64,000 bases of DNA from Myxococcota bacterium. Lineage in GTDB: Bacteria > Myxococcota_A > UBA9160 > UBA4427. Under the pieces are notes generated by a model. That model was not told where the DNA came from. It searched no databases and saw nothing but the letters and a program-made list of their open reading frames with translations. The translations under genes and the position numbers were made by a program. The stretch covers positions 4,832,001 through 4,896,000 of the forward strand of contig OZ252299.1 of the NCBI GenBank assembly GCA_965250285.1, read 5' to 3'. Below are positions 1 through 64,000 of the stretch, in pieces. The first letter of the stretch is position 1; each line of letters opens with the position of its first letter.

Positions 1-2056
1 GCGGTGCGCTCGCCGCATCGTCGTACCAGTGCAGGCGACCCCGATACCGGCCGTGCGCTGCATCCTGCGCCGCGAAATAGATCATGCCGTCGGGGCCCTG
101 GGCCTTCGGGATCAGTCGCGTCTGTGCGCCGGCCGACAGACCGAACTCCGATCGCACGATGGCGATCTCCTGCACGAGCGGCGCACCGCCGACACCCTCC
201 TTGATGCCGATCAGCCGCGCCTCGTAGTCGCGAATCAGCGCGGTCGTCGTGTCCATCGAGAACAGCGAGACGGCGTCGCCCTGCTCGCTCGTCACGTCGC
301 CCTGGTACCAGTGGTCGCCGTTGTCGACGAGCGCCACCTCTTCGCGGTAGTCGTACGCGACATCGTCGAGGGGCCGCACGCGATGATCGGCATCGAGCGG
401 CGTCGTCGAAGCATCCTCGACGAACGTCTCGCCGACCCCGACCGGGAACCGGCTCGCGTTGCTCTCTTGCGTGACGTAGTACTCGACGCCGGTCTGGGTC
501 TCGCCCGTCGAGAGCTCGGGCGTGATCGACGGCCAGCTGCCGTCCGGGTTCATCTGCGCGCGCGCGATGCGCCAGACCGACTGGGGCGCGCTCGTGTCCA
601 TCCCCCAGTAGACGTAGTCGGGGGTGAACCAGATCGCGAGCGTGCGCCAATCCTGCCGACCGAGCCCGATCAGCGAGAAGGTGTCCCCGAAGTCGGTCGA
701 GTGCAGAATGCGCGAATGGAGATCGTCGTCGCCGGTGCCGACGTAGAGGTCGCCGTTCTCGGGATCGACGATGACGACATGGACGTGACGGACCGCGCCG
801 AGCACGCCGGGGTCGTTCAACCAGGCATCGAGCGAATCGAAATCGAGCAGTGTCTCCCAGGTCGCTGCGCCGCCGTTCGGATACGTCCCGCGGTAGACCT
901 TGTGGCGATTGGTCGGCACCAGGGCGGAGTACTCGCCCGCGAACACGTAGCCGGTCTGCGTCGACGCATCCCAGTAGGTGTCGAACATGTGGCGCAGCGC
1001 CTGCTTGTCCATCTGGAATGCCAGCGACCAGTTCGTCAGGTCGGTCGCGCGGTAGATGTCGGCGCCTACGATGAGAAAGTTGCCGAAGGGCGTCTGCGTG
1101 ATCCGCGAGAGGTCGTTCGGTGGCACAGGCGTGCTACCGACGACGACCGCATCTTCGAGGCCCGCCGTCGACTCGTAGAGCACGGTGCCGACACTGAAGA
1201 GGATCCGCGAGCCATCCCCCGCCAGGATGTTCTGCGCCAGCGACTGAGGCGCCAGGTCGATCCACGACACGTTCGACGCCCAGCCGACGACGGTGACGTC
1301 GAGCGACTGCGAGTACGACCCGCCCGCGAGCGTCGCCGTAATCTCGGCCTGACCGTCGGGGGCGAGGAAGTCGCTCGTGGCCGTGATCACGCCACTCGAG
1401 CTCACCGTGACGTTCGGATTGTTCGACGACCAGTCGACTTCGACATCGGGCCAGACCCGCAGCTGCAGCGACTGCCCGGCGGTCAGAGAGACGCGCTCGT
1501 CGAGAAACACGAACGGCACCGTGTAGAAGAACGCATTGTCCAAGCCCGGCGTCGGGTCATCGTAGTAGTGGAACGAGCCGTCGGCGGTCTCCTGACAGCG
1601 ACCGAGCGAGTGATCGACCGGGATCCGGCGCCCGACGAACGCGTCGGCGAGCGCGCTGCTCGTGTCGAAGAGGTAGAAGTCGATGCCGCGATCGGGCGTG
1701 AAGTCGGCGTGCAGCGGCGAGCCGGCGACCGCGCGGTCCTTGCCCGAGAGCCAGACGACCACCGACTCGCCCGGCGACACGGTGACGTCGGGCAGCTCGA
1801 AGCGGTCGGGGTCGGTCGGACTCCACGACAGCGACCACCCGAGCAAGCTCGCCGTCACGGCGCTGTCGTTGCGGATCTCGATCCAGGGCTGTCGCGAGCC
1901 ATCTTCGTCGAGGTACTCGGCGCCGAACAGCCGATCGTTTCGGCGCAACACCTCGTTGATGACGAAGCCTTCGGCCGCAGCCGGCCAGGCATGCACCCAC
2001 CCGGCCAGCAAGACCAGAACGATTGCGCAACACCGGGCGCGGGGGGGCCAAGTCAT
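1..2056 (-). CDS. Secreted protein: lamin-tail-like domain + Ig-like domain + BNR/Asp-box beta-propeller; 3' end runs off the window
   Basis: Not in the ORF track because there is no stop in the window; translated by hand from ATG 2056. Signal-peptide-like MTWPPRARCCAIVLVLLAGWVHAWPAAA, then VINEV...DEDGSRQPWIEIRN...PTPG (LTD-like), WSSNNPNVTVSSSGVITA (Ig-like) and RHVHVVIVDP..GDLYVGTGD..HSTDFGDTF (Asp-box). Confidence 0.8.
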   Translation of the reverse strand, partial: MTWPPRARCCAIVLVLLAGWVHAWPAAAEGFVINEVLRRNDRLFGAEYLDEDGSRQPWIEIRNDSAVTASLLGWSLSWSPTDPDRFELPDVTVSPGESVVVWLSGKDRAVAGSPLHADFTPDRGIDFYLFDTSSALADAFVGRRIPVDHSLGRCQETADGSFHYYDDPTPGLDNAFFYTVPFVFLDERVSLTAGQSLQLRVWPDVEVDWSSNNPNVTVSSSGVITATSDFLAPDGQAEITATLAGGSYSQSLDVTVVGWASNVSWIDLAPQSLAQNILAGDGSRILFSVGTVLYESTAGLEDAVVVGSTPVPPNDLSRITQTPFGNFLIVGADIYRATDLTNWSLAFQMDKQALRHMFDTYWDASTQTGYVFAGEYSALVPTNRHKVYRGTYPNGGAATWETLLDFDSLDAWLNDPGVLGAVRHVHVVIVDPENGDLYVGTGDDDLHSRILHSTDFGDTFSLIGLGRQDWRTLAIWFTPDYVYWGMDTSAPQSVWRIARAQMNPDGSWPSITPELSTGETQTGVEYYVTQESNASRFPVGVGETFVEDASTTPLDADHRVRPLDDVAYDYREEVALVDNGDHWYQGDVTSEQGDAVSLFSMDTTTALIRDYEARLIGIKEGVGGAPLVQEIAIVRSEFGLSAGAQTRLIPKAQGPDGMIYFAAQDAAHGRYRGRLHWYDDAASAP

Positions 2057-2377
2057 CTCGGGTGATCCAACGACGAGCGGGCGATCGGCGTTCGATCTCA
2101 GCCGGATGCCGGCCCGACTTGTCCGAGCTGGCGAGAGACCGCGCGCCGGGCGCAGGCTCCGCCTTTCATGCGGCGCGGAGCCTCTTGATTGTACCTGCGC
2201 GGGCCTGCCGGGTGTCGATCGAAGCGTCGCTGACGCGCTCGTACAGCATCCCGGAAGACTTCCGACGACTCTGGGACGCGACGATGCGCAACTCGCGCCG
2301 GCGAGACGATGACACCGACGAGAGACGCGCCTCGAACGATCGATCGAATCGGGTGCGCGGGGCGCCCGCGTGGCGCC

Positions 2378-3226
2378 CTAGGGCAGACCCGCCCGCGCGG
2401 TCTCGACCCGAACCGTCTCGATGCAGCCGTCTCGGGCGGAGGTCTTCGCGGGGTCGGAGTCGCCGGCGGTGCAGATGAAGAGTGTGCGGCCATCGGCGCC
2501 GCCGAGCATGCACGCGAACGCCTGCTTCTCGATCGCGACCCGATGGGTCACCTCGCCGCCTTCGAGCACGCGCAGACACTCATGGCTCACGGGCGACGCG
2601 ACCCAGATGCCGCCCTCTTCGTCGAGACAGATGCCGTCGGGGACGGCGCCTTCGAGCGGTGCCCAGACCCGGCGATTCGAGAGCGAGCCATCCGACGCGA
2701 CATCGAAGGCCGTGAGTCGGGCGCCGAAGCTCTCGCCGACGACGAGCGTTGCCCCATCCGGCGTGATGACCGTGCCGTTCGGGAACATCAGGTCGGGTGC
2801 CGCGACCCGCACCGAGTCGTCGGTATCGACCAGGATCATGTTGGCCGACACGGGCTTGCCGCCCCCGTGCAGGTCCCAACCGAAGTTGCCGACATAAGCG
2901 CGACCCGCGGCGTCGACCACCATGTCGTTGCAGTGGAACGTCGCATACGGCGAGAGGTCGGCGACCTCGCGCAGCGAACCGTCGTCGCCCAGCGCAACGA
3001 GCTTGCGATCCTGCATCGACACGATGAGCAGCGTGCCGTCGGGCCGCCAGCCGAGACCCGAAGGCTCGTGCGGCACCCGCACGATCTCTTCGCTCTTGCC
3101 GTCTTCGTCGACCGCGAGCACGACGCCGGCGTGCATGTCCGAGAACCAGAGCCGGCCGTCATGCCAGCGCGGCCCCTCGCCGAAGCACAGCCCTTCGAGC
3201 AGAACCTCGGTCGTGAGCGCGCTCAT
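2378..3226 (-). CDS. SMP-30/gluconolactonase/LRE family protein
   Basis: [25 protein letters not shown] and PDGICLD motifs. ATG 3226 overlaps the stop of the upstream VOC gene. Confidence 0.9.
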
Positions 3227-3714
3227 GCGCCCGCGGCCGCAGCGACCTTCGCGAACGCGTCGATCACCTCGCTCGGTGCCTGCACGAGCTCGACGAGCAC
3301 GCCTTCGCTGCCGATGGGCGCATCGTCGTTGCCCTTCGGATGGATGAAGGTCACGTCGTAGCCGGCCGCGCCCGCGCGAATGCCACCGGGGGTGAAGCGC
3401 ACGCCCTGCCCCTCGAGCCACTCGACGGCGGCCTTCAGATCGTCGACCCAGAGCCCCACATGGTTGAGCGCCGGGTCGTGCACCTTCGGCTTCTTGTCGG
3501 CGTCGATCGGCTGCATCAGGTCGACCTCGACCGCGAAGGGGCCGTGGCCCGCCTCGCAGATGTCCTCGTCGACGTTCTCCTTCTCGGCCTTGTACGTGCT
3601 CTTGTAGGTCAGACCCATGATGTCGACCCAGAAGTGCTTGAGCTTCTGCTTGTCGAGACCGCCGACGGCGATCTGCTGAATGCCGAGGACCTTGAAGGGA
3701 CGTTCCGTGGACAT
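3223..3714 (-). CDS. VOC (glyoxalase / methylmalonyl-CoA epimerase-like) family protein
   Basis: [24 protein letters not shown] and GVLVELVQ motifs. AGGAG RBS upstream. Confidence 0.85.
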
Positions 3715-3781
3715 GGGGTTCTCCTGGATGGGGACGGGGCGTCGAGTCTAGCCGAGCACGGCGACGCGCCGCCGCGCTCGG

Positions 3782-3827
3782 TCGTGCGACGCTGGGCCGC
3801 GCGCGTTCGTGCGACGCTAGGCCGCGC
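3782..3827. repeat. 21-bp direct repeat, period 25, spanning the rlmE stop codon
   Basis: TCGTGCGACGCTGGGCCGCGC (3782-3802) vs TCGTGCGACGCTAGGCCGCGC (3807-3827), 20/21 identical. Confidence 0.85.
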
Positions 3828-4431
3828 CTTCGAAGCCGCGTGCGAGCAGGTACTTTTCGGTCGAGCCCTTGCGCGTGCTCTTGCACTTGATGGTCTTGGC
3901 CTTGTCGAAGCGCTGGCCGAGCCGCTTCACGGCAGCCTGGGCTTCGGGCCCGTCGAGGATCTTGATCAACAGATCGCCCCCCGCGCGCAGCAGCCGCGGC
4001 AGCTGCCACTCGATCGCCTCGAGCAGGCGCTCCTCCATCGCGCGGTCGCGCTCGCGTACGCCCGTCAGCTTCGGTGCGGCATCGGAGAGCACGACGTCCG
4101 CCGCCCCTTCGAGCAGCTCGACGAGCCGGTCGGTCGTGGCCGCATCTTCGAGATCGCCGACGAAGGCCTCGACGTTCGACTCGGCGAACGGCGCCTCGAG
4201 CTCGGCGAGATCGACGCCGACGACACGCCCGCTCCCCCCGACGATGCTCGACGCGTACTGCATCCAGCCCCCCGGCCAGCAGCCCAGGTCGGCGACCTTC
4301 TGCCCCTGGGCGAGCACGCGATGCGCCTTCTGCATCTCGTCGAGCTTGTAGTACGCGCGAGAGCGGGTCCCTTCGCTCTTCGCCTTCTGATGAAAATGAT
4401 CCTTGCGCTCGTACCGTGCCAAAGCGCGCAC
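3817..4431 (-). CDS. rlmE: 23S rRNA Um2552 methyltransferase RlmE (start may be TTG 4422)
   Basis: DHFHQKAKSEGTRSRAYYKL, DLGCWPGGW, VLSDAAP, LIK and STEKY. The K-D-K-E tetrad is present. Confidence 0.92.
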   Translation of the reverse strand: MRALARYERKDHFHQKAKSEGTRSRAYYKLDEMQKAHRVLAQGQKVADLGCWPGGWMQYASSIVGGSGRVVGVDLAELEAPFAESNVEAFVGDLEDAATTDRLVELLEGAADVVLSDAAPKLTGVRERDRAMEERLLEAIEWQLPRLLRAGGDLLIKILDGPEAQAAVKRLGQRFDKAKTIKCKSTRKGSTEKYLLARGFEGAA

Positions 4432-4460
4432 CTCCGGCGATCCGCCGCCTCGAACGCACA

Positions 4461-4490
4461 GCGCCGTCCGCCGGGGTCGACGGACGGCGC
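4461..4490 (-). terminator. GC-rich hairpin downstream of rplC (possible terminator or stabiliser)
   Basis: GCGCCGTCCG-N10-CGGACGGCGC perfect 10-bp stem; weak U tract. Confidence 0.45.
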
Positions 4491-4534
4491 CTCGATTCGG
4501 TTCGACCTCTGCGCCCTCGGGCGCGGGGAACGGA

Positions 4535-5182
4535 TCAGTGACCGGTGCCGACCGCCTTGCGGACGCTCACGATGCCGTTGTTGTGACCCGGTACGGCGCC
4601 GCGGACGAAGATCAGATTGCGCTCGGCATCGAGCTTCACGACCTCGAGGTTCTTCGTCGTGACTCGAACGTTGCCCATCTGACCCGCATGCTTCTGCCCC
4701 TTGATGACTCGGCCGGGGTTGGCGCCCGCACCGATCGAGCCCGGGTGCCGGAAGTACTCGTGCGTACCGTGCGACCGCTTCTTGATCGCGAAGCCATGGC
4801 GCTTGACGACGCCCTGGAAGCCACGGCCCTTCGAAGTGCCGATCACGTCGACGCGCTCACCCTCTTCGAACTGGTCGAGGCCCAGCTCCTGGCCGACCTC
4901 GAGCTCGGCGATTTGCTCGGCCGAGAGCCGGCTCTCCTTCAGGTGTCGCTTCGGCGAGACGCCGGCCTTCGCGAAGTGACCCTGCATGGGCTTGGTCACG
5001 AGCTTCTCGCGCTTGTCGCCGGTGCCGAGCTGAATGGCGTCGTAGCCGTCGGCGCCGTCGCTGGTCTTCTTCTGGACGATCACGTTCTGGTCGAGCACCA
5101 GGACGGTGCAGGGGACGGCCTCGCCGTTCTCGGCATAGACCTGCGTCATGCCGAGCTTTCGGCACATCAGTTCGATGGACAC
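4535..5182 (-). CDS. rplC: 50S ribosomal protein L3
   Basis: KLGMTQ, DGYDAIQLG, SKGRGFQGVVKRHGF, PGSIG..PGRV and GAVPG motifs. GTG 5182 with GGGAG RBS; the ORF-track N-terminal extension is spurious. Confidence 0.97.
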   Translation of the reverse strand: MSIELMCRKLGMTQVYAENGEAVPCTVLVLDQNVIVQKKTSDGADGYDAIQLGTGDKREKLVTKPMQGHFAKAGVSPKRHLKESRLSAEQIAELEVGQELGLDQFEEGERVDVIGTSKGRGFQGVVKRHGFAIKKRSHGTHEYFRHPGSIGAGANPGRVIKGQKHAGQMGNVRVTTKNLEVVKLDAERNLIFVRGAVPGHNNGIVSVRKAVGTGH

Positions 5183-5382
5183 GGGTGGATCTCCCGGCTC
5201 CGGATTGGAACGCGCATGCGTTCGTCGCGGGCCAAAGGGTTGGCTGACCGGGTGCGATGCCCGGCCTCTCTTCCTCGCCCGGCGCGACGGCGGCGGCCCG
5301 AAGCGCTCGGGATGCGGCAGACGGCGGCGGGGCGGGTCTCGGGCGGGGCGCCAGCGGCGCTTCGGGTGCCCGAGGGCCGCGC

Positions 5383-5411
5383 AATATAGGAGGGCCCCGG
5401 AGCGATGTCGA
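5383..5411 (-). promoter_or_regulatory. Sigma70-type promoter for rplC
   Basis: Minus strand TCGACA-N17-TATATT, about 200 nt upstream of the start codon. Confidence 0.65.
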
Positions 5412-5495
5412 TGGTCGCGGGAAGCGCGATACCCGGCGGCGCGGCGGATCGCGATTCCCTGCGGGGCATTCATCGTGGGTTCTGTGCAAGCGCTT

Positions 5496-5530
5496 GATAT
5501 CGAAACGATATCGCGCCGACCGGATATACT
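5496..5530 (+). promoter_or_regulatory. Palindrome plus -10-like element upstream of the phosphodiesterase/GT operon
   Basis: GATATCG-AAA-CGATATC (5496-5512) and TATACT (5525-5530). Confidence 0.4.
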
Positions 5531-5548
5531 CGCGCTCCACCCCGCGTC

Positions 5549-7324
5549 GTGCCGGCCGAGCTCGCCCGCTCACGCTGGCGCGACACGCCCGAGCGAGACC
5601 CCACCCCCTTGGTCACGGCACCGCACGCCCCCGAATCAGCGTCCGCAGGCGAGGCCGCGCTCCGCCCCGTGCTCGTGCTCGCCCTCGACGGCGCGACGTT
5701 CGATGTGATCGAACCTCTCGTCGAAGCGGGTCGGCTGCCGAACCTCGCGCGATGGATGCAGCGCGGTCGCCACGCGCCCCTGCCGTCGACGACGCCTCCG
5801 GTGACCTTCCCGGCGTGGACGTCGTTCATGACGGGGCTCGAGCCGGGCGATCACGGGATCTTCGATTTCACACAGAAGGTGCCGAGCGCGTACCGCATTC
5901 GCTTCGTGAATGCGTCGGATCGTGCAACGCCGACGATCTTCGACCGCACGCACGAAGCCGGCGGCCGCGTGCTCGTGCTCGGCATGCCCGCGACCTACCC
6001 GCCGCCGACCGCCGATCGCCTGGGCGGGCTGCTGGTCTGCGGCTTCGACGCGCCCGTCTCGACGCAAACCGATGCGAGCTCGGCCAGCGACCCCGACCTC
6101 TACGAACGCATCGCCAGCGAAGCCGGGCCGTGGATGCGCCCCGACCTCGACGAGTCGGCCCGCGCCTCCGACTTTCACGAACGCGCCATCGATACGCTGC
6201 TCGCGCGCATCGAGCGCAAGAAGCGCTTCGCCCTCGAGGCCCTCGCACGCATGCGGCGCGAAGGCAGTGCCCCCGACCTGTTGACGATCGTCTTCAGCGA
6301 GAGCGACACCGTCGGTCACCACTACTGGCGCGATCACGACCCCGACTCGCCGCGGCACGACTCCGACGCGGGCGACGCTCGCCGGGGCGCGATCACCGCC
6401 GTCTACGAGGCACTCGATACGGCTTGCGGTGAGTTGCGCGCAGCGTTCGGCGAAGAGGCGCTCTGCCTCGTCGTCTCGGATCACGGCATGGGCAGCGCTG
6501 CGCGCGAGGTCGTGCACCTGAACGCCTATCTCGCCGCGCAGGGCCTGCTCACCCGTCAGGGTGCCGGCGCGCTCGACGCCTGGGCGAAACGCGCCCGCGA
6601 CCTCGCGCTGAAGCTGCTGCCGGCTCGCCTCGCTCAGCTGATCTTTCGGCGCGCCCGCGGCGCCGCCGCGCGGCTCGAGAGTGCAGCACGCTTTGGCGGC
6701 GTCGACTGGAGCCGAACCCTCGCGTTCAGCGAAGAAGCCAACACGCAACCGGGTGTGTGGCTGAACGTCGCCGGTCGCGAAGCCCAGGGCTGCATCGCCC
6801 AGGCCGACTACGAGCGCGTTCGAGACCGCGTGATCGACGCGCTGCTCGACTGGAAGCTGCCGAGCGGCGAGCCCGTCATCGCCCGGGCGCGTCGCCGCGA
6901 AGACGTCTATTTCGGGCGCTTCGTCGAGCGCGCGCCCGACGTCCTGGTCGAGCTCGCCCGTCTCGACGGCCACGGCCTGTCGCTCGTGCCCACCGATTGG
7001 GATGCGGTCGCGAGCGGCGCCGGCTCGGTGACCGTGCTCGATGGCGAATCGCTCGGTGGCGGCCGAGGCCGCGGCATGAACGGGACCCATCGTCCCGACG
7101 GCATCTTCATCGCCGATGGGCCAGGCGTCGAGGCCCGCGCGGGCAGCGAGCCCCTGCCCTGGCCCTCGACGCTCTCGCGCGTGGCCGCGAGCATCGCGCA
7201 TGGCCTCGGCATCGAATGGAAGCCCGAGGCGACGGCCGCCCAGGTGCCGACTCGCACCGACTACAGCGAGGAAGAAGACGCGATGGTGGCCGAACGCCTG
7301 CGCGCGCTGGGGTATCTCGAGTGA
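5549..7324 (+). CDS. Alkaline phosphatase superfamily / type I phosphodiesterase-nucleotide pyrophosphatase
   Basis: VLALDGATFD, STTPPVTFPAWTSFMTG, DTVGHHYW, VSDHG, GTHRPDG and C-terminal ERLRALGYLE. Start uncertain. Confidence 0.88.
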   Translation: MPAELARSRWRDTPERDPTPLVTAPHAPESASAGEAALRPVLVLALDGATFDVIEPLVEAGRLPNLARWMQRGRHAPLPSTTPPVTFPAWTSFMTGLEPGDHGIFDFTQKVPSAYRIRFVNASDRATPTIFDRTHEAGGRVLVLGMPATYPPPTADRLGGLLVCGFDAPVSTQTDASSASDPDLYERIASEAGPWMRPDLDESARASDFHERAIDTLLARIERKKRFALEALARMRREGSAPDLLTIVFSESDTVGHHYWRDHDPDSPRHDSDAGDARRGAITAVYEALDTACGELRAAFGEEALCLVVSDHGMGSAAREVVHLNAYLAAQGLLTRQGAGALDAWAKRARDLALKLLPARLAQLIFRRARGAAARLESAARFGGVDWSRTLAFSEEANTQPGVWLNVAGREAQGCIAQADYERVRDRVIDALLDWKLPSGEPVIARARRREDVYFGRFVERAPDVLVELARLDGHGLSLVPTDWDAVASGAGSVTVLDGESLGGGRGRGMNGTHRPDGIFIADGPGVEARAGSEPLPWPSTLSRVAASIAHGLGIEWKPEATAAQVPTRTDYSEEEDAMVAERLRALGYLE

Positions 7325-8133
7325 CGGGCATCGCGCGCCACGATGATCTGCCCTTCGACCTCACCGACCTGCGCGGCGAGGCCGTCGTGCGGCCCGACCT
7401 CTCGCTGGTCTTCCCCGTGTTCGACGAAGAGGAGAACCTGCCCGAGCTCATCCGTTCGGCGCGACGCATCGGCGCATGGCTGGCCCCCGAGTTCGAGATC
7501 GTCGTCGTCGACGACGGCAGCCGAGACGCGAGCGCCGACATCGTCGATGGCTGGTCGAGCCTCGATCCCCGGGTCCGACTCGTCCGTCATCACGCGAACG
7601 CGGGCTACGGCGCGGCGCTGCGCACCGGTCTCAAAGCTGCGCGGGGCGAGCTGATCTTCTTCAGCGACGCCGATCTGCAGTTCGACCTCGCCGAGCTCGA
7701 GAAGCTGCTCGAGCACACGGGCGACTACGACATCGTGGCCGGCTTCCGCGCACCCCGACGCGATCCGTGGCCGCGGCTCGTGCTCGCATGGGGCTGGGGC
7801 GGCCTCGTTCGCGCACTCTTCGATCTGCCCGTGCGAGACATCGACTGTGCGTTCAAGGTGTTCCGACGCCACGTGATCGAGCGGCTCGACACCGAATCGC
7901 TCGGCGCGTTCATCAATACCGAGCTGCTCGTCCGGGCGCGCACCGCCGGGTTCCGCATTCACCAGGTACCGGTGGCGCACCGACGGCGGCGACACGGACG
8001 CCAATCGGGCGCGAACCCCCGCGTCATCGCCAAGGCCCTCGCCGAGCTGCTGCGACTGCATCGTGGTCTGCGCAGGGCGGCGCGCCGAGTCCGACGAGAG
8101 GCCCGCGCAGCGAGGCGCGCAGAAGGGGCGTGA
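7321..8133 (+). CDS. GT2 glycosyltransferase (polyprenol-phosphate glycosyltransferase-like)
   Basis: LVFPVFDEEENL, VVDDGSRD, NAGYGAAL, FSDADLQF and DIDCAFK. GTG overlaps the previous stop. Confidence 0.9.
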   Translation: MTGIARHDDLPFDLTDLRGEAVVRPDLSLVFPVFDEEENLPELIRSARRIGAWLAPEFEIVVVDDGSRDASADIVDGWSSLDPRVRLVRHHANAGYGAALRTGLKAARGELIFFSDADLQFDLAELEKLLEHTGDYDIVAGFRAPRRDPWPRLVLAWGWGGLVRALFDLPVRDIDCAFKVFRRHVIERLDTESLGAFINTELLVRARTAGFRIHQVPVAHRRRRHGRQSGANPRVIAKALAELLRLHRGLRRAARRVRREARAARRAEGA

Positions 8134-8137
8134 GCCC

Positions 8138-9301
8138 ATGGCCGCACCGCAGCTCGCCTTGATCGGTGCGTTCCCGTTCCCGCTTCCGCAAGGCTCACAG
8201 GTCTACTTCGAAGATCAGGCGCGCGCGCTGAGCAGAGCCGGCGCGGCGTGCACGCTCTTCACCTACGGCCGTGGCCGCGGCGCGGCCCCCGCCGATCTCC
8301 GCATCGAGACGCCCGCGGCTGGCTCCGCACCGAAACACATGCGATCCGGGCCGAGCTTCGCGAAGCCCTTCGCCGATGCCGCGCTCCTGCGCACCTTCTT
8401 GTCGGCGTGTCGGCGCGAGCGCTTCGACGCGGTGCTCGCGCACAACGCCGAGGCCGCCGCAATCGCGCTCACGGCGCGTCGATGGACGGGCATTCCCGTC
8501 GTGTACGTCGTGCATACGCTGCTCGACGTCGAGCTCTCGGCCTATCTGCCGGCGTGGGCCGAAGCGTCGGCCAACGCGATCGGCGGGCGCATCGACCGAG
8601 GGCTCGCGCGGGGGGCCGACGGGCTGATCGTGCTCGCCGACTCGGCCGAGCAGGCACTCGCAGGTGTCGCCCGGGGCGAAATCGCGCGCATTCCGCCCGC
8701 CCTCTCCGCCGCCGAAGCACCGGGCCAGAAAGAGATCGACTGCGCGTGCGCGCGCTTCGACCTCGACCCAGATCACTACGTGCTCTACTCGGGCAACCTC
8801 GATGGCTATCAAGAGCTCGAGCTGCTCGACGCCGCCGCTCGGCACCGGCCCGCCAGCGCGCCACCGATCGTCGTCGCGACGCACACCGAACCGACTGCCG
8901 CCGAGCGCGCCGCGCTCGCTGCGCTCTCACTCGTGCACATCGACGGATTCGATCGCATGCGCGCGCTCGCGTTCGGCGCTCGGGCGCTGGTGCTCGCGCG
9001 CCGCCGCGTCGGGGGCTTCCCGATCAAGCTGCTCAACTACATGGAGACCCGCCGGCCCATCGTGGCGTACGCGAGCGTCGCCGAAGGGCTCACGCATGGC
9101 ACGTCGGCCTGGCTGCTCGGCGACGAAGCTGGACCCACGGCGATCGCCGGGGCGCTCGATGCGCTCGACGCCGACGCCGATCTGCGCGCGCGACTCGGGC
9201 AAGGCGCGCGCGCCCGGCTCGCGTCGCACCACGACCCGTCGAAGCTCGCCACCCGCACGCTCACGTTCGCCGAGAAGACCATCGCAGCGGGTCGCCCCTG
9301 A
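8138..9301 (+). CDS. GT4 (GT-B fold) glycosyltransferase
   Basis: PFPLPQGSQV, AHNAE, YSGNLDGYQ and GFPIKLLNYM. Confidence 0.85.
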   Translation: MAAPQLALIGAFPFPLPQGSQVYFEDQARALSRAGAACTLFTYGRGRGAAPADLRIETPAAGSAPKHMRSGPSFAKPFADAALLRTFLSACRRERFDAVLAHNAEAAAIALTARRWTGIPVVYVVHTLLDVELSAYLPAWAEASANAIGGRIDRGLARGADGLIVLADSAEQALAGVARGEIARIPPALSAAEAPGQKEIDCACARFDLDPDHYVLYSGNLDGYQELELLDAAARHRPASAPPIVVATHTEPTAAERAALAALSLVHIDGFDRMRALAFGARALVLARRRVGGFPIKLLNYMETRRPIVAYASVAEGLTHGTSAWLLGDEAGPTAIAGALDALDADADLRARLGQGARARLASHHDPSKLATRTLTFAEKTIAAGRP

Positions 9302-9322
9302 AGCGGGTTGCCCGGCGTGCGG

Positions 9323-9895
9323 TCAATCCGGATCGTGCAAACCGTCGAGGAGGGTGCGCACGGCTGCGGGGCCGAGCGAACGAAGGCGCTCGACGTTGCG
9401 CGCCGGGATCGCTTCGGCGTCGGGGTGCAACGCCACCGCGGCGCTCACGCTCGCTTCGCGCAGCAGATGGAGCATCGGCCACGGCGACCGGTTGGTCGCA
9501 TTCGCCGGGTCGTCGGCGGGCACCCCCGCAAAGCGGTAGTGCGGATGAAAGGACGCGATCTGCAGCACGCCCTCGTAGCCGCGCTCGACCAGCAAACCCT
9601 CGGCCAGGTCGAGAAACGCGTTGTACGCATCGAAGTCGCCGAGCACGCGCGGGTGCACGAGCAAGGTCGTCTCGAGCGCGTCGACGTCGGTCGCGACCAG
9701 CCGCGTCATCTCGGCGTCGAGATCGGCGAGCAGGGTCGCCTCGTCGCGCGCGTCCGTCACGCACACGTCGACGCGACCCGATCGAAACGGCTCCTGGGCG
9801 AACGGACACAGCCCGAGTGCGATGACGACGCGGTCGATGAAGCGGCGCGTCTCGCGCTCGACGCGCGCCGTGTCGACCGCGGGGCGAGGGGGCAA
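9323..9895 (-). CDS. DUF1415 family protein
   Basis: VIALGLCPFA, ETTLLVHP, QIASFHP, TNRSPWPMLHLLRE and IPARN. TTG 9895 with GAGG RBS. Confidence 0.88.
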   Translation of the reverse strand: MPPRPAVDTARVERETRRFIDRVVIALGLCPFAQEPFRSGRVDVCVTDARDEATLLADLDAEMTRLVATDVDALETTLLVHPRVLGDFDAYNAFLDLAEGLLVERGYEGVLQIASFHPHYRFAGVPADDPANATNRSPWPMLHLLREASVSAAVALHPDAEAIPARNVERLRSLGPAAVRTLLDGLHDPD

Positions 9896-9899
9896 GCGT

Positions 9900-10742
9900 C
9901 TACCTCGGCGCCGTCGGCACGGGCCGCACGAGCAGCTGCGCGCTGCCGCTTGCGAGCAGCCGACCGCCTTCGTCCCAGACCCGACCCCGCGTCCCCACCA
10001 GACCTTCCGTCGCGATCGGCGCCTCGCTCTCGCAGAGCAGCAGCTCAGAGTCGCGCGCGGAGCGATGGAACTGCACCGCGACGTCGAGACTCGGCGCCAT
10101 GAACCCATGCTCTTCGACGTAGGGGCCATTCGCGGCGGGCCAGCCGTTCGTATCGATCAACAGCAACGAGCGCGCCGCGTCGGTGAACGGACAATCGAAC
10201 GTCGCCCGCGGTGCAAAGCGGTGCCAGCAGCGAAACGTAGGAGGTCGCGCGGCCCGGTCCTCGGGCGGTCGCCAATCGGGGGACCAGCGATCGAAGTTGG
10301 CCCAGAACGCATGCTGCTCCCCTCCCCAGCGCTCGGTCAGCACACGCGACTCTTCGAGCTCGCTCACCGGAGGCACATCGGGCATCGGAGCGAAGTCGTG
10401 CTCCATGCGCGGCGTGTCGTCGTCGACATCGGGCACCGTCCAGACGAGTGCCGTCAGGAGCAGACGCTCGCCCTGTCGCAGCTCGACCGACAGCGCCTCG
10501 GCATTGCGACCGCGGCGCAGCAACCGCACGGCGATGTCGACCGGCTCGAACCGGCCCGGCGCGAGAAACTGGCACTTGAACGTCGCTGGGCGAGGAAAGG
10601 CGCTCTCGGCGCCCGCGGCGCGCAGCGCGACCGAAGCGATGTAGCCGCCATTCGGTCCCCAGATCGCCCAATCGTCGACGAGACAGGCGTCGTACTTGCC
10701 GTCTCGCCCGCTGACACGGGTGTCTGCTTCGAAATCACCCAA
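9900..10742 (-). CDS. Acyl-CoA thioesterase (TesB-like double hotdog)
   Basis: WGPNGGYIA, LRRGRNA, APSLDVAVQFH and VWDEGGRLLASGS. Start TTG 10742 inferred. Confidence 0.85.
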   Translation of the reverse strand: MGDFEADTRVSGRDGKYDACLVDDWAIWGPNGGYIASVALRAAGAESAFPRPATFKCQFLAPGRFEPVDIAVRLLRRGRNAEALSVELRQGERLLLTALVWTVPDVDDDTPRMEHDFAPMPDVPPVSELEESRVLTERWGGEQHAFWANFDRWSPDWRPPEDRAARPPTFRCWHRFAPRATFDCPFTDAARSLLLIDTNGWPAANGPYVEEHGFMAPSLDVAVQFHRSARDSELLLCESEAPIATEGLVGTRGRVWDEGGRLLASGSAQLLVRPVPTAPR

Positions 10743-10913
10743 CGTCTCGTGCTCCCAGTGGGCGCGCGTCCGTCTGGAGGCGGCAGCATACCCGGTGACG
10801 CGACCGAGCGTCACGCACGGCGCTCGAAATTTTCGTAGCCTATCGCGGTCGCTGGGTGCCTCCCCGTACGCGCCCACGCCGCGACCGAGTTCGACCGACC
10901 AGGAGACCCCCCC

Positions 10914-11363
10914 TTGGCCACGCGCAAGAGCGGCAAACGCGAGAAGCGGAATCGGAAGAAGGGCCGGCGCAAGAGCCTCGGATCCGACAAGTCGGGCCGC
11001 GACACGAAGCGACGCAGTGGAGACGCGCGCGCATCGAATCGGCCGGTCATCGCAGGCGATGCCGAGACCACGCGCGGTTGGGCCGTGCTCGCCGAGCTGC
11101 TCGGCAAGCGCGCAGGCATGCGCGTGCTTTGGGAGCTTCGCGGCGCTCCGCTCAAGTTTCGGGCGCTGCAGGAAGCGTGCGACGGGCTCTCACCCAGCAC
11201 CCTGAACCAGCGACTCTCGGATCTGCGCGAAGCACGCCTCGTCGCCCTCGAGGATCGCCAGGGCTACTGCCTGACGCCCCAGGGAGAAGAGCTCGTCGAG
11301 CTGCTCGCACCCGTGGCGGGCTGGGCCGACGGCTGGTCACGCCGCCGCGCGCAGAAGCGCTGA
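10914..11363 (+). CDS. HxlR-family winged-helix regulator with basic N-terminal extension
   Basis: ELLGKR..MRVLWEL, FRALQ..C.GLSPSTLNQRL.DL and GYCLTPQG. AGGAG RBS. Confidence 0.85.
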   Translation: MATRKSGKREKRNRKKGRRKSLGSDKSGRDTKRRSGDARASNRPVIAGDAETTRGWAVLAELLGKRAGMRVLWELRGAPLKFRALQEACDGLSPSTLNQRLSDLREARLVALEDRQGYCLTPQGEELVELLAPVAGWADGWSRRRAQKR

Positions 11364-11400
11364 CCCGAGCCCCGCGCGGCGCGCCCGTTGCCCGATTCGG

Positions 11401-13284
11401 CTACGAGCCCTCGCCGAGAAGCTTCTCGGCTCGCAGCCGGTTCACCCAGTCGACGATGGGCGGCACCGCTTCGTTCTCGGCGGCCGACACGACGTCGAGG
11501 TGTGAGTAGCCCTCGATGATGACGATCTCGACGTCATCGCTGGCCGTCGACTGCGTGTAGTTCGCGAACGAGACCTCGGTGGGCGTCAGGCCGTTCGACC
11601 CCCCGATGCCCAGGATCGGCACGTCGACCGTGGCATGCTGGGTGACGTTGAGCAGGTCGGGGCGACCGAGCGCGCTCGAGTCGCGTCCGAAGCGGAAGTC
11701 GAGCCCCGGGCGACCATCGACGAAGTACCACTCACTCGCGTTGCCGTTCTCGTAGAGCGTGCGAATGAACGTGTCGATGTCGGTCACCTCGCGCTCGACA
11801 CCCCAGAGGCTCGGCGGATCGGTCGGGCCCGGTCGCGGACCGTTGTCGATCACCGCGCACCCGGGCGCCATGTCGGCCGGCGCCGGGAAGGGCGGCGGCG
11901 CGATCGGCGGACACGCGAGCGCGTTCGGTGCAGCGGGGTCGAAGCGGGGGTCGTCGTAGTTCACCCAGGTGCGCAGCACGCCCTCGTTGACGGCAACCAG
12001 AAAGTTGCCCGGCAGGAACGCGGCGAAGGGGTTCACCGCGTTCGAGCCGTTCGCGCTGAAGCCAAAGCTCGCGCTGAACGCCGCGTTCGTGCTGAAGTCG
12101 TCGTCGAGGAAGAAGCCGGGCAGCGCGCGGTTCGTCATCGGCGCCGCGAGCAGGAGGTTGACCGGGATCCCGCCGAACAGCGGGGTGCGCTGCAGCAGCG
12201 AAGGCGCTTCGGGCTGGAACGACGCCGCGAGCCCGTTCAGCTCACCGGCCCCACCGAGGTTCACGGCGTCGATGAAGCCGAAGAGGCTCGTCAGGAAGAC
12301 TTCGTTGTCGCATGCGCCCGTCGGATTATCGCACTCGGGCGTCGCCGGATCCTGATCGACCAGGAAGAGCTCCGTCCCGTCGGCGAGATCCTGCACCGCG
12401 GCGAGGTACTCGGCCTCGGTGGGCAGCGTCGAGCTCGGCCCGCGCGTGCCGCCGCCCTCGAGCAGCAGCAGGCCGTCGACCAGTGAGTGACCGGCCTCGA
12501 CGCCGGGACCCGCATCGAAGTCGTAGGCGGCGAAGAGCCCCATCCACGTCGTGCCGAGAGAGTGGCCCCCGAAGAGCACGAGCCCGTCGTCGCCGACGAT
12601 CTCACGGGCCGCGAGCACCAGCTCTCGCCAGTCGCGCACGTAGGTGTCGACGCCCCAATGGGCCGAGAAGCGCAGGTCGTCCTGCGCGAGGCGTTGGAAC
12701 GACGAGTCACCATCGCCCGGCACCTGGTCGGGCAGCTCGAAGGCGCCGTCGGGGTTGCCGTCTTCGTCGAGATCCGAATCGGGGAAGTAGAAGCGAATGC
12801 CCTCGGCGAGCGCCTGCGTCACCGCCGCCTCATCCCCTGCGATGCGGCCGGCTGCGGCGCCGAGCAGGGCATGGGCGCCACCGCGTCGATCTTCGAGCTG
12901 GTTCGAGCGCCGGTTCACCGCCCAGACCTCGAGCGCACCGCCGTAAGCGCGCACGAGATCGCGAGCGAGCGGATCGAAGGTGCTGCCACCGCCGAGGAAC
13001 CCCGGCACCAGAATGACGATGGTCTTCGGCGCCGAATCCTCGGCGCTCGTGCGCACGTAGTGCACGCGGTTCAGGTCGGGCGACGCGCCCAGGATCTGCT
13101 CGATGGGACCGTTCGGCGGCAGCACGAACTCTTCCGGCGCACCCGAGCCAGGCGTGTGCGGCTCGAGGTAGCCGGCCCGGTCGTCGAGCGACTGGTTGAC
13201 CCGGAGCGTGCCGTTGCACTGCGAGACGCCGAGACTCGCGACGGCGACGAAGAAGAGAGCGACGATCGAGATGGCGCGGGTCAT
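11401..13284 (-). CDS. Secreted alpha/beta hydrolase (lipase/esterase-like)
   Basis: Signal peptide, LVPGFLGG, nucleophile elbow GHSLG and C-terminal GYSHLDV. Confidence 0.8.
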   Translation of the reverse strand: MTRAISIVALFFVAVASLGVSQCNGTLRVNQSLDDRAGYLEPHTPGSGAPEEFVLPPNGPIEQILGASPDLNRVHYVRTSAEDSAPKTIVILVPGFLGGGSTFDPLARDLVRAYGGALEVWAVNRRSNQLEDRRGGAHALLGAAAGRIAGDEAAVTQALAEGIRFYFPDSDLDEDGNPDGAFELPDQVPGDGDSSFQRLAQDDLRFSAHWGVDTYVRDWRELVLAAREIVGDDGLVLFGGHSLGTTWMGLFAAYDFDAGPGVEAGHSLVDGLLLLEGGGTRGPSSTLPTEAEYLAAVQDLADGTELFLVDQDPATPECDNPTGACDNEVFLTSLFGFIDAVNLGGAGELNGLAASFQPEAPSLLQRTPLFGGIPVNLLLAAPMTNRALPGFFLDDDFSTNAAFSASFGFSANGSNAVNPFAAFLPGNFLVAVNEGVLRTWVNYDDPRFDPAAPNALACPPIAPPPFPAPADMAPGCAVIDNGPRPGPTDPPSLWGVEREVTDIDTFIRTLYENGNASEWYFVDGRPGLDFRFGRDSSALGRPDLLNVTQHATVDVPILGIGGSNGLTPTEVSFANYTQSTASDDVEIVIIEGYSHLDVVSAAENEAVPPIVDWVNRLRAEKLLGEGS

Positions 13285-13862
13285 CGGGCGCTCCCTTCAC
13301 GGCGAACGAGGCCGAACGTGGCGAGGCCGAGCGCGACGAGCAGGCCGGTGCTCGGCTCGGGAATCGCCGCCACGATCGAGACATCGACGACGCCCTGCGC
13401 GCTGCCGGTGTCGATCTGGAAGGCCGTCTCGAGACAGGCAGGACTTGCGCCGCACGCCGCCGACGGACCGAACGTGCCGGCGACGTCGATGAGCGTGAGC
13501 GGCAGCGCATCACCGAGGCCGTCGACCACGACGAAGAGCGCCGGAATCAGGAACGTGCCGTCGGCGCGCAGCAGGCCGAGGCCCGGGTTCGCGAGCGAGC
13601 CGTCGAGGCCGACGCTCAGACCGCCGCCCATGGCCGACAGGCCCGTCACGTCGAAAGAGCGGTTCTCGCTGGCCGGGCCATCGCCGATCGCCAGATCGAT
13701 GTCGCCCGAGAGCGCTTCGCCGCCGACCGAGCTCTGAGCCGGATCGAGGAACACCGTGACCGGGGCCGCGAGCGCGGAACCTGCGGGGATCAGCAGCCAG
13801 GCGGCGGTCAGCAGCAATCGTAGGAGAAGGGGCGGACGGGCGAGCGAGCAGCGGGAGCGCAT
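13281..13862 (-). CDS. PEP-CTERM sorting-domain surface protein
   Basis: N-terminal signal peptide and C-terminal IPEPSTGLLVALGLATFGLVRR. Confidence 0.88.
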   Translation of the reverse strand: MRSRCSLARPPLLLRLLLTAAWLLIPAGSALAAPVTVFLDPAQSSVGGEALSGDIDLAIGDGPASENRSFDVTGLSAMGGGLSVGLDGSLANPGLGLLRADGTFLIPALFVVVDGLGDALPLTLIDVAGTFGPSAACGASPACLETAFQIDTGSAQGVVDVSIVAAIPEPSTGLLVALGLATFGLVRREGSAR

Positions 13863-14098
13863 GGCGGTGGAGTCCTCTCGGCGTGTTGCGAGGCAGCAGG
13901 GCCTTGGAGCGTGTGGCTCGGGCTACGCCATTGTGTCAGTCGAAGGCCGGCTGTGGCAAGCGGCGAATCGAGCCGCCCGCACCGCGGCGGCTGCGCAGGC
14001 CGGCTCGAGGCCCTCCGCTACAGTCGGCGTCTCGATCGAGCCCGCGCACCCCCCACCTCGGGGAGTGCGGCGGGCCTTCGTGCGTGGTGTCGCCGCAA

Positions 14099-17671
<3,573 letters not shown>

Positions 17672-17821
17672 CGTGCCTCGATCTCACCTGCGCTGAGCGA
17701 TCGAACGCGGGGTGTGTTCGCGCCTGATGGGTCGCCTTCGTTGTTGCGCATGCATGAGGTCTCAAGACACGGCGCAGGCGCTCCGATCCCCCCCTTGTCC
17801 CCCGGCTCCGTGACCCGACCG

Positions 17822-18703
17822 ATGCCGACTTCGTTCACACCCTCGACGACCTCTCGACGCGGCGCTCTCATCGGCACCATCGCCGTCTTCGCGTGCGCCC
17901 TCGCCGTCGCCGTCGCCGAGCGCAGTGGCGCAACCACGTCGACGATCCCGGCGCAGGTGCGCGCGGTCCACCAGCTGGCCGACCTCCGCGCCAACGTCGA
18001 AGCCTTCTGCGCGACCCTCGTCGAGACCGCCGAGGCGACTGCCCGGGTCGCCGACCACCCCACGCTCTCGAAGCTCGATGCGACCGCCCGGACGCGCTGG
18101 CTCGCCGAGATCCGCGGTGCGTGCGAGCCCGATGCTGCGACCGAGCGACATCTGCGGGCGTTTGCGGTCGGCTACGACCCCGATTCGGCGCGCGCAGTCA
18201 CCGACTGGTACGCGTCCGATCCGGGGCGACGTCTGCTCTTGCTCGAAGCAGCCGCCGGTGAGACCGACTGGGAGAGCGAGGTCTCACCCTTCATCGATCG
18301 GCTCACCCGCGAGCCGGTCGACTTGGAGCGCGTGAAGCTCTTCGAGCGGATCGACGCGGCTCTGCAGACCACCGAGGACGCGGCGCAGCTGCAGGTGGGC
18401 ATCGGCGAGATCCTGACCTTCGCGGCCCAGCCGTTGCTGCCCGAGCGCGAACGCACCGATTCAGCCGAGATCGAGCAGGAGCTGGCGGCGATGCGCGTAC
18501 AGATGGCTCAGCAGCTTCGCCAGCAGCAGTCGGTGATCTTCATGTTCGTGTACCGCGACGCGAGCACCGAGGAGCTCGAGGCATTTGCCGCCTTCGCTGA
18601 GTCACCGGGCGCGCGATGGCTGAACGCGAGTCACCGCATGGCGATGCAGCGACTCGTCGTCGAGCTGCGTCAGGAGATCGTGGCCCGCCTTGGCGGCGCC
18701 TGA
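17822..18703 (+). CDS. Exported helical hypothetical protein (DUF2059-like repeats possible)
   Basis: Signal-like N-terminus; two similar segments WYASDPGRRL and FAESPGARW; coding-like codon usage. Confidence 0.6.
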   Translation: MPTSFTPSTTSRRGALIGTIAVFACALAVAVAERSGATTSTIPAQVRAVHQLADLRANVEAFCATLVETAEATARVADHPTLSKLDATARTRWLAEIRGACEPDAATERHLRAFAVGYDPDSARAVTDWYASDPGRRLLLLEAAAGETDWESEVSPFIDRLTREPVDLERVKLFERIDAALQTTEDAAQLQVGIGEILTFAAQPLLPERERTDSAEIEQELAAMRVQMAQQLRQQQSVIFMFVYRDASTEELEAFAAFAESPGARWLNASHRMAMQRLVVELRQEIVARLGGA

Positions 18704-19726
18704 TCAGCGCGATCCGGCCACCGGCTGGCTGGCCCGTCGATGCGGCGATGGCCGCGTCGCGGAGGGTCGAGACCGGGCCAACGTGGTCGACGGAAGCTCG
18801 CCGAACTGCCGGCGATAGTCGGCCGCGAGCTGCCCCATGTGGCGGAAGCCGTGCTCGGTCGCCAGGTCGACGATGCGCGCCCGTTCATCCGAGTCGAGCA
18901 GAGCCTTGCGCAGCGCGTCCAACCGGATCGCCTTCAAGAAGTTCTGCGGCGTCACCTCGAGGCGCTCGCGAAAGGCGTAGTCGAGCGTGCGCCAGCTCGC
19001 GCCGCTGGCTTCACGCATCCCTTCGACCGTCGGCCGTTCGCCCCCTTGGTCGAGCGCGTATGTGCGGGCTCGTTCGAACGCGAGATCACGCAGTCGCGGC
19101 GCGGCGGGGGGCGATGTCTCTCGGGGCGCTCCACCGATCGACAAGAGGAGCTGGGGCAGACTTCGCGTGAGGCGCTCGCAGCAGGCGTCCAGGTCGGATC
19201 GTGATGCGTCGACACTCCGCGGCAGGCCCGCCAGCAGCGCGCGAAGCGCAGTCAGCTGAGCCGATTCGGCGCGCGACACGCCGACCGCGCGCACCCGATC
19301 GAAGCGATCGGATCGCCCCAGGGTCGCGGCGCAGCTTTCGAGGAGCTCGTCTGCGAGCGACATCGTCCAGACTCCGAAGCCCGGACGCGAGCTGGCCTCG
19401 AACCCGTCTCGCTCGGAGAACACGGCGAACTCGGCGTCGGAGAACGGGCGACCGCACCAGTGGACACCGTCGGTCCCTGGATCGAGCACGGCGAACGTGC
19501 GCATGCCGACCGGGCTCTGCCCCTGCTGATCGTAGGCACGTTCGAAGCGTGCCCGCGTCACCAGGACGCCGGGCGCCGAGATCTGGACGAGCTCGGCGGG
19601 TGAATCGCCCGCATCGACCTGACGGAACTCGAGCGACCACCCGCTGATCGACTCGGCGAACGCGTCGTAGTCGGGAAACCGGGCCGATGCGATCTCGACA
19701 TCACGCGTCGAAACGTGCGCAGCCAA
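18704..19726 (-). CDS. AraC-family (EutR-like) transcriptional regulator
   Basis: C-terminal SWRTLDYAFRE..TPQNFLKAIRL..HGFRHMGQLAADYRRQFGELPS. Divergent from the sulfatase operon. Confidence 0.9.
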   Translation of the reverse strand: MAAHVSTRDVEIASARFPDYDAFAESISGWSLEFRQVDAGDSPAELVQISAPGVLVTRARFERAYDQQGQSPVGMRTFAVLDPGTDGVHWCGRPFSDAEFAVFSERDGFEASSRPGFGVWTMSLADELLESCAATLGRSDRFDRVRAVGVSRAESAQLTALRALLAGLPRSVDASRSDLDACCERLTRSLPQLLLSIGGAPRETSPPAAPRLRDLAFERARTYALDQGGERPTVEGMREASGASWRTLDYAFRERLEVTPQNFLKAIRLDALRKALLDSDERARIVDLATEHGFRHMGQLAADYRRQFGELPSTTLARSRPSATRPSPHRRASQPVAGSR

Positions 19727-19776
19727 CGGATGCCTCCCTAGACGCCAGGGTGTGCGCAGCCAACGGATGCCTCCCT
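19715..19776. repeat. Perfect 25-bp direct repeat (period 37) duplicating the AraC RBS and TTG start
   Basis: GTGCGCAGCCAACGGATGCCTCCCT at 19715-19739 and 19752-19776. Confidence 0.95.
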
Positions 19777-19968
19777 GTTGCGAATCATCGATGTCTGTCG
19801 AGGGAAGAATGCCTCATCATCCCCGGGGTCCCCATCTCGAATGCCGCTCGCCCCCAGAAAGCGCACGGCGAAGCGGGACTGGATGGGACGATGCGCCGCG
19901 CGTCGGCGTACGGTCGAATCGGCAGCGGCTCGGGGACGGGTCGCTCCTCGAATCAGGGAGGCCTCCGA

Positions 19969-21684
19969 ATGAGCCAGCGACTGATCTGGATCACTGTCCT
20001 CGCGGCCGTGCTGATGCACGGCTCCGCGAGCGCGAAGGACGTCGTGCACGACGCCGAGTTCTACGTGCTGCAACAGCAGCACCAGGAGCGCTGGGCGACC
20101 GAGGACGCTGAGCTGGCCGCCAAGATCGCCGAGCTCGAGGCGAAGCACGGCACGCGACCGAACATCATCTACCTGCTCTGGGACGACACCGCCTACGGGG
20201 CGGTCGGCTATCCGGGCCTGCAGAAGAACTTCGGCTATGAGACGCCGAGCATCAATCGCATGGCCGAAGAGGGCATCAACTTCGCGCGGATGTACACCGA
20301 GCCTTCGTGCACGCCGACGCGGGCCGCGATGCTGACCGGTCGCCATCCGGTGCGGCACGGGATGGGGGTCGTTGGCATGCCCCACGAGTTCTCGGGGCTG
20401 CGCGAAGAAGAGGTGACGATCGCCGAAGTGCTCTCGAAGGCCGGCTACGCGACCGCCTTCTATGGCAAGGGACACCTCGGCGACATCGAAGAGAGCTACC
20501 TGCACAACCAGGGCTTCGACGAGGCGCTGTTTACGCCCATGAATCAGATCACGTCGCTGTACAGCCCGCAGGGCAACGCGGTCAACGCGGTGCTCGGGCT
20601 GTTCCCCGAAATCTATCCCCCCGACCCCTACGCCCTCGACGATCCCGGGCTCGTGCCGGCGGGCTGGGTCATGAACATCGAAGGCAAGAAGGGCGAGCAG
20701 GGGCGCGAGTGGTGCGGCAACTCGAACGAGTGCTTCGAGAAGCTCGACGACGAAGCCGAGAAACGGACGCTCGCCTTCATCGAGCGCAACGCTGCCTCGA
20801 AGCAGCCCTTCTTCGTCGCCTTCTGGCCCAACATGCTCAACTTCCTCTCGCCCGAGATGCCCAAGAAGACCGTCTCGGGTCTCAAGGTGCCGGGCGCGCT
20901 CTCGGTGCTCGACGCGCGCATCGGCCGCATCATGGACAAGCTCCAGGAGCTCGGCATCGCCGAGAATACGCTGTTCGTCGCGATGGCGGACAACGGACCG
21001 ATGGTGCATAGCCCGCCGGCCGGCTGGGGCATGCTCCCGATGATCTATCGCGGCGGAAAGGGCGACTTCACGGAAGGCGGGGTCCGGACGCCGGCCTTCG
21101 CTTGGTGGCCGGGGACGATCGAACCGAACCAGGTCGTGGGCGACATCATCCACGTCACCGATCTCTATACGACCTTCGCGCGGGTGGGCGGCGCGACGCG
21201 CCACATCCCGACCGATCGTGTCGTCGACGGCATCGATCAGACGGCGCTGCTGCTCAAGGGAGACACGTTCAGCCGCCGTGACTTCGTCTTCATCTACGCG
21301 GGCCATCAGCTCGGCGCAACGGTCAAGGGTCGATACAAGCGGCACTGGATCGGTGCAGGGGACGTCGCGGCTTCGGGCATGCCCGAGGCGTACTTCGACC
21401 TCTACATGGATCCGCGCGAAGAGAATCCTCAGCTGGTTCCGCTCATCCACACGCAGGGTCAGTTCAACAAGATGCGGGCGCGTCACGAGCTGATGAAGAA
21501 GAAGTATCCCGACAAGCCCAACGGCAAGGGCATCCCCTACACCGGGCTCTCGAACGCGCGACCCGAGACGACGGCCATCGCGGAGCGAATCGAGGCGTTC
21601 ATCGACGCCACGCCCATCAAGTTGAACGACTATCTCGAGTACCACGCGCCCGGCAGCGACGCCGTGGGCGATTGGGGCCACTGA
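19969..21684 (+). CDS. Secreted Cys-type arylsulfatase
   Basis: Signal peptide, PNIIYLLWDD, SCTPTRAAMLTGR (CxPxR), GKGHLG, ADNG and RGGKG..EGGVR. GGGAGG RBS. Confidence 0.93.
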   Translation: MSQRLIWITVLAAVLMHGSASAKDVVHDAEFYVLQQQHQERWATEDAELAAKIAELEAKHGTRPNIIYLLWDDTAYGAVGYPGLQKNFGYETPSINRMAEEGINFARMYTEPSCTPTRAAMLTGRHPVRHGMGVVGMPHEFSGLREEEVTIAEVLSKAGYATAFYGKGHLGDIEESYLHNQGFDEALFTPMNQITSLYSPQGNAVNAVLGLFPEIYPPDPYALDDPGLVPAGWVMNIEGKKGEQGREWCGNSNECFEKLDDEAEKRTLAFIERNAASKQPFFVAFWPNMLNFLSPEMPKKTVSGLKVPGALSVLDARIGRIMDKLQELGIAENTLFVAMADNGPMVHSPPAGWGMLPMIYRGGKGDFTEGGVRTPAFAWWPGTIEPNQVVGDIIHVTDLYTTFARVGGATRHIPTDRVVDGIDQTALLLKGDTFSRRDFVFIYAGHQLGATVKGRYKRHWIGAGDVAASGMPEAYFDLYMDPREENPQLVPLIHTQGQFNKMRARHELMKKKYPDKPNGKGIPYTGLSNARPETTAIAERIEAFIDATPIKLNDYLEYHAPGSDAVGDWGH

Positions 21685-21701
21685 CGGAAGGAGACCTCGC
21701 G

Positions 21702-22550
21702 ATGAGACGCAGCACGCCTCGCTCGATTTCGGCGCTGTCGGTCACCGCGGTGATGATCGCGGCCTGCCTCGCCCAGCCGCCGTCCGCGCAGGCCTGGGAT
21801 TGGCTGACCGGCCCGTCGATCTTCGATGAAGAGGGCGAACGCGACTGGGGCTTCGAGCTCGTGCCCTACCTCTTTCTGTCGGGTCTCAACGGCGACGTGT
21901 CGCCGCCGGCCGGCACCGGCACGATCCCGGTCGACGCGAGCTTCGGCGACCTCGCGAGCAACCTCGATGCGGCCTTCGCGGGGTTCCTCGACGTCCGTTA
22001 CCGGCGCTGGCACTTGATGTCGGACAACTTCTGGGTGCGCCTGAAGGCCGGGCAGTCCGTCGAGATCACCGACCCATCGCCCCCGCCGCCGGCGATCTCG
22101 GTCGAGACCGACGTCCGGCTCGACAGCGCGTTCGGCACGCTCGCCGCAGGCTACGAGCTGCCACTGGGCATGCCCTTCGCACTCGACCTCTACAGCGGTG
22201 CGCGGTGGTGGTACGTGAAGAACGAGGTGTCGTTCGTGCCCTCGTCGAGCGGGGCGGGCAACCCGAGCCCGTTCGCCGGCGCGTTCAGCGACTCGTGGTG
22301 GGACGGCATCGTCGGGCTCCGCTGGCGACTGCCGATCACCGAGAAGTGGCGGGTCGCGGCCTACGGCGACATCGGCGCCGGTGCGGCGAAGCTCGACTGG
22401 TCGGCGGGCGCGCACGTGACGTGGAACCCGCTCAACTCGGTGGGTCTCACCCTCGGCTACCGCGTGCTCGGTGTCGACTACGACCGCGGCGGCTTCGTCT
22501 ACGACGTGCGCATGAACGGCCTGCTGCTTGGGCTCAACTTCGCGTACTGA
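21702..22550 (+). CDS. Outer-membrane beta-barrel protein
   Basis: Signal peptide, W.F.LVPYLFL, WWDGIVGLR, GDIGAG, LGYRVL.VDY and aromatic C-terminus LNFAY. Confidence 0.75.
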   Translation: MRRSTPRSISALSVTAVMIAACLAQPPSAQAWDWLTGPSIFDEEGERDWGFELVPYLFLSGLNGDVSPPAGTGTIPVDASFGDLASNLDAAFAGFLDVRYRRWHLMSDNFWVRLKAGQSVEITDPSPPPPAISVETDVRLDSAFGTLAAGYELPLGMPFALDLYSGARWWYVKNEVSFVPSSSGAGNPSPFAGAFSDSWWDGIVGLRWRLPITEKWRVAAYGDIGAGAAKLDWSAGAHVTWNPLNSVGLTLGYRVLGVDYDRGGFVYDVRMNGLLLGLNFAY

Positions 22551-22630
22551 CCACGGCTCGCTCGCTCGCGCACCGACGCCAGACCTACACCCGGGCCGCC
22601 GCGATGCGCGCGCCCGATCAGGAGAACCTC

Positions 22631-24102
22631 ATGTCGAAACGCCAAGAGGCCACTCGCCTCTGCTCGATCTTCCTCACGCTCTTCGCGCTGCTCGCCGGCG
22701 GCACGCCCGCGCTGGCGGCGCCCCCGGCGGCGCCCCCCGTTCAGGATCCGTCGAGCGTCGAGGAGATTCGCGCCGCGCTCTTCGGTGGCGTACCGGGCGA
22801 TCGCTGGAAGGAGGGGCTGCTCTTCGAAGGGATCCGACCCTCGCCCTGGATGCAGAGCGCAGCGAACTGGTTCCCACGTACCGAGGAAGTTCAGCCGAAC
22901 GAGATGCGGATCATCTTCATGGGCACGTCGCCGACGATCCGACCCGGACAGATGAACACGTCGATCTTCGTGCAGCTCGGCAACGGCCGAAACTTCGTGT
23001 TCGATCTGGGCGAGGGCTCGCCCGCGAACTACGTCGCTGCCGGCATCGCGCTGAACGAGATCAAGGACGTCTTCATCACGCACCTGCACGTCGATCACTT
23101 CGGCGGTCTGCCCTACGTCTGGATGTTCGGCACCTGGGCCGGAGGCTGGCACAATGCGCTCACTGTGCACGGACCGAGCGGTCGAACACCCGAGTACGGC
23201 ACGGCCAAGATGGTCGAGGGTATGAAGATGATGCTCGGCTGGCACATCGATGCGTTCAGCGTCTTCCCCGTCGGCAAGGGCTGGGACATCGAGGTCAACG
23301 AGTTCGACTTTCGCGACAACGGGGGTGTGGTCTACGAGGAAGACGGCGTGAGGGTCACGCACTGGCAGCGCTCACACGCCAAGGACGGCGCGAGCGCGTA
23401 TCGCCTCGACGGAACGACCTCTGCTTCGTGTGGACGGGCGACGGTCGGCCGAGCAAGCTCGACGAGAAGTACGCCAAGGGCTGCGACGTGTACGTCACTG
23501 AGATGCAGCCCGAGCTGGTCGAGATCAGCGCGGGCGTCCAGGGCGTGCCGCCCTTCCTCGCCCGGTACACGATCGATACCCACCACACGCCGGGCTACGC
23601 GGCCGGCTACCTGGCCAGCCGGGTGAAGCCCCGGCTGCTGATGACGACGCACATGCCTTTCGACCCCTACCTCAACGAAGAGGCGGTCGCCGAGGTGCGC
23701 CATCACTGGCAGGGCCCCTACCACTTCGGCGCCCCCGACGGCATCGTCGTGAACGTCACGAAGGACCAGATCTGGGTGCGCGAGGGGATCCTCCCCACTC
23801 ACCCGAACAACCGCGCACCTCAGTTCGACTTCGCAAACGGTCAGCTCGTCGTGCCGCATCCCCCACATGCCCGCGAGGACATTCAGGAGCCGTTCGTGCG
23901 CGAGCAGGAGATTCCGACGAAGAAGTACTACCCGAAGGGCTTCCACCCCGAGCTGTTGCAGACCTGGCCGGTCGAGGGCGACCTCGTCGTGCCCATGGAT
24001 CAACTCCCCGAGAACCTGAAGGAGAGCATGGGCCAGGAGTGGCGGCTGCGTGAGCGAAACGCGGGCGGCAACGCTGCGGCCGGCGACGACACCGACGGGT
24101 GA
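22631..24102 (+). pseudogene. MBL-fold (RNase Z/AtsA-like, GntH-like) hydrolase split by a 1-nt deletion near 23410
   Basis: Frame 1 has a signal peptide, THLHVDH and RSHAKDGASAYRLD. The continuation NDLCFVWTGDGRP..THHTP..MTTH is in another frame. Inserting T in GAC^GGAAC restores YRLD-W-NDLCF. Confidence 0.85.
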
Positions 24103-24179
24103 ACCGGCCGCTGGCGCGTCGACGACGAGGCTGAGAGAATCGGGGCAGCGTCGGCGCGCGTGCGCCTCGGGAGGTCGCC

Positions 24180-24668
24180 ATGCAGATCGTGCGGTACGTC
24201 GGTTCGGGCCTCGTCGCCCTGATCGGGCTCGGCATCATCGTCTACTTCGGAGCGCGCTGCGGCGATGGGCCGATGGGGCTCATACCGGGCGGGCCGCTCT
24301 CGTCGGGCGCCTGGGTCGATGCGCGCGTCGAAGACTGGAGCTTCGTGAAGGACGTCGAAGAGATCGAGTTCCAGCTCGAGCAGGACGACATCTCGCGCAC
24401 CGTCTGGATCCTCTACGCCGATGGCCGGGCCTTCATTCCGGCCAGCCTCTCCTTTCCACCCGGCAAAGACTGGTATCACCGCGCGCAAGAGGACGGTCGC
24501 TCGGTGCTGCGCATCGAAGGCCAGCGCTACCCGGTGACCCTGCGTCGGGTGGACGATGACGCGACGAAGCAGGCGGTCGTTGCGGCGGTCGCCGACAAGT
24601 ACGCCCCTCCGCCCGGCGGCGGTGACGGCAACGTGATGTTCTTCGAGGTGAGCTCGCGCGAGCGATGA
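24180..24668 (+). CDS. Membrane-anchored split-barrel-like protein (DUF2255-like)
   Basis: TM helix, GPMGLIPGGPL, DWSFV, LRIEGQRYPV and KY. Similar to 29445-29855. Confidence 0.7.
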   Translation: MQIVRYVGSGLVALIGLGIIVYFGARCGDGPMGLIPGGPLSSGAWVDARVEDWSFVKDVEEIEFQLEQDDISRTVWILYADGRAFIPASLSFPPGKDWYHRAQEDGRSVLRIEGQRYPVTLRRVDDDATKQAVVAAVADKYAPPPGGGDGNVMFFEVSSRER

Positions 24669-25075
24669 GCTGGCCGCGCGTGGTCGTGCTCCTCTCGGCG
24701 CTACCCTTTGCTGGCATCGGCTTTGCGTTCGTGCTCGCGCCCGTCCAGATGGCGGCGCTCGTCGGACTCGATGCCACCAGCGTCACCGCCGACAACGACC
24801 TGCGCGGCGTGTACGGTGGCCTGTCCCTCGGCTGCGCGGCGCTGCTCGCGTGGTGCGGCGCCCGGGCCACGCGCGTCGAGTTCGGGGTGCGCGCGCAGCT
24901 CTTTCTGTACGGCGGGCTCGCAGCGGGTCGCATCGTCAGCCTCGTCGTCGCCGGCCTGCCCGACGCCCTCGGCCTCGCGCTGCACGCGGGCGAGCTCGTC
25001 GGCGTAGCCTGTGGCGTGAGCGCATGGCGCACGCTGCAGCCGTCGGGGCACGCGCCCGAAGCGGGGAGGCTCTGA
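24665..25075 (+). CDS. DUF4345-like membrane protein
   Basis: Four hydrophobic segments, NDLRGVYGG and GRIVSLVVAGLP. Confidence 0.75.
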   Translation: MSWPRVVVLLSALPFAGIGFAFVLAPVQMAALVGLDATSVTADNDLRGVYGGLSLGCAALLAWCGARATRVEFGVRAQLFLYGGLAAGRIVSLVVAGLPDALGLALHAGELVGVACGVSAWRTLQPSGHAPEAGRL

Positions 25076-25077
25076 GC

Positions 25078-25593
25078 GTGACGACCGCCTCGATTCGCAG
25101 GCTCGAGCCCGACGATGCCGAGCCGTTTCGCGCGCTGCGGCTCGCCGGGCTCGAGGACAGCCCGGCGGCATTCGGCTCGTCGCCCGACGTCGAGAGCGAG
25201 CACGACCTCGAGCTCATCCGCTCACGCCTTCACCACGGTCGCGACGACGCGACGTTCGGCGCCTTCGTCGAAGGACGGCTCGTCGGCGTACTCGGCCTGC
25301 AGCGCCCGACTCATCCAAAGGGCCGCCATCGCGGCCACGTCTGGGGCATGTACGTGGCCCGCGAGCACCGGCGCGACGGCGTCGGGAGTGCACTCGTCGC
25401 AGCGCTGATCGAGTACGCGCGGGCCCTCGAGGGCCTCGTGTGGCTCGACCTCGGGGTCGGGGTCGACAACCTCGCGGCGCGCTCGCTCTACGAAGGCTTC
25501 GGCTTCGAGGCGTGGGGCACCGAACGCGACGCCCTGCGCGTGGACGGTGCCGCCGTCGACGAAGCGCACATGTCGCTGGAGATCGCACCGTGA
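25078..25593 (+). CDS. GNAT N-acetyltransferase
   Basis: FRALRLAGL.DSPAAF, WGMYV..EHRRDGVG and N.AARSLYEGFGF. Confidence 0.88.
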   Translation: MTTASIRRLEPDDAEPFRALRLAGLEDSPAAFGSSPDVESEHDLELIRSRLHHGRDDATFGAFVEGRLVGVLGLQRPTHPKGRHRGHVWGMYVAREHRRDGVGSALVAALIEYARALEGLVWLDLGVGVDNLAARSLYEGFGFEAWGTERDALRVDGAAVDEAHMSLEIAP

Positions 25594-26828
25594 GTGACGT
25601 CACCCCCGCCAGCCTCGGGGACCGCATCGGCTTCGCTGCCCAGCTCGTGCTCCTGCCGGTGTTCTCGCTCTATGTGGTGCTCTGCATGCGTCTGCACGAC
25701 GGCGCGCTCATGTGGCCCGGCACCTCGTTCTGGAGCGATCTGCGCGGGCCCACCCCCGCGACCCTCGGCTTCTATGCTGCCTGGATCGCGCTGCAGCTCG
25801 CCCTGGCCGCGTTCATGCCAGGGCCCCGTGTCAACGGCCCACCCCTGCTCGGCGGTGGCCACAACACCTATCGTCGCAACGGGCTGGTGGCGCTGTTCGC
25901 GACGTACGCGATCGCAGCGGGCGTCGTCGCGACGGGGGCGCTGCCGGCCAGCTTCCTCTACGACGAACTCGTTCCGCTCGCGGTCACGATCAATTTCGGC
26001 GCTTTCGCGCTCTCGACCTACATCTGGTGGACCGGGCGCCGGCAAGCGACCGCCGCAGAGCGAGGGCGAGGGTTCCTCGAGGCGTTCTATCTCGGCGCCA
26101 CGCTCAACCCGCGTACGGGCTCGATCGACTGGAAGTACTGGATGCAGGGCAAGCCCGGGCTCACGCTCTGGGGGCTGCTCGCTCTTTCTTGCGCCGCCGC
26201 GCAAGCCGAACGCCACGGTCAGGTGACCAACTCGATGATGCTCGTCTGCGCTGGCGTCACCGCCTATCTCGTCGACTACTTCTGGCACGAGGAGCACATC
26301 CTCTCGGCCTGGGACGTGAAGCACGAGCCCATGGGCTGGATGCTCACGTGGGGCTCGTGCGCCATGGTGCCGCTGGTCTACTCGGCGCCGCTCCCGTATC
26401 TGGTGGTCGAACCCGTGACCCTCGCTTGGCCGGCATTCGCCGCCATTGCAGTTCTCGGCGGCGGAGGGCTGTTCGTCTTCAGGCAAGCCAATACCCAGAA
26501 GCACGACTTTCGCCGCGACCCGACGACGCGCATCTGGGGTCGGCCGGCCGAGTTCGTCGAGACGGCCACGGGCACGAAGCTGCTCTGCTCGGGCTGGTGG
26601 GGGCTCGCCCGGCACTGCAACTACCTCGGCGACTGGCTGATGGCGCTCGCCTGGTCGCTCGCGACCGGCCTCTCGACGGTGCTCGTCTACATCTATCCGA
26701 TCTTCTTCGCCGGTCTGCTGCTGCACCGGGAGCGCCGCGACAACGCCCACTGCGCGCGCAAGTACGGCGCCGACTGGGAGCGCTACGTCGCGCGCGTCCC
26801 GAAGCGCATCGTGCCGTTCCTCTACTAG
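25590..26828 (+). CDS. ERG4/ERG24-family sterol reductase (Delta14/Delta7 reductase-like)
   Basis: Multi-TM; FYLGATLNPR.G..DWK, ANTQKHDFR, LLCSGWWGLARHCNYLGD and HRERRD..C.RKYG.DW..Y...VP.RIVP.LY. Confidence 0.92.
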   Translation: MSDVTPASLGDRIGFAAQLVLLPVFSLYVVLCMRLHDGALMWPGTSFWSDLRGPTPATLGFYAAWIALQLALAAFMPGPRVNGPPLLGGGHNTYRRNGLVALFATYAIAAGVVATGALPASFLYDELVPLAVTINFGAFALSTYIWWTGRRQATAAERGRGFLEAFYLGATLNPRTGSIDWKYWMQGKPGLTLWGLLALSCAAAQAERHGQVTNSMMLVCAGVTAYLVDYFWHEEHILSAWDVKHEPMGWMLTWGSCAMVPLVYSAPLPYLVVEPVTLAWPAFAAIAVLGGGGLFVFRQANTQKHDFRRDPTTRIWGRPAEFVETATGTKLLCSGWWGLARHCNYLGDWLMALAWSLATGLSTVLVYIYPIFFAGLLLHRERRDNAHCARKYGADWERYVARVPKRIVPFLY

Positions 26829-26848
26829 CGACGAGAGCGAGGGGCCCG

Positions 26849-27310
26849 ATGTCCAGTGCACCGATCCAGGGTCATTGTCTGTGCGAGGGCGTGCAGTTCG
26901 AGGTGCAGCGCATCCTCGGCCCCCTCGAGCTGTGTCACTGCACGCGCTGCCGGCGCGTCTCGGGTTCGGCGTTCGTCGCCGGTTTGATGGTGGCCCGCGA
27001 GGGCTACCGGATGACCGCCGGGTCTGACCTCGTGCGGCGCTACGCGCTGCCCGTGCGCGAGGCGCCGCCGGCCTATACGACCTTCTTCTGCAGCCGCTGT
27101 GGATCGCCCGTGCCCGATCCGGAGCCCCTCGGTGAGGCGTTCGAGGTGCCGGCGGGCCTGCTGTGCAGCGATCCCGGCCTGAAGGCCGAACGCCACATCT
27201 TCATCGAGCATCAGGCCCCGTGGTTCGAGACCGAGGCCGAGCTCCCGAAGCTCGATCGCGCCGGGGTGATCCACCTTCGCTTCGGTGCTCGACCGTCTCG
27301 AAGTGATTGA
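26849..27310 (+). CDS. GFA (CENP-V) family Zn-binding protein
   Basis: GHCLCEGV, CHCTRCRR.SG and FCSRCGS. Confidence 0.9.
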   Translation: MSSAPIQGHCLCEGVQFEVQRILGPLELCHCTRCRRVSGSAFVAGLMVAREGYRMTAGSDLVRRYALPVREAPPAYTTFFCSRCGSPVPDPEPLGEAFEVPAGLLCSDPGLKAERHIFIEHQAPWFETEAELPKLDRAGVIHLRFGARPSRSD

Positions 27311-27367
27311 ATCCCGGCCACCGAGCGCCGAGAATCGCAGGTCGACGCGCGCGACGGAGGTGTCTCG

Positions 27368-28453
27368 ATGCAGCGGATTCACTTTGCCTGGCTTCTCTCG
27401 ATCCTCGCGCTCGGCTGCGGCGAGGTCGCACCCGAGATCACCAGCTGCGAGCCGGCGGCGGGCATCGAGCCGCACTGCGGCTTTCAGAACCCCGAGGATC
27501 TGGCGCTGACCGCCGACGGGGTGACCGTGCTCGCGAGTCAGTTCGGATCGATGGATGGTGCGAAGAAGGGGAACCTCGCCGTCTTCGATGTTCGGACACC
27601 GGTACCGCGCATCGTCTTTCGAGCCGAACAGGCCGAGGCACCCGAGACGCCGTGGGGCGATCCCGCGTGTCCGGGTCCGCCGAACGATTCGTTCGCACCC
27701 CACGGCATCGACCTCGCCCAGCGGCCCGACGGCCGCTGGCAGCTCCTCGTCGTCAATCATGGCGGGCGCGAGGCGATCGAGTTCTTCGAGGTGAGCGGCG
27801 CGGGTGAAGAGCCGCGCGTCGAGTGGCGTGGCTGCGCCGTCACGCCCGAGGGCAGCTACGTCAACGACGTGGTCCACACGCCAGAGGGCGGCTTTCTCAC
27901 GACGCACATGATGGATCGGAACAGCCAGACGCTCGAGATGCTGAAGGGCGGTGTGCTGGGCATCGATACGGGATGGGTGCTCGAGTGGAACCCGCCCGAT
28001 CGCTGGCAGCGCATCGCCGGCACCGATGCCCCGATGCCGAATGGCATCGAGCTGTCGAAGGACGGGCGCTTCATCTATCTCAACGCGTACTTCGCCGGCG
28101 AGGTCCGCAAGATCGATCGCCAGACCGGAGAGGTGGTGGCCGTCGCCGAAGGCATTCCCGGGCCCGACAACACGACCTGGTCGAGCGATGGCACCCGGCT
28201 CTTCGTCGCGTCGCAGCCAGCGACGATCCGCGAGGCCACCGCGTGTCTCGAGGTCGGTGCAGGCACGTGCAGCATGCCCTATCGCATCGTCGCGCTCGAT
28301 CCCGACGACCTCTCGGCCACGGTCGTCGTCGAGCAGGGCGAAGGGCCCATGGGGGCGGCGACGGTTGCCCTCCAGGTGGGCGATGATCTCTGGCTCGGTA
28401 CGTTCGCGGGCAACCGCGTTGCGCGCGTTGCGGATGCAGCCGAGTCGCAGTGA
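27368..28453 (+). CDS. Paraoxonase/arylesterase-like six-bladed lactonase, probable lipoprotein
   Basis: Lipobox ALGC, NPEDL, FAPHGID, VVNHGGREAIEFF, NDVV, PNGI and PDN. Confidence 0.8.
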   Translation: MQRIHFAWLLSILALGCGEVAPEITSCEPAAGIEPHCGFQNPEDLALTADGVTVLASQFGSMDGAKKGNLAVFDVRTPVPRIVFRAEQAEAPETPWGDPACPGPPNDSFAPHGIDLAQRPDGRWQLLVVNHGGREAIEFFEVSGAGEEPRVEWRGCAVTPEGSYVNDVVHTPEGGFLTTHMMDRNSQTLEMLKGGVLGIDTGWVLEWNPPDRWQRIAGTDAPMPNGIELSKDGRFIYLNAYFAGEVRKIDRQTGEVVAVAEGIPGPDNTTWSSDGTRLFVASQPATIREATACLEVGAGTCSMPYRIVALDPDDLSATVVVEQGEGPMGAATVALQVGDDLWLGTFAGNRVARVADAAESQ

Positions 28454-28539
28454 ATCGGCGCCGCGCGGGCCGACCGTACGCCCCGGACCGACACATCTGC
28501 GTTACGCTGCGCTCGACCCCTCGTCGAAGGGAGCCCCCC

Positions 28540-28908
28540 ATGCCCCACATCACCTATGTGAACGTGTTCGTGCGCGATCTCGCTCGCGCATGCGACTTCT
28601 ACGAGAAGACGCTCGGCCTCGAGGCGCGCCAGAAGGACGTCGAGCACGGCTATGCGTCATTCGCAGCCGGGCCGATCCACATGGGCCTCGCCCAGGTCGG
28701 CGGTGATCAGGCCGAGCTCGCTGGTCGACACACCGGGATCGGCTTCGACGTCGAAGACCTCGAGGCCGAGCACGCACGACTCGTCGCCGCGGGCGTCGCG
28801 TTCCCGATGCCCCCCGAACGGCAGCCCTGGGGCGGCTTCATGGCGCTGATGGCCGATCCCGACGGCAACATCTTCTATCTCGATCAGACGTCGGCGGCGC
28901 ACGGCTAG
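28540..28908 (+). CDS. VOC/glyoxalase family protein
   Basis: FVRDLARACDFYEKTLG and QPWGG...ADPDGN. Confidence 0.88.
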   Translation: MPHITYVNVFVRDLARACDFYEKTLGLEARQKDVEHGYASFAAGPIHMGLAQVGGDQAELAGRHTGIGFDVEDLEAEHARLVAAGVAFPMPPERQPWGGFMALMADPDGNIFYLDQTSAAHG

Positions 28909-28911
28909 GTC

Positions 28912-29448
28912 GTGCCGAGCCGCGTCGAGATTCGGCCGGCCGAGGCCGGCGACGCGCCGGTGCTCGAAGCCATGCTCTTCGAGGCGTTCTTCTGGCGCCC
29001 CGAGCAGGCGCGACCGGCGCTCGCCGACTTTCGCGACGACGCCGAGTTCGTGAAGTGGATGCGGGGGTTCGGTCGGCGCGCCGGCGACGGCGGTGTCGTG
29101 GCCGAGCGCGACGGCGCGCCGATCGGCGCCGCCTTCTACCGGCGCTTCACCGAGACGGAGCACTCGTATGGGTTCGTCGATGTCGACACCCCCGAGCTCG
29201 CGCTCGGTGTCGCGTCCGCGGCGCGGCGCGGCGGCGTCGGTCGCACGCTCATGCAGGCTCTGATCGAACAGGCGCGCAGCGAAGGGGTCGAGGCCCTCAG
29301 CTTGAGCGTCGAGATCGACAACCCCGCTCGGGCGCTGTATCGGGCGCTCGGCTTCGAACGCATCGGCGCCGTCGAGAACGCGTGGACGATGCGGCTGCGG
29401 CTCATCGAACGGGTCTCGGCCACCAGCGCTCAGGAGGCGAACGCATGA
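28912..29448 (+). CDS. GNAT N-acetyltransferase
   Basis: YGFVD.DTPELALGV, RRGGVG and LSLSVEIDNPARALY. Confidence 0.88.
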   Translation: MPSRVEIRPAEAGDAPVLEAMLFEAFFWRPEQARPALADFRDDAEFVKWMRGFGRRAGDGGVVAERDGAPIGAAFYRRFTETEHSYGFVDVDTPELALGVASAARRGGVGRTLMQALIEQARSEGVEALSLSVEIDNPARALYRALGFERIGAVENAWTMRLRLIERVSATSAQEANA

Positions 29449-29855
29449 TGAAGAGACTGGTCCTGTTGCTGGTACTGGGGACGTTCACCGTGGTCGGCTG
29501 CGGTGGACCGTTCTGGATGTTGCCGGGCGGCCGACTCAAGGGAGAGGTCGCCACCGAGCCCGTCACCGACTGGTCGTTCGTCGACGACCGCTTCGTCGAC
29601 CTCGAGGTGCGCCCGCAAGATCCCTATTCGGTCGAGCTCAACTACTTCGTCCGCGACGGGCAGCTCTACGTCGACCCGGCCGAGGGGCGGCGCTGGCTCG
29701 ACTTTCTGCGCGAGGACCCGAACGCGCGCGTCCGCTTCGGCCAGACGGTCTACCCCGTCACGGCCGTGCTGGTGGCGAGACCGGGCGAGCCCAGCGGTCT
29801 CGAAGACATGGACCCCGGTCGATTCATCTACCGCCTCGACTCGCGCACGCAATGA
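29445..29855 (+). CDS. Small lipoprotein, paralog of 24180-24668
   Basis: Lipobox VVGC, GPFWMLPGGRL.G, DWSFV and VRFGQTVYPV. Confidence 0.7.
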   Translation: MMKRLVLLLVLGTFTVVGCGGPFWMLPGGRLKGEVATEPVTDWSFVDDRFVDLEVRPQDPYSVELNYFVRDGQLYVDPAEGRRWLDFLREDPNARVRFGQTVYPVTAVLVARPGEPSGLEDMDPGRFIYRLDSRTQ

Positions 29856-29933
29856 CACACTCGCGCAGGCCCGCTTCACCTATCCTGTAGACCCGCCCGG
29901 GGACCGGGCGCGTGCGAAGGGGAGCCCGCCGCC

Positions 29934-31088
29934 GTGTCACGACTCGCCCTGACCGGCGGTGTTCTGGTCGATCCCGAGGCCGAGCACGCCGGCGAAGCCA
30001 CGCTCCTCGTCGAAGCCGGGCGCATCATCGATCGCGTGGGCGCGCAGGATCCGGTCGGCAGCGACTGGCGACGCGTCGACATGAGCGAACGGTTCGTCAC
30101 GCCCGGCTTCATCGACCTGCACTTCCATGGCGAGCTGGCGCACGCGCCCGTGGAGGGGTTCGGCGCCGCACTCGCGCGCAGCGCCGCGCACATGCTGGCG
30201 GGCGGCACCACTACCTTTCTCGCAACGACGATGGCCTGGCCCCACGACGAGCTCGCCGAGGCGCTGCCGGCTCTCTGCGCGGCCGCGTCGGCGCCGGCCC
30301 CCGGCGGCGCCCGCTGCGTCGGGCTTCATCTCGAGGGGCCGTGGATCTCGGGCGCAGCGCCGGGTGCGATGCAGGCCGAGTGCATGCGGCCATTCGATCG
30401 AAAACGCGACGGCGACCTGCTCGACCGCGCCGGCGACGCTCTCTCGATGGTGACGCTCGCCCCCGAGATCGAGGGCGCCGATGACCTGCTCGACGAGCTC
30501 GGGCGTCGCGGCGTGCTCGCCGCCCTCGGCCACAGCCAGGCCTCCCCGGCCTGCATCGATGCCGCCATCGACCGCGGCCTGCGACACGTGACTCATCTGT
30601 TCAACGCCATGGGGCCGGTCCACCATCGCGCGCCGGGCGTCGCGGGCACGGCCCTCACGCGCGATGCGCTGCACTGCGATCTGATCTGCGATGGCGCTCA
30701 TGTCCACCCCGACATGGTGCGCGTCGCAGCGCGCGCGCTGGGCGAGCGCCTCGTGTTGATCAGCGACCGCGTCGACCTCGCGACGCCGCCCCACGACGAG
30801 CCCGCCGACGTCGAACCGAATCGTCTGGCCGATGGCACGCTGCTCGGGAGCCGACTGCACCTCTCTCAGGCCATCGCGAATCTGCGCGCCTTCGCACAGA
30901 CGTCCCTGCACGACGCCGTCGCGGCGTGCACGTTGCGCCCCTCCCAGCTGCTCGGGCTCGAGCACGAATGCGGCACCTTTCGGCGCGGCGCCCGCGCCGA
31001 CCTCGCCGTGCTCGACGCCAAGGGCGCGCTCGTAGAGACCTGGCTCGAAGGTGCGCCGGTTGATCGGCCCGATCCCGAACCGACGTAG
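29934..31088 (+). CDS. nagA: N-acetylglucosamine-6-phosphate deacetylase-like amidohydrolase
   Basis: PGFIDLHFHG, GLHLEGPWI, TLAPE, GHS, THLFNAM, DGAHVHP and GARADL. Confidence 0.85.
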   Translation: MSRLALTGGVLVDPEAEHAGEATLLVEAGRIIDRVGAQDPVGSDWRRVDMSERFVTPGFIDLHFHGELAHAPVEGFGAALARSAAHMLAGGTTTFLATTMAWPHDELAEALPALCAAASAPAPGGARCVGLHLEGPWISGAAPGAMQAECMRPFDRKRDGDLLDRAGDALSMVTLAPEIEGADDLLDELGRRGVLAALGHSQASPACIDAAIDRGLRHVTHLFNAMGPVHHRAPGVAGTALTRDALHCDLICDGAHVHPDMVRVAARALGERLVLISDRVDLATPPHDEPADVEPNRLADGTLLGSRLHLSQAIANLRAFAQTSLHDAVAACTLRPSQLLGLEHECGTFRRGARADLAVLDAKGALVETWLEGAPVDRPDPEPT

Positions 31089-31146
31089 ACGCGGCGGCAT
31101 CCCTTCCATCGCACTTCGCTCGCCCGACGCTGAACGGAACACCCCG

Positions 31147-31962
31147 ATGCCCTTCCCGCCCGCCCACATCGTCGCCGCCGCTCCGCTGGCGAGACCCATG
31201 GGCCGGCTCGGCGTCGTGTCCGCGCTGTCGATCGGCGCGATGACGCCCGATCTCGCGTACTTCTTGCCGCTCGAGATACCGCGCTGGGAGAGCCACTCGA
31301 TGCCGGGTCTCTTCTGGTTCTGCCTGCCCGCCGGCCTCGCCACGTGGGCCCTCTTCGTCACGTGCGTCGCGCCCCTCGTGCATGACGTCGCGCCCCAGGC
31401 GCTGCGGGCCCGCCTGCCCAGCGCCTGGCGCGCCGGCGCGTGGCCGACGAAACAGTTCGGAGCAGCGGCGCTCTGCGTCTTGATCGGCGCGGCCACCCAT
31501 CTGGCGTGGGATTCGTTCACGCATCTCGGCACGCCCGTCACACTCAACACGCCCGTGCTCACCCAGCTGATCGGCACATTCGGCGGCTACCGCGTGCGCG
31601 GCGTGACCGTCCTGCAGCATACGAGCACCCTCTTCGGGTTCACGGTGCTCGCGATCTGGGGACGAAGCTGGTGGCGACGCACCCAGCCCGTGCCCGTGCC
31701 GCCGCCCCCGACGCTTGGGGTGCGCCTCGTGTTGATCGTGCTGGCGCTCGGTCCCGCACTCTGGCTCGGCGGTGACGCGGCGATCACACGTTTCGGCTGG
31801 CCGCACGAGCCCATGCTCAAGCTCAGGCAGGCGGCCACCGGGATCGTGATGACCGGCGGGACGATCTTGATGTGGAGCCTCGTGGGCGTGTCGATCGCGT
31901 GGCGCGTCCTGCGCACCCTGCCCTCGCTGCAGGGCGAGCACGAGCGACTCGAACCGAGCTGA
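31147..31962 (+). CDS. DUF4184 family membrane protein
   Basis: MPFPPAH, IGAMTPDL.YF, THLAWDSFTH and LQHTSTLFG. Confidence 0.85.
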   Translation: MPFPPAHIVAAAPLARPMGRLGVVSALSIGAMTPDLAYFLPLEIPRWESHSMPGLFWFCLPAGLATWALFVTCVAPLVHDVAPQALRARLPSAWRAGAWPTKQFGAAALCVLIGAATHLAWDSFTHLGTPVTLNTPVLTQLIGTFGGYRVRGVTVLQHTSTLFGFTVLAIWGRSWWRRTQPVPVPPPPTLGVRLVLIVLALGPALWLGGDAAITRFGWPHEPMLKLRQAATGIVMTGGTILMWSLVGVSIAWRVLRTLPSLQGEHERLEPS

Positions 31963-31995
31963 ACGACGAGCACGAGCGACTCGAACCGAGCTGAA
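31935..31995. repeat. Perfect 29-bp direct repeat (period 32) duplicating the DUF4184 gene 3' end and stop
   Basis: CGAGCACGAGCGACTCGAACCGAGCTGAA at 31935-31963 and 31967-31995. Confidence 0.95.
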
Positions 31996-32005
31996 GGGGG
32001 GCGTA

Positions 32006-32695
32006 TCAGCCAGTGGTCGTCGTCCACCCCCCGGCGAAGGGCACGACCTGACCGACGATGAAGTCGCTGCGCGGCGATGCGAGAAAGAGCGCGAGGTCGG
32101 CCGACTCTTCGGGCTGCGCGAGGCGCCCGATCGGCACATTGCGCGCGAGGCTCTTCTGGAACCGGTCGGTCTCGACGAGCGACTCGGGGTAGTAGGCCTC
32201 GTTGTGCACGTAGTTTTGGGCGACGGCGTTCACCTGGACGTTCTCGCGTGCGAGCTCGAGGCCGGCGGCGCGCACGAACGCGTTCTGAGCACCGCGGGCC
32301 GCGCAGTACGCCGACGTGACCGGGATCCCGCGAAGCGGCGCGGCGCTCGTGATCGCAACGACCTTGCCTGCGCCCCGCGCGACCATGCCCGGTGTGAAAG
32401 CGCGAACGATCTGCATGAGCGGGCGCACCATCGTGTCGAAGAGCTCGTCCCACTCGGCGTCCTCGATCTCGGCGACGACATGCGGGCTCGGCCCCGCCGC
32501 GAGATTCGCGATCACGACATCGGGCTCGGGACATGCCTCGACGAGCGCATCGATCGCGGACGCCTCGGCGAGTCGACCGGGCACCGCCGTCACGTCGGCA
32601 CCCTCCTCGCGAAAGCGCGCCGCGATGGGCGGCCCCATGTAGTCGTCGCACTGCGTCACGAGCACTCTTCGTCCTTCGAACTCTCCGGCGGCCAT
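32006..32695 (-). CDS. Atypical SDR, halohydrin dehalogenase-like
   Basis: Lacks TGxxxGxG and has VTQCDDYMGP (TxxxxYxG); catalytic S...YCAAR with Arg in place of Lys; NAVAQNY and GQVVPFAGGW. Confidence 0.75.
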   Translation of the reverse strand: MAAGEFEGRRVLVTQCDDYMGPPIAARFREEGADVTAVPGRLAEASAIDALVEACPEPDVVIANLAAGPSPHVVAEIEDAEWDELFDTMVRPLMQIVRAFTPGMVARGAGKVVAITSAAPLRGIPVTSAYCAARGAQNAFVRAAGLELARENVQVNAVAQNYVHNEAYYPESLVETDRFQKSLARNVPIGRLAQPEESADLALFLASPRSDFIVGQVVPFAGGWTTTTG

Positions 32696-32739
32696 GTCGT
32701 GTCCTCGTAGGGGTTCGGCGTGCGATCCGTGTGCGCTCT

Positions 32740-33951
32740 TCAGCGCTCGACCCAGCTGCCGAGTCGCGGCGCCACGCGCAAGGCATCGGGCACGGCGTCA
32801 CCGATGCGGCGATCGACCTCTTCGTGCAGCCAGTAGAGCCGACGCTCCTGGTACGAGAGCGGGACCGCCGTGCAGCCGGGCGACTCCATCGAGCGCTGGA
32901 TCCAATCGAGGTTCGCGGTGTCCTCGCCGAGCACCGTGTCGAAGATGCCGATGAAGCCCTTCCAGTGATCGGGCGTCTCGCCTTCGCCCCAGTCGGCCAC
33001 GATCCAGGTGACGTCGAAGCGGGTCGTCCGCACGTCGATCGGCCAGAACTGCAGCAACGGAAAGCCACCCACGTCGGTGGGCACCACCAGGTTCGGAAAC
33101 ACCGTGTACGAGAGGTTCGTGATCTGCGCGATCTCGCTCGCGCTCGCGATGCGCGGCAGACCGGCCGCGGCGAGACCCGCATCGTTCGTCGGGTCACGCT
33201 TGGCCGACGCCATGCGCGAGTGCCCACCCGGCAGCAGCCCGATCGTCGTGCGCTCGTGGTCGAGCAGCTGATTCACGGTGTATGGGTGGATCATCTTCAG
33301 GTGATACACCTCGAGGTTCGCCTCGATCGCGGCCTTCCAGTTGCAGTCGAGCACGAAGTGGTGACGATCGATCACCCTCAGGCGCTCGGTCTCGAACTGG
33401 GCGAGCTCGTCGGTGAGCACGCCGAGCGTGCCGTGCAGCGGCGGCGCCTCGGGATCGAGGTTCACGAAGACGAGGCCCGCCCAGGTCTCACAGCGCACGG
33501 GCGTCAGCGCCAGGCTCTCGAGATCGAGTGCACCGAAGTCGCGTCGATCGGGGACTCCGACGAGCCGGCCATCGTGCTCGTACGTCCAGCCGTGGTACTT
33601 GCAGACGAGGCGCTGCGCGCACTCGCTCGCTTCGCGGACGACGGGAGCCCCGCGGTGCCGGCAGGCGTTGTAGAACGCGCGCACCTCGCCGTCGCGCCCG
33701 TGCACGACGATGATCGGCGGGCCCAGTGCGTCGAACCGCACCGCCGTGCCCGGTGCGCGCAGCTCGTCGACGTGTGCCGCGACGATCCAGCTGCGGTTCC
33801 AGATCTGCTCGCGTTCGAGCTCGAAGAAGGTCGGGTCGGTGTATCGCTCGGCCGCGATCGGCGCGAGCGCCGGGAAGCCGTCGGGCGGCGCCGACCGATC
33901 GGCCTCGAAGGCCATCTCGCGCTTCAGTCGCTCGATCCAGTCCGCGTCCAT
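32740..33951 (-). CDS. Rieske non-heme iron oxygenase alpha subunit
   Basis: CRHRG..CKYHGW Rieske motif, NWK..EANLEVYH..IH and a distal ED. Confidence 0.92.
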   Translation of the reverse strand: MDADWIERLKREMAFEADRSAPPDGFPALAPIAAERYTDPTFFELEREQIWNRSWIVAAHVDELRAPGTAVRFDALGPPIIVVHGRDGEVRAFYNACRHRGAPVVREASECAQRLVCKYHGWTYEHDGRLVGVPDRRDFGALDLESLALTPVRCETWAGLVFVNLDPEAPPLHGTLGVLTDELAQFETERLRVIDRHHFVLDCNWKAAIEANLEVYHLKMIHPYTVNQLLDHERTTIGLLPGGHSRMASAKRDPTNDAGLAAAGLPRIASASEIAQITNLSYTVFPNLVVPTDVGGFPLLQFWPIDVRTTRFDVTWIVADWGEGETPDHWKGFIGIFDTVLGEDTANLDWIQRSMESPGCTAVPLSYQERRLYWLHEEVDRRIGDAVPDALRVAPRLGSWVER

Positions 33952-33965
33952 GGCGCGCCTCCCGA

Positions 33966-34802
33966 TCAGACCGCCGGCGACACACCGCGCGCTTCGGCGA
34001 TCACCTTGCGAGTGGCGTCGATCGCGCGCTTTGCAGCGTCGGCGGGCGACAGGGTTTCGAGCTCTTCGCTGAACAGCTCGACGCCGAGCGGCGCACGACA
34101 CCCGCCGGCGTCGAGCAGCCGGATCAACCCGGCGACGTCGGCGTCGCCCTCGCCGGGCATCAACCGGCGATGCAGCGTCTCGTCGATGAGGTTCGGCTCG
34201 GCTTCGGCCGGACAGTCGTCGAGCTGCACGGCCAGCACCCGGTGGGCCTCGCGAGCCAGCGTGTCGCGGCTGCTGCCGCTGCGCACGAAGTGCCAGACGT
34301 CGAACATGATGCCGGCGTTCTCGCGCTCGGCCGCGTCGACGATCTCGAGCGCGGTGTCGAGATCACGGATCGCCGAGAACGGCATGAACTCGAGGTGCAC
34401 CTGCAGCCCCGCATCGGCGGCCCGGTCGCAGAGCACACGGAAGGGCTCGACGAGATCGCCTGGCTGAACCCCCGGCGCGAAGCACGTCGCGTTGATCGAT
34501 CGTGCGCGCACGCGCTCCGCGGCATCGAGAAAGTCATCCGTGCTCCAACGCTCGAAGCCCGGTCCCCCCGGCTCGACACCCGGCACCCAGGTCAGATGCG
34601 GATCGAGATCGCCGACCGCGAGCCCGAGCCCGTCGAGCCGGGCGCGCAGCTCTTCGTCGTCGACCGCCAGGCCATCGAGATCGTCGAGAAACAGGGTGAG
34701 GCCGGTGTAGCCCGCCGCGGCCGCGATCTCGATGCGTTCGAGCAGCGGCACCTTCGCGAGGGTCGCGGCACAGAGCAGCACGTCGTCGGGGCCGAGGGGC
34801 AT
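33966..34802 (-). CDS. Sugar phosphate isomerase/epimerase (xylose isomerase-like TIM barrel)
   Basis: LEFMPFS, DVWHFVR, VQLDD, R.MPGEG and GVELF. Confidence 0.88.
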   Translation of the reverse strand: MPLGPDDVLLCAATLAKVPLLERIEIAAAAGYTGLTLFLDDLDGLAVDDEELRARLDGLGLAVGDLDPHLTWVPGVEPGGPGFERWSTDDFLDAAERVRARSINATCFAPGVQPGDLVEPFRVLCDRAADAGLQVHLEFMPFSAIRDLDTALEIVDAAERENAGIMFDVWHFVRSGSSRDTLAREAHRVLAVQLDDCPAEAEPNLIDETLHRRLMPGEGDADVAGLIRLLDAGGCRAPLGVELFSEELETLSPADAAKRAIDATRKVIAEARGVSPAV

Positions 34803-34842
34803 GCGCGGTGGCTCTCCGAGGTGAGGGGCGACGCCGATCCGG

Positions 34843-35598
34843 CTACAGGTTGCCCTTGTGCTGAACGCCGTCGACCGGGAGGTTCGCGCCCGCGATCCAG
34901 CTCGCACGTTCACTCGCGAGAAAGACCACGGCGTTCGCCACCTCGAAGTCGGTGCCGAGCCGGCCGAAGGGGATCGAGGCCAGGATCGTGTCGTACTGCT
35001 CGCGGGCCACGTTCTTGATCGTCTCCCACATGCCGCCTTCGAACTCGATCGAGCCCGGTGACACGCAGTTCACGCGAATGCCCTTCGGCGCCAGCGTCTC
35101 GGCGAGTGTCTTCGAGTGGCTGATGAGCGCCGCCTTCATTGCCGCGTACGATGGAGGCGAGCCCGCCTCGAGCCCCGAGGTCGAAGCGATGTGAATGACC
35201 GAGCCGCCGCCGCCCGCTTCGAGCCACGGCACCACCTTTCGGGTGGCCCGCACCGTAGCCAGAACGTCGACGTCGAAGGCCGTCTGCCAGCCGGCGTCGT
35301 CGTCGCTGACGCCGAACCCGCTCGCGTTGTTCACGAGCACGTCGACGCCGCCGAGCGCCGCGTGCGCGGCTTCGAGGAAGTCATCGAGCGAAGCCGAATC
35401 GCGCACGTCACACGCCTGGGCGTGCACCTTCACGCCCTTCGCCTGCAGCTCCTCGGCCGTCTTTGCGAGTGTCTCCTCGGTCCTCGCGCAGATCGCGAGG
35501 TTCGCGCCCTCCTCGGCGAACGTCAGCGCGATGGCGCGACCGATCCCCTTGCTGGCGCCCGTGACGACCACGTTCTTTCCGCTCAGTCCCAGATCCAT
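34843..35598 (-). CDS. Classical SDR oxidoreductase
   Basis: TGASKGIG, LVNNA, YAAMK and VSPG. Confidence 0.92.
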   Translation of the reverse strand: MDLGLSGKNVVVTGASKGIGRAIALTFAEEGANLAICARTEETLAKTAEELQAKGVKVHAQACDVRDSASLDDFLEAAHAALGGVDVLVNNASGFGVSDDDAGWQTAFDVDVLATVRATRKVVPWLEAGGGGSVIHIASTSGLEAGSPPSYAAMKAALISHSKTLAETLAPKGIRVNCVSPGSIEFEGGMWETIKNVAREQYDTILASIPFGRLGTDFEVANAVVFLASERASWIAGANLPVDGVQHKGNL

Positions 35599-35607
35599 GT
35601 CTTCTCC

Positions 35608-36060
35608 TCAGGCCGCCGACTCGACCGTGATCTCGGTCTTGACCGAGTTCGCGATGAAGCACTGCTCGTGTGCCTTGTGGTGCAGCTTCTCGATCGCCTC
35701 CGCATCTGGGCGCTTCTCACCGCCCCACTCGATGCGCGGCCGCAAGACGACGCGCGTCACCGCCAGCCGTCCCTCTTCGTTCTTTTCCATCGTGCCCACC
35801 GCATCGTCGACGTACGACTCGACGACGTAACGCCGCCGCGCGGCCAGCGCGAGAAACGTCAACATGTGACAGCTCGACAGCGAGGCGACGAGGGCCTCTT
35901 CGGGATCGACCCGGTCGGCGTTGCCCAGAAAGTCGGGGGCCGCGCTCGCATCGACCGCCGAGCCACCGGGGAAGTGCCACGCGTGATCGCGCGAGTACGT
36001 GTCGTAGGTGTAGTCGCGATCGCCGCGCGACCATTCGACCTTGCAGTGATGTTCCGACAT
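35608..36060 (-). CDS. OsmC/Ohr family protein
   Basis: DPEEALVASLSSCHMLTFL and AHEQCFIANSV. Confidence 0.92.
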   Translation of the reverse strand: MSEHHCKVEWSRGDRDYTYDTYSRDHAWHFPGGSAVDASAAPDFLGNADRVDPEEALVASLSSCHMLTFLALAARRRYVVESYVDDAVGTMEKNEEGRLAVTRVVLRPRIEWGGEKRPDAEAIEKLHHKAHEQCFIANSVKTEITVESAA

Positions 36061-36167
36061 GGTCCCTCCGCATCCACGCGGCCCAGCGTCGGGCCCGGCG
36101 GACGAACGGAGAGCCTAGCCCGAACCGAGGCGCGGGATCGGGGGCGCACGCAGCGGTGTGGAATCGC

Positions 36168-36899
36168 TCAGGCGGGGGTCGGATCGCGCAGCCAAACGAG
36201 GGGCTGCCGTGCAACGAACGCGAGATAGAGACAGACCGAAGCCGACACGCCGGCGAACGCGTCGACCAGCAGCAGCGCGGGCGAATCGAACATCGAGACG
36301 CCGAGCAGCTTCGCCGTCGCGTCGACCCCGCAGACGACGCCGGCCGATCCGATCCCGATCCCCCACAGCAGCAGCCGGTCGCTCGCCACGGCGTCGCCCA
36401 GGCCGAGGGCCAGGCGGCGGCGCACCAGCCCCTGGTGCTGAATCGACTTGACCGCAGCGAACGCCAGCGCGAAGGCGCGCATGAAGTCGGCGACGCGGGT
36501 GGGCCAGCCGGCCGGTCCGACCGCCTGGAAGCCGGTCACCGGGATCTCGGCGAGCCAGAGCAGCGCCATCCAGATCGCGAAGCCCCTCGAGAGCCAAGCC
36601 ATGCGGCGATCGAGCGCATGGAACACGCCGCACGTGAACGCGAAGATGAGCGCGGTACCGAGGTTGAGGCTGGCGGCAGCGATCGCCCAGACGGCGCGCC
36701 CGAGACCCGGGTGGATGCCGGCCGCGGGCTCGCACAGACCCGTGAGTGTGAAGCCGACCGGACCGATCGCCAGCAGAGCGATCCCCGCCTGAAGCTCGGG
36801 TCGCTCGCGCGTGCGTCGCCAGACCGCCAGCAGGCGGATGCCCACCGTTCCGGTCGAGAGGCACATCAAGCCGATCGCGATCCAGGCCATCCAGCTCAT
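36168..36899 (-). CDS. Hypothetical multi-pass (~7 TM) membrane protein
   Basis: Hydrophobic segments from MSWMAWIAIG, plus RRTRERPEL and RRRLALGLGD. Confidence 0.7.
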   Translation of the reverse strand: MSWMAWIAIGLMCLSTGTVGIRLLAVWRRTRERPELQAGIALLAIGPVGFTLTGLCEPAAGIHPGLGRAVWAIAAASLNLGTALIFAFTCGVFHALDRRMAWLSRGFAIWMALLWLAEIPVTGFQAVGPAGWPTRVADFMRAFALAFAAVKSIQHQGLVRRRLALGLGDAVASDRLLLWGIGIGSAGVVCGVDATAKLLGVSMFDSPALLLVDAFAGVSASVCLYLAFVARQPLVWLRDPTPA

Positions 36900-36993
36900 A
36901 CCCGTGTTACATCGGCGAGCCGACTGCCAAAATGAGCGTCGGCATCGATGAATCGCGTGAGAGCAGAAGATCGAACGCGCCTCGGGCTCGGAG

Positions 36994-37090
36994 CGCACCT
37001 CGACGGCTCCGGGCCCCAAGGCGACGACCCCGAGCCGCCACTCGACGACCCCGGGCCGCACCTCGAATGCGCCGGGCCGCGTCTCGACGC
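36994..37090. repeat. Degenerate 21-bp tandem repeat, about 4.5 copies, intergenic
   Basis: CGCACCTCGACGGCTCCGGGC / CCCAAGGCGACGACCCCGAGC / CGCCACTCGACGACCCCGGGC / CGCACCTCGAATGCGCCGGGC / CGCGTCTCGACG. Confidence 0.75.
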
Positions 37091-37120
37091 GATCGCGGCG
37101 CCCGGCCGCCGCCCCGCCCC

Positions 37121-38065
37121 TCAGAGCCGCACGGTCACCTTGCCGACCGCGCGCCCGGTCATCGAGCGGCGAAAGGCGTCGGGCAGCGCTTGGAGCCCCT
37201 CGAAGACCCGGTCGATGACGATCTCGAGCTCGCCCGCTTCGACCCGCCCGCAGAGCAGCGACAGGTCGTCGCCGCTCGGCTGGAGCATGGTCAGCACGGC
37301 CCGCCGGCTGGAGATCAGCGGCCAGAGCACGAGCGCGCCGAGCTGGCGCAGCTCGGGCGCCACGAGCGAGACGCGTCCTTCGCTCGCAGCCAGCGTGTGC
37401 AGCGCGCCGGCGCCGAGGGCGCCGACGCAGTCGACCACGCTGTCGAACTCGCCCCAATCCGCCGGATCGACCCGGGCGGTGTAGTCGATCACCTCGTGCG
37501 CACCGAGCCGCTCGGCGAGCGCTGCGTTGCGAGCGCTGCAGATCCCGGTCACCCGCGCGCCGGCGTGCCGCGCGAGCTGCACCGCGAAGTGACCCACGCC
37601 CCCCGACGCACCGATCACGCAGACGCGGCGATCCAGCTCGAGGGCCTGCACGTCGCGCAGCGCCTGCAGCGCCGTCTGGCCCGCGAGCGGCAGCGCCGCG
37701 GCGACCTCGGGCACGAGCCCGGCCGGTGCGCGCGCACTCATCGCGGCCGGCACCGCGATCCGCTCGGCGGCCGCGCCGCCCTTCAGACCCGGCTGCCGAC
37801 ACACCACGCGCTCACCGACCGCAAAGCCCGTGACCCCTGCGCCCAGCGACTCGACGACGCCGCACACGTCGAAGCACGGAATCGCGGGAAACCCCGGTCG
37901 CAGGATCAGCCGGTGGCGGCCGGTCATCATCTTCCAGTCGACGGGATTCACCGAGAACGCCTCGACGCGCAGCCCGAGCTCGCCGGCCGCCGGCTCGGGG
38001 TCGGGCCGCTCGACGACCTCAGCGGTCTCGGGGGCCCCGAATCGGTGGTAGACGACGGCGCGCAT
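37121..38065 (-). CDS. MDR-family NAD(P)-dependent oxidoreductase (quinone reductase-like)
   Basis: MRAVVYHRFG, SVNPVDWK, GASGGVGHFAVQLA and GRAVGK. Confidence 0.9.
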   Translation of the reverse strand: MRAVVYHRFGAPETAEVVERPDPEPAAGELGLRVEAFSVNPVDWKMMTGRHRLILRPGFPAIPCFDVCGVVESLGAGVTGFAVGERVVCRQPGLKGGAAAERIAVPAAMSARAPAGLVPEVAAALPLAGQTALQALRDVQALELDRRVCVIGASGGVGHFAVQLARHAGARVTGICSARNAALAERLGAHEVIDYTARVDPADWGEFDSVVDCVGALGAGALHTLAASEGRVSLVAPELRQLGALVLWPLISSRRAVLTMLQPSGDDLSLLCGRVEAGELEIVIDRVFEGLQALPDAFRRSMTGRAVGKVTVRL

Positions 38066-38106
38066 GGCGTGCGGGCTCCTCGGTCTCGGATGCCGTCGTG
38101 GCGGGG

Positions 38107-38589
38107 CTAGGGCGCGACTTCCCAGGTCGACGTGCCCGGTGCGACCACGCCTTGCTGCATCAGCTCGTCGCGCAGCTTCTCGACCCGGCGGCGATTCACC
38201 CCGAGATCCGAGCGCCCCTTGCGCGAGGCCGAGCGCACGTCGATGCGTGCCTCGTGCGGGTGCAGCCGAAACTCGACGTCGTCGACGAAGCGAAACAGAA
38301 AGCTCGTCGCTTCGGCGTGAATCGCCGTGTTGTCGGCCTGCACCACCTTCGTGCGCGGCGAGTTCTCGAGCACGCTGATCAGCACGGTCCACGCGACCTC
38401 GGGCGCACCGACGATCACGAAGGGCTCGATGTACGCCGGGCTGGTCTCGGGGGCCAGGCTCGACACGCAGTTGGGCGTATCGGGGCAGGGGGCCAGCGCC
38501 GCGACGCCGACGTCGGCCGGTTGCTTGCCACCGCAGCCCACCGCGAGACCGGCCGCGAACAGGAACACACAGAGAAGTCGAAGGCTCAC
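38107..38589 (-). CDS. DUF1499 family lipoprotein
   Basis: Lipobox AVGC, PCPDTPNCVSS, FVDDVEF and RSASRKGRSDLGVNRRR. Confidence 0.88.
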   Translation of the reverse strand: MSLRLLCVFLFAAGLAVGCGGKQPADVGVAALAPCPDTPNCVSSLAPETSPAYIEPFVIVGAPEVAWTVLISVLENSPRTKVVQADNTAIHAEATSFLFRFVDDVEFRLHPHEARIDVRSASRKGRSDLGVNRRRVEKLRDELMQQGVVAPGTSTWEVAP

Positions 38590-38909
38590 AGGCGAGACGG
38601 TAGCCGGCCTTTCGGGCGCAGCCCGCAGCCTGCACCCGATGCAGCGTCGACGCTGCGCTGGCGGGTCTCGGCCCCAGGCAGAAGAGGCTCGCGGCGGGCT
38701 GCATCGCGTCTCGTTCGGGCGGGCGGGCAGGCGCATTCGGCACGACACTTGAAGTGACGAGAACGGAGTGGCAAACGCGACGCGTCGGGCGTCGAACGGC
38801 GTGAGCCCAAACGCCTCGGTGTGCACCGCTGGGAGCCCATCGAGGACGCATCCGACGAAGCCGAGCCAAACCCGCGGGTTCGCGCCCCCCGCATCACCGG
38901 GAGACCTCG

Positions 38910-40202
38910 ATGACACTCCGCACCGCCTGGCACGACACCCTCTTCACGGCGCGCACACTGGCCACGGCCGGGCTCGAACAGCTGACGAGCGGCGTCGTGT
39001 TCAATCCCACCGATCCCGGTCTTCGCGCCGACCCGTATCCCTTCTACCAGCGACTGCGCGAGCAGGATCCGATGCACCGCAGCTGGGCGGCGGGCGGCTG
39101 GGTCTTGTCGCGATACGAGGACATTCGCGGCGTACTCGCCGACAAGAGCTTCTCGGCAGACGAGCGCAACTGGTCGCTCTACAAGATGTTCCGCGCGCGA
39201 TCGGAGGCCCATGGCCTGCGCGACCCCTACGAAGACGACACGATGACGATGCTGCGGCTCGATCCGCCCGACCACACGCGGCTTCGCCGCCTCGTGTCGA
39301 AGGCGTTCACGCCGCGCTCGGTCGAGGCGCTGCGCGGGCGCGCCGAGGAGATCCTCGACGAGCTGCTCGACGGACGCGGCCGCGCGGGTCGACTCGAACT
39401 GGTGAGCGATCTGGCCGCGCCCTTCCCGATCATCATGATCGCCGAGATGCTCGGCGTGCCGGCCGAGGACCGCGATCGCTTTCGCTTCTGGTCGGACGAA
39501 GCGGTCAAGACCCTGGGCGACAACGCGTTCGAAGACGTCCGCGAAGGCCGCGCCGCGATGGACGAGTTCGGCGACTACATCGAGGCCGTCGCCGAGCAGC
39601 GCCGGGCCGAACCGCGCGACGACCTGCTCTCGGGTCTCGTCGCCGCCGAAGAAGAGGGCGACCGACTCTCGATGTCCGAGCTGCGGGCGACGTGTGTGCT
39701 GCTCATGGTCGCGGGCAACGAGACGACGACGAGCCTGATCGGCAACTCGGTGCTCGCGCTGCTCGCGCATCCCGAGCAGGCGGCGCTGCTGCGCGAAGAG
39801 CCGAAGCGCATCGCAGGCGCCGTCGACGAGCTGCTTCGCTATGACAGCCCAGTGCAGTTCACGTCGCGCATCGCGACACGCGATACCGAGCTGCACGGCG
39901 CCCGGGTTCGGGCCGGGCAGCAGCTGGTGCTGCTGCTCGGTAGCGCCAACCGCGATCCGGCCGCGTTCGAGCGACCCGACTCGCTCGACGTCACCCGCGA
40001 CGCGGGCAACCATCTCTCGTTCAGCTTCGGGCTGCACCGCTGCCTCGGTGCCCAGCTCGCGAAGCTCGAGGGCGAGCTGGCCCTCGAGGCGCTGCTGTCG
40101 CGGTTCCCCGAGCTGCGGCTCGCCGACACGGCCGAGCGCGCCGTCGAGTGGGGAACCAATACGATCCTGCGTGGCCCGAAGCGGCTCGACCTGCTCTACT
40201 GA
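38910..40202 (+). CDS. Cytochrome P450
   Basis: DPPDHTRLRR, AGNETT, ELLR (ExxR) and heme motif FSFGLHRCLG. Confidence 0.96.
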   Translation: MTLRTAWHDTLFTARTLATAGLEQLTSGVVFNPTDPGLRADPYPFYQRLREQDPMHRSWAAGGWVLSRYEDIRGVLADKSFSADERNWSLYKMFRARSEAHGLRDPYEDDTMTMLRLDPPDHTRLRRLVSKAFTPRSVEALRGRAEEILDELLDGRGRAGRLELVSDLAAPFPIIMIAEMLGVPAEDRDRFRFWSDEAVKTLGDNAFEDVREGRAAMDEFGDYIEAVAEQRRAEPRDDLLSGLVAAEEEGDRLSMSELRATCVLLMVAGNETTTSLIGNSVLALLAHPEQAALLREEPKRIAGAVDELLRYDSPVQFTSRIATRDTELHGARVRAGQQLVLLLGSANRDPAAFERPDSLDVTRDAGNHLSFSFGLHRCLGAQLAKLEGELALEALLSRFPELRLADTAERAVEWGTNTILRGPKRLDLLY

Positions 40203-40345
40203 GTCGGGCTTGACCGAGTCGGGACGACCCTGCCGATGAGCCGGTCGGCCTCGTGACTTCGGGTCGGCCGCCGACCGTCTACGCTTGGCCGACCCGTCCC
40301 TCGGCGAAGAGGCGAGCAGAAGCACCCCGCCTCGAGGAGAAACCC

Positions 40346-41788
40346 ATGCCTGCGCCCCCCGCCGCAGCCAGCCTCGCCGAGGCGACGCGCGACGCCCCGC
40401 ATGCCGGGATGACGGCGACGACGAGCGAAGCCCTTCCGTTCTCGACGCTGTTCATCTACTCGGCGCCGGCGCTCGGCCAGTCGTTCATGTTCATCTTCGC
40501 GGGGATGTACCTGCTCAAGTACTCGACCGACGTCCTCGGCGTGGCCCCTGCGGCGATGGGCATGATCTTCATGGTCTCGAAGTTCTGGGACGCGTTCTCC
40601 GACCCGCTGGCCGGCTATCTGTCCGACCGCACGCGATCGCGGTGGGGGCGCAGACGCCCGTGGATGTTCGCCGGCGCCTTGCCGGTCTGCGTCGTCTTCT
40701 TTCTCATGCTCACGCCGCCGGCGTCGCTCTCGAGCGGCGCCCTCACGGCCTGGATGGCCGTCTGCGTCGTCGGCTTCTACACGGCGATGACCGTCTTCAA
40801 CATGCCGCACGATGCCCTCGGCGCAGAGCTCTCGAGCGACTACACCGAGCGCAACCGCATCTTCGGTGTCCGGCGCGCCGTACAGGGCCTCGGCATGATC
40901 GGCATGTTCGCGGCCATCGGCTTTCTCGCCGAGAGCGAGACACCGCGCAGCTTCGCGTTCGCACTCGCGGCCACCGTCTCGATCGGCACGCTCGCCTTGA
41001 TGCTCGTCCCCGTGTTCCTGCTGCGCGAGCGGCCCGAGTTTCAGGGGCGGGGCGCGAACGTGGCCTGGGAGGCGGTGGCCGACGTCTTTCGTAATCCGCA
41101 CGCGCGGCTGCTCATGGGCGTGTACCTGCTTCAGCAGATCGGGATCGGGGGCCTCAGCCTGATCGTCGCCTACTGGGCCGACTACGTGCTCGGCGACGCC
41201 GCTTTTCTCTCGACGCTGATGGTGTCGCTCTTTGCGGCTTCGGTGGTCGGCATTCCGTTCTGGATCCGCCTCGGGCGTCACTACGAGAAACGGACGCTCG
41301 TGCTGATCAGCATGGTGATCGTCGGCGCGGCGCTCGCGAGCATCGGCCTCGTGCCCGAAGGCGGCTTCGCGATCACGATCGTCGTCGCGATCATCGCGGG
41401 GCTCGCGATCTCGTGCCTCGACGTGATCCTGCCGAGCATCCAGGCCGACGTCATCGACTTCGACGAGTTCCGCACGGGTGAACGCAAGGAGGGCGTCTAC
41501 TTCGCCGTCTGGCACCTCGCACAGAAGGTCGCGTCGGGTCTGGCCGCGGGCGGCGTGGGCTTCGTGCTGTCGGGCGTCGGCTTCGAGCCGAACGCCGAGC
41601 AGACGCCCGAAACCACCCAGGCGATCCGGATCGTGATGAGCGCGTTCCCGCTGACCGTGTATGGAGCCGGCACCCTGCTCTTCTGGTTCTTCCGCATGTC
41701 GAAGCAGGAACACGCCGACGTGCTCGCAGCACTCGACGCGCGTCGAGCCGCCGACCACGAGCTGGCGAAACGCACCGGGCGCGCGTGA
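40346..41788 (+). CDS. MFS transporter, GPH (glycoside-pentoside-hexuronide) family
   Basis: WDAFSDPLAGYLSDRTRSRWGRRRPW and ADVIDFDEFRTGERKEG. Confidence 0.92.
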   Translation: MPAPPAAASLAEATRDAPHAGMTATTSEALPFSTLFIYSAPALGQSFMFIFAGMYLLKYSTDVLGVAPAAMGMIFMVSKFWDAFSDPLAGYLSDRTRSRWGRRRPWMFAGALPVCVVFFLMLTPPASLSSGALTAWMAVCVVGFYTAMTVFNMPHDALGAELSSDYTERNRIFGVRRAVQGLGMIGMFAAIGFLAESETPRSFAFALAATVSIGTLALMLVPVFLLRERPEFQGRGANVAWEAVADVFRNPHARLLMGVYLLQQIGIGGLSLIVAYWADYVLGDAAFLSTLMVSLFAASVVGIPFWIRLGRHYEKRTLVLISMVIVGAALASIGLVPEGGFAITIVVAIIAGLAISCLDVILPSIQADVIDFDEFRTGERKEGVYFAVWHLAQKVASGLAAGGVGFVLSGVGFEPNAEQTPETTQAIRIVMSAFPLTVYGAGTLLFWFFRMSKQEHADVLAALDARRAADHELAKRTGRA

Positions 41789-41862
41789 GTGACCGTCGCG
41801 CGGCACTCGACTCGAGCGAGGCCGCCTGGCACGCGCCGGCAAACCGCACCGGGCGCGCCTGA
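41725..41862 (+). repeat. Diverged tandem copy of the MFS gene 3' end (period 74)
   Basis: 41725-41788 vs 41799-41862, 49/64 identical and ungapped; both end in TGA. Confidence 0.85.
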
Positions 41863-41867
41863 CCGCG

Positions 41868-42782
41868 TCAACGGCCCGTCGATTTCTCGTCGCGGCGCGC
41901 CTCCCACTCTTCGACCGTCTTCGGCCAGTCCTGCTTGAGCAATCGCGAGAGCGCCCGGTCGGCCAGCAGCTTGCCGCCCGTCTGACACGTCGGGCAGTAG
42001 TTGACCTCGTTCTCGGCACGCACGATCCGCTGCACCTTCTGACCGCACACCGGACAGGTCTCGCCGAAACGACCGTGCACCGCCATCTCGGGCCGAAACG
42101 CAGTGACCTTCTCGGGGAAGCCGTCGCCGACGTCGGCCCGCAGTCGCTCGGTCCATGCCCGCAGCGTGTCGCGGGTCGCGTCGTACAGTCGCGCGATCGT
42201 TTCGTCGTCGAGGTTCTTCGTGAGCTGCACGGGTGAGAGCCGGGCCGCGTGCAGGATCTCGTCGCTGTAGGCATTGCCGATGCCCGAGAAGAGATGCGGC
42301 GCCGTGAGCGATCGCTTGAGCGTGTGGTTCTCGCAGCGAAGCGCCTCGCCGAACTCGTCGAAGCTGCAGTCGAGCGGCTCGACGCCGCCCGGATCGTGTT
42401 CGGCCAGACCGGCGCGACCTTCGACCAGATGAATGCGCGCCCGCTTCTTCGTGCCCTGCTCGGTCAGATGCATCGAGCCGTGCTCGAAGTCGAAGCTCGC
42501 GTGACCGGTCTTGCGCGGCGGCGTCGCACCCGCCTTCTTCCAGTGGAAGCGCCCGGCGATCATCAGGTGCACGACCACGAAGAGCTCGCCCTCGAGCTCC
42601 CAGACGACGCGTTTGCCGAGGCGCGAGAAGCCGACGACGCTGCGTCCGGCGAAGGCATCGACGCCGGGCTCGACGGTCTTCAGCACCGACGGGCTGAGAA
42701 TGCGAAGACGCTCGAGGGGGCGACCGCCGAGGAGCGCTTGGAGGCGCTCGACGTACAGCGTGACGTCAGGGAGCTCGGGCAT
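41868..42782 (-). CDS. Fpg/Nei family DNA glycosylase
   Basis: MPELPDV, HLMIAG, GIGNAYSDEIL and zinc finger CPVC..CPTCQ. Confidence 0.92.
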   Translation of the reverse strand: MPELPDVTLYVERLQALLGGRPLERLRILSPSVLKTVEPGVDAFAGRSVVGFSRLGKRVVWELEGELFVVVHLMIAGRFHWKKAGATPPRKTGHASFDFEHGSMHLTEQGTKKRARIHLVEGRAGLAEHDPGGVEPLDCSFDEFGEALRCENHTLKRSLTAPHLFSGIGNAYSDEILHAARLSPVQLTKNLDDETIARLYDATRDTLRAWTERLRADVGDGFPEKVTAFRPEMAVHGRFGETCPVCGQKVQRIVRAENEVNYCPTCQTGGKLLADRALSRLLKQDWPKTVEEWEARRDEKSTGR

Positions 42783-42880
42783 CGCGCCGGCCTCCGGTGG
42801 GGAACGGATCGGGCCCCGACAGCATCGCATAGGGCGGCGCTCCACCGGCGGCCCACCGAGATCGCTACGCTCTTCACGTC

Positions 42881-43498
42881 ATGAGACGACGCTTCGCCCG
42901 ACCTCTCCGCGCCCTGCCCGCGCACCTGCTCGCCCTGTCGATCGCCCTCTCGCTCGTGTCGGGGTGGCTCGCCGCGCCGGCTGCGCTGGCCCAGGGCGTC
43001 GACGTCAACGATCTGCTCCAGCCGAGCACGCCGTCACAGATCGAGTTCACCGTGAGCGCGTTCGGGCCCGGCGACGTGCGCAAAACCGAGACGCAGCGCG
43101 AGCAGGTGACCGACCTCGCACGCCGACGCCTGGGCATGCCGATCGGCCGAGATACGAAGACCGACATCGAGACGATGCAGCGACTGCTCGACGGCGGCTA
43201 CGTGGACGAGAACGACACCTTCATGCTGCAGTCGTTCGGCGTCGTGCTCGGCGATGCGCTCGCCCGCGACATGCGGATCCTTCAGTGGGCGGTGGTCGAC
43301 GACAAGTTTGGCCACAGTCGTGCGCTGCAGTACCGCACGACCGACCAGGTCTTCTTCCCGGTCACGATGATCTCGAAGCGCGTGCAGCACGGGGAGACGG
43401 TCGACGTGCAGGCCCTCTACGACCAGGTGAAGGCCGGCGCCGAAGCACTCGAGGTCAACCGGGACGAGCACCTGCGCCGCACGCGTGGCCGACGCTGA
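42881..43498 (+). CDS. Exported DUF3806-domain protein
   Basis: Signal peptide, LQSFGVVLGD, W.VVDDKFG.SRAL and FPVTMISKR. Confidence 0.75.
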   Translation: MRRRFARPLRALPAHLLALSIALSLVSGWLAAPAALAQGVDVNDLLQPSTPSQIEFTVSAFGPGDVRKTETQREQVTDLARRRLGMPIGRDTKTDIETMQRLLDGGYVDENDTFMLQSFGVVLGDALARDMRILQWAVVDDKFGHSRALQYRTTDQVFFPVTMISKRVQHGETVDVQALYDQVKAGAEALEVNRDEHLRRTRGRR

Positions 43499-43507
43499 GC
43501 CCTCGAC

Positions 43508-44152
43508 TCAATCGGTCGAAGCGCTGAGGGCGGGGTGCAGGCGCGTCAGGGTTTCGACGAGGGCCTCGCGCTCGGTCTGCAGGCGGCCGTCGAGCCACTG
43601 CAGCACGACCCCGGTCTGCATGGCGAGCGCGGCGCTCGCGGCGACGGCCGGATCGACGTCGATCTCGAGGCGACCCGCTCGGCGGAGCCCATCGAGACGC
43701 TGCTCGACGCCGCGGGTCGAGAACGTCAGCGCGGGCTCGCCCGGGACCGCGGCGGGCAGCGGCCGCCCGAACGAAACGCGGAAGAAGTCGGGCCAGGTCT
43801 GGGCGAAGTCACAGAGCGCGCCCACGAGCGCGCGCACCTGTTCTTCGAGTGAATCGGCCTCGGCGGCCGCCTTCGCGAGCCGCGCCTGCAGCCCCTCGAA
43901 GGTCTGGCGCACGACCGCGCGGTGCAGCGCGTGCTTGTCTTCGAAGTGCGCATAGAAGGTGCCGACCCCGGCGCCGGCCGCGCGCGCGATCTGATTCGAG
44001 TTCGCCCCCTCGAGCCCACGTTCGGCCAGCAGTGCCGCCCCAGCCTGGAGCAGTCGCGCCCGGGCCGCCTCCTGGGCCTTCTGGCGGCGGTCAGCCGAAA
44101 CGCGAACACGTTCGCCAGTGCCGGGGGCCGTCGACGCGACGCTCTCATTCAT
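43508..44152 (-). CDS. TetR family transcriptional regulator
   Basis: [19 protein letters not shown] helix-turn-helix. Confidence 0.9.
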
Positions 44153-44319
44153 GATGATACTTCCATCAGAGCCCTCGATGAACTCGATCGATCAATCGGA
44201 CAACTCTTGGATCGATTGATCAGACGAGCCAGAGCAATATGGATCCATCGATTTTGATTCATCCGTATTCGATAGATATCGCCTTTCTGGAATGATCTCA
44301 AGGAGTCGATGGATCCATC
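44152..44319. promoter_or_regulatory. AT-richer palindrome cluster (candidate operators)
   Basis: TGATG-N7-CATCA (44152-44168), GATCAATCG/CGATTGATC (44190-44221), ATGGATCCAT (44239-44248) and GATGGATCCATC (44308-44319). Confidence 0.55.
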
Positions 44320-44508
44320 AAACGAGAATGAGGGCCGACCGGCGGCCAGCCGGCGCTGACTTGCGATCCCCGCGGCTCGAACCGCATCAAAGCGAACCCG
44401 ACGGGCCGCCTGCGGTGTCCGACCGACTCCTCGCCCGCACCGTGCGCTCGCCGGCACCGTGGCTAAGATGGGCGACGCCCCCGACCGCCTGGACCGAACG
44501 TCGCGACC

Positions 44509-45693
44509 ATGACTGCTCCGCAACCGCCGCATCGCTCGACCCACCGCGAACCCGAGCGCTCGGCCCCGGCACGTCCCCGCCGGGATCGTCGGGCGCCGAC
44601 CCAAGCGCCGAACCAGGTGCCGAAGACGACGGCCGAGGGCCGGGCGGCATCCCTTCTCTTCTGGATCTCGTTCTGGGGCATCTGGCTCGCCATTGGCGCG
44701 GCACTCGGCATCCTCGCCGGCCGCGCCAACGTGGCGCACGCAGAGCCGGGCTTGATCGACGGCATCGCCGCGCAGGTCGGCACCGAGATCGTGCTGATCA
44801 GCGAGGTCCAGGAGCTCGCCAAGCCGATCGAAGATCGCATGCGCGCTCAGGGCGCCAGCGAGGCCGACGTCCGCAACATGTACGGCGACGCGCTCGAGCG
44901 ACTGATCGAGTCGAAGCTGATCGAAGGGGTCGTCAAGCGCCTCGAGCTCGAGGCCACCGATCAAGAGATCGACAACGCCGTCTACGGCATCGCTCAGGAC
45001 AATGGTCTCACGATCGAACAGCTGCAGGCGAGCGTGCGCAGCCACGGTCTCTCGGTGCAGGAGTACCGCGAGAAGATCCGCGGCGAGATCGAGCGCTCGA
45101 AGGTGCTCAACGCCATGGTGCGTTCGCGCGTGCGCGTCGAGCCCGAAGAGGTGCAGGCGCTCTTCGACAAGCGCTTCGGGGATCAGCGCGACGAGGGCGA
45201 AGAGGCGTACCTGCGGCACATCCTCGTCGGGGCCGGGCCGAGCGCGATGCGCGACGTCGACACGGCGTGCCGCATCGCACAAGAGGCACGCGACCGGATC
45301 GCCGGCGGCGAGATTGCGTTCGGCGACATGGCCCAGCGCGTGACCGACATGAACCCCGAGAAGCGAGGCGAGCTCGGTTGGCTGCACGTCGCCGACATGG
45401 CCGGATGGATGCGGTCGCCCCTCGAGACGATGCAGCCGGGCGACATCTCCGAGGTGATCCCGACCGCGTTCGGCTGCAACGTGATTCAGCTGGTCGAGCG
45501 GCGCGGCTACGAGCCCGTCACGTTCGAAGCCGCCGAGCCGATGCTCATGGCCGAGCTGAATCGGCAGAAGACCGACGCGGCCTACCTCGAGTGGCTCGAG
45601 ACCCTGCGCTCGCAGACCTACGTCGCGCGACACGGTGTGTTCGACGAGGCCGTACGCATCGAGCAGGTGACCGGGCCGCCGCGCACGCCATGA
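44509..45693 (+). CDS. surA: SurA-type chaperone / PpiC peptidyl-prolyl isomerase (start may be downstream)
   Basis: [46 protein letters not shown] and WLETLR..TYV. Confidence 0.85.
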
Positions 45694-45787
45694 GCCCGGG
45701 GCATCGCGGGGCATCCCGACGGCAGCCCACCCGATCCGGTCGCACCACGACCCGCTTGCGCGACCGCTTCGACGCGTGGACCCGCGC

Positions 45788-48661
45788 ATGAGCAGCGCGC
45801 TCACGGCCGAACGCGCGGGCCTGGCTCGAAGCCCCGACGAGATCTGCGTCGAAGGTGCGCGCGTCCACAATCTGAAGGGCGTCGACGTGCGACTGCCGCG
45901 CGACCAGCTCGTCGTGATCACCGGGCCGTCCGGCTCGGGCAAGTCGAGCCTCGCCTTCGACACGCTCTACGCCGAAGGGCAGCGGCGCTACGTCGAGAGC
46001 CTGTCGACCTACGCCCGCGGTTTCCTCGACCAGCTCGAACCCCCGGACGTCGACGAGATCACGGGGCTCTCACCCGCCGTGGCCATCGAGCAGAAGTCGA
46101 TCTCGCGCAGCCCGCGCAGCACCGTTGGCACGGCAACCGAGATCGCCGACTACCTGCGGCTGCTCTACGCGCGGGCCGGTGAGCCCGAGTGCCCCAAGTG
46201 CGGCAAGCCGATTCAGCAGCAGACCGTCGCCGACATGTGCGCGCGCGTCACTGCGCTGCGGGTGGGCACGAAGATCCAGGTGATGGCGCCCGTGGTGCGC
46301 GGTCGCACCGGTGCCTACAAGAAGGAGATCGACGGATACCGCGATCGCGGCTTCACGCGCCTGCGTGTCGACGGCGAGATGGTCGACCTGGCCGACGACG
46401 TGAAGCTCGCCCGCACGAAGCGCCATGACGTCGACGTCGTGATCGATCGACTGATCGTGAAGGAGGGCATGGAGAAGCGGCTCGCAGGCTCGCTCGAGAC
46501 CGCGACCCGCCTCGCCGATGGGCTCTGCATCATCGACATCGTGGGCGGCGGCGACCCGCCGATCGACGCGGACGAATGGCTGCTCTCACGGCAGAACGCC
46601 TGCGTCGACTGCGGCATCAACTTCCCCGAGCTCGCGCCGCGCTTCTTCTCGTTCAACAATCCAGCGGGCGCGTGCCCGAGCTGCAATGGGCTGGGCCGCG
46701 TGCGCCGCTTCGACGCCGACCTCGTCGTGCCCGACACCGATGCTCCGCTGCGCACGGCGATCGAGCCGTGGCAGCGCAAGCGCACCCAACGCTACTTCGC
46801 GACGCTGCTCGGCGATCTCGCCGACCACCTGGGCGTCGATCTCGACACGCCCTGGGGCGAGCTGCCCGCGAAGATCCGCAAGGCTCTGCTCGAGGGCGTG
46901 AAGGGCGAGGTCCCGTTCTCGGTCGGCCTGCGCCCGACGCGGGGCGGCCGCGCCCGCAAGAGCAAGGTCAAGCGCCCGTGGAAAGGTGTGCTCGACGAGC
47001 TCGCGCGTCGCGAGGACGAACGGCTCGCGCGCTACCAGACGCAGCACCCGTGCGACAGCTGCAACGGCGAGCGTCTGCGCGAAGAGGCCCGCCACGTGCG
47101 CGTCGGCGGCCAAACCTTGCCCGAGCTCGGGCGCATGCCGATCGACGAGCTCGCCGAGTTCATCGGGCGACTCGAGCTGCGCGGCACGCGCGGCGAGGTC
47201 GCCGATCGGGTGCGTGAAGAAATCACCGAGCGACTCGACTTCTTGCGCGACGTGGGCCTCGGCTATCTCAGCCTCGATCGCGAGAGCGGCACGCTGTCGG
47301 GCGGCGAAGCCCAACGCATCCGACTCGCGACGCAGATCGGCACGGCACTCCTCGGCGTGCTCTACATCCTCGACGAGCCATCGATCGGTCTGCACGCGCG
47401 CGACCACGCGCGTCTGCTCGCGAGCCTCGAGCGCCTACGCGACATGGGCAACACGATCGTCGTCGTCGAGCACGACGAAGACACGATTCGGGCCGCGGAC
47501 TTCGTCGTCGACATGGGGCCGGGCGCGGGGAGACACGGGGGAGAGGTCGTGGCGACGGGCGCACCCGATGCACTCGCACGCGACGAAGATTCGCCGACCG
47601 GTGTGTGGCTCTCAGGGGTGCGTCGAATCGCGCTGCCCGACGCGCGGCGCACAGGCGAGGGCGACGTCCTCGTGCTGCGCGGTGCCCGCGGCCACAACCT
47701 GAAGGACGTGACGCTCGAGCTGCCGCTCGGCCGACTCGTCGTCGTGACGGGGGTCTCCGGCTCGGGCAAGTCGACGCTCGTCAACGACACGCTGCACCGT
47801 GCGCTGGCCGCCCGGCTGCATGGCGCCCTCGCCGTGCCCGAGCCCTTCGATGCGCTCGACGGCGCGGACGCGATCGACAAGGTGATCGACGTCGACCAGG
47901 CGCCGATCGGACGTTCACCCCGGAGCAACCCGGCCACCTATGCCGGGGCGTTCGACGGGATCCGCAAGCTCTTCAGCCAGGTGCCCGAGGCGCGGGCCAA
48001 GGGCTGGGGACCCGGGCGCTTCTCGTTCAACGTGAAGGGCGGGCGCTGCGAGAGCTGCGAGGGGGACGGCCAACGCAAGGTCGAGATGAGCTTCCTCCCC
48101 GACCTCTATGTCACCTGTGAAGTCTGCAACGGACGCCGCTACGACCGAGAGACTCTGCAGATCCGATACAAGGGCCGCAGCATCGCCGACGTGCTCGAGA
48201 TGACGGTCGAAGAGGCCCTCGATCTGCTGGGCAACGTCCCCACGATCAAGCGGCCCCTGCAGGCGCTCTCGGATGTCGGCCTCGGCTACTTGCATCTCGG
48301 CCAGTCGGCCACGACGCTCTCGGGTGGAGAGGCTCAGCGCGTGAAGCTCGCGCGCGAGCTCGCGCGGCGCAGTACCGGTCGCACGCTCTATCTGCTCGAC
48401 GAACCCACCACCGGTCTGCACTTCTCGGACGTGGCGCGGCTGGTCGAGCTCTTGCAACGCCTCGTCGACCTCGGCAACACGGTCGTCGTGATCGAACACC
48501 ACCTCGACGTCGTGAAGTGCGCCGACTGGGTGATCGATCTCGGCCCCGATGGCGGCGCGGCGGGGGGCGAGATCGTGGCCTGCGGAGCACCCGAGGTGAT
48601 CGTCGCCGAGCCCCGCAGCGTGACGGGGCGCGCGCTGGCGCGCATGCTCGAACCCAGCTGA
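45788..48661 (+). CDS. uvrA: Excinuclease ABC subunit A
   Basis: [28 protein letters not shown], two LSGGEAQR motifs and zinc fingers. Confidence 0.98.
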
Positions 48662-48723
48662 GGCACCGCACGGCGATCGCGACGCGTCGCGAAGCACGCA
48701 AAGAGAGAGGCACCACCCGAACC

Positions 48724-49806
48724 ATGTTCGACCCCTTCGAAGACGAAGAGGCATCCGGGGAGCCGCCGCGGCCGCCGTTCCCGACGCCGATGGTGGCGTT
48801 GATGCTCACGTTCGGCGCCTCGCTGGCGGCGATCGTGATCGCGCTCGTCTTCTTCGAACGCCTCGATCTGCTCGCCGTCGGCGTCGGCGAGGCGCTCGGT
48901 GTGGGCCTCGTCGCGACGCTGGCCGCGCGGCGCGTGCCCGAGCCCCAGGCCGAGCGGCTCGGTCTGCAGGGCTTTGCGCCGCGGCTGATCCCGGCGCTGA
49001 TCTGCATCGTGCCGATCGTCTTCCTCACGAGTGAGCTCGACAACGTCGGCCGCAGCATCGACGGCTGGATGCCCCCCCTCGCTCTCGAAGAGGCGCTCGT
49101 CGTCGAGCCGCCCGCAACCGGCGAAGAGACCAGCGACGCCACCACGCCCGCGACCGGCGACGAGCGCAGCGACGCCACCCCGGTCGCGCCCGACGAAGGG
49201 AGCAGCGACACCGAGACGCCGATCGAGTCGTTGGACGACGCCGCGATCGCCGAGGCGCTCGCCCAAGCCGATGCCCTGTTGGAAGAGGGTGCGGGGCCGT
49301 CGGATGATGCCACCGCACCGCTCGACCTCGAGCCACCCGAAGGCTTCGCGCTCTTGCAGGTCGCGATCGTGCGGCTCGGCATCTCGCCCGTCGTGCAGGG
49401 CTTTCTCTTCTTCGGTGTGATCCTGCAGGGCGTGGTGACCTGGCTCGGTCGTACGCGCGGGCTCCTCCTCACCGCGTGTCTCTACTCGCTGATTCACGCC
49501 TTCGCGCAGGCGCCGACCGATCCCGGCCTGTTTCGCGCCGTCGCCGCGATCGTCTCGTCGATCGGTGTCGGCCTCGTGCTCGGGATCGCGCGTCTCTCGA
49601 CGGGTTCGGTGCTGGCGCCCATTCTGCTCGACACCGCCCTCAAGGCCGTCGGTCTCTTCGCGTGGACATCCCCCGCCGTCTTCGCCGTGCGTGGCTACAA
49701 CGTCGGACCCGACGCGCACACCCCCATCGTCGTGCTGATCCCATCGCTGATCGCCGTCGCGTGGGGCCTGCGTGTCCTCGTTCGACAAAATCGAGGCGCG
49801 TGGTGA
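48724..49806 (+). CDS. CPBP/Abi-like intramembrane protein with degenerate catalytic motifs and an acidic insert
   Basis: PVVQGFLFFG (EExxxR position), LYSLIH and GSVLAPILLDTALK (HxxxN position). Acidic repeat PATG.E.SDAT. Confidence 0.7.
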   Translation: MFDPFEDEEASGEPPRPPFPTPMVALMLTFGASLAAIVIALVFFERLDLLAVGVGEALGVGLVATLAARRVPEPQAERLGLQGFAPRLIPALICIVPIVFLTSELDNVGRSIDGWMPPLALEEALVVEPPATGEETSDATTPATGDERSDATPVAPDEGSSDTETPIESLDDAAIAEALAQADALLEEGAGPSDDATAPLDLEPPEGFALLQVAIVRLGISPVVQGFLFFGVILQGVVTWLGRTRGLLLTACLYSLIHAFAQAPTDPGLFRAVAAIVSSIGVGLVLGIARLSTGSVLAPILLDTALKAVGLFAWTSPAVFAVRGYNVGPDAHTPIVVLIPSLIAVAWGLRVLVRQNRGAW

Positions 49807-51437
49807 GCGCCACTGCGTCGGCCGATCCCCGCCGCGTCGCCCTCGGCGTCTGGCTCGCACTGGCGGCCGGCCTCGTCGCCGCCTTCTGGGGGCTCCTCAG
49901 CTTCGATCCCCAGCAGGGCGTGTTCCGACCGGTCGAGGGCATCGAGGGCGTGCTCTTCGACCCGAGCGGTGAGGATCCCCGCCTCATCGGTGTGCTCGCA
50001 TTCTGGCTGCTGCTCAACCGTCGCGGCCGACTCGCGGCGGCCTGGCAGAACGAATCGGGGCGGCCCGGCGTCGCCGCGCTGCTCTTCGTCGGGGCGATCG
50101 CCGTGCAGGCTTGGGCGGCCCACGTCGGCGCCCCCGACCTGCAGATTCATGCGCTCCAGCTCTTTCTGCTCGGCGGCGGTGCGCTGCTCGCCGGTCGGGC
50201 GGGCCTGCGGATCGTGCTGCTGCCCGTGCTCTTCCTCTTTCTCGCGGTGCCGATCCCGGCCGCGGCGCTCAACGCCGTGCTCCTGCCGTTGCAGCTCGCC
50301 ACGGTGCAGGTGTGCACGGCGATCCTTCAGTTGTTCGGTTTCGAGGCGCTCGGCTCGGGCGATCAGATCCTTACGCATCGCGGCATCTTCCACGTCGTCG
50401 AGACCTGTTCGGGCGTTCGACTCGTGCAGACCCTGCTGATGGCGGCGGTGGTGTACGCCGAGCTCTTCGCGCGCAGCGCACGCCATACGCTGCTGCTCGT
50501 CGCGCTCGCTCCGGTCGTCGGGATCGTCGTGAACCTGGCCCGCATCCTCTCGATCATCTTCAACCCCTATGCCGCGATCACCTCGGTGCATACGACGCAG
50601 GGCGTCGCGATGGTCGTGGTCGGCGTGCTCGTGCTGGCGGGGCTCGATCGCCTGCTCGCTGGCCGCGCCGGCGCATCGCGCCAACGCGACGAGCCGAGCG
50701 CGGCGCTGCTGGCGCATCCCCTCGACGCCCGGCTCGGGTTGATCGCAGCCGTGCTGGTCGCCCTGGTCGCGGCACACGGGGTGACACCGCGTTGGCAGAA
50801 CGACACCGAGTGGCCCGAGATCGGCGACCTGCCGCGGCGCATCGAGGGTCTTCGTTCGAACGGTCGATTGCCCGACCTCGTGTTTCTGGGAAGCGTGGGT
50901 TTCTCGGATCGAATTCAGCGCGAGTACGCCCCGCGTGGCGAGGCCGCGCGCGATTCGGTGCTCCCGATCACCGTCTTCTTCGGCAGCGACGATCACACGA
51001 ACCGTCGAGGCAGCATGCTGTCGGGCAAGACCGCGTATCCGGGCCAGGCGTGGCAGAAGCTCGGCGTGACCGAGGCCACGCTCGGCGACGGCACGCCCGT
51101 CGAGGTGGCGCTCTTTGCGCACCCCGAATCGGGGCGGCGCATCACGGTGCACTGGCTGGAAGGGTTCTCGAGCCCCTGGGTCGAGGCCCTGCGAGGATGG
51201 TCGGGTATTGATCGCAGCGCCCTGCGACGCCCCGAACGTGCGTTCGCCTGGCGCGTGTCTGCGCCCGTGACCGACGCCGGTGAGCTCTCGGCCGTGCAGA
51301 CCGACCTGATTCGCTTCGCCAGTGCTGCACGCAGCGCCTGGGCCGCGGCCGAGGCCAATGCGCGGGCCCGCATCGAACGAGAACAGGCCTCGGGTGCCCG
51401 AAGGGGCACCACCGCGCGACCGGCGGGACCGGTCTGA
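49803..51437 (+). CDS. Exosortase fused to a C-terminal EpsI-like domain
   Basis: LFLAVPIP, PLQ, VVETCSGVR (Cys), VNLARI (Arg) and VHTTQG (His). Soluble C-terminal domain with YPGQAW. Confidence 0.88.
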   Translation: MSATASADPRRVALGVWLALAAGLVAAFWGLLSFDPQQGVFRPVEGIEGVLFDPSGEDPRLIGVLAFWLLLNRRGRLAAAWQNESGRPGVAALLFVGAIAVQAWAAHVGAPDLQIHALQLFLLGGGALLAGRAGLRIVLLPVLFLFLAVPIPAAALNAVLLPLQLATVQVCTAILQLFGFEALGSGDQILTHRGIFHVVETCSGVRLVQTLLMAAVVYAELFARSARHTLLLVALAPVVGIVVNLARILSIIFNPYAAITSVHTTQGVAMVVVGVLVLAGLDRLLAGRAGASRQRDEPSAALLAHPLDARLGLIAAVLVALVAAHGVTPRWQNDTEWPEIGDLPRRIEGLRSNGRLPDLVFLGSVGFSDRIQREYAPRGEAARDSVLPITVFFGSDDHTNRRGSMLSGKTAYPGQAWQKLGVTEATLGDGTPVEVALFAHPESGRRITVHWLEGFSSPWVEALRGWSGIDRSALRRPERAFAWRVSAPVTDAGELSAVQTDLIRFASAARSAWAAAEANARARIEREQASGARRGTTARPAGPV

Positions 51438-51667
51438 CACCGTGGGTCAAAGTCGAATCTCAGGTGGGATGTGAGGCGCAGCTCAGCCGCAGTGACTGTC
51501 GAAGAGATGCGTCTAACACCTCAGGCACGAGCCCGAAGGCGCCGATGAAACGGGGTGGATGGTCGCCGTCGCGGACACTTCGGGACGTCGGTTTCCGGTC
51601 GCGAACGATTCCGAAATCCCGAAGGGATTCAGGGAGATCCGTGCCGAGTGACAATCCATCTGCTTGC

Positions 51668-51696
51668 TTGTAAATGGGTTTCCCTGCTGTTAGCGT
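51668..51696 (+). promoter_or_regulatory. Candidate sigma70 promoter
   Basis: TTGTAA-N17-TAGCGT in a lower-GC intergenic stretch. Confidence 0.45.
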
Positions 51697-51794
51697 TGCG
51701 CGCGTATACGCCCAACTTAGGTCACTCGATGCGCAAGACGGTGCGCGCCCCGCACCGCTTACGGAGCATGGAGAGGATCGTGGAGGAAGGTCTG

Positions 51795-52766
51795 GTGGAA
51801 AGAACTGGGGGTTTCCGCATCTCTGCAATCGCCGCGGCGGCGTTGCTTCTGCTCGGCGGCGGCGAAGCTTTCGCGGGCGCGACGAGTGATCTCAATGCCG
51901 ACACCGTCGGCTGCTTCAACCGAGCACTCGGCGGCAGCCCCGGCTCGATCTGGAGCATGAGTGCATCGAACGATCCCGCAGGCCCCGCGCTGTGGACGGA
52001 GTACGGCGGGCGTGGCTCCACGATCGTGCCGCTCGTGGCCAAGTGGGGCGGCGGCGCCGTCTCGGGCGTGGGTGCAGCCGACGCGACCGAAGACCCCACC
52101 GTGTTCTGGACCGCCGAGACGATCGCGTCCGGCGCGCCGAGCACGACGAGCGCGGCGTACGAACTCGCGGTCGTCGGCGCCTACGGCGGCACCAACGATC
52201 CCGTGCCGCTGGCCGGCAACTTCGGCGGCGCTGGCCTGCCGGGCGTCGGTCACTACTACCACGACTCGGGCGTCTGGGTGCTCGACACGAACCCGGGCAA
52301 CGGCACGCTGATCCCGGCGTTCGCATTCGGCCCGACCGGCGACCCGGCGGACATCATCCCGGTGGTCGGTGACTTCAATGGCGACGGCAACGACACCGTC
52401 GGCATCTACGACCGCCCGAACGGCACGTTCTTCCTGACGACGACCGTGCTGCAGACGCCGACGTCGATCAACCCGAACGCCTTCGAAGAGATCAACAACA
52501 CGGCGCTGATCTTCACGTTCGGTCCGACCGGCGACAACTGGATCCCCGTGATCGGCGACTGGGATCTCCAGAACGGCGACTCGATCGGCCTCTACGATCC
52601 CGAGACCGGCACGTTCTACCTCAAGAACTCGAACTCGGACGGCAGCGGCCAGGGCCCCGGTGGCAGCGACATCACCGAGGGTGCAGACATCATCACGACG
52701 TACAGCGATGGTGGCACTCCGGCCGACTGCGTGCCGATCGCCGGCAACTGGAACATCGGCGGCTGA
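51795..52766 (+). CDS. Secreted protein with FG..GD.PV.GD(F/W).GDG.D.G.Y repeats (FG-GAP-like propeller)
   Basis: GTG with GGAGGAAGG RBS, signal peptide ending AFA, repeats IPVVGDFNGDGNDTVGIY and IPVIGDWDLQNGDSIGLY. Confidence 0.82.
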   Translation: MERTGGFRISAIAAAALLLLGGGEAFAGATSDLNADTVGCFNRALGGSPGSIWSMSASNDPAGPALWTEYGGRGSTIVPLVAKWGGGAVSGVGAADATEDPTVFWTAETIASGAPSTTSAAYELAVVGAYGGTNDPVPLAGNFGGAGLPGVGHYYHDSGVWVLDTNPGNGTLIPAFAFGPTGDPADIIPVVGDFNGDGNDTVGIYDRPNGTFFLTTTVLQTPTSINPNAFEEINNTALIFTFGPTGDNWIPVIGDWDLQNGDSIGLYDPETGTFYLKNSNSDGSGQGPGGSDITEGADIITTYSDGGTPADCVPIAGNWNIGG

Positions 52767-52791
52767 TCCGCAGCGATCCAGAATGAAGAAC

Positions 52792-52827
52792 GAAGGGCAG
52801 CCCACACGGGCTGCCCTTCTTCGTTTC
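52792..52827 (+). terminator. Rho-independent terminator
   Basis: GAAGGGCAGCCC-ACAC-GGGCTGCCCTTC followed by TTCGTTTC. Confidence 0.8.
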
Positions 52828-52970
52828 GGGGCCTCTGTTCGCCGCTCGGGTGTCGATCGGCGCAAGAAGCCCGTGTGATACCCTGTGGTTCCGCGACCCA
52901 GGTGGCCGACCCACGCGTCGGGACAGCCTGCGGTCGACCCGCCCTCGCGAGGAGCGGTGCCCATCTCGTC

Positions 52971-53900
52971 ATGACCCACGCAGAGCCCACTCCGCAAGCG
53001 CCCGATCTCGATGCTACCCAGGCCGCCTGGGACGGGATCGACATCGATCAGGTGCGCAACGTCGCGTGGACGGCGATCCCCTACTTCATGGAACACAACC
53101 TCGCGCGCCTCGGCGGCCCGAACCCGCACGCACGGGTGCGCGCGCTGCTCGCCGAGCGCGTGCCGGTCGAGCGACGCGAAGCGCTGGTCGGCGGCGTCCT
53201 GCTCTGTGGCGACATGCGGGGAGAGGCTCCGATCTTTCGGCCGGCCGACGGCGTCGCATTCCAGCACGTCGACGGCTTCGATCTGAGCCCGGCCTCGCTG
53301 GAGCGTGTCGACGCCGACGGCATCCCGTTCGAAGGCCACGTCGCCGATTGCAATACGCTCGAGCTCGACGAGGGTCGCTACGACCTGCTCGTCGGCCACC
53401 ACGGGATCCACCACGTGATGGAGCTCGGCCACCTCTTCGATCAGGCCCGCCAGGGGCTGCGCGAGACCGGCCTGCTGATGATGGACGAGTGGATCGGCCC
53501 CCCCTTCCTCCAGCTGCCGCGGCGCAATGCCTTCTTTGCCCGGCTGCTCTTGTTTGGCCTCTACCCGAAACCGCGCTCGCGGACCAACCACATGGGTCAA
53601 CGCAAAGGGGTCTGGCTCGCACCCCCGCCCGAAGCATTCGACCCGAGCGAGGCCTGCAACTCAGACGCGCTGCTGCCCGAGTATCGCCGTCACTTCGAGC
53701 CGATCGCCGAGGTGCAGTACGGCGGTCTGACCTATCCGGTCTTCGAGGGCATCGGGCATACGATCGACATGGGCCGTTGGACGAACAAGCTGCGCGTGCG
53801 CATCGTGTACCTCGCCGAGCGGGTACTGACCGCGCTGGGCCTCGTGCGCCCACTCTTCGTCTCGTCGATCGGTCAGCCGCGCCGCGGAGCCCGCGCATGA
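52971..53900 (+). CDS. Class I SAM-dependent methyltransferase-like protein
   Basis: DGFDLS, ADCN.LEL..GRYDL, IHHV.EL, DEWIGP and DPSEA. Motif I is degenerate (LLCGD). Confidence 0.75.
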   Translation: MTHAEPTPQAPDLDATQAAWDGIDIDQVRNVAWTAIPYFMEHNLARLGGPNPHARVRALLAERVPVERREALVGGVLLCGDMRGEAPIFRPADGVAFQHVDGFDLSPASLERVDADGIPFEGHVADCNTLELDEGRYDLLVGHHGIHHVMELGHLFDQARQGLRETGLLMMDEWIGPPFLQLPRRNAFFARLLLFGLYPKPRSRTNHMGQRKGVWLAPPPEAFDPSEACNSDALLPEYRRHFEPIAEVQYGGLTYPVFEGIGHTIDMGRWTNKLRVRIVYLAERVLTALGLVRPLFVSSIGQPRRGARA

Positions 53901-56900
53901 GCAGGTCGACGCGCAGACTGATCCCCGTGCTCGGCATGCACCGAAGCGGAACGAGCATCGCCACGCGGGGCCTCGCGTGTCTAGGCGTGTCGCTGGGCGA
54001 CGACCTGCTCGCAGGCAGCGCCGGCGACAACCCCACGGGCTATTTCGAAGATGCCGCGATCCACGCAATCTGTGAGCACGTGCTCGACGCCGTCGGCTCG
54101 AGCTGGCATGACCTGGCGCCCATCGAGACCGGCCCGCTCGATTCGGCCCGCGTGCGCGGCCTCGCCAACGACGCCGTGGCACTGCTCGAGCGTCGGCTCG
54201 AAGCGCAGCCGATCTTCGCCTTCAAGAACCCGCGCACCTCGAAGCTGCACGCGTTCTTCGAGCCGGTGTTCGCGCGGCTCGACGCCGACGTCCGCAGCGT
54301 CTTCGTGACCCGCCACCCCCTTTCGGTGATCCGCTCGCTCGAGGCCCGGGACGGCTTCGACCCCGCCAAGTCGGCGCAGCTCTGGCTCGCGCACTCGCTC
54401 GAAGCGGTGCTGGGGGTCGGCACGACGCCCGCAACCTGCATCGACTACGACGAGCTGATCACGTCGCCGCGAGACGTGCTCACGCGCGTCGCCCGCGAGC
54501 TCGACCTCGATCCACCGCGTGAGGCCGAGCTCGACACGTACGTGACGAGCCTGCTCGATGAGGGCCTGCGTCACACCACGTTCGACGCTGAAGATCTCGG
54601 CGCCGACCCGCGCGTGAACACGCTGGTCGGTGAGGCGTGGCAGCTGCTGCGCTCATGCGCGCGGGGCGACGCCTCCCTCGCCGACGAGAGCGTGCGGCGT
54701 GCGCTCGCCGCGCTGCGCACGCGCGCGACGCTGCTCGCACCGCTCAGCGAGCTGGCGAGTCGACAGGAGCGAGCGGTCGATCGACTGAGCGAAGAGAACA
54801 CGACGCTCCGCGAGCAGATCGAGCTGCAGCAGCGCATGATCGAAGACCGCGAAGACCTGATCGCCGTGCGCGACGAGGCGGTGCGCGATCAGCGAAGCGA
54901 GATCGAGCGCCAGCACGATCACATCGAGTCGCTCAAGAACGAGATCGTCGATCTGCGCTACGAGGCGGGCACGCAGCGCGCGGCGTTCAGCGAGGCGGGC
55001 AACCGCATCGAGAGCCTCTGGAACGTCGGTCAGCAGCTGCGCGCCGATCACGCACGAACCGAAGAGCAGCTGCACGCGCGGCTCGCCGAGGCGCTCGCGC
55101 GGGTCGAAACCCTGCGCGACGAGCGCCTGACGCTCGAAGCGCGCGTCGAAGGCCTCGAAGCAGCCGCCGACCGCGAACGCGCCGAAGAGCTCGACGCGGC
55201 CCGCAACGAGGTCGGCCATCTGCACGGGCTGCTGATGCGGGCGCGTGCCGACCTCGAGCGCGTGCAGGCTCACTCGGCCGAAGCGCAGCGTCGCGCAGAC
55301 GAGCTGCAGGTCGAGCTCGATGCAGAAAGGCGCGGCAGCATCGAGTGGTTCCATACTCAGGCGGCCCAGATCGCGGGGCGACTCGTCGACGCCGCCCAGG
55401 CGCTGCGCGAAACGCGCGCCTGGCGCGTGAGCCGGCGCATTCAGACATCGGTCGATCGCCGCCGCCTCGCGCGCCCCATCGATGCGGCAGAGCACCTACA
55501 GAATCTGATGATCGAGCTGCAGGCTCGAGCGCGTCGGCACGACATGGACGCGCTCGCTCTGCTCGACTTCACACGACTCGTCGACGAGACGAAGCGCCAC
55601 ATCCTCGACGGACGCATCTTCAAGGTGCTCCGGCGCGCGAACGCGATCGCCTCGGGGCCCCGGCGTCGCGGTGCGGCGCCCGGTCCGGTCGAGCAGCTCG
55701 AGCACGGGATCGCCGAGCTGCTCGAGTTCGCCGCGCAGATGGCGCAGGCGCCGTTTACGACCGCCGAGCCCACGCTCGAACCGGGCGAGGCGCTGCTCGG
55801 CTCCGCGAAGGATGCCCGGGTCGATGTCGTGATCCCGGTCTACGGCGGACGCGAGGCGACGCTCGACTGCATCGCTTCGGTCGGGCGCAGCCGCAACCGC
55901 ACGCCGATCGAGCTCGTCGTGATCGATGACGCGACGCCCGATGTCGACCTCGCGCGCGAGCTCGATCGCCTGGACCAGGCCGGCGAGATCACCCTGCTGC
56001 GCAATGAGCGAAACCTCGGCTTCCCCGCCACGGCCAACCGCGGCATGGCGCTGCATCCCGAACGCGACGTCGTGCTGCTCAACGCCGATACCCGGGTGAA
56101 CGGAGACTGGCTCGACCGCATGCGCGCAGCCGCGCACTCCGACTGGAACGTCGCCACGGTCACCCCGTTCTCGAACAACGCCGAGATCTGCAGCTACCCC
56201 CGCGTCTGCCAGGTGAACGAGTACCCCGGTGTCAGCGAGCAGGCGCGCATCGACGGCGCGATGGCGAGGGTGAATGCAGGTCGGACGCTCACGATCCCCA
56301 CGGCCGTCGGCTTCTGCATGTACCTGCGTCGCGATGCGCTCCGGCAGGTCGGGCCCTTCGATGCCCTGCGCTTCGAGCGCGGCTACGGCGAAGAGAACGA
56401 CCTCTGCATGCGGCTGCGCGCACGCGGCTTGCGCAACGTGCTCGCGGCCGACGTCTACGTCGCCCACGCAGGCGGCGCGTCATTCGGCGACGAGAAACAG
56501 GCGCTCGTCGACCGCGCGCTCGCGCGACTGGCCGAGGTCTACCCCGACTACGAACGCGAGGTGGGGGCGTTCATCGCCGACGATCCGATGAAGTCGCTGC
56601 GCGTGCGCGCCGAAGCGGCTCTGCTGCCGCGCGCGGGCGACGCCACCGTGCTCTTCGTGACGCACGATCGCGGCGGCGGCACGGCCCGACACGTCGACGA
56701 TCTGGCGGGCCGACTCGAGCGCGAAGGCGTGCGGGTCTTGATGCTCTCTCCCGAGCCCTCGGGTGCCGTGCGGCTCGAGCTGTGGGACGAAGACCGACCA
56801 TCAGACGAGATCGATGTCTTCTCGAACCTGCGCTTCGACGTCGAGACCGACTTCGACGATCTGCTCGCGTCGCTGCGCACGGCGGGCGTCGCCCACGTGC

Positions 56901-57829
56901 ACTTCCACCACCTGATCGGCCTGCCCGACGGCATCGCACGCCTCCCTCAGCGGCTGGGCATCACGTATGACGTCACGGCCCACGACTACTTCGCCGCCTG
57001 TCCGCGCACGCACATGATCGGGGCCAGCGGCGTCTATTGCGGCGAGCCAGAAGACGTCGACGAGTGCAGTCACTGCATCGCCCGCATCGGCAGCCCGGTC
57101 GGGCGCGCCATCGACGTCGGGCGCTGGCGCGAACGCAGCCAGTCTCTACTCGAAGGTGCGCGTCGCGTCTTCGTGCCGAGCGACGACGCGGCCGCGCGAC
57201 TGGGTCGCTACTTCGATGACGTGCGCTGGCTCGTTCGTCCCCACGCCGAGCCCGCGTGGACCGCGAATTCGGTCGTGGCACCGAAACGTGGGGGCGAGAC
57301 GCGCGTCGCCGTCGTCGGTGCGATCGGGTATCACAAGGGTTCGCGGATCCTGGCCGAATGCGCCCGCGACGCAGCCGACCGCAAGCTGCCTCTCCATTTC
57401 GTTCTGATCGGTCATACCGATCGCACCGAAGAGCTGCGCGGCACCCGCCACGTCGAGGTCACTGGCCCCTACGAAGAGTCGAACCTGATGACGCTGCTCG
57501 AGCGGGCACGGTGTCAGCTCGCGTTCCTGCCGTCGGTCTGGCCCGAGACCTACTGCTTTACGCTCTCTCACGTCGTGCGCGCACAGCTGCACCCGGTGGT
57601 CTTCGACCTCGGTGCACCGGCCGCACGCGTGCGGGCCATGGGTTTCGGCGATGTCCTACCGCTCGGCTGGACGGCGACGCAGATCAACGATCGACTGCTC
57701 GCGATCGAACCCGCCGACTTCCCCCGCGACCGCGTCGAAGCGGCGCACGACCACCCCTGGACCTCGTGTCTCAAGGACTACTACGACGGATTGGTGCTCG
57801 AGGCGCCGGAGCACACCACCCCGAGCTGA
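53897..57829 (+). CDS. Multidomain sulfotransferase-like + coiled-coil + GT2 + GT4-like glycosyltransferase (1310 aa)
   Basis: VLGMHRSGTS, KNPRT and RHPLSVIRSL; long heptad-rich region; DVVIPVY..IDDA..NLGF..LLNAD..GYGEENDLC; HFHH..TAHDY..KG..PSVWPETYCFTL. Confidence 0.9.
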   Translation: MSRSTRRLIPVLGMHRSGTSIATRGLACLGVSLGDDLLAGSAGDNPTGYFEDAAIHAICEHVLDAVGSSWHDLAPIETGPLDSARVRGLANDAVALLERRLEAQPIFAFKNPRTSKLHAFFEPVFARLDADVRSVFVTRHPLSVIRSLEARDGFDPAKSAQLWLAHSLEAVLGVGTTPATCIDYDELITSPRDVLTRVARELDLDPPREAELDTYVTSLLDEGLRHTTFDAEDLGADPRVNTLVGEAWQLLRSCARGDASLADESVRRALAALRTRATLLAPLSELASRQERAVDRLSEENTTLREQIELQQRMIEDREDLIAVRDEAVRDQRSEIERQHDHIESLKNEIVDLRYEAGTQRAAFSEAGNRIESLWNVGQQLRADHARTEEQLHARLAEALARVETLRDERLTLEARVEGLEAAADRERAEELDAARNEVGHLHGLLMRARADLERVQAHSAEAQRRADELQVELDAERRGSIEWFHTQAAQIAGRLVDAAQALRETRAWRVSRRIQTSVDRRRLARPIDAAEHLQNLMIELQARARRHDMDALALLDFTRLVDETKRHILDGRIFKVLRRANAIASGPRRRGAAPGPVEQLEHGIAELLEFAAQMAQAPFTTAEPTLEPGEALLGSAKDARVDVVIPVYGGREATLDCIASVGRSRNRTPIELVVIDDATPDVDLARELDRLDQAGEITLLRNERNLGFPATANRGMALHPERDVVLLNADTRVNGDWLDRMRAAAHSDWNVATVTPFSNNAEICSYPRVCQVNEYPGVSEQARIDGAMARVNAGRTLTIPTAVGFCMYLRRDALRQVGPFDALRFERGYGEENDLCMRLRARGLRNVLAADVYVAHAGGASFGDEKQALVDRALARLAEVYPDYEREVGAFIADDPMKSLRVRAEAALLPRAGDATVLFVTHDRGGGTARHVDDLAGRLEREGVRVLMLSPEPSGAVRLELWDEDRPSDEIDVFSNLRFDVETDFDDLLASLRTAGVAHVHFHHLIGLPDGIARLPQRLGITYDVTAHDYFAACPRTHMIGASGVYCGEPEDVDECSHCIARIGSPVGRAIDVGRWRERSQSLLEGARRVFVPSDDAAARLGRYFDDVRWLVRPHAEPAWTANSVVAPKRGGETRVAVVGAIGYHKGSRILAECARDAADRKLPLHFVLIGHTDRTEELRGTRHVEVTGPYEESNLMTLLERARCQLAFLPSVWPETYCFTLSHVVRAQLHPVVFDLGAPAARVRAMGFGDVLPLGWTATQINDRLLAIEPADFPRDRVEAAHDHPWTSCLKDYYDGLVLEAPEHTTPS

Positions 57830-57844
57830 AGGCGCGGGCCGGGA

Positions 57845-59239
57845 TCAGCCGCGAACCTCGGCCGAGCGCACGACCGCTTCGCCCACCGGCACCAGGGCGG
57901 CTGCAGCCGCGTCGCCTTCGGGCACGAGATCGACCGTGCCCGTGCCACGCAGACCGCTCTCGAGCGAAACACGAAAGCTCAAGACGTCGATGATGCGATG
58001 CAGAAAGAGCTCCTCGCCCGAGGCACGGGCGACCACACCAGCATTCGCAAAGTAGGTGCCGGGGTTGAGGCGCAGCTCGAAGGGCAACCGCACGTCGATC
58101 TCGTCGCCCGGCGTCACGCGCCGACCGACTGCGTCGGGGGGCGCATCGGCCAGACCGCCGAGCTCACTGCCGACGAGGTTCTTCAGCATCATCCCGAATC
58201 GTACGCCCTCGGCGGCGCGATCAAAGCGCACACGAAAGGCATAGACGTAGCGAGCCCCCCGGTGCAGCACGTTCACGCGTTCGCCGCGCTCGGTCTCGAT
58301 GCGGACGTCTTCGATGTGCGCGCCCTGCGACGCGTACTCGACACGGCTCTTCGATTCGAGCCCGGCGTCGAATCGCTCGGCTTCGAGCGGAGCCGGATCG
58401 GCCGCGGGCTGCGATTCGCTGGAGCCCGACGAGAAGCGGCCTTCGGTCGTCTCCGCCAGGATCTCGGCGCGCAGCGCGGGCTGACGACCCGGCGGCGCGT
58501 AGATCAGTCGGTGATAGCGAGGCAACACGTCTCGCGGGGCGCCGACGCAGAGCGCCTCGCCCGCGTCGAGCAGCATGACGCGATCGCACAGCTCGAGCAC
58601 CGCCGCAGCCGAGTGCGAGACGAAGAGCAGTGTGACGCCGGCGGCCTTCATCTCTTCGATGCGTCCGTAGCAGCGGCGCTGAAAGGCCTCGTCGCCGACC
58701 GCCAACGCCTCGTCGACGACGAGCACATCGGGGGTCGCGCTGACCGCCACGGCGAACGCGAGGCGCACGAACATGCCCGTCGAATAGTGGTGTACCGGCT
58801 CGTCCAGATAGGCCCCGAGATCAGCGAACGCCGCGATCTCGTCGAATCGCGATTCGACCTCGGCCTTCGAGAGCCCGAGCAGGGCGCCCTGCACGAAGAC
58901 GTTCTCGCGGCCGGTCAGCGCGGGATCGAAGCCGGCGCCGAGCTCGAGCAGCGCCGCGAGCTGGCCGGCCACCTCGACGTCGCCCGTGGTCGGAGCGAGC
59001 GTGCCCGAGACGATCTCGAGCAGGGTCGACTTGCCGCAGCCGTTTCGGCCGACGATGCCGAACGACTCACCGCGCTCGACTTCGAACGATACGTCGCGGA
59101 GCGCCCACATCGCACGGGCATCGCTCGGCTCGCGATCGAGCAGCGCGCTGCGGACGCGCTGCCACGGGGTGGCCTGCAGCGAGTAGCGCTTGCCGAGACC
59201 CCGCACGCGCACGGCGGGCGAGGTGGCCTCAGACGACAT
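57845..59239 (-). CDS. wzt: Polysaccharide ABC exporter ATPase with C-terminal carbohydrate-binding domain
   Basis: GRNGCGKST, ELGAGF, YSTGM..RLAF and DEALAVGDEAFQ. Wzt_C-like tail containing LNPGTY. Confidence 0.93.
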   Translation of the reverse strand: MSSEATSPAVRVRGLGKRYSLQATPWQRVRSALLDREPSDARAMWALRDVSFEVERGESFGIVGRNGCGKSTLLEIVSGTLAPTTGDVEVAGQLAALLELGAGFDPALTGRENVFVQGALLGLSKAEVESRFDEIAAFADLGAYLDEPVHHYSTGMFVRLAFAVAVSATPDVLVVDEALAVGDEAFQRRCYGRIEEMKAAGVTLLFVSHSAAAVLELCDRVMLLDAGEALCVGAPRDVLPRYHRLIYAPPGRQPALRAEILAETTEGRFSSGSSESQPAADPAPLEAERFDAGLESKSRVEYASQGAHIEDVRIETERGERVNVLHRGARYVYAFRVRFDRAAEGVRFGMMLKNLVGSELGGLADAPPDAVGRRVTPGDEIDVRLPFELRLNPGTYFANAGVVARASGEELFLHRIIDVLSFRVSLESGLRGTGTVDLVPEGDAAAAALVPVGEAVVRSAEVRG

Positions 59240-60083
59240 CGGCGAACACACCTCGCAGGCGCGCGAAGACCGCTGCGCCGATCCACGCCATCGCCCACGA
59301 CACACCGAGGAGGAGCAGCAGCGGGGCGGTCGCAGGCATGACACCGAAAGCTGCGACGTCGCGGACGAGCTCGACGGGGATCGTCAGCGGATTCAGCATC
59401 ATCCACGGGCGCATGGCCTCGGGCACGACACTGAGCGGATACAGGATCGGAGACAAGAACATCAGCGCCGTGAGCAGCAGCTGCATGCCTTCGCGCAGAT
59501 CGCGAACGAGCGCGCCCGCGCAAGCGATCACGTAGGTCAGGCCGAGCGTCGCGAGCACGAGCGGAATCAGCACGACCGGCAGCCACACCAACGTGGCGGG
59601 GGGGATGCCCTGGAGCAGCGTCCATGCGACGAGAAAGATCGCGATGCGGACGCCCAGGTGGAAGAGGGCCGTGAGTGACACCACCCAGGGCAGCACCTCG
59701 AGCGGGAACACCACCTTCTTCACGTAGCTGGCATGACCCTCGAGCAGGGTCGCGGCCTCGCCCAGACACTCGCTGACGTACCAGAAGACGCAGAGCCCGA
59801 GAAACAGGAGCAGGGCGTACTGCAGGGTGTCGGGCTCGTCGCTCCAGCGCGAGCCGAACATCACACCGAAGACGAGGGTGAAGATCGCGAGGGTGAGCAG
59901 CGGCGAGAGCACCGACCAGGACGCGCCGAGCATCGAGCCGCGGTAGCGCGCGACGATGCGGCGCCACGTGAGTCGTGTGGCGAGCTCTCGGTGGTCGGTG
60001 AGCGCGCGGAGCGGCGCGAACGGGCCAGGCCAACTCGCGCGCGGCGTCCTCGAGACGAGCGCCGGCTCTCCGGATGCCGCCAT
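59229..60083 (-). CDS. wzm: Polysaccharide ABC exporter permease
   Basis: RYRGSMLG..W..L.PL, YVKKVVFP, FLSPILYP and LNPL. Confidence 0.93.
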   Translation of the reverse strand: MAASGEPALVSRTPRASWPGPFAPLRALTDHRELATRLTWRRIVARYRGSMLGASWSVLSPLLTLAIFTLVFGVMFGSRWSDEPDTLQYALLLFLGLCVFWYVSECLGEAATLLEGHASYVKKVVFPLEVLPWVVSLTALFHLGVRIAIFLVAWTLLQGIPPATLVWLPVVLIPLVLATLGLTYVIACAGALVRDLREGMQLLLTALMFLSPILYPLSVVPEAMRPWMMLNPLTIPVELVRDVAAFGVMPATAPLLLLLGVSWAMAWIGAAVFARLRGVFADVV

Positions 60084-60144
60084 GTCGGGCTCTCCTCTCG
60101 GTCGGCGGCGCCGGGCCCCGCGCCGCGGCCTTCCGCCCGAAGAG

Positions 60145-60381
60145 ACTAGTACGGGCGGGGGCCTCAGGCGGATCGCGCCGATCGGGCTCGGCTGTGGGGT
60201 GCGGGCGGCTCGGCTCTCTGAGGCGAGTGCGGTCGGGCGCTCCGCCGAGGCGTGAAGATCAGGGGCCGTCGCCGGGTTCGCGCGGCTCGGCGGCCGGAAG
60301 CGAGTGCGGTCGGGCGCTCCGCCGAGGCGCGAAGATCAGGGGCCGTCGCCGGGTTCGCGCGGCTCGGCGGCCGGAAGCGAG
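60145..60381. repeat. 77-bp tandem repeat of the GT2 gene 3' end: two near-identical copies plus one degenerate copy
   Basis: 60223-60299 vs 60300-60376 differ at one base. 60145-60222 aligns loosely (AGT.CGG.CGGG, GATC, GGGT.CG.GCGGCTCGGC). Confidence 0.9.
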
Positions 60382-61385
60382 AGCGGCGCGGTCAACAGCT
60401 TCGTCTTGAGGCTGAGGTCGAGCAGCAGATCCTGCCGACCGATCCCCAGCTGCATCGAGCCGAAGGCGCGGCGAAGGCGCGACACGCCCGGTCGGTAGAG
60501 CGCCAGGTAGCGATCGAGCAGGCTGGTCGCGTGGTGGATTCGGTCGGCCGTCTCACCCGGCGGCCAGTCCGGCGCGATCTCTTTGAGCCGCGCCCGAAGC
60601 GCGCGGCACTGGCGCACCGTGTCGAGGAGCGGCTCGTTCGAGTGACGCTGCCAGCGCAGCGTGCGCTGCCCGAGCTCGCGCACGACTTCGACGTACGGCT
60701 TCGCTCCGATCTGGTTTCGGTCGTGCTGGCGATAGCGAACGGTCGCGCGTTCGCGTGCCATCAGATGGCCGGTCGAGGCGGCGCAGAGCGCGATCCACCA
60801 GTCGTGCATGATGGCTTCATCGGGCACCGGCAACGCGATCTCGGCGAGGGGGCGATTGAACATCGTCGCGCAACCGGTCACGAAGTTCTGGACGGCGAGC
60901 ACCTCGAGCGCGCCTCGACTCGCATGGCGAATGCGTTGGTGGGCGAAGAACGAGGGCGCGAGCGGGCGACCTTCCTCGTCGACAAGTTCGAGGTCACCGT
61001 GGACGAGCAGGGGCTCCTCGGGGTGGTGCGCGCGGCCCGCGATCTCGAGTGAATCGGCGAGGTGGGTCGGGCGCCACTCGTCGTCCTGGTCCGCGAGCGC
61101 GATCCACTGCGCGTCGGCGTCGAGGGCGTCTCGAATCAGCCGGCCGTAGCTCGCTCGGGTACCCAGGCGGTCGGCCCGTGCGGGCGCCGGGCGAACCCGC
61201 GCGTCGCGCGCGTGCCAGCGATCGATCTGCTCGGCCGTCTGCGCATCGCCGTCGTCGTGACGCAGCCAGACGCAGAGCGCATCGTGGGTCTGTTCGACGA
61301 TCGTCTCGAGCTGTCGATCGAGGAGTGCTGGCCGCGGATGAAAGAGCGAGCACACGACGTGCACGGTGCGATCGACGGTCGTCAC
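60336..61385 (-). CDS. GT2 glycosyltransferase (rhamnosyltransferase-like)
   Basis: RHDDG, LADQDDEW, NFVTGCATMFNR, MHDWW and YRQH..NQIG. Confidence 0.9.
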   Translation of the reverse strand: MTTVDRTVHVVCSLFHPRPALLDRQLETIVEQTHDALCVWLRHDDGDAQTAEQIDRWHARDARVRPAPARADRLGTRASYGRLIRDALDADAQWIALADQDDEWRPTHLADSLEIAGRAHHPEEPLLVHGDLELVDEEGRPLAPSFFAHQRIRHASRGALEVLAVQNFVTGCATMFNRPLAEIALPVPDEAIMHDWWIALCAASTGHLMARERATVRYRQHDRNQIGAKPYVEVVRELGQRTLRWQRHSNEPLLDTVRQCRALRARLKEIAPDWPPGETADRIHHATSLLDRYLALYRPGVSRLRRAFGSMQLGIGRQDLLLDLSLKTKLLTAPLSLPAAEPREPGDGP

Positions 61386-61413
61386 GTCACGTCTCCCTTC
61401 GGTGCCCGACCGG

Positions 61414-61559
61414 TCGCATCATCGACGTCGATCCAACCCCGGCGGCTGGCCGCCGATGCGCAGGACATCCGCCGTCATCTCTTGCTCGCATCATCGGCCG
61501 AGGTCCACATCCAGCCGCTCGCCGACGATGCACAGCACATCGGCCGTGATCGCCTGCTC
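61414..61559 (-). repeat. Diverged tandem copy of the tmk 3' end (period 72)
   Basis: 61414-61485 vs 61486-61557, 54/72 identical and ungapped; stop codon conserved. Confidence 0.85.
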
Positions 61560-62105
61560 ATCGCGGTCGGCGTCGACGCGCGTGAGATGTGGGCGATCGA
61601 TCTTCGCGAACACGTCGGCCACCCGCTCCTGAAAGCCGAGCTCTTCGAAGACGGGCTCGGCCACACCGCCGCGCGCCGTGACGCGCTCGAAGCTGCGCCG
61701 CGGGGCGATCTCGAAGAGCAGAGTCAGATCGGGCGTCGGGAACCGGGCCTCGCTCTCGGCCAGGATCGCGTCGGCGTCGAGACCCCGAGCCCCTTGATAG
61801 GCGACGGTCGACAGGTAGTAGCGATCGGTCAGCACCCACTGGCCGCGTGCTCGCGCGGGCTCGATCACCTCGCGGACGTGCTCGGCCCGGTCGGCCATGA
61901 ACCACGCGAGCTCCTGCTCGGGTTCGACCGCGACGCCAGAGCGCGCCATCTCGCGAATCTTGCGTCCCATGTCGCCATTGGTCGGTTCGAAGGTCAACAC
62001 GTGCGCGATGCCCGCCGCATCGAGGTGGGCCGCCAGCGCGCGAATCTGCGTGCTCTTGCCGCTGCCATCGATGCCTTCGAAGGCGATGAGCGGACCGGGA
62101 TTCAC
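61491..62105 (-). CDS. tmk: Thymidylate kinase
   Basis: IAFEGIDGSGKSTQ, EP, DR..H and TDRY..STVAYQG. GGAGG RBS. Confidence 0.96.
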   Translation of the reverse strand: MNPGPLIAFEGIDGSGKSTQIRALAAHLDAAGIAHVLTFEPTNGDMGRKIREMARSGVAVEPEQELAWFMADRAEHVREVIEPARARGQWVLTDRYYLSTVAYQGARGLDADAILAESEARFPTPDLTLLFEIAPRRSFERVTARGGVAEPVFEELGFQERVADVFAKIDRPHLTRVDADRDEQAITADVLCIVGERLDVDLGR

Positions 62106-62204
62106 GATCGTGTGACCTCCGCGTCACGTCCGCCGCCGACGCTGTGATCGACCCGGACGCGACGTGCGCACTGGGCCGACGAGGAGCGCCCCACACGCCG
62201 GCAC

Positions 62205-62365
62205 GTGGCTTGCTCTTGTGGATCAGTGTCGCCCAACGGCGACACCCGCCACACCCCTCTAACGGGACCGGGGGTGGGCGGACCCGGCGGCGCCGGGCGG
62301 TGACACAGTTGTCGGGGTCGGCTCGTGTACGGGGTGGGGCCGACCTCGCGTCTCCGCCCGGCGTC
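62205..62365 (-). ncRNA. Structured non-coding element, IS110-type non-coding-end / bridge-RNA-like, no recombinase nearby
   Basis: Stems 62291-300/62354-63 (10 bp), 62316-22/62339-45 (7 bp), 62246-57/62271-81 and 62226-33/62238-45 (8 bp). Family assignment rests on recalled motif similarity only. Confidence 0.45.
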
Positions 62366-62381
62366 ACCCTTGGCCGCGATT

Positions 62382-62465
62382 CGATCGATGGCCGAGAGCG
62401 GAGAACGGCGAGACGAGAGCCGAGAGACGAGCGCCGGTGGTCGAAGGTCGAGCACCGAGCGTCGG
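62382..62465. repeat. Degenerate heptamer array (~12 x GAGnCGA-like)
   Basis: CGATCGA TGGCCGA GAGCGGA GAACGGC GAGACGA GAGCCGA GAGACGA GCGCCGG TGGTCGA AGGTCGA GCACCGA GCGTCGG. Confidence 0.7.
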
Positions 62466-62479
62466 CGAACCCGGCAGCG

Positions 62480-62641
62480 GGGCGCGGGCGAGCAGCCGCG
62501 TTTGGTGCACTCACGTGGGGCGGAGCGGCTTCGCGCGTGGCTCGAGCACGAACGCCGGGCGCGGGCGAGCAGCCGCGTTGGGTGCGCCCACGTGCAGCGG
62601 AGCGGCTTCGCGCGTGGCTCGAGCACGAACGCCGGGCGCGG
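62480..62641. repeat. 77-bp tandem duplication (2.1 copies, 5 mismatches)
   Basis: 62480-62556 vs 62557-62633; mismatches are clustered at 62503-62519. Confidence 0.92.
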
Positions 62642-62718
62642 TCACGAGGACCGGCCCGGCGCAACATGCTCGACCCAGGCGTCGCGCGCAGAGCGCAGGC
62701 GACGCATGTGGAGCCGAA

Positions 62719-62752
62719 GCTCGGGCGAGGCGACCCGCGCCAACGCCCGAGC
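62719..62752 (-). terminator. Hairpin immediately after the atpE stop
   Basis: GCTCGGGCG/CGCCCGAGC 9-bp stem starting 6 nt after the stop; short U tract. Confidence 0.5.
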
Positions 62753-62757
62753 GTGGA

Positions 62758-63066
62758 TCAGGCCTTGCCAGCGAGCTGGAAGGCGATCACGAGACCGTAG
62801 ATCGCGATCGACTCGATGAGCACCATGCCGAGGATGAAGTTGACGAAGAGCGCGCCGGCCGAGCCGGGGTTGCGCGCGATGCCGGCGGTGGTGTTGCCGG
62901 CGGTCAGGCCCTGGCCGATGCCGCAGCCGAGGCCCGCGAGGCCGACGGCCAGGCCGGCGCCGAGGCCGGGACCCATGCTGCTGCCACCACCATCGGCCGC
63001 GAAGGCGACGGCGGGCACCGTGAGGGCGACGAGCGTCCAGAGGGCAAGGCGAATGAAGCTACGCAT
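62758..63066 (-). CDS. atpE: F0 ATP synthase subunit c with signal-peptide-like N-terminal extension
   Basis: GLAGLGCGIGQG, IARNP and LIESIAIYGLVIA. Confidence 0.96.
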   Translation of the reverse strand: MRSFIRLALWTLVALTVPAVAFAADGGGSSMGPGLGAGLAVGLAGLGCGIGQGLTAGNTTAGIARNPGSAGALFVNFILGMVLIESIAIYGLVIAFQLAGKA

Positions 63067-63140
63067 TTGGTTTTCCTTGTGGATGGCTTCTCGTTTCGAT
63101 CGAGAAGGGTCGAGCAGGTTGAGTGAAGAACTCGCTTGGA

Positions 63141-63857
63141 TCAGTGGGACTCTTCGAGGGCCTCACCGATGTAGATCATGGTCAGCAGCGCGAACACCGC
63201 CGCCTGCAGGAAGCTCACGAGCAGGCCGAGACCGAGAAAGATCGCCGGCACGACGATGGGCACGAGGCCCAGCCACGTCACGACCACCGCGTGGTCGGCG
63301 AACATGTTCGCAACGAGACGAATCGACAGGGTTGCGATGCGCGCGAGGTGGAGCACCGATTCGAGCGGCAGAAAGAGCGGGGCCAGCAGACGCACGTGCC
63401 AGACCTTGCCCCCGATCGTCGGCGCCCAGAGCGACGGACCCATCAGGTGGTAGATGTACTTCCAGCCATGCGCCTTGATGCCGACGAAGTTGTAGACGAC
63501 GAACGAAATGATGGCCCAGGCCAGCGTCGTGTTGAAGTCGCTCGTGCTGCCGAGCATGCCCGGGATCAGGCTCATCACGTTCGAGATGAGCACGAAGAGG
63601 AAGATGGTGCCCACGACGGGGAAGTAGCGGCGGTAGTGCTCGCCGATCGTCATCTCGCCGAGGTCGGAGAGCTGCTCGACGATCACCTCCATCGCGTTGC
63701 GAATCGTGAACCCCTCTTCGGGGAGCACGCCGCCATCGGTGCCCATGCCGGCCTTCACACGCATGCCGGTCAGCAGAACGAGCACCGCCGCGAACAGCGC
63801 CGAAATCAGGACCCACGGCACGTGCAGGATGTGTTCGAGATTCAAAAAGACGTTCAT
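63141..63857 (-). CDS. atpB: F0 ATP synthase subunit a
   Basis: FLFVLISN..SLIPG, TSDFNTT, TLSIRLVANMFADH and LQAAVFALLT..YI. Confidence 0.95.
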   Translation of the reverse strand: MNVFLNLEHILHVPWVLISALFAAVLVLLTGMRVKAGMGTDGGVLPEEGFTIRNAMEVIVEQLSDLGEMTIGEHYRRYFPVVGTIFLFVLISNVMSLIPGMLGSTSDFNTTLAWAIISFVVYNFVGIKAHGWKYIYHLMGPSLWAPTIGGKVWHVRLLAPLFLPLESVLHLARIATLSIRLVANMFADHAVVVTWLGLVPIVVPAIFLGLGLLVSFLQAAVFALLTMIYIGEALEESH

Positions 63858-64000
63858 CGCTCGATCTGCCTCTCGGCGCCTTCGGCGCCGCCGTCTTCGT
63901 TGTCGCTCTCGTCTTCTTCTTCGCCGTCGTCGTCGCTCTGCGCGTCGCGCAGCTCGGCGGCCAGGTCGGCTTCTTCATCGAGGGCCGTCGGTCGCCAGAT
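63854..64000 (-). CDS. 3' end of a gene upstream of atpB with an acidic tail (AtpI-like by position); partial
   Basis: IWRPTALDEEADLAAELRDAQSDDDGEEEDESDNEDGGAEGAERQIER* with the TGA overlapping the atpB ATG. Confidence 0.65.
   Translation of the reverse strand: MWRPTALDEEADLAAELRDAQSDDDGEEEDESDNEDGGAEGAERQIER

Follow-up and report, generated by a model that had tools for sequence, protein, structure and literature searches.

Microhomology-mediated tandem duplication (MTD) has been described in bacteria, where units of <50 bp are found in 38% of events, and in yeast, where flap processing has been implicated (Wei et al. 2026, PMC13167724). Satellites of constant size, with units of 20–21 and 52 nt, are known from Bacillus and were interpreted as functional (Subirana and Messeguer 2021, PMC8161180), bacterial repeats of this kind being taken for binding sites under selection. 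The DNA analysed here is a window of 64 kb from an uncultured bacterium, in which the ends of several genes are followed by a direct copy of themselves (an echo). These echoes are the visible part of a tandem-duplication process that extends over the whole genome.

Starting at the left end of the window, the rlmE-like gene (3817–4422, minus strand) has an array over its stop codon at 3761–3827 (minus strand), with a period of 25 nt and 36/42 matches (core 20/21). The gene copy comes first, followed by the echo, which lacks a stop. The AraC-type gene (18704–19726, minus strand) has an echo at 19715–19776 (minus strand; period 37, 25/25 identical) that covers the RBS (AGGGAGG) and the predicted TTG start, with an unrelated spacer of 12 nt. 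The DUF4184 gene (31147–31962) carries a stop array at 31926–31995 (plus strand; period 32, core 29/29), and the 3′ end of the GPH/MFS transporter gene has an aged echo at 41725–41862 (plus strand; period 74, 49/64), and at this place the flanking alignments lie 62 nt closer together in the congener G001. At the GT2-like gene (60336–61385) the stop array (60197–60386, minus strand; period 77) comprises ~2.5 copies, of which the first two are 76/77 identical and the third is older and partial (29/36). The aged echo at the 3′ end of tmk (61414–61559, minus strand; period 72, 54/72) is absent in the congener, the gap between flanking alignments being 44 nt there compared with 129 nt. The repeat counts and periods given in the first-pass annotation reproduce to the base. 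Family profile matches are above the cut-off for DUF4184, the GPH/MFS transporter, dTMP kinase and HTH_18 (the AraC-type gene), while those behind the RlmE and GT2 labels are below it. Two further arrays, overlooked in the first-pass annotation, lie away from gene ends. One is in frame within the gene for an Rce1-like protein (49109–49212, plus strand; period 36, ~2.9 copies), where it encodes 12-aa repeats in a low-complexity linker and has a length within the 33–47-nt band described below. The other is wholly intergenic (62477–62641, no strand assigned; period 77), located between the atpE stop and the tmk start, and its unit contains neither stop nor start. Both belong to the same phenomenon, which is thus not confined to gene ends. 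With five stop echoes the window is unusually rich, the mean being ~1.1 per 64 kb.

The arrays were compared with k-mer unitigs from three runs of one study, possibly the one that yielded the genome. For the GT2 and intergenic arrays (unitigs of run X1) the shared segment has ~2× the depth of the flanks and the junction unitig is at flank depth. A single unitig matches 30500–43500 without any difference, a stretch that holds both the DUF4184 and the MFS echo. No collapsed or expanded alleles were seen in the contigs compared, which drop rare variants. The concern that the near-perfect copies are assembly artefacts is therefore not borne out, since independent unitigs back the GT2, intergenic, DUF4184 and MFS arrays. 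Enrichment at gene ends, which the first-pass annotation had proposed to check genome-wide, is clear: when the last 60 nt of each gene were sought in the next 150 nt, they recurred for 65/4474 genes, compared with 0/4474 when the downstream DNA of another gene was used, 10/4474 for mid-gene segments (9 of them in frame) and 9/4474 at starts. Assemblers use k values similar to 39, 77 and 79, and the arrays might on this numerical resemblance be assembly artefacts of such k-mer sizes, together with chance matches. Nothing else favours that explanation. Identity reaches at least 99% in just 10/158 binned arrays, the length bands are broad, the arrays show filters of frame and orientation, the unitig graph supports the arrays, and a far-offset control returns only 0.2 matches per period. 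It is extremely improbable in general, and for the four arrays of the window that were compared with the sequencing runs it has been refuted.

Genome-wide there are 104 stop-spanning arrays, in addition to intergenic, start-spanning and in-frame coding arrays. A total of 155/156 units have no match elsewhere in the source genome, which upholds the earlier claim of a process as opposed to a repeat family. The claim that this process acts at gene boundaries holds in part. Gene ends are enriched, with an array density of 350 per Mb of target for stop-spanning compared with 55 for intergenic arrays (~6-fold), but the same length bands are found in intergenic, start-spanning and in-frame coding arrays. 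The stop codon may lie anywhere within the unit, and is not an anchor. The gene copy comes first in 105 arrays and last in 10. Coding DNA has only 7.7 arrays per Mb (compared with 55–350 elsewhere), and of those internal to genes 351 are in frame and 4 out of frame. The process has consequences for genome architecture. It lengthens intergenic gaps, the extra copies totalling ~19.7 kb; it separates genes that formerly overlapped, with 16 arrays spanning a stop and the next start; and in coding DNA it writes repeats of 11–14 aa into disordered linkers. Null or weak results were obtained for leading versus lagging strand (35 versus 47 arrays), distance from the skew minimum, array polarity, base composition at boundaries, folding energy and indel lengths relative to the congener. 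The arrays have no excess of hairpins, and no boundary motif was found across them, with no shared k-mer after multiple testing.

The lengths of the units fall into two bands. Among 166 non-coding arrays with units of 25–110 nt, 105 are of 33–47 nt, 6 of 48–69 nt, 40 of 70–86 nt and none of 87–110 nt, the gap at 48–69 nt differing from the upper band with p = 1e-9. The mean of the lower band is 38.3 ± 3.9 nt and that of the upper 76.8 ± 3.8 nt, i.e. twice the lower, so the suspicion that periods of 72–77 nt carry meaning was well founded. The bands persist at three score thresholds and in two-copy and multi-copy arrays alike; the lower-band mean is 38.4 nt for stop, 38.0 nt for intergenic and 38.7 nt for start arrays, and the young in-frame arrays of coding DNA have their peak in this band as well (21/44). 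Each band is ~14 nt wide and has no helical fine structure. Most 77-mers are not dimers of 38-mers, since half-period similarity within them is at most weak (p = 0.01; best scores 5–16, against 12 for the 95th percentile of the control). Arrays of 119–146 nt are a separate dispersed repeat family, and units of 18–24 nt (57 events), which might form a third band, are not counted as one, as they lie in a range where detection is limited and are seen also in genome G025. In the youngest arrays the overhang beyond whole copies is at least 4 nt in 21/35 (19% in simulation) and at most 1 nt in 12/35, although the long overhangs are possibly eroded copies.

In 589 kb of the congener, 8.5 non-triplet events within the bands were expected and 9 observed, most of them at loci different from those of the source genome, while other genera (six genomes plus small core loci) have 1 in-band event in 1.58 Mb where 22.8 were expected. 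Banded duplication is thus active in two species of one genus, with one congener sampled; no closer relative was found in JGI metagenomes, where the best GT2 matches were 59–64% identical. As contexts under unlike constraints share the bands, and as these recur in all contexts and at independent loci of the congener but not in other genera, the length is likely to be set when the duplication forms, and not by selection. Selection would act instead if all lengths arose and those of ~38 and ~77 nt were kept for the spacing of a nucleoid protein or an RNA-binding factor, as the Bacillus repeats of constant size (20–21 and 52 nt) and variable sequence were read (PMC8161180). However, single two-copy events and coding linkers have the same bands, there is no shared motif, the width of the bands and their lack of helical structure do not suggest a spacing requirement, and most loci are not common to the congener. 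Nor was a histone fold found as a candidate spacing protein: PF00808 was absent from the source genome, the one searched for it, and PF09123 was detected in 1/31 genomes, neither the source genome nor the congener. We regard maintenance by selection as improbable.

The distribution around the stop codon bears on a role for transcription. Array density falls from −40 to +320 nt around the stop as 317, 252, 197, 129, 113, 55 and 25 per Mb, and 19/27 co-directional intergenic arrays are closer to the upstream stop. Beyond the stop an RNA polymerase uncoupled from ribosomes might stall or backtrack, with one or two queued polymerases setting both the place and the length of the duplication; the footprint of each is ~35–40 bp, and the 1:2 ladder would suit one versus two footprints. 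Yet a codon-based expression proxy has no relation to the arrays (p = 0.43), divergent gaps, which have no stop, carry 12 events (59 per Mb), a three-footprint band is missing (none at 87–110 nt), and there is no reason why such a process should be restricted to one genus. This origin is unlikely, though less so than selection for spacing. The enrichment at stops comes likely for the most part from selection and detection bias. Even in promoter-free convergent gaps stop-spanning arrays are 2.4-fold denser (375 versus 154, only six events), and survivorship may not account for all of the 6-fold or 2.4-fold excess; a termination-linked bias in where duplications form may contribute.

Mismatches between echo and gene are flat with respect to codon position (0.126/0.123/0.126), while those between true orthologous gene ends are 0.141/0.111/0.322. 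The stop is kept in 66/88 echoes, compared with 61.8 predicted from overall identity. These values speak against two earlier suggestions, namely that allele replacement or the integration and excision of an element leaves the old terminus behind, which should give the third-position excess of orthologues, and that echoes store alternative C-termini, for which retention of the stop is not in excess. Stops are strongly enriched, only 20–56 nt are repeated in 17 arrays of 70–86 nt (not counting the MFS echo, which is nearly complete), as X-spacer-X like an insertion with target duplication, and both an integron integrase and a solo Cas1 are encoded in the source genome. But multi-copy and intergenic arrays share the same bands, a boundary motif is absent, and the integrase, detected in 14/31 genomes, also occurs in relatives without bands. 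Cas1 (2/5 genomes) is not accompanied by any CRISPR array in the source genome and was not found in the 83% complete congener; Ku (1/5 genomes) and reverse transcriptase (0/5) were not found in the source genome. Both suggestions are largely refuted, and we give them very little credence. Off-target duplication by CRISPR or Cas1 was rejected on the same lack of an array and of Cas1 in the congener, and att remnants of integrative elements on the lack of an orthologue-like third-position excess.

We consider it probable that local tandem duplications arise genome-wide, with a loop of ~38 or ~77 nt that is likely fixed, and that they persist mainly at gene ends, where a copy over the stop leaves the gene intact and does little harm. 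A slip in replication or repair would likely duplicate the local DNA, the first copy being seeded by short microhomology, after which ordinary slippage could expand the array to 2–5 copies; within genes, frameshifting copies are almost totally removed. The 17 partial arrays, in only one of which (6017174) the spacer is similar to the flanks, speak against this reading. A putative DNA-binding protein has likely left its footprint in the two sizes. On balance we lean slightly towards a genus-specific molecular ruler that quantises duplications at one or two times ~38 nt, making the genome a fossil record of a footprint in vivo, for which an SSB wrap, a polymerase array or another protein are candidates. 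The leading candidate, as a guess, is a single strand, looped out or displaced, that is wrapped around an SSB-type protein, in a lineage without detectable RecJ, ExoI and SbcD. E. coli SSB wraps 17, 35, 56 and 65 nt (PMC9917605); the bands at 38 and 77 nt are 3 and 12 nt longer than the wraps of 35 and 65 nt, and a band close to 56 nt is lacking. A 35/70-bp footprint of the Bdellovibrio histone was discarded as a parallel, no defined nuclease fragments being reported in the text consulted (PMC10627809). Among 31 genomes recJ and ExoI were found in none, and sbcD above the cut-off in four that do not include the source genome, but these losses are order-wide. SSB and PolA are ordinary-looking (in an alignment of 29 sequences the SSB does not stand out), MutS, MutL, ExoVII, RarA, DnaE2, RecQ-like and HU/IHF proteins are present, and searches for PolA/ExoIX and DnaE returned nothing genus-specific. 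Family searches thus found no causal gene that separates the genus from relatives without bands, which counts against the ruler.

There is nothing unusual about gene-end echoes by themselves, which are tandem duplications that have survived; what is out of the ordinary is the 38/77 banding. That the size is fixed even in events which occur once, comprise two copies and decay neutrally, whatever their context, points to a mutational mechanism. If true, the ruler would give a mutational, non-adaptive account of constant-size bacterial satellites, whose origin can thereby be tested, both with deep sequencing and through the differences in gene content between the genus and its sister genera.

The repeat-rich genome of Ehrlichia ruminantium shows a similar lineage-specific expansion of intergenic gaps, but its tandem periods span 1–471 nt (PMC3287509). 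Mycobacterial MIRU-VNTR are likewise minisatellites at gene junctions, with units of 40–100 bp, but form a dispersed sequence family (PMC2734929), while here no related unit recurs at many loci. The Borg repeats (Schoelmerich et al. 2023) have locally unique units with flanking partial repeats, the first unit often lying within a gene end, and in-frame units in ORFs make disordered linkers; they differ in being perfect, A-rich and carried on archaeal extrachromosomal elements (PMC9879509), whereas the present arrays lie on the chromosome, are neutral in GC content, range over all ages and fall into length bands. In MTD single-copy segments duplicate head to tail, are mostly neutral and depleted in coding DNA, expand in copy number and leave overhangs beyond whole copies, as here; a two-band 38/77 spectrum and restriction to a genus were not seen in passages of PMC13167724, the main text of which does not use the word 'peak'. 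The units here derive from adjacent single-copy DNA (155/156 unique, and no tmk echo in the congener), and are depleted in coding DNA and otherwise neutral (351 in frame versus 4 out of frame, 7.7 versus 55–350 per Mb, flat decay).

A 22/44-nt repeat class, itself a 1:2 pair, was reportedly described by Subirana in a 2020 J Bacteriol paper. The Bacillus satellites share with the present arrays a lineage-specific fixed unit length without conservation of sequence, but they form related families of at least four copies with strict length and shared short motifs (PMC8161180). In our arrays the preferred length is likewise lineage-specific with unrelated sequences, but there are neither families nor a motif, and the length is not strict (SD ~3.8 nt). 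They are one-off local duplications of 1.3–5 copies, in bands ~14 nt wide at 38 and 77 nt, the origin of which can be seen at the ends of genes.

The source genome is a single contig (OZ252299.1, here G000:C1; 6.25 Mb, 68.6% GC, 95% complete). A hexamer-based caller gave 5251 genes (87% coding), whose starts are less trustworthy than their stops; genes overlooked enlarge the intergenic target. Cumulative GC skew reaches its minimum within the window, at ~59305. All the counts of echoes (tandem copies of a gene's own end just downstream) in the first-pass annotation were reproduced, and the same phenomenon is seen in an intergenic array of period 77 (62477–62641 of the window) and an in-frame array of period 36 (49109–49212). 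The two near-perfect period-77 arrays, which might have been assembly artefacts, have the graph shape of true duplicates in unitigs from three runs of one study (possibly the source study). Depths in one run (X1) are 65–67 in the shared segment, 33–36 in the flanks and 32–35 in the junction unitigs. A single unitig covers both the DUF4184 and the MFS transporter echoes, with no differences.

An ungapped self-match scan of the genome (periods 12–400, score at least 26) yielded 1342 matches, against 79 at far offsets, forming 652 clusters. Within genes 351 clusters are in frame and four out of frame, 143 are intergenic, and those spanning a stop have the gene copy first in 105 cases and last in 10. 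The annotation had proposed comparing gene ends with the DNA following them; this gave an echo in 65 of 4474 genes, against none with another gene's downstream DNA, 10 at mid-gene (9 in frame) and 9 at starts. Arrays also lie across overlapping stop and start codons (G000:C1:3650-3925, 1592906-1593271, 4687506-4687668 and 5104182-5104369), where once-coupled genes are now apart with mini-ORF relays between them; one is upstream of what we take to be a ruvA-like start.

The unit lengths fall into two bands. The 166 non-coding arrays of 25–110 nt comprise 15 of 25–32, 105 of 33–47, 6 of 48–69, 40 of 70–86 and none of 87–110 nt, with band means of 38.3 ± 3.9 and 76.8 ± 3.8 nt; the gap, tested against the upper band, has p = 1e-9. 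Half-period similarity within the 77-mers is weak at most. The banding is robust to threshold and copy number and is the same in the stop, intergenic and start classes, and young in-frame coding arrays also show the lower band above the background of ordinary protein repeats. Bands common to contexts with unlike constraints argue that unit length is fixed when the copy forms. A pair of palindromes 13 kb past the window end (G000:C1:4909120 and 4909158), presumably parS-like from their motif, are spaced by 38 nt, each being one copy of an in-band duplication.

The genus is represented by two genomes in this set. The congener, G001 (~80% identical, 460 contigs), was sampled over roughly a tenth of its genome (589 kb). 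Its arrays have periods of 33–42, 70, 77 and 77 and mostly occupy sites other than those in the source genome, with nine non-triplet in-band events against 8.5 expected; the bands are thus visible despite its fragmentation. One orthologous stop carries independent arrays, of period 22 in the source genome and 40 in the congener. Other genera (six genomes plus small core loci) gave one event in 1.58 Mb where 22.8 were expected, these being partial samples in which perfect arrays may break fragmented assemblies; 710 kb come from the less fragmented G025 (one contig) and G016 (10 contigs).

The proposal that the echoes are no repeat family holds, in that 155 of 156 units of 30–90 nt have no match elsewhere in the genome and are copies of local sequence. 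These 156 units have no boundary motif or common k-mer. Arrays hold 1.3–5 copies of <70% to 100% identity, with the stop at an arbitrary position in the unit. Gene ends and their echoes differ to a near-equal extent at the three codon positions (0.126, 0.123 and 0.126; 283 mismatches), against 0.141, 0.111 and 0.322 in the final 15 codons of 249 G001 orthologues, and the stop is retained in 66 of 88 echoes where identity alone predicts 61.8. The echoes are therefore decaying copies, counter to the suggestion of displaced alleles or maintained alternative C-termini. Leaving aside the nearly complete MFS echo, 17 arrays of 70–86 nt are partial (X-spacer-X), the spacer resembling its flanks in only one; some may be old copies in which X is constrained twice, as gene end and then as ribosome-binding site.

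Other elements were observed in the genome. A dispersed family with 45 motif matches genome-wide forms tandem arrays of period 119–146 (e.g. G000:C1:5764128-5764670); it is REP/BIME-like and distinct from the 38/77 process. A chromosomal integron outside the window (G000:C1:5462834-5490000) has an integrase that scores above the TIGR02249 cut-off and, after it, 49 attC-like sites over ~26 kb. Five further attC-like sites lie at ~109–111 kb, and no second integron integrase was found in the genome. A solo Cas1 (L266:1408-2679, G000:C1 ~3245600-3246850; a 423-aa ORF with a C-terminal extension) adjoins five tandem paralogous genes with secreted-looking products. No accompanying CRISPR array was found, and we presume that the locus may be casposon-like.

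Per Mb of available target, arrays of 30–47 nt number 350 at stops, 55 in intergenic DNA, 53 at starts and 7.7 in frame within genes, and those of 68–88 nt 79, 12.7, 6.5 and 5.6 respectively. By context, density is 375 at convergent and 293 at co-directional stops, and 154, 96 and 59 in convergent, co-directional and divergent gaps, and it falls off gradually on moving downstream from the stop. Duplications might form preferentially at gene 3′ ends. The ranking of contexts, however, parallels how little regulatory DNA is disturbed, and copy pairs with one constrained member should stay detectable for longer, so that survivorship is likely the main cause of the location. The echoes are real, and their gene-end aspect is ordinary.

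An overhang of at least 4 nt beyond whole copies is present in 21 of the 35 youngest arrays, against 19% in simulation. Such overhangs are expected under microhomology-seeded slippage or flap re-annealing (PMC13167724). A search of 31 genomes from the order turned up no RecJ or ExoI family member, and SbcD was above cut-off in only four of them. From E. coli genetics, single-stranded loops would persist where RecJ, ExoI and SbcD are absent. The SSB of E. coli wraps 17, 35, 56 or 65 nt (PMC9917605). These sizes prompt our leading, tentative guess, that SSB in either wrap mode, or as one or two tetramers, would stabilize the loop and set the unit length. The size fit is imperfect, however, and the genus restriction is left unaccounted for, since the SSB and PolA of the source genome resemble those of relatives; none of the genes tested separates the banded genus from them.

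A full-text search, covering subscription journals thinly, turned up no description of duplications with a 38/77-nt spectrum, and none of this lineage; length tables in the supplements of PMC8161180 and PMC13167724 may be relevant to novelty. The quantized, genus-specific unit length is a new form of tandem-duplication mutagenesis, with a putative ruler.
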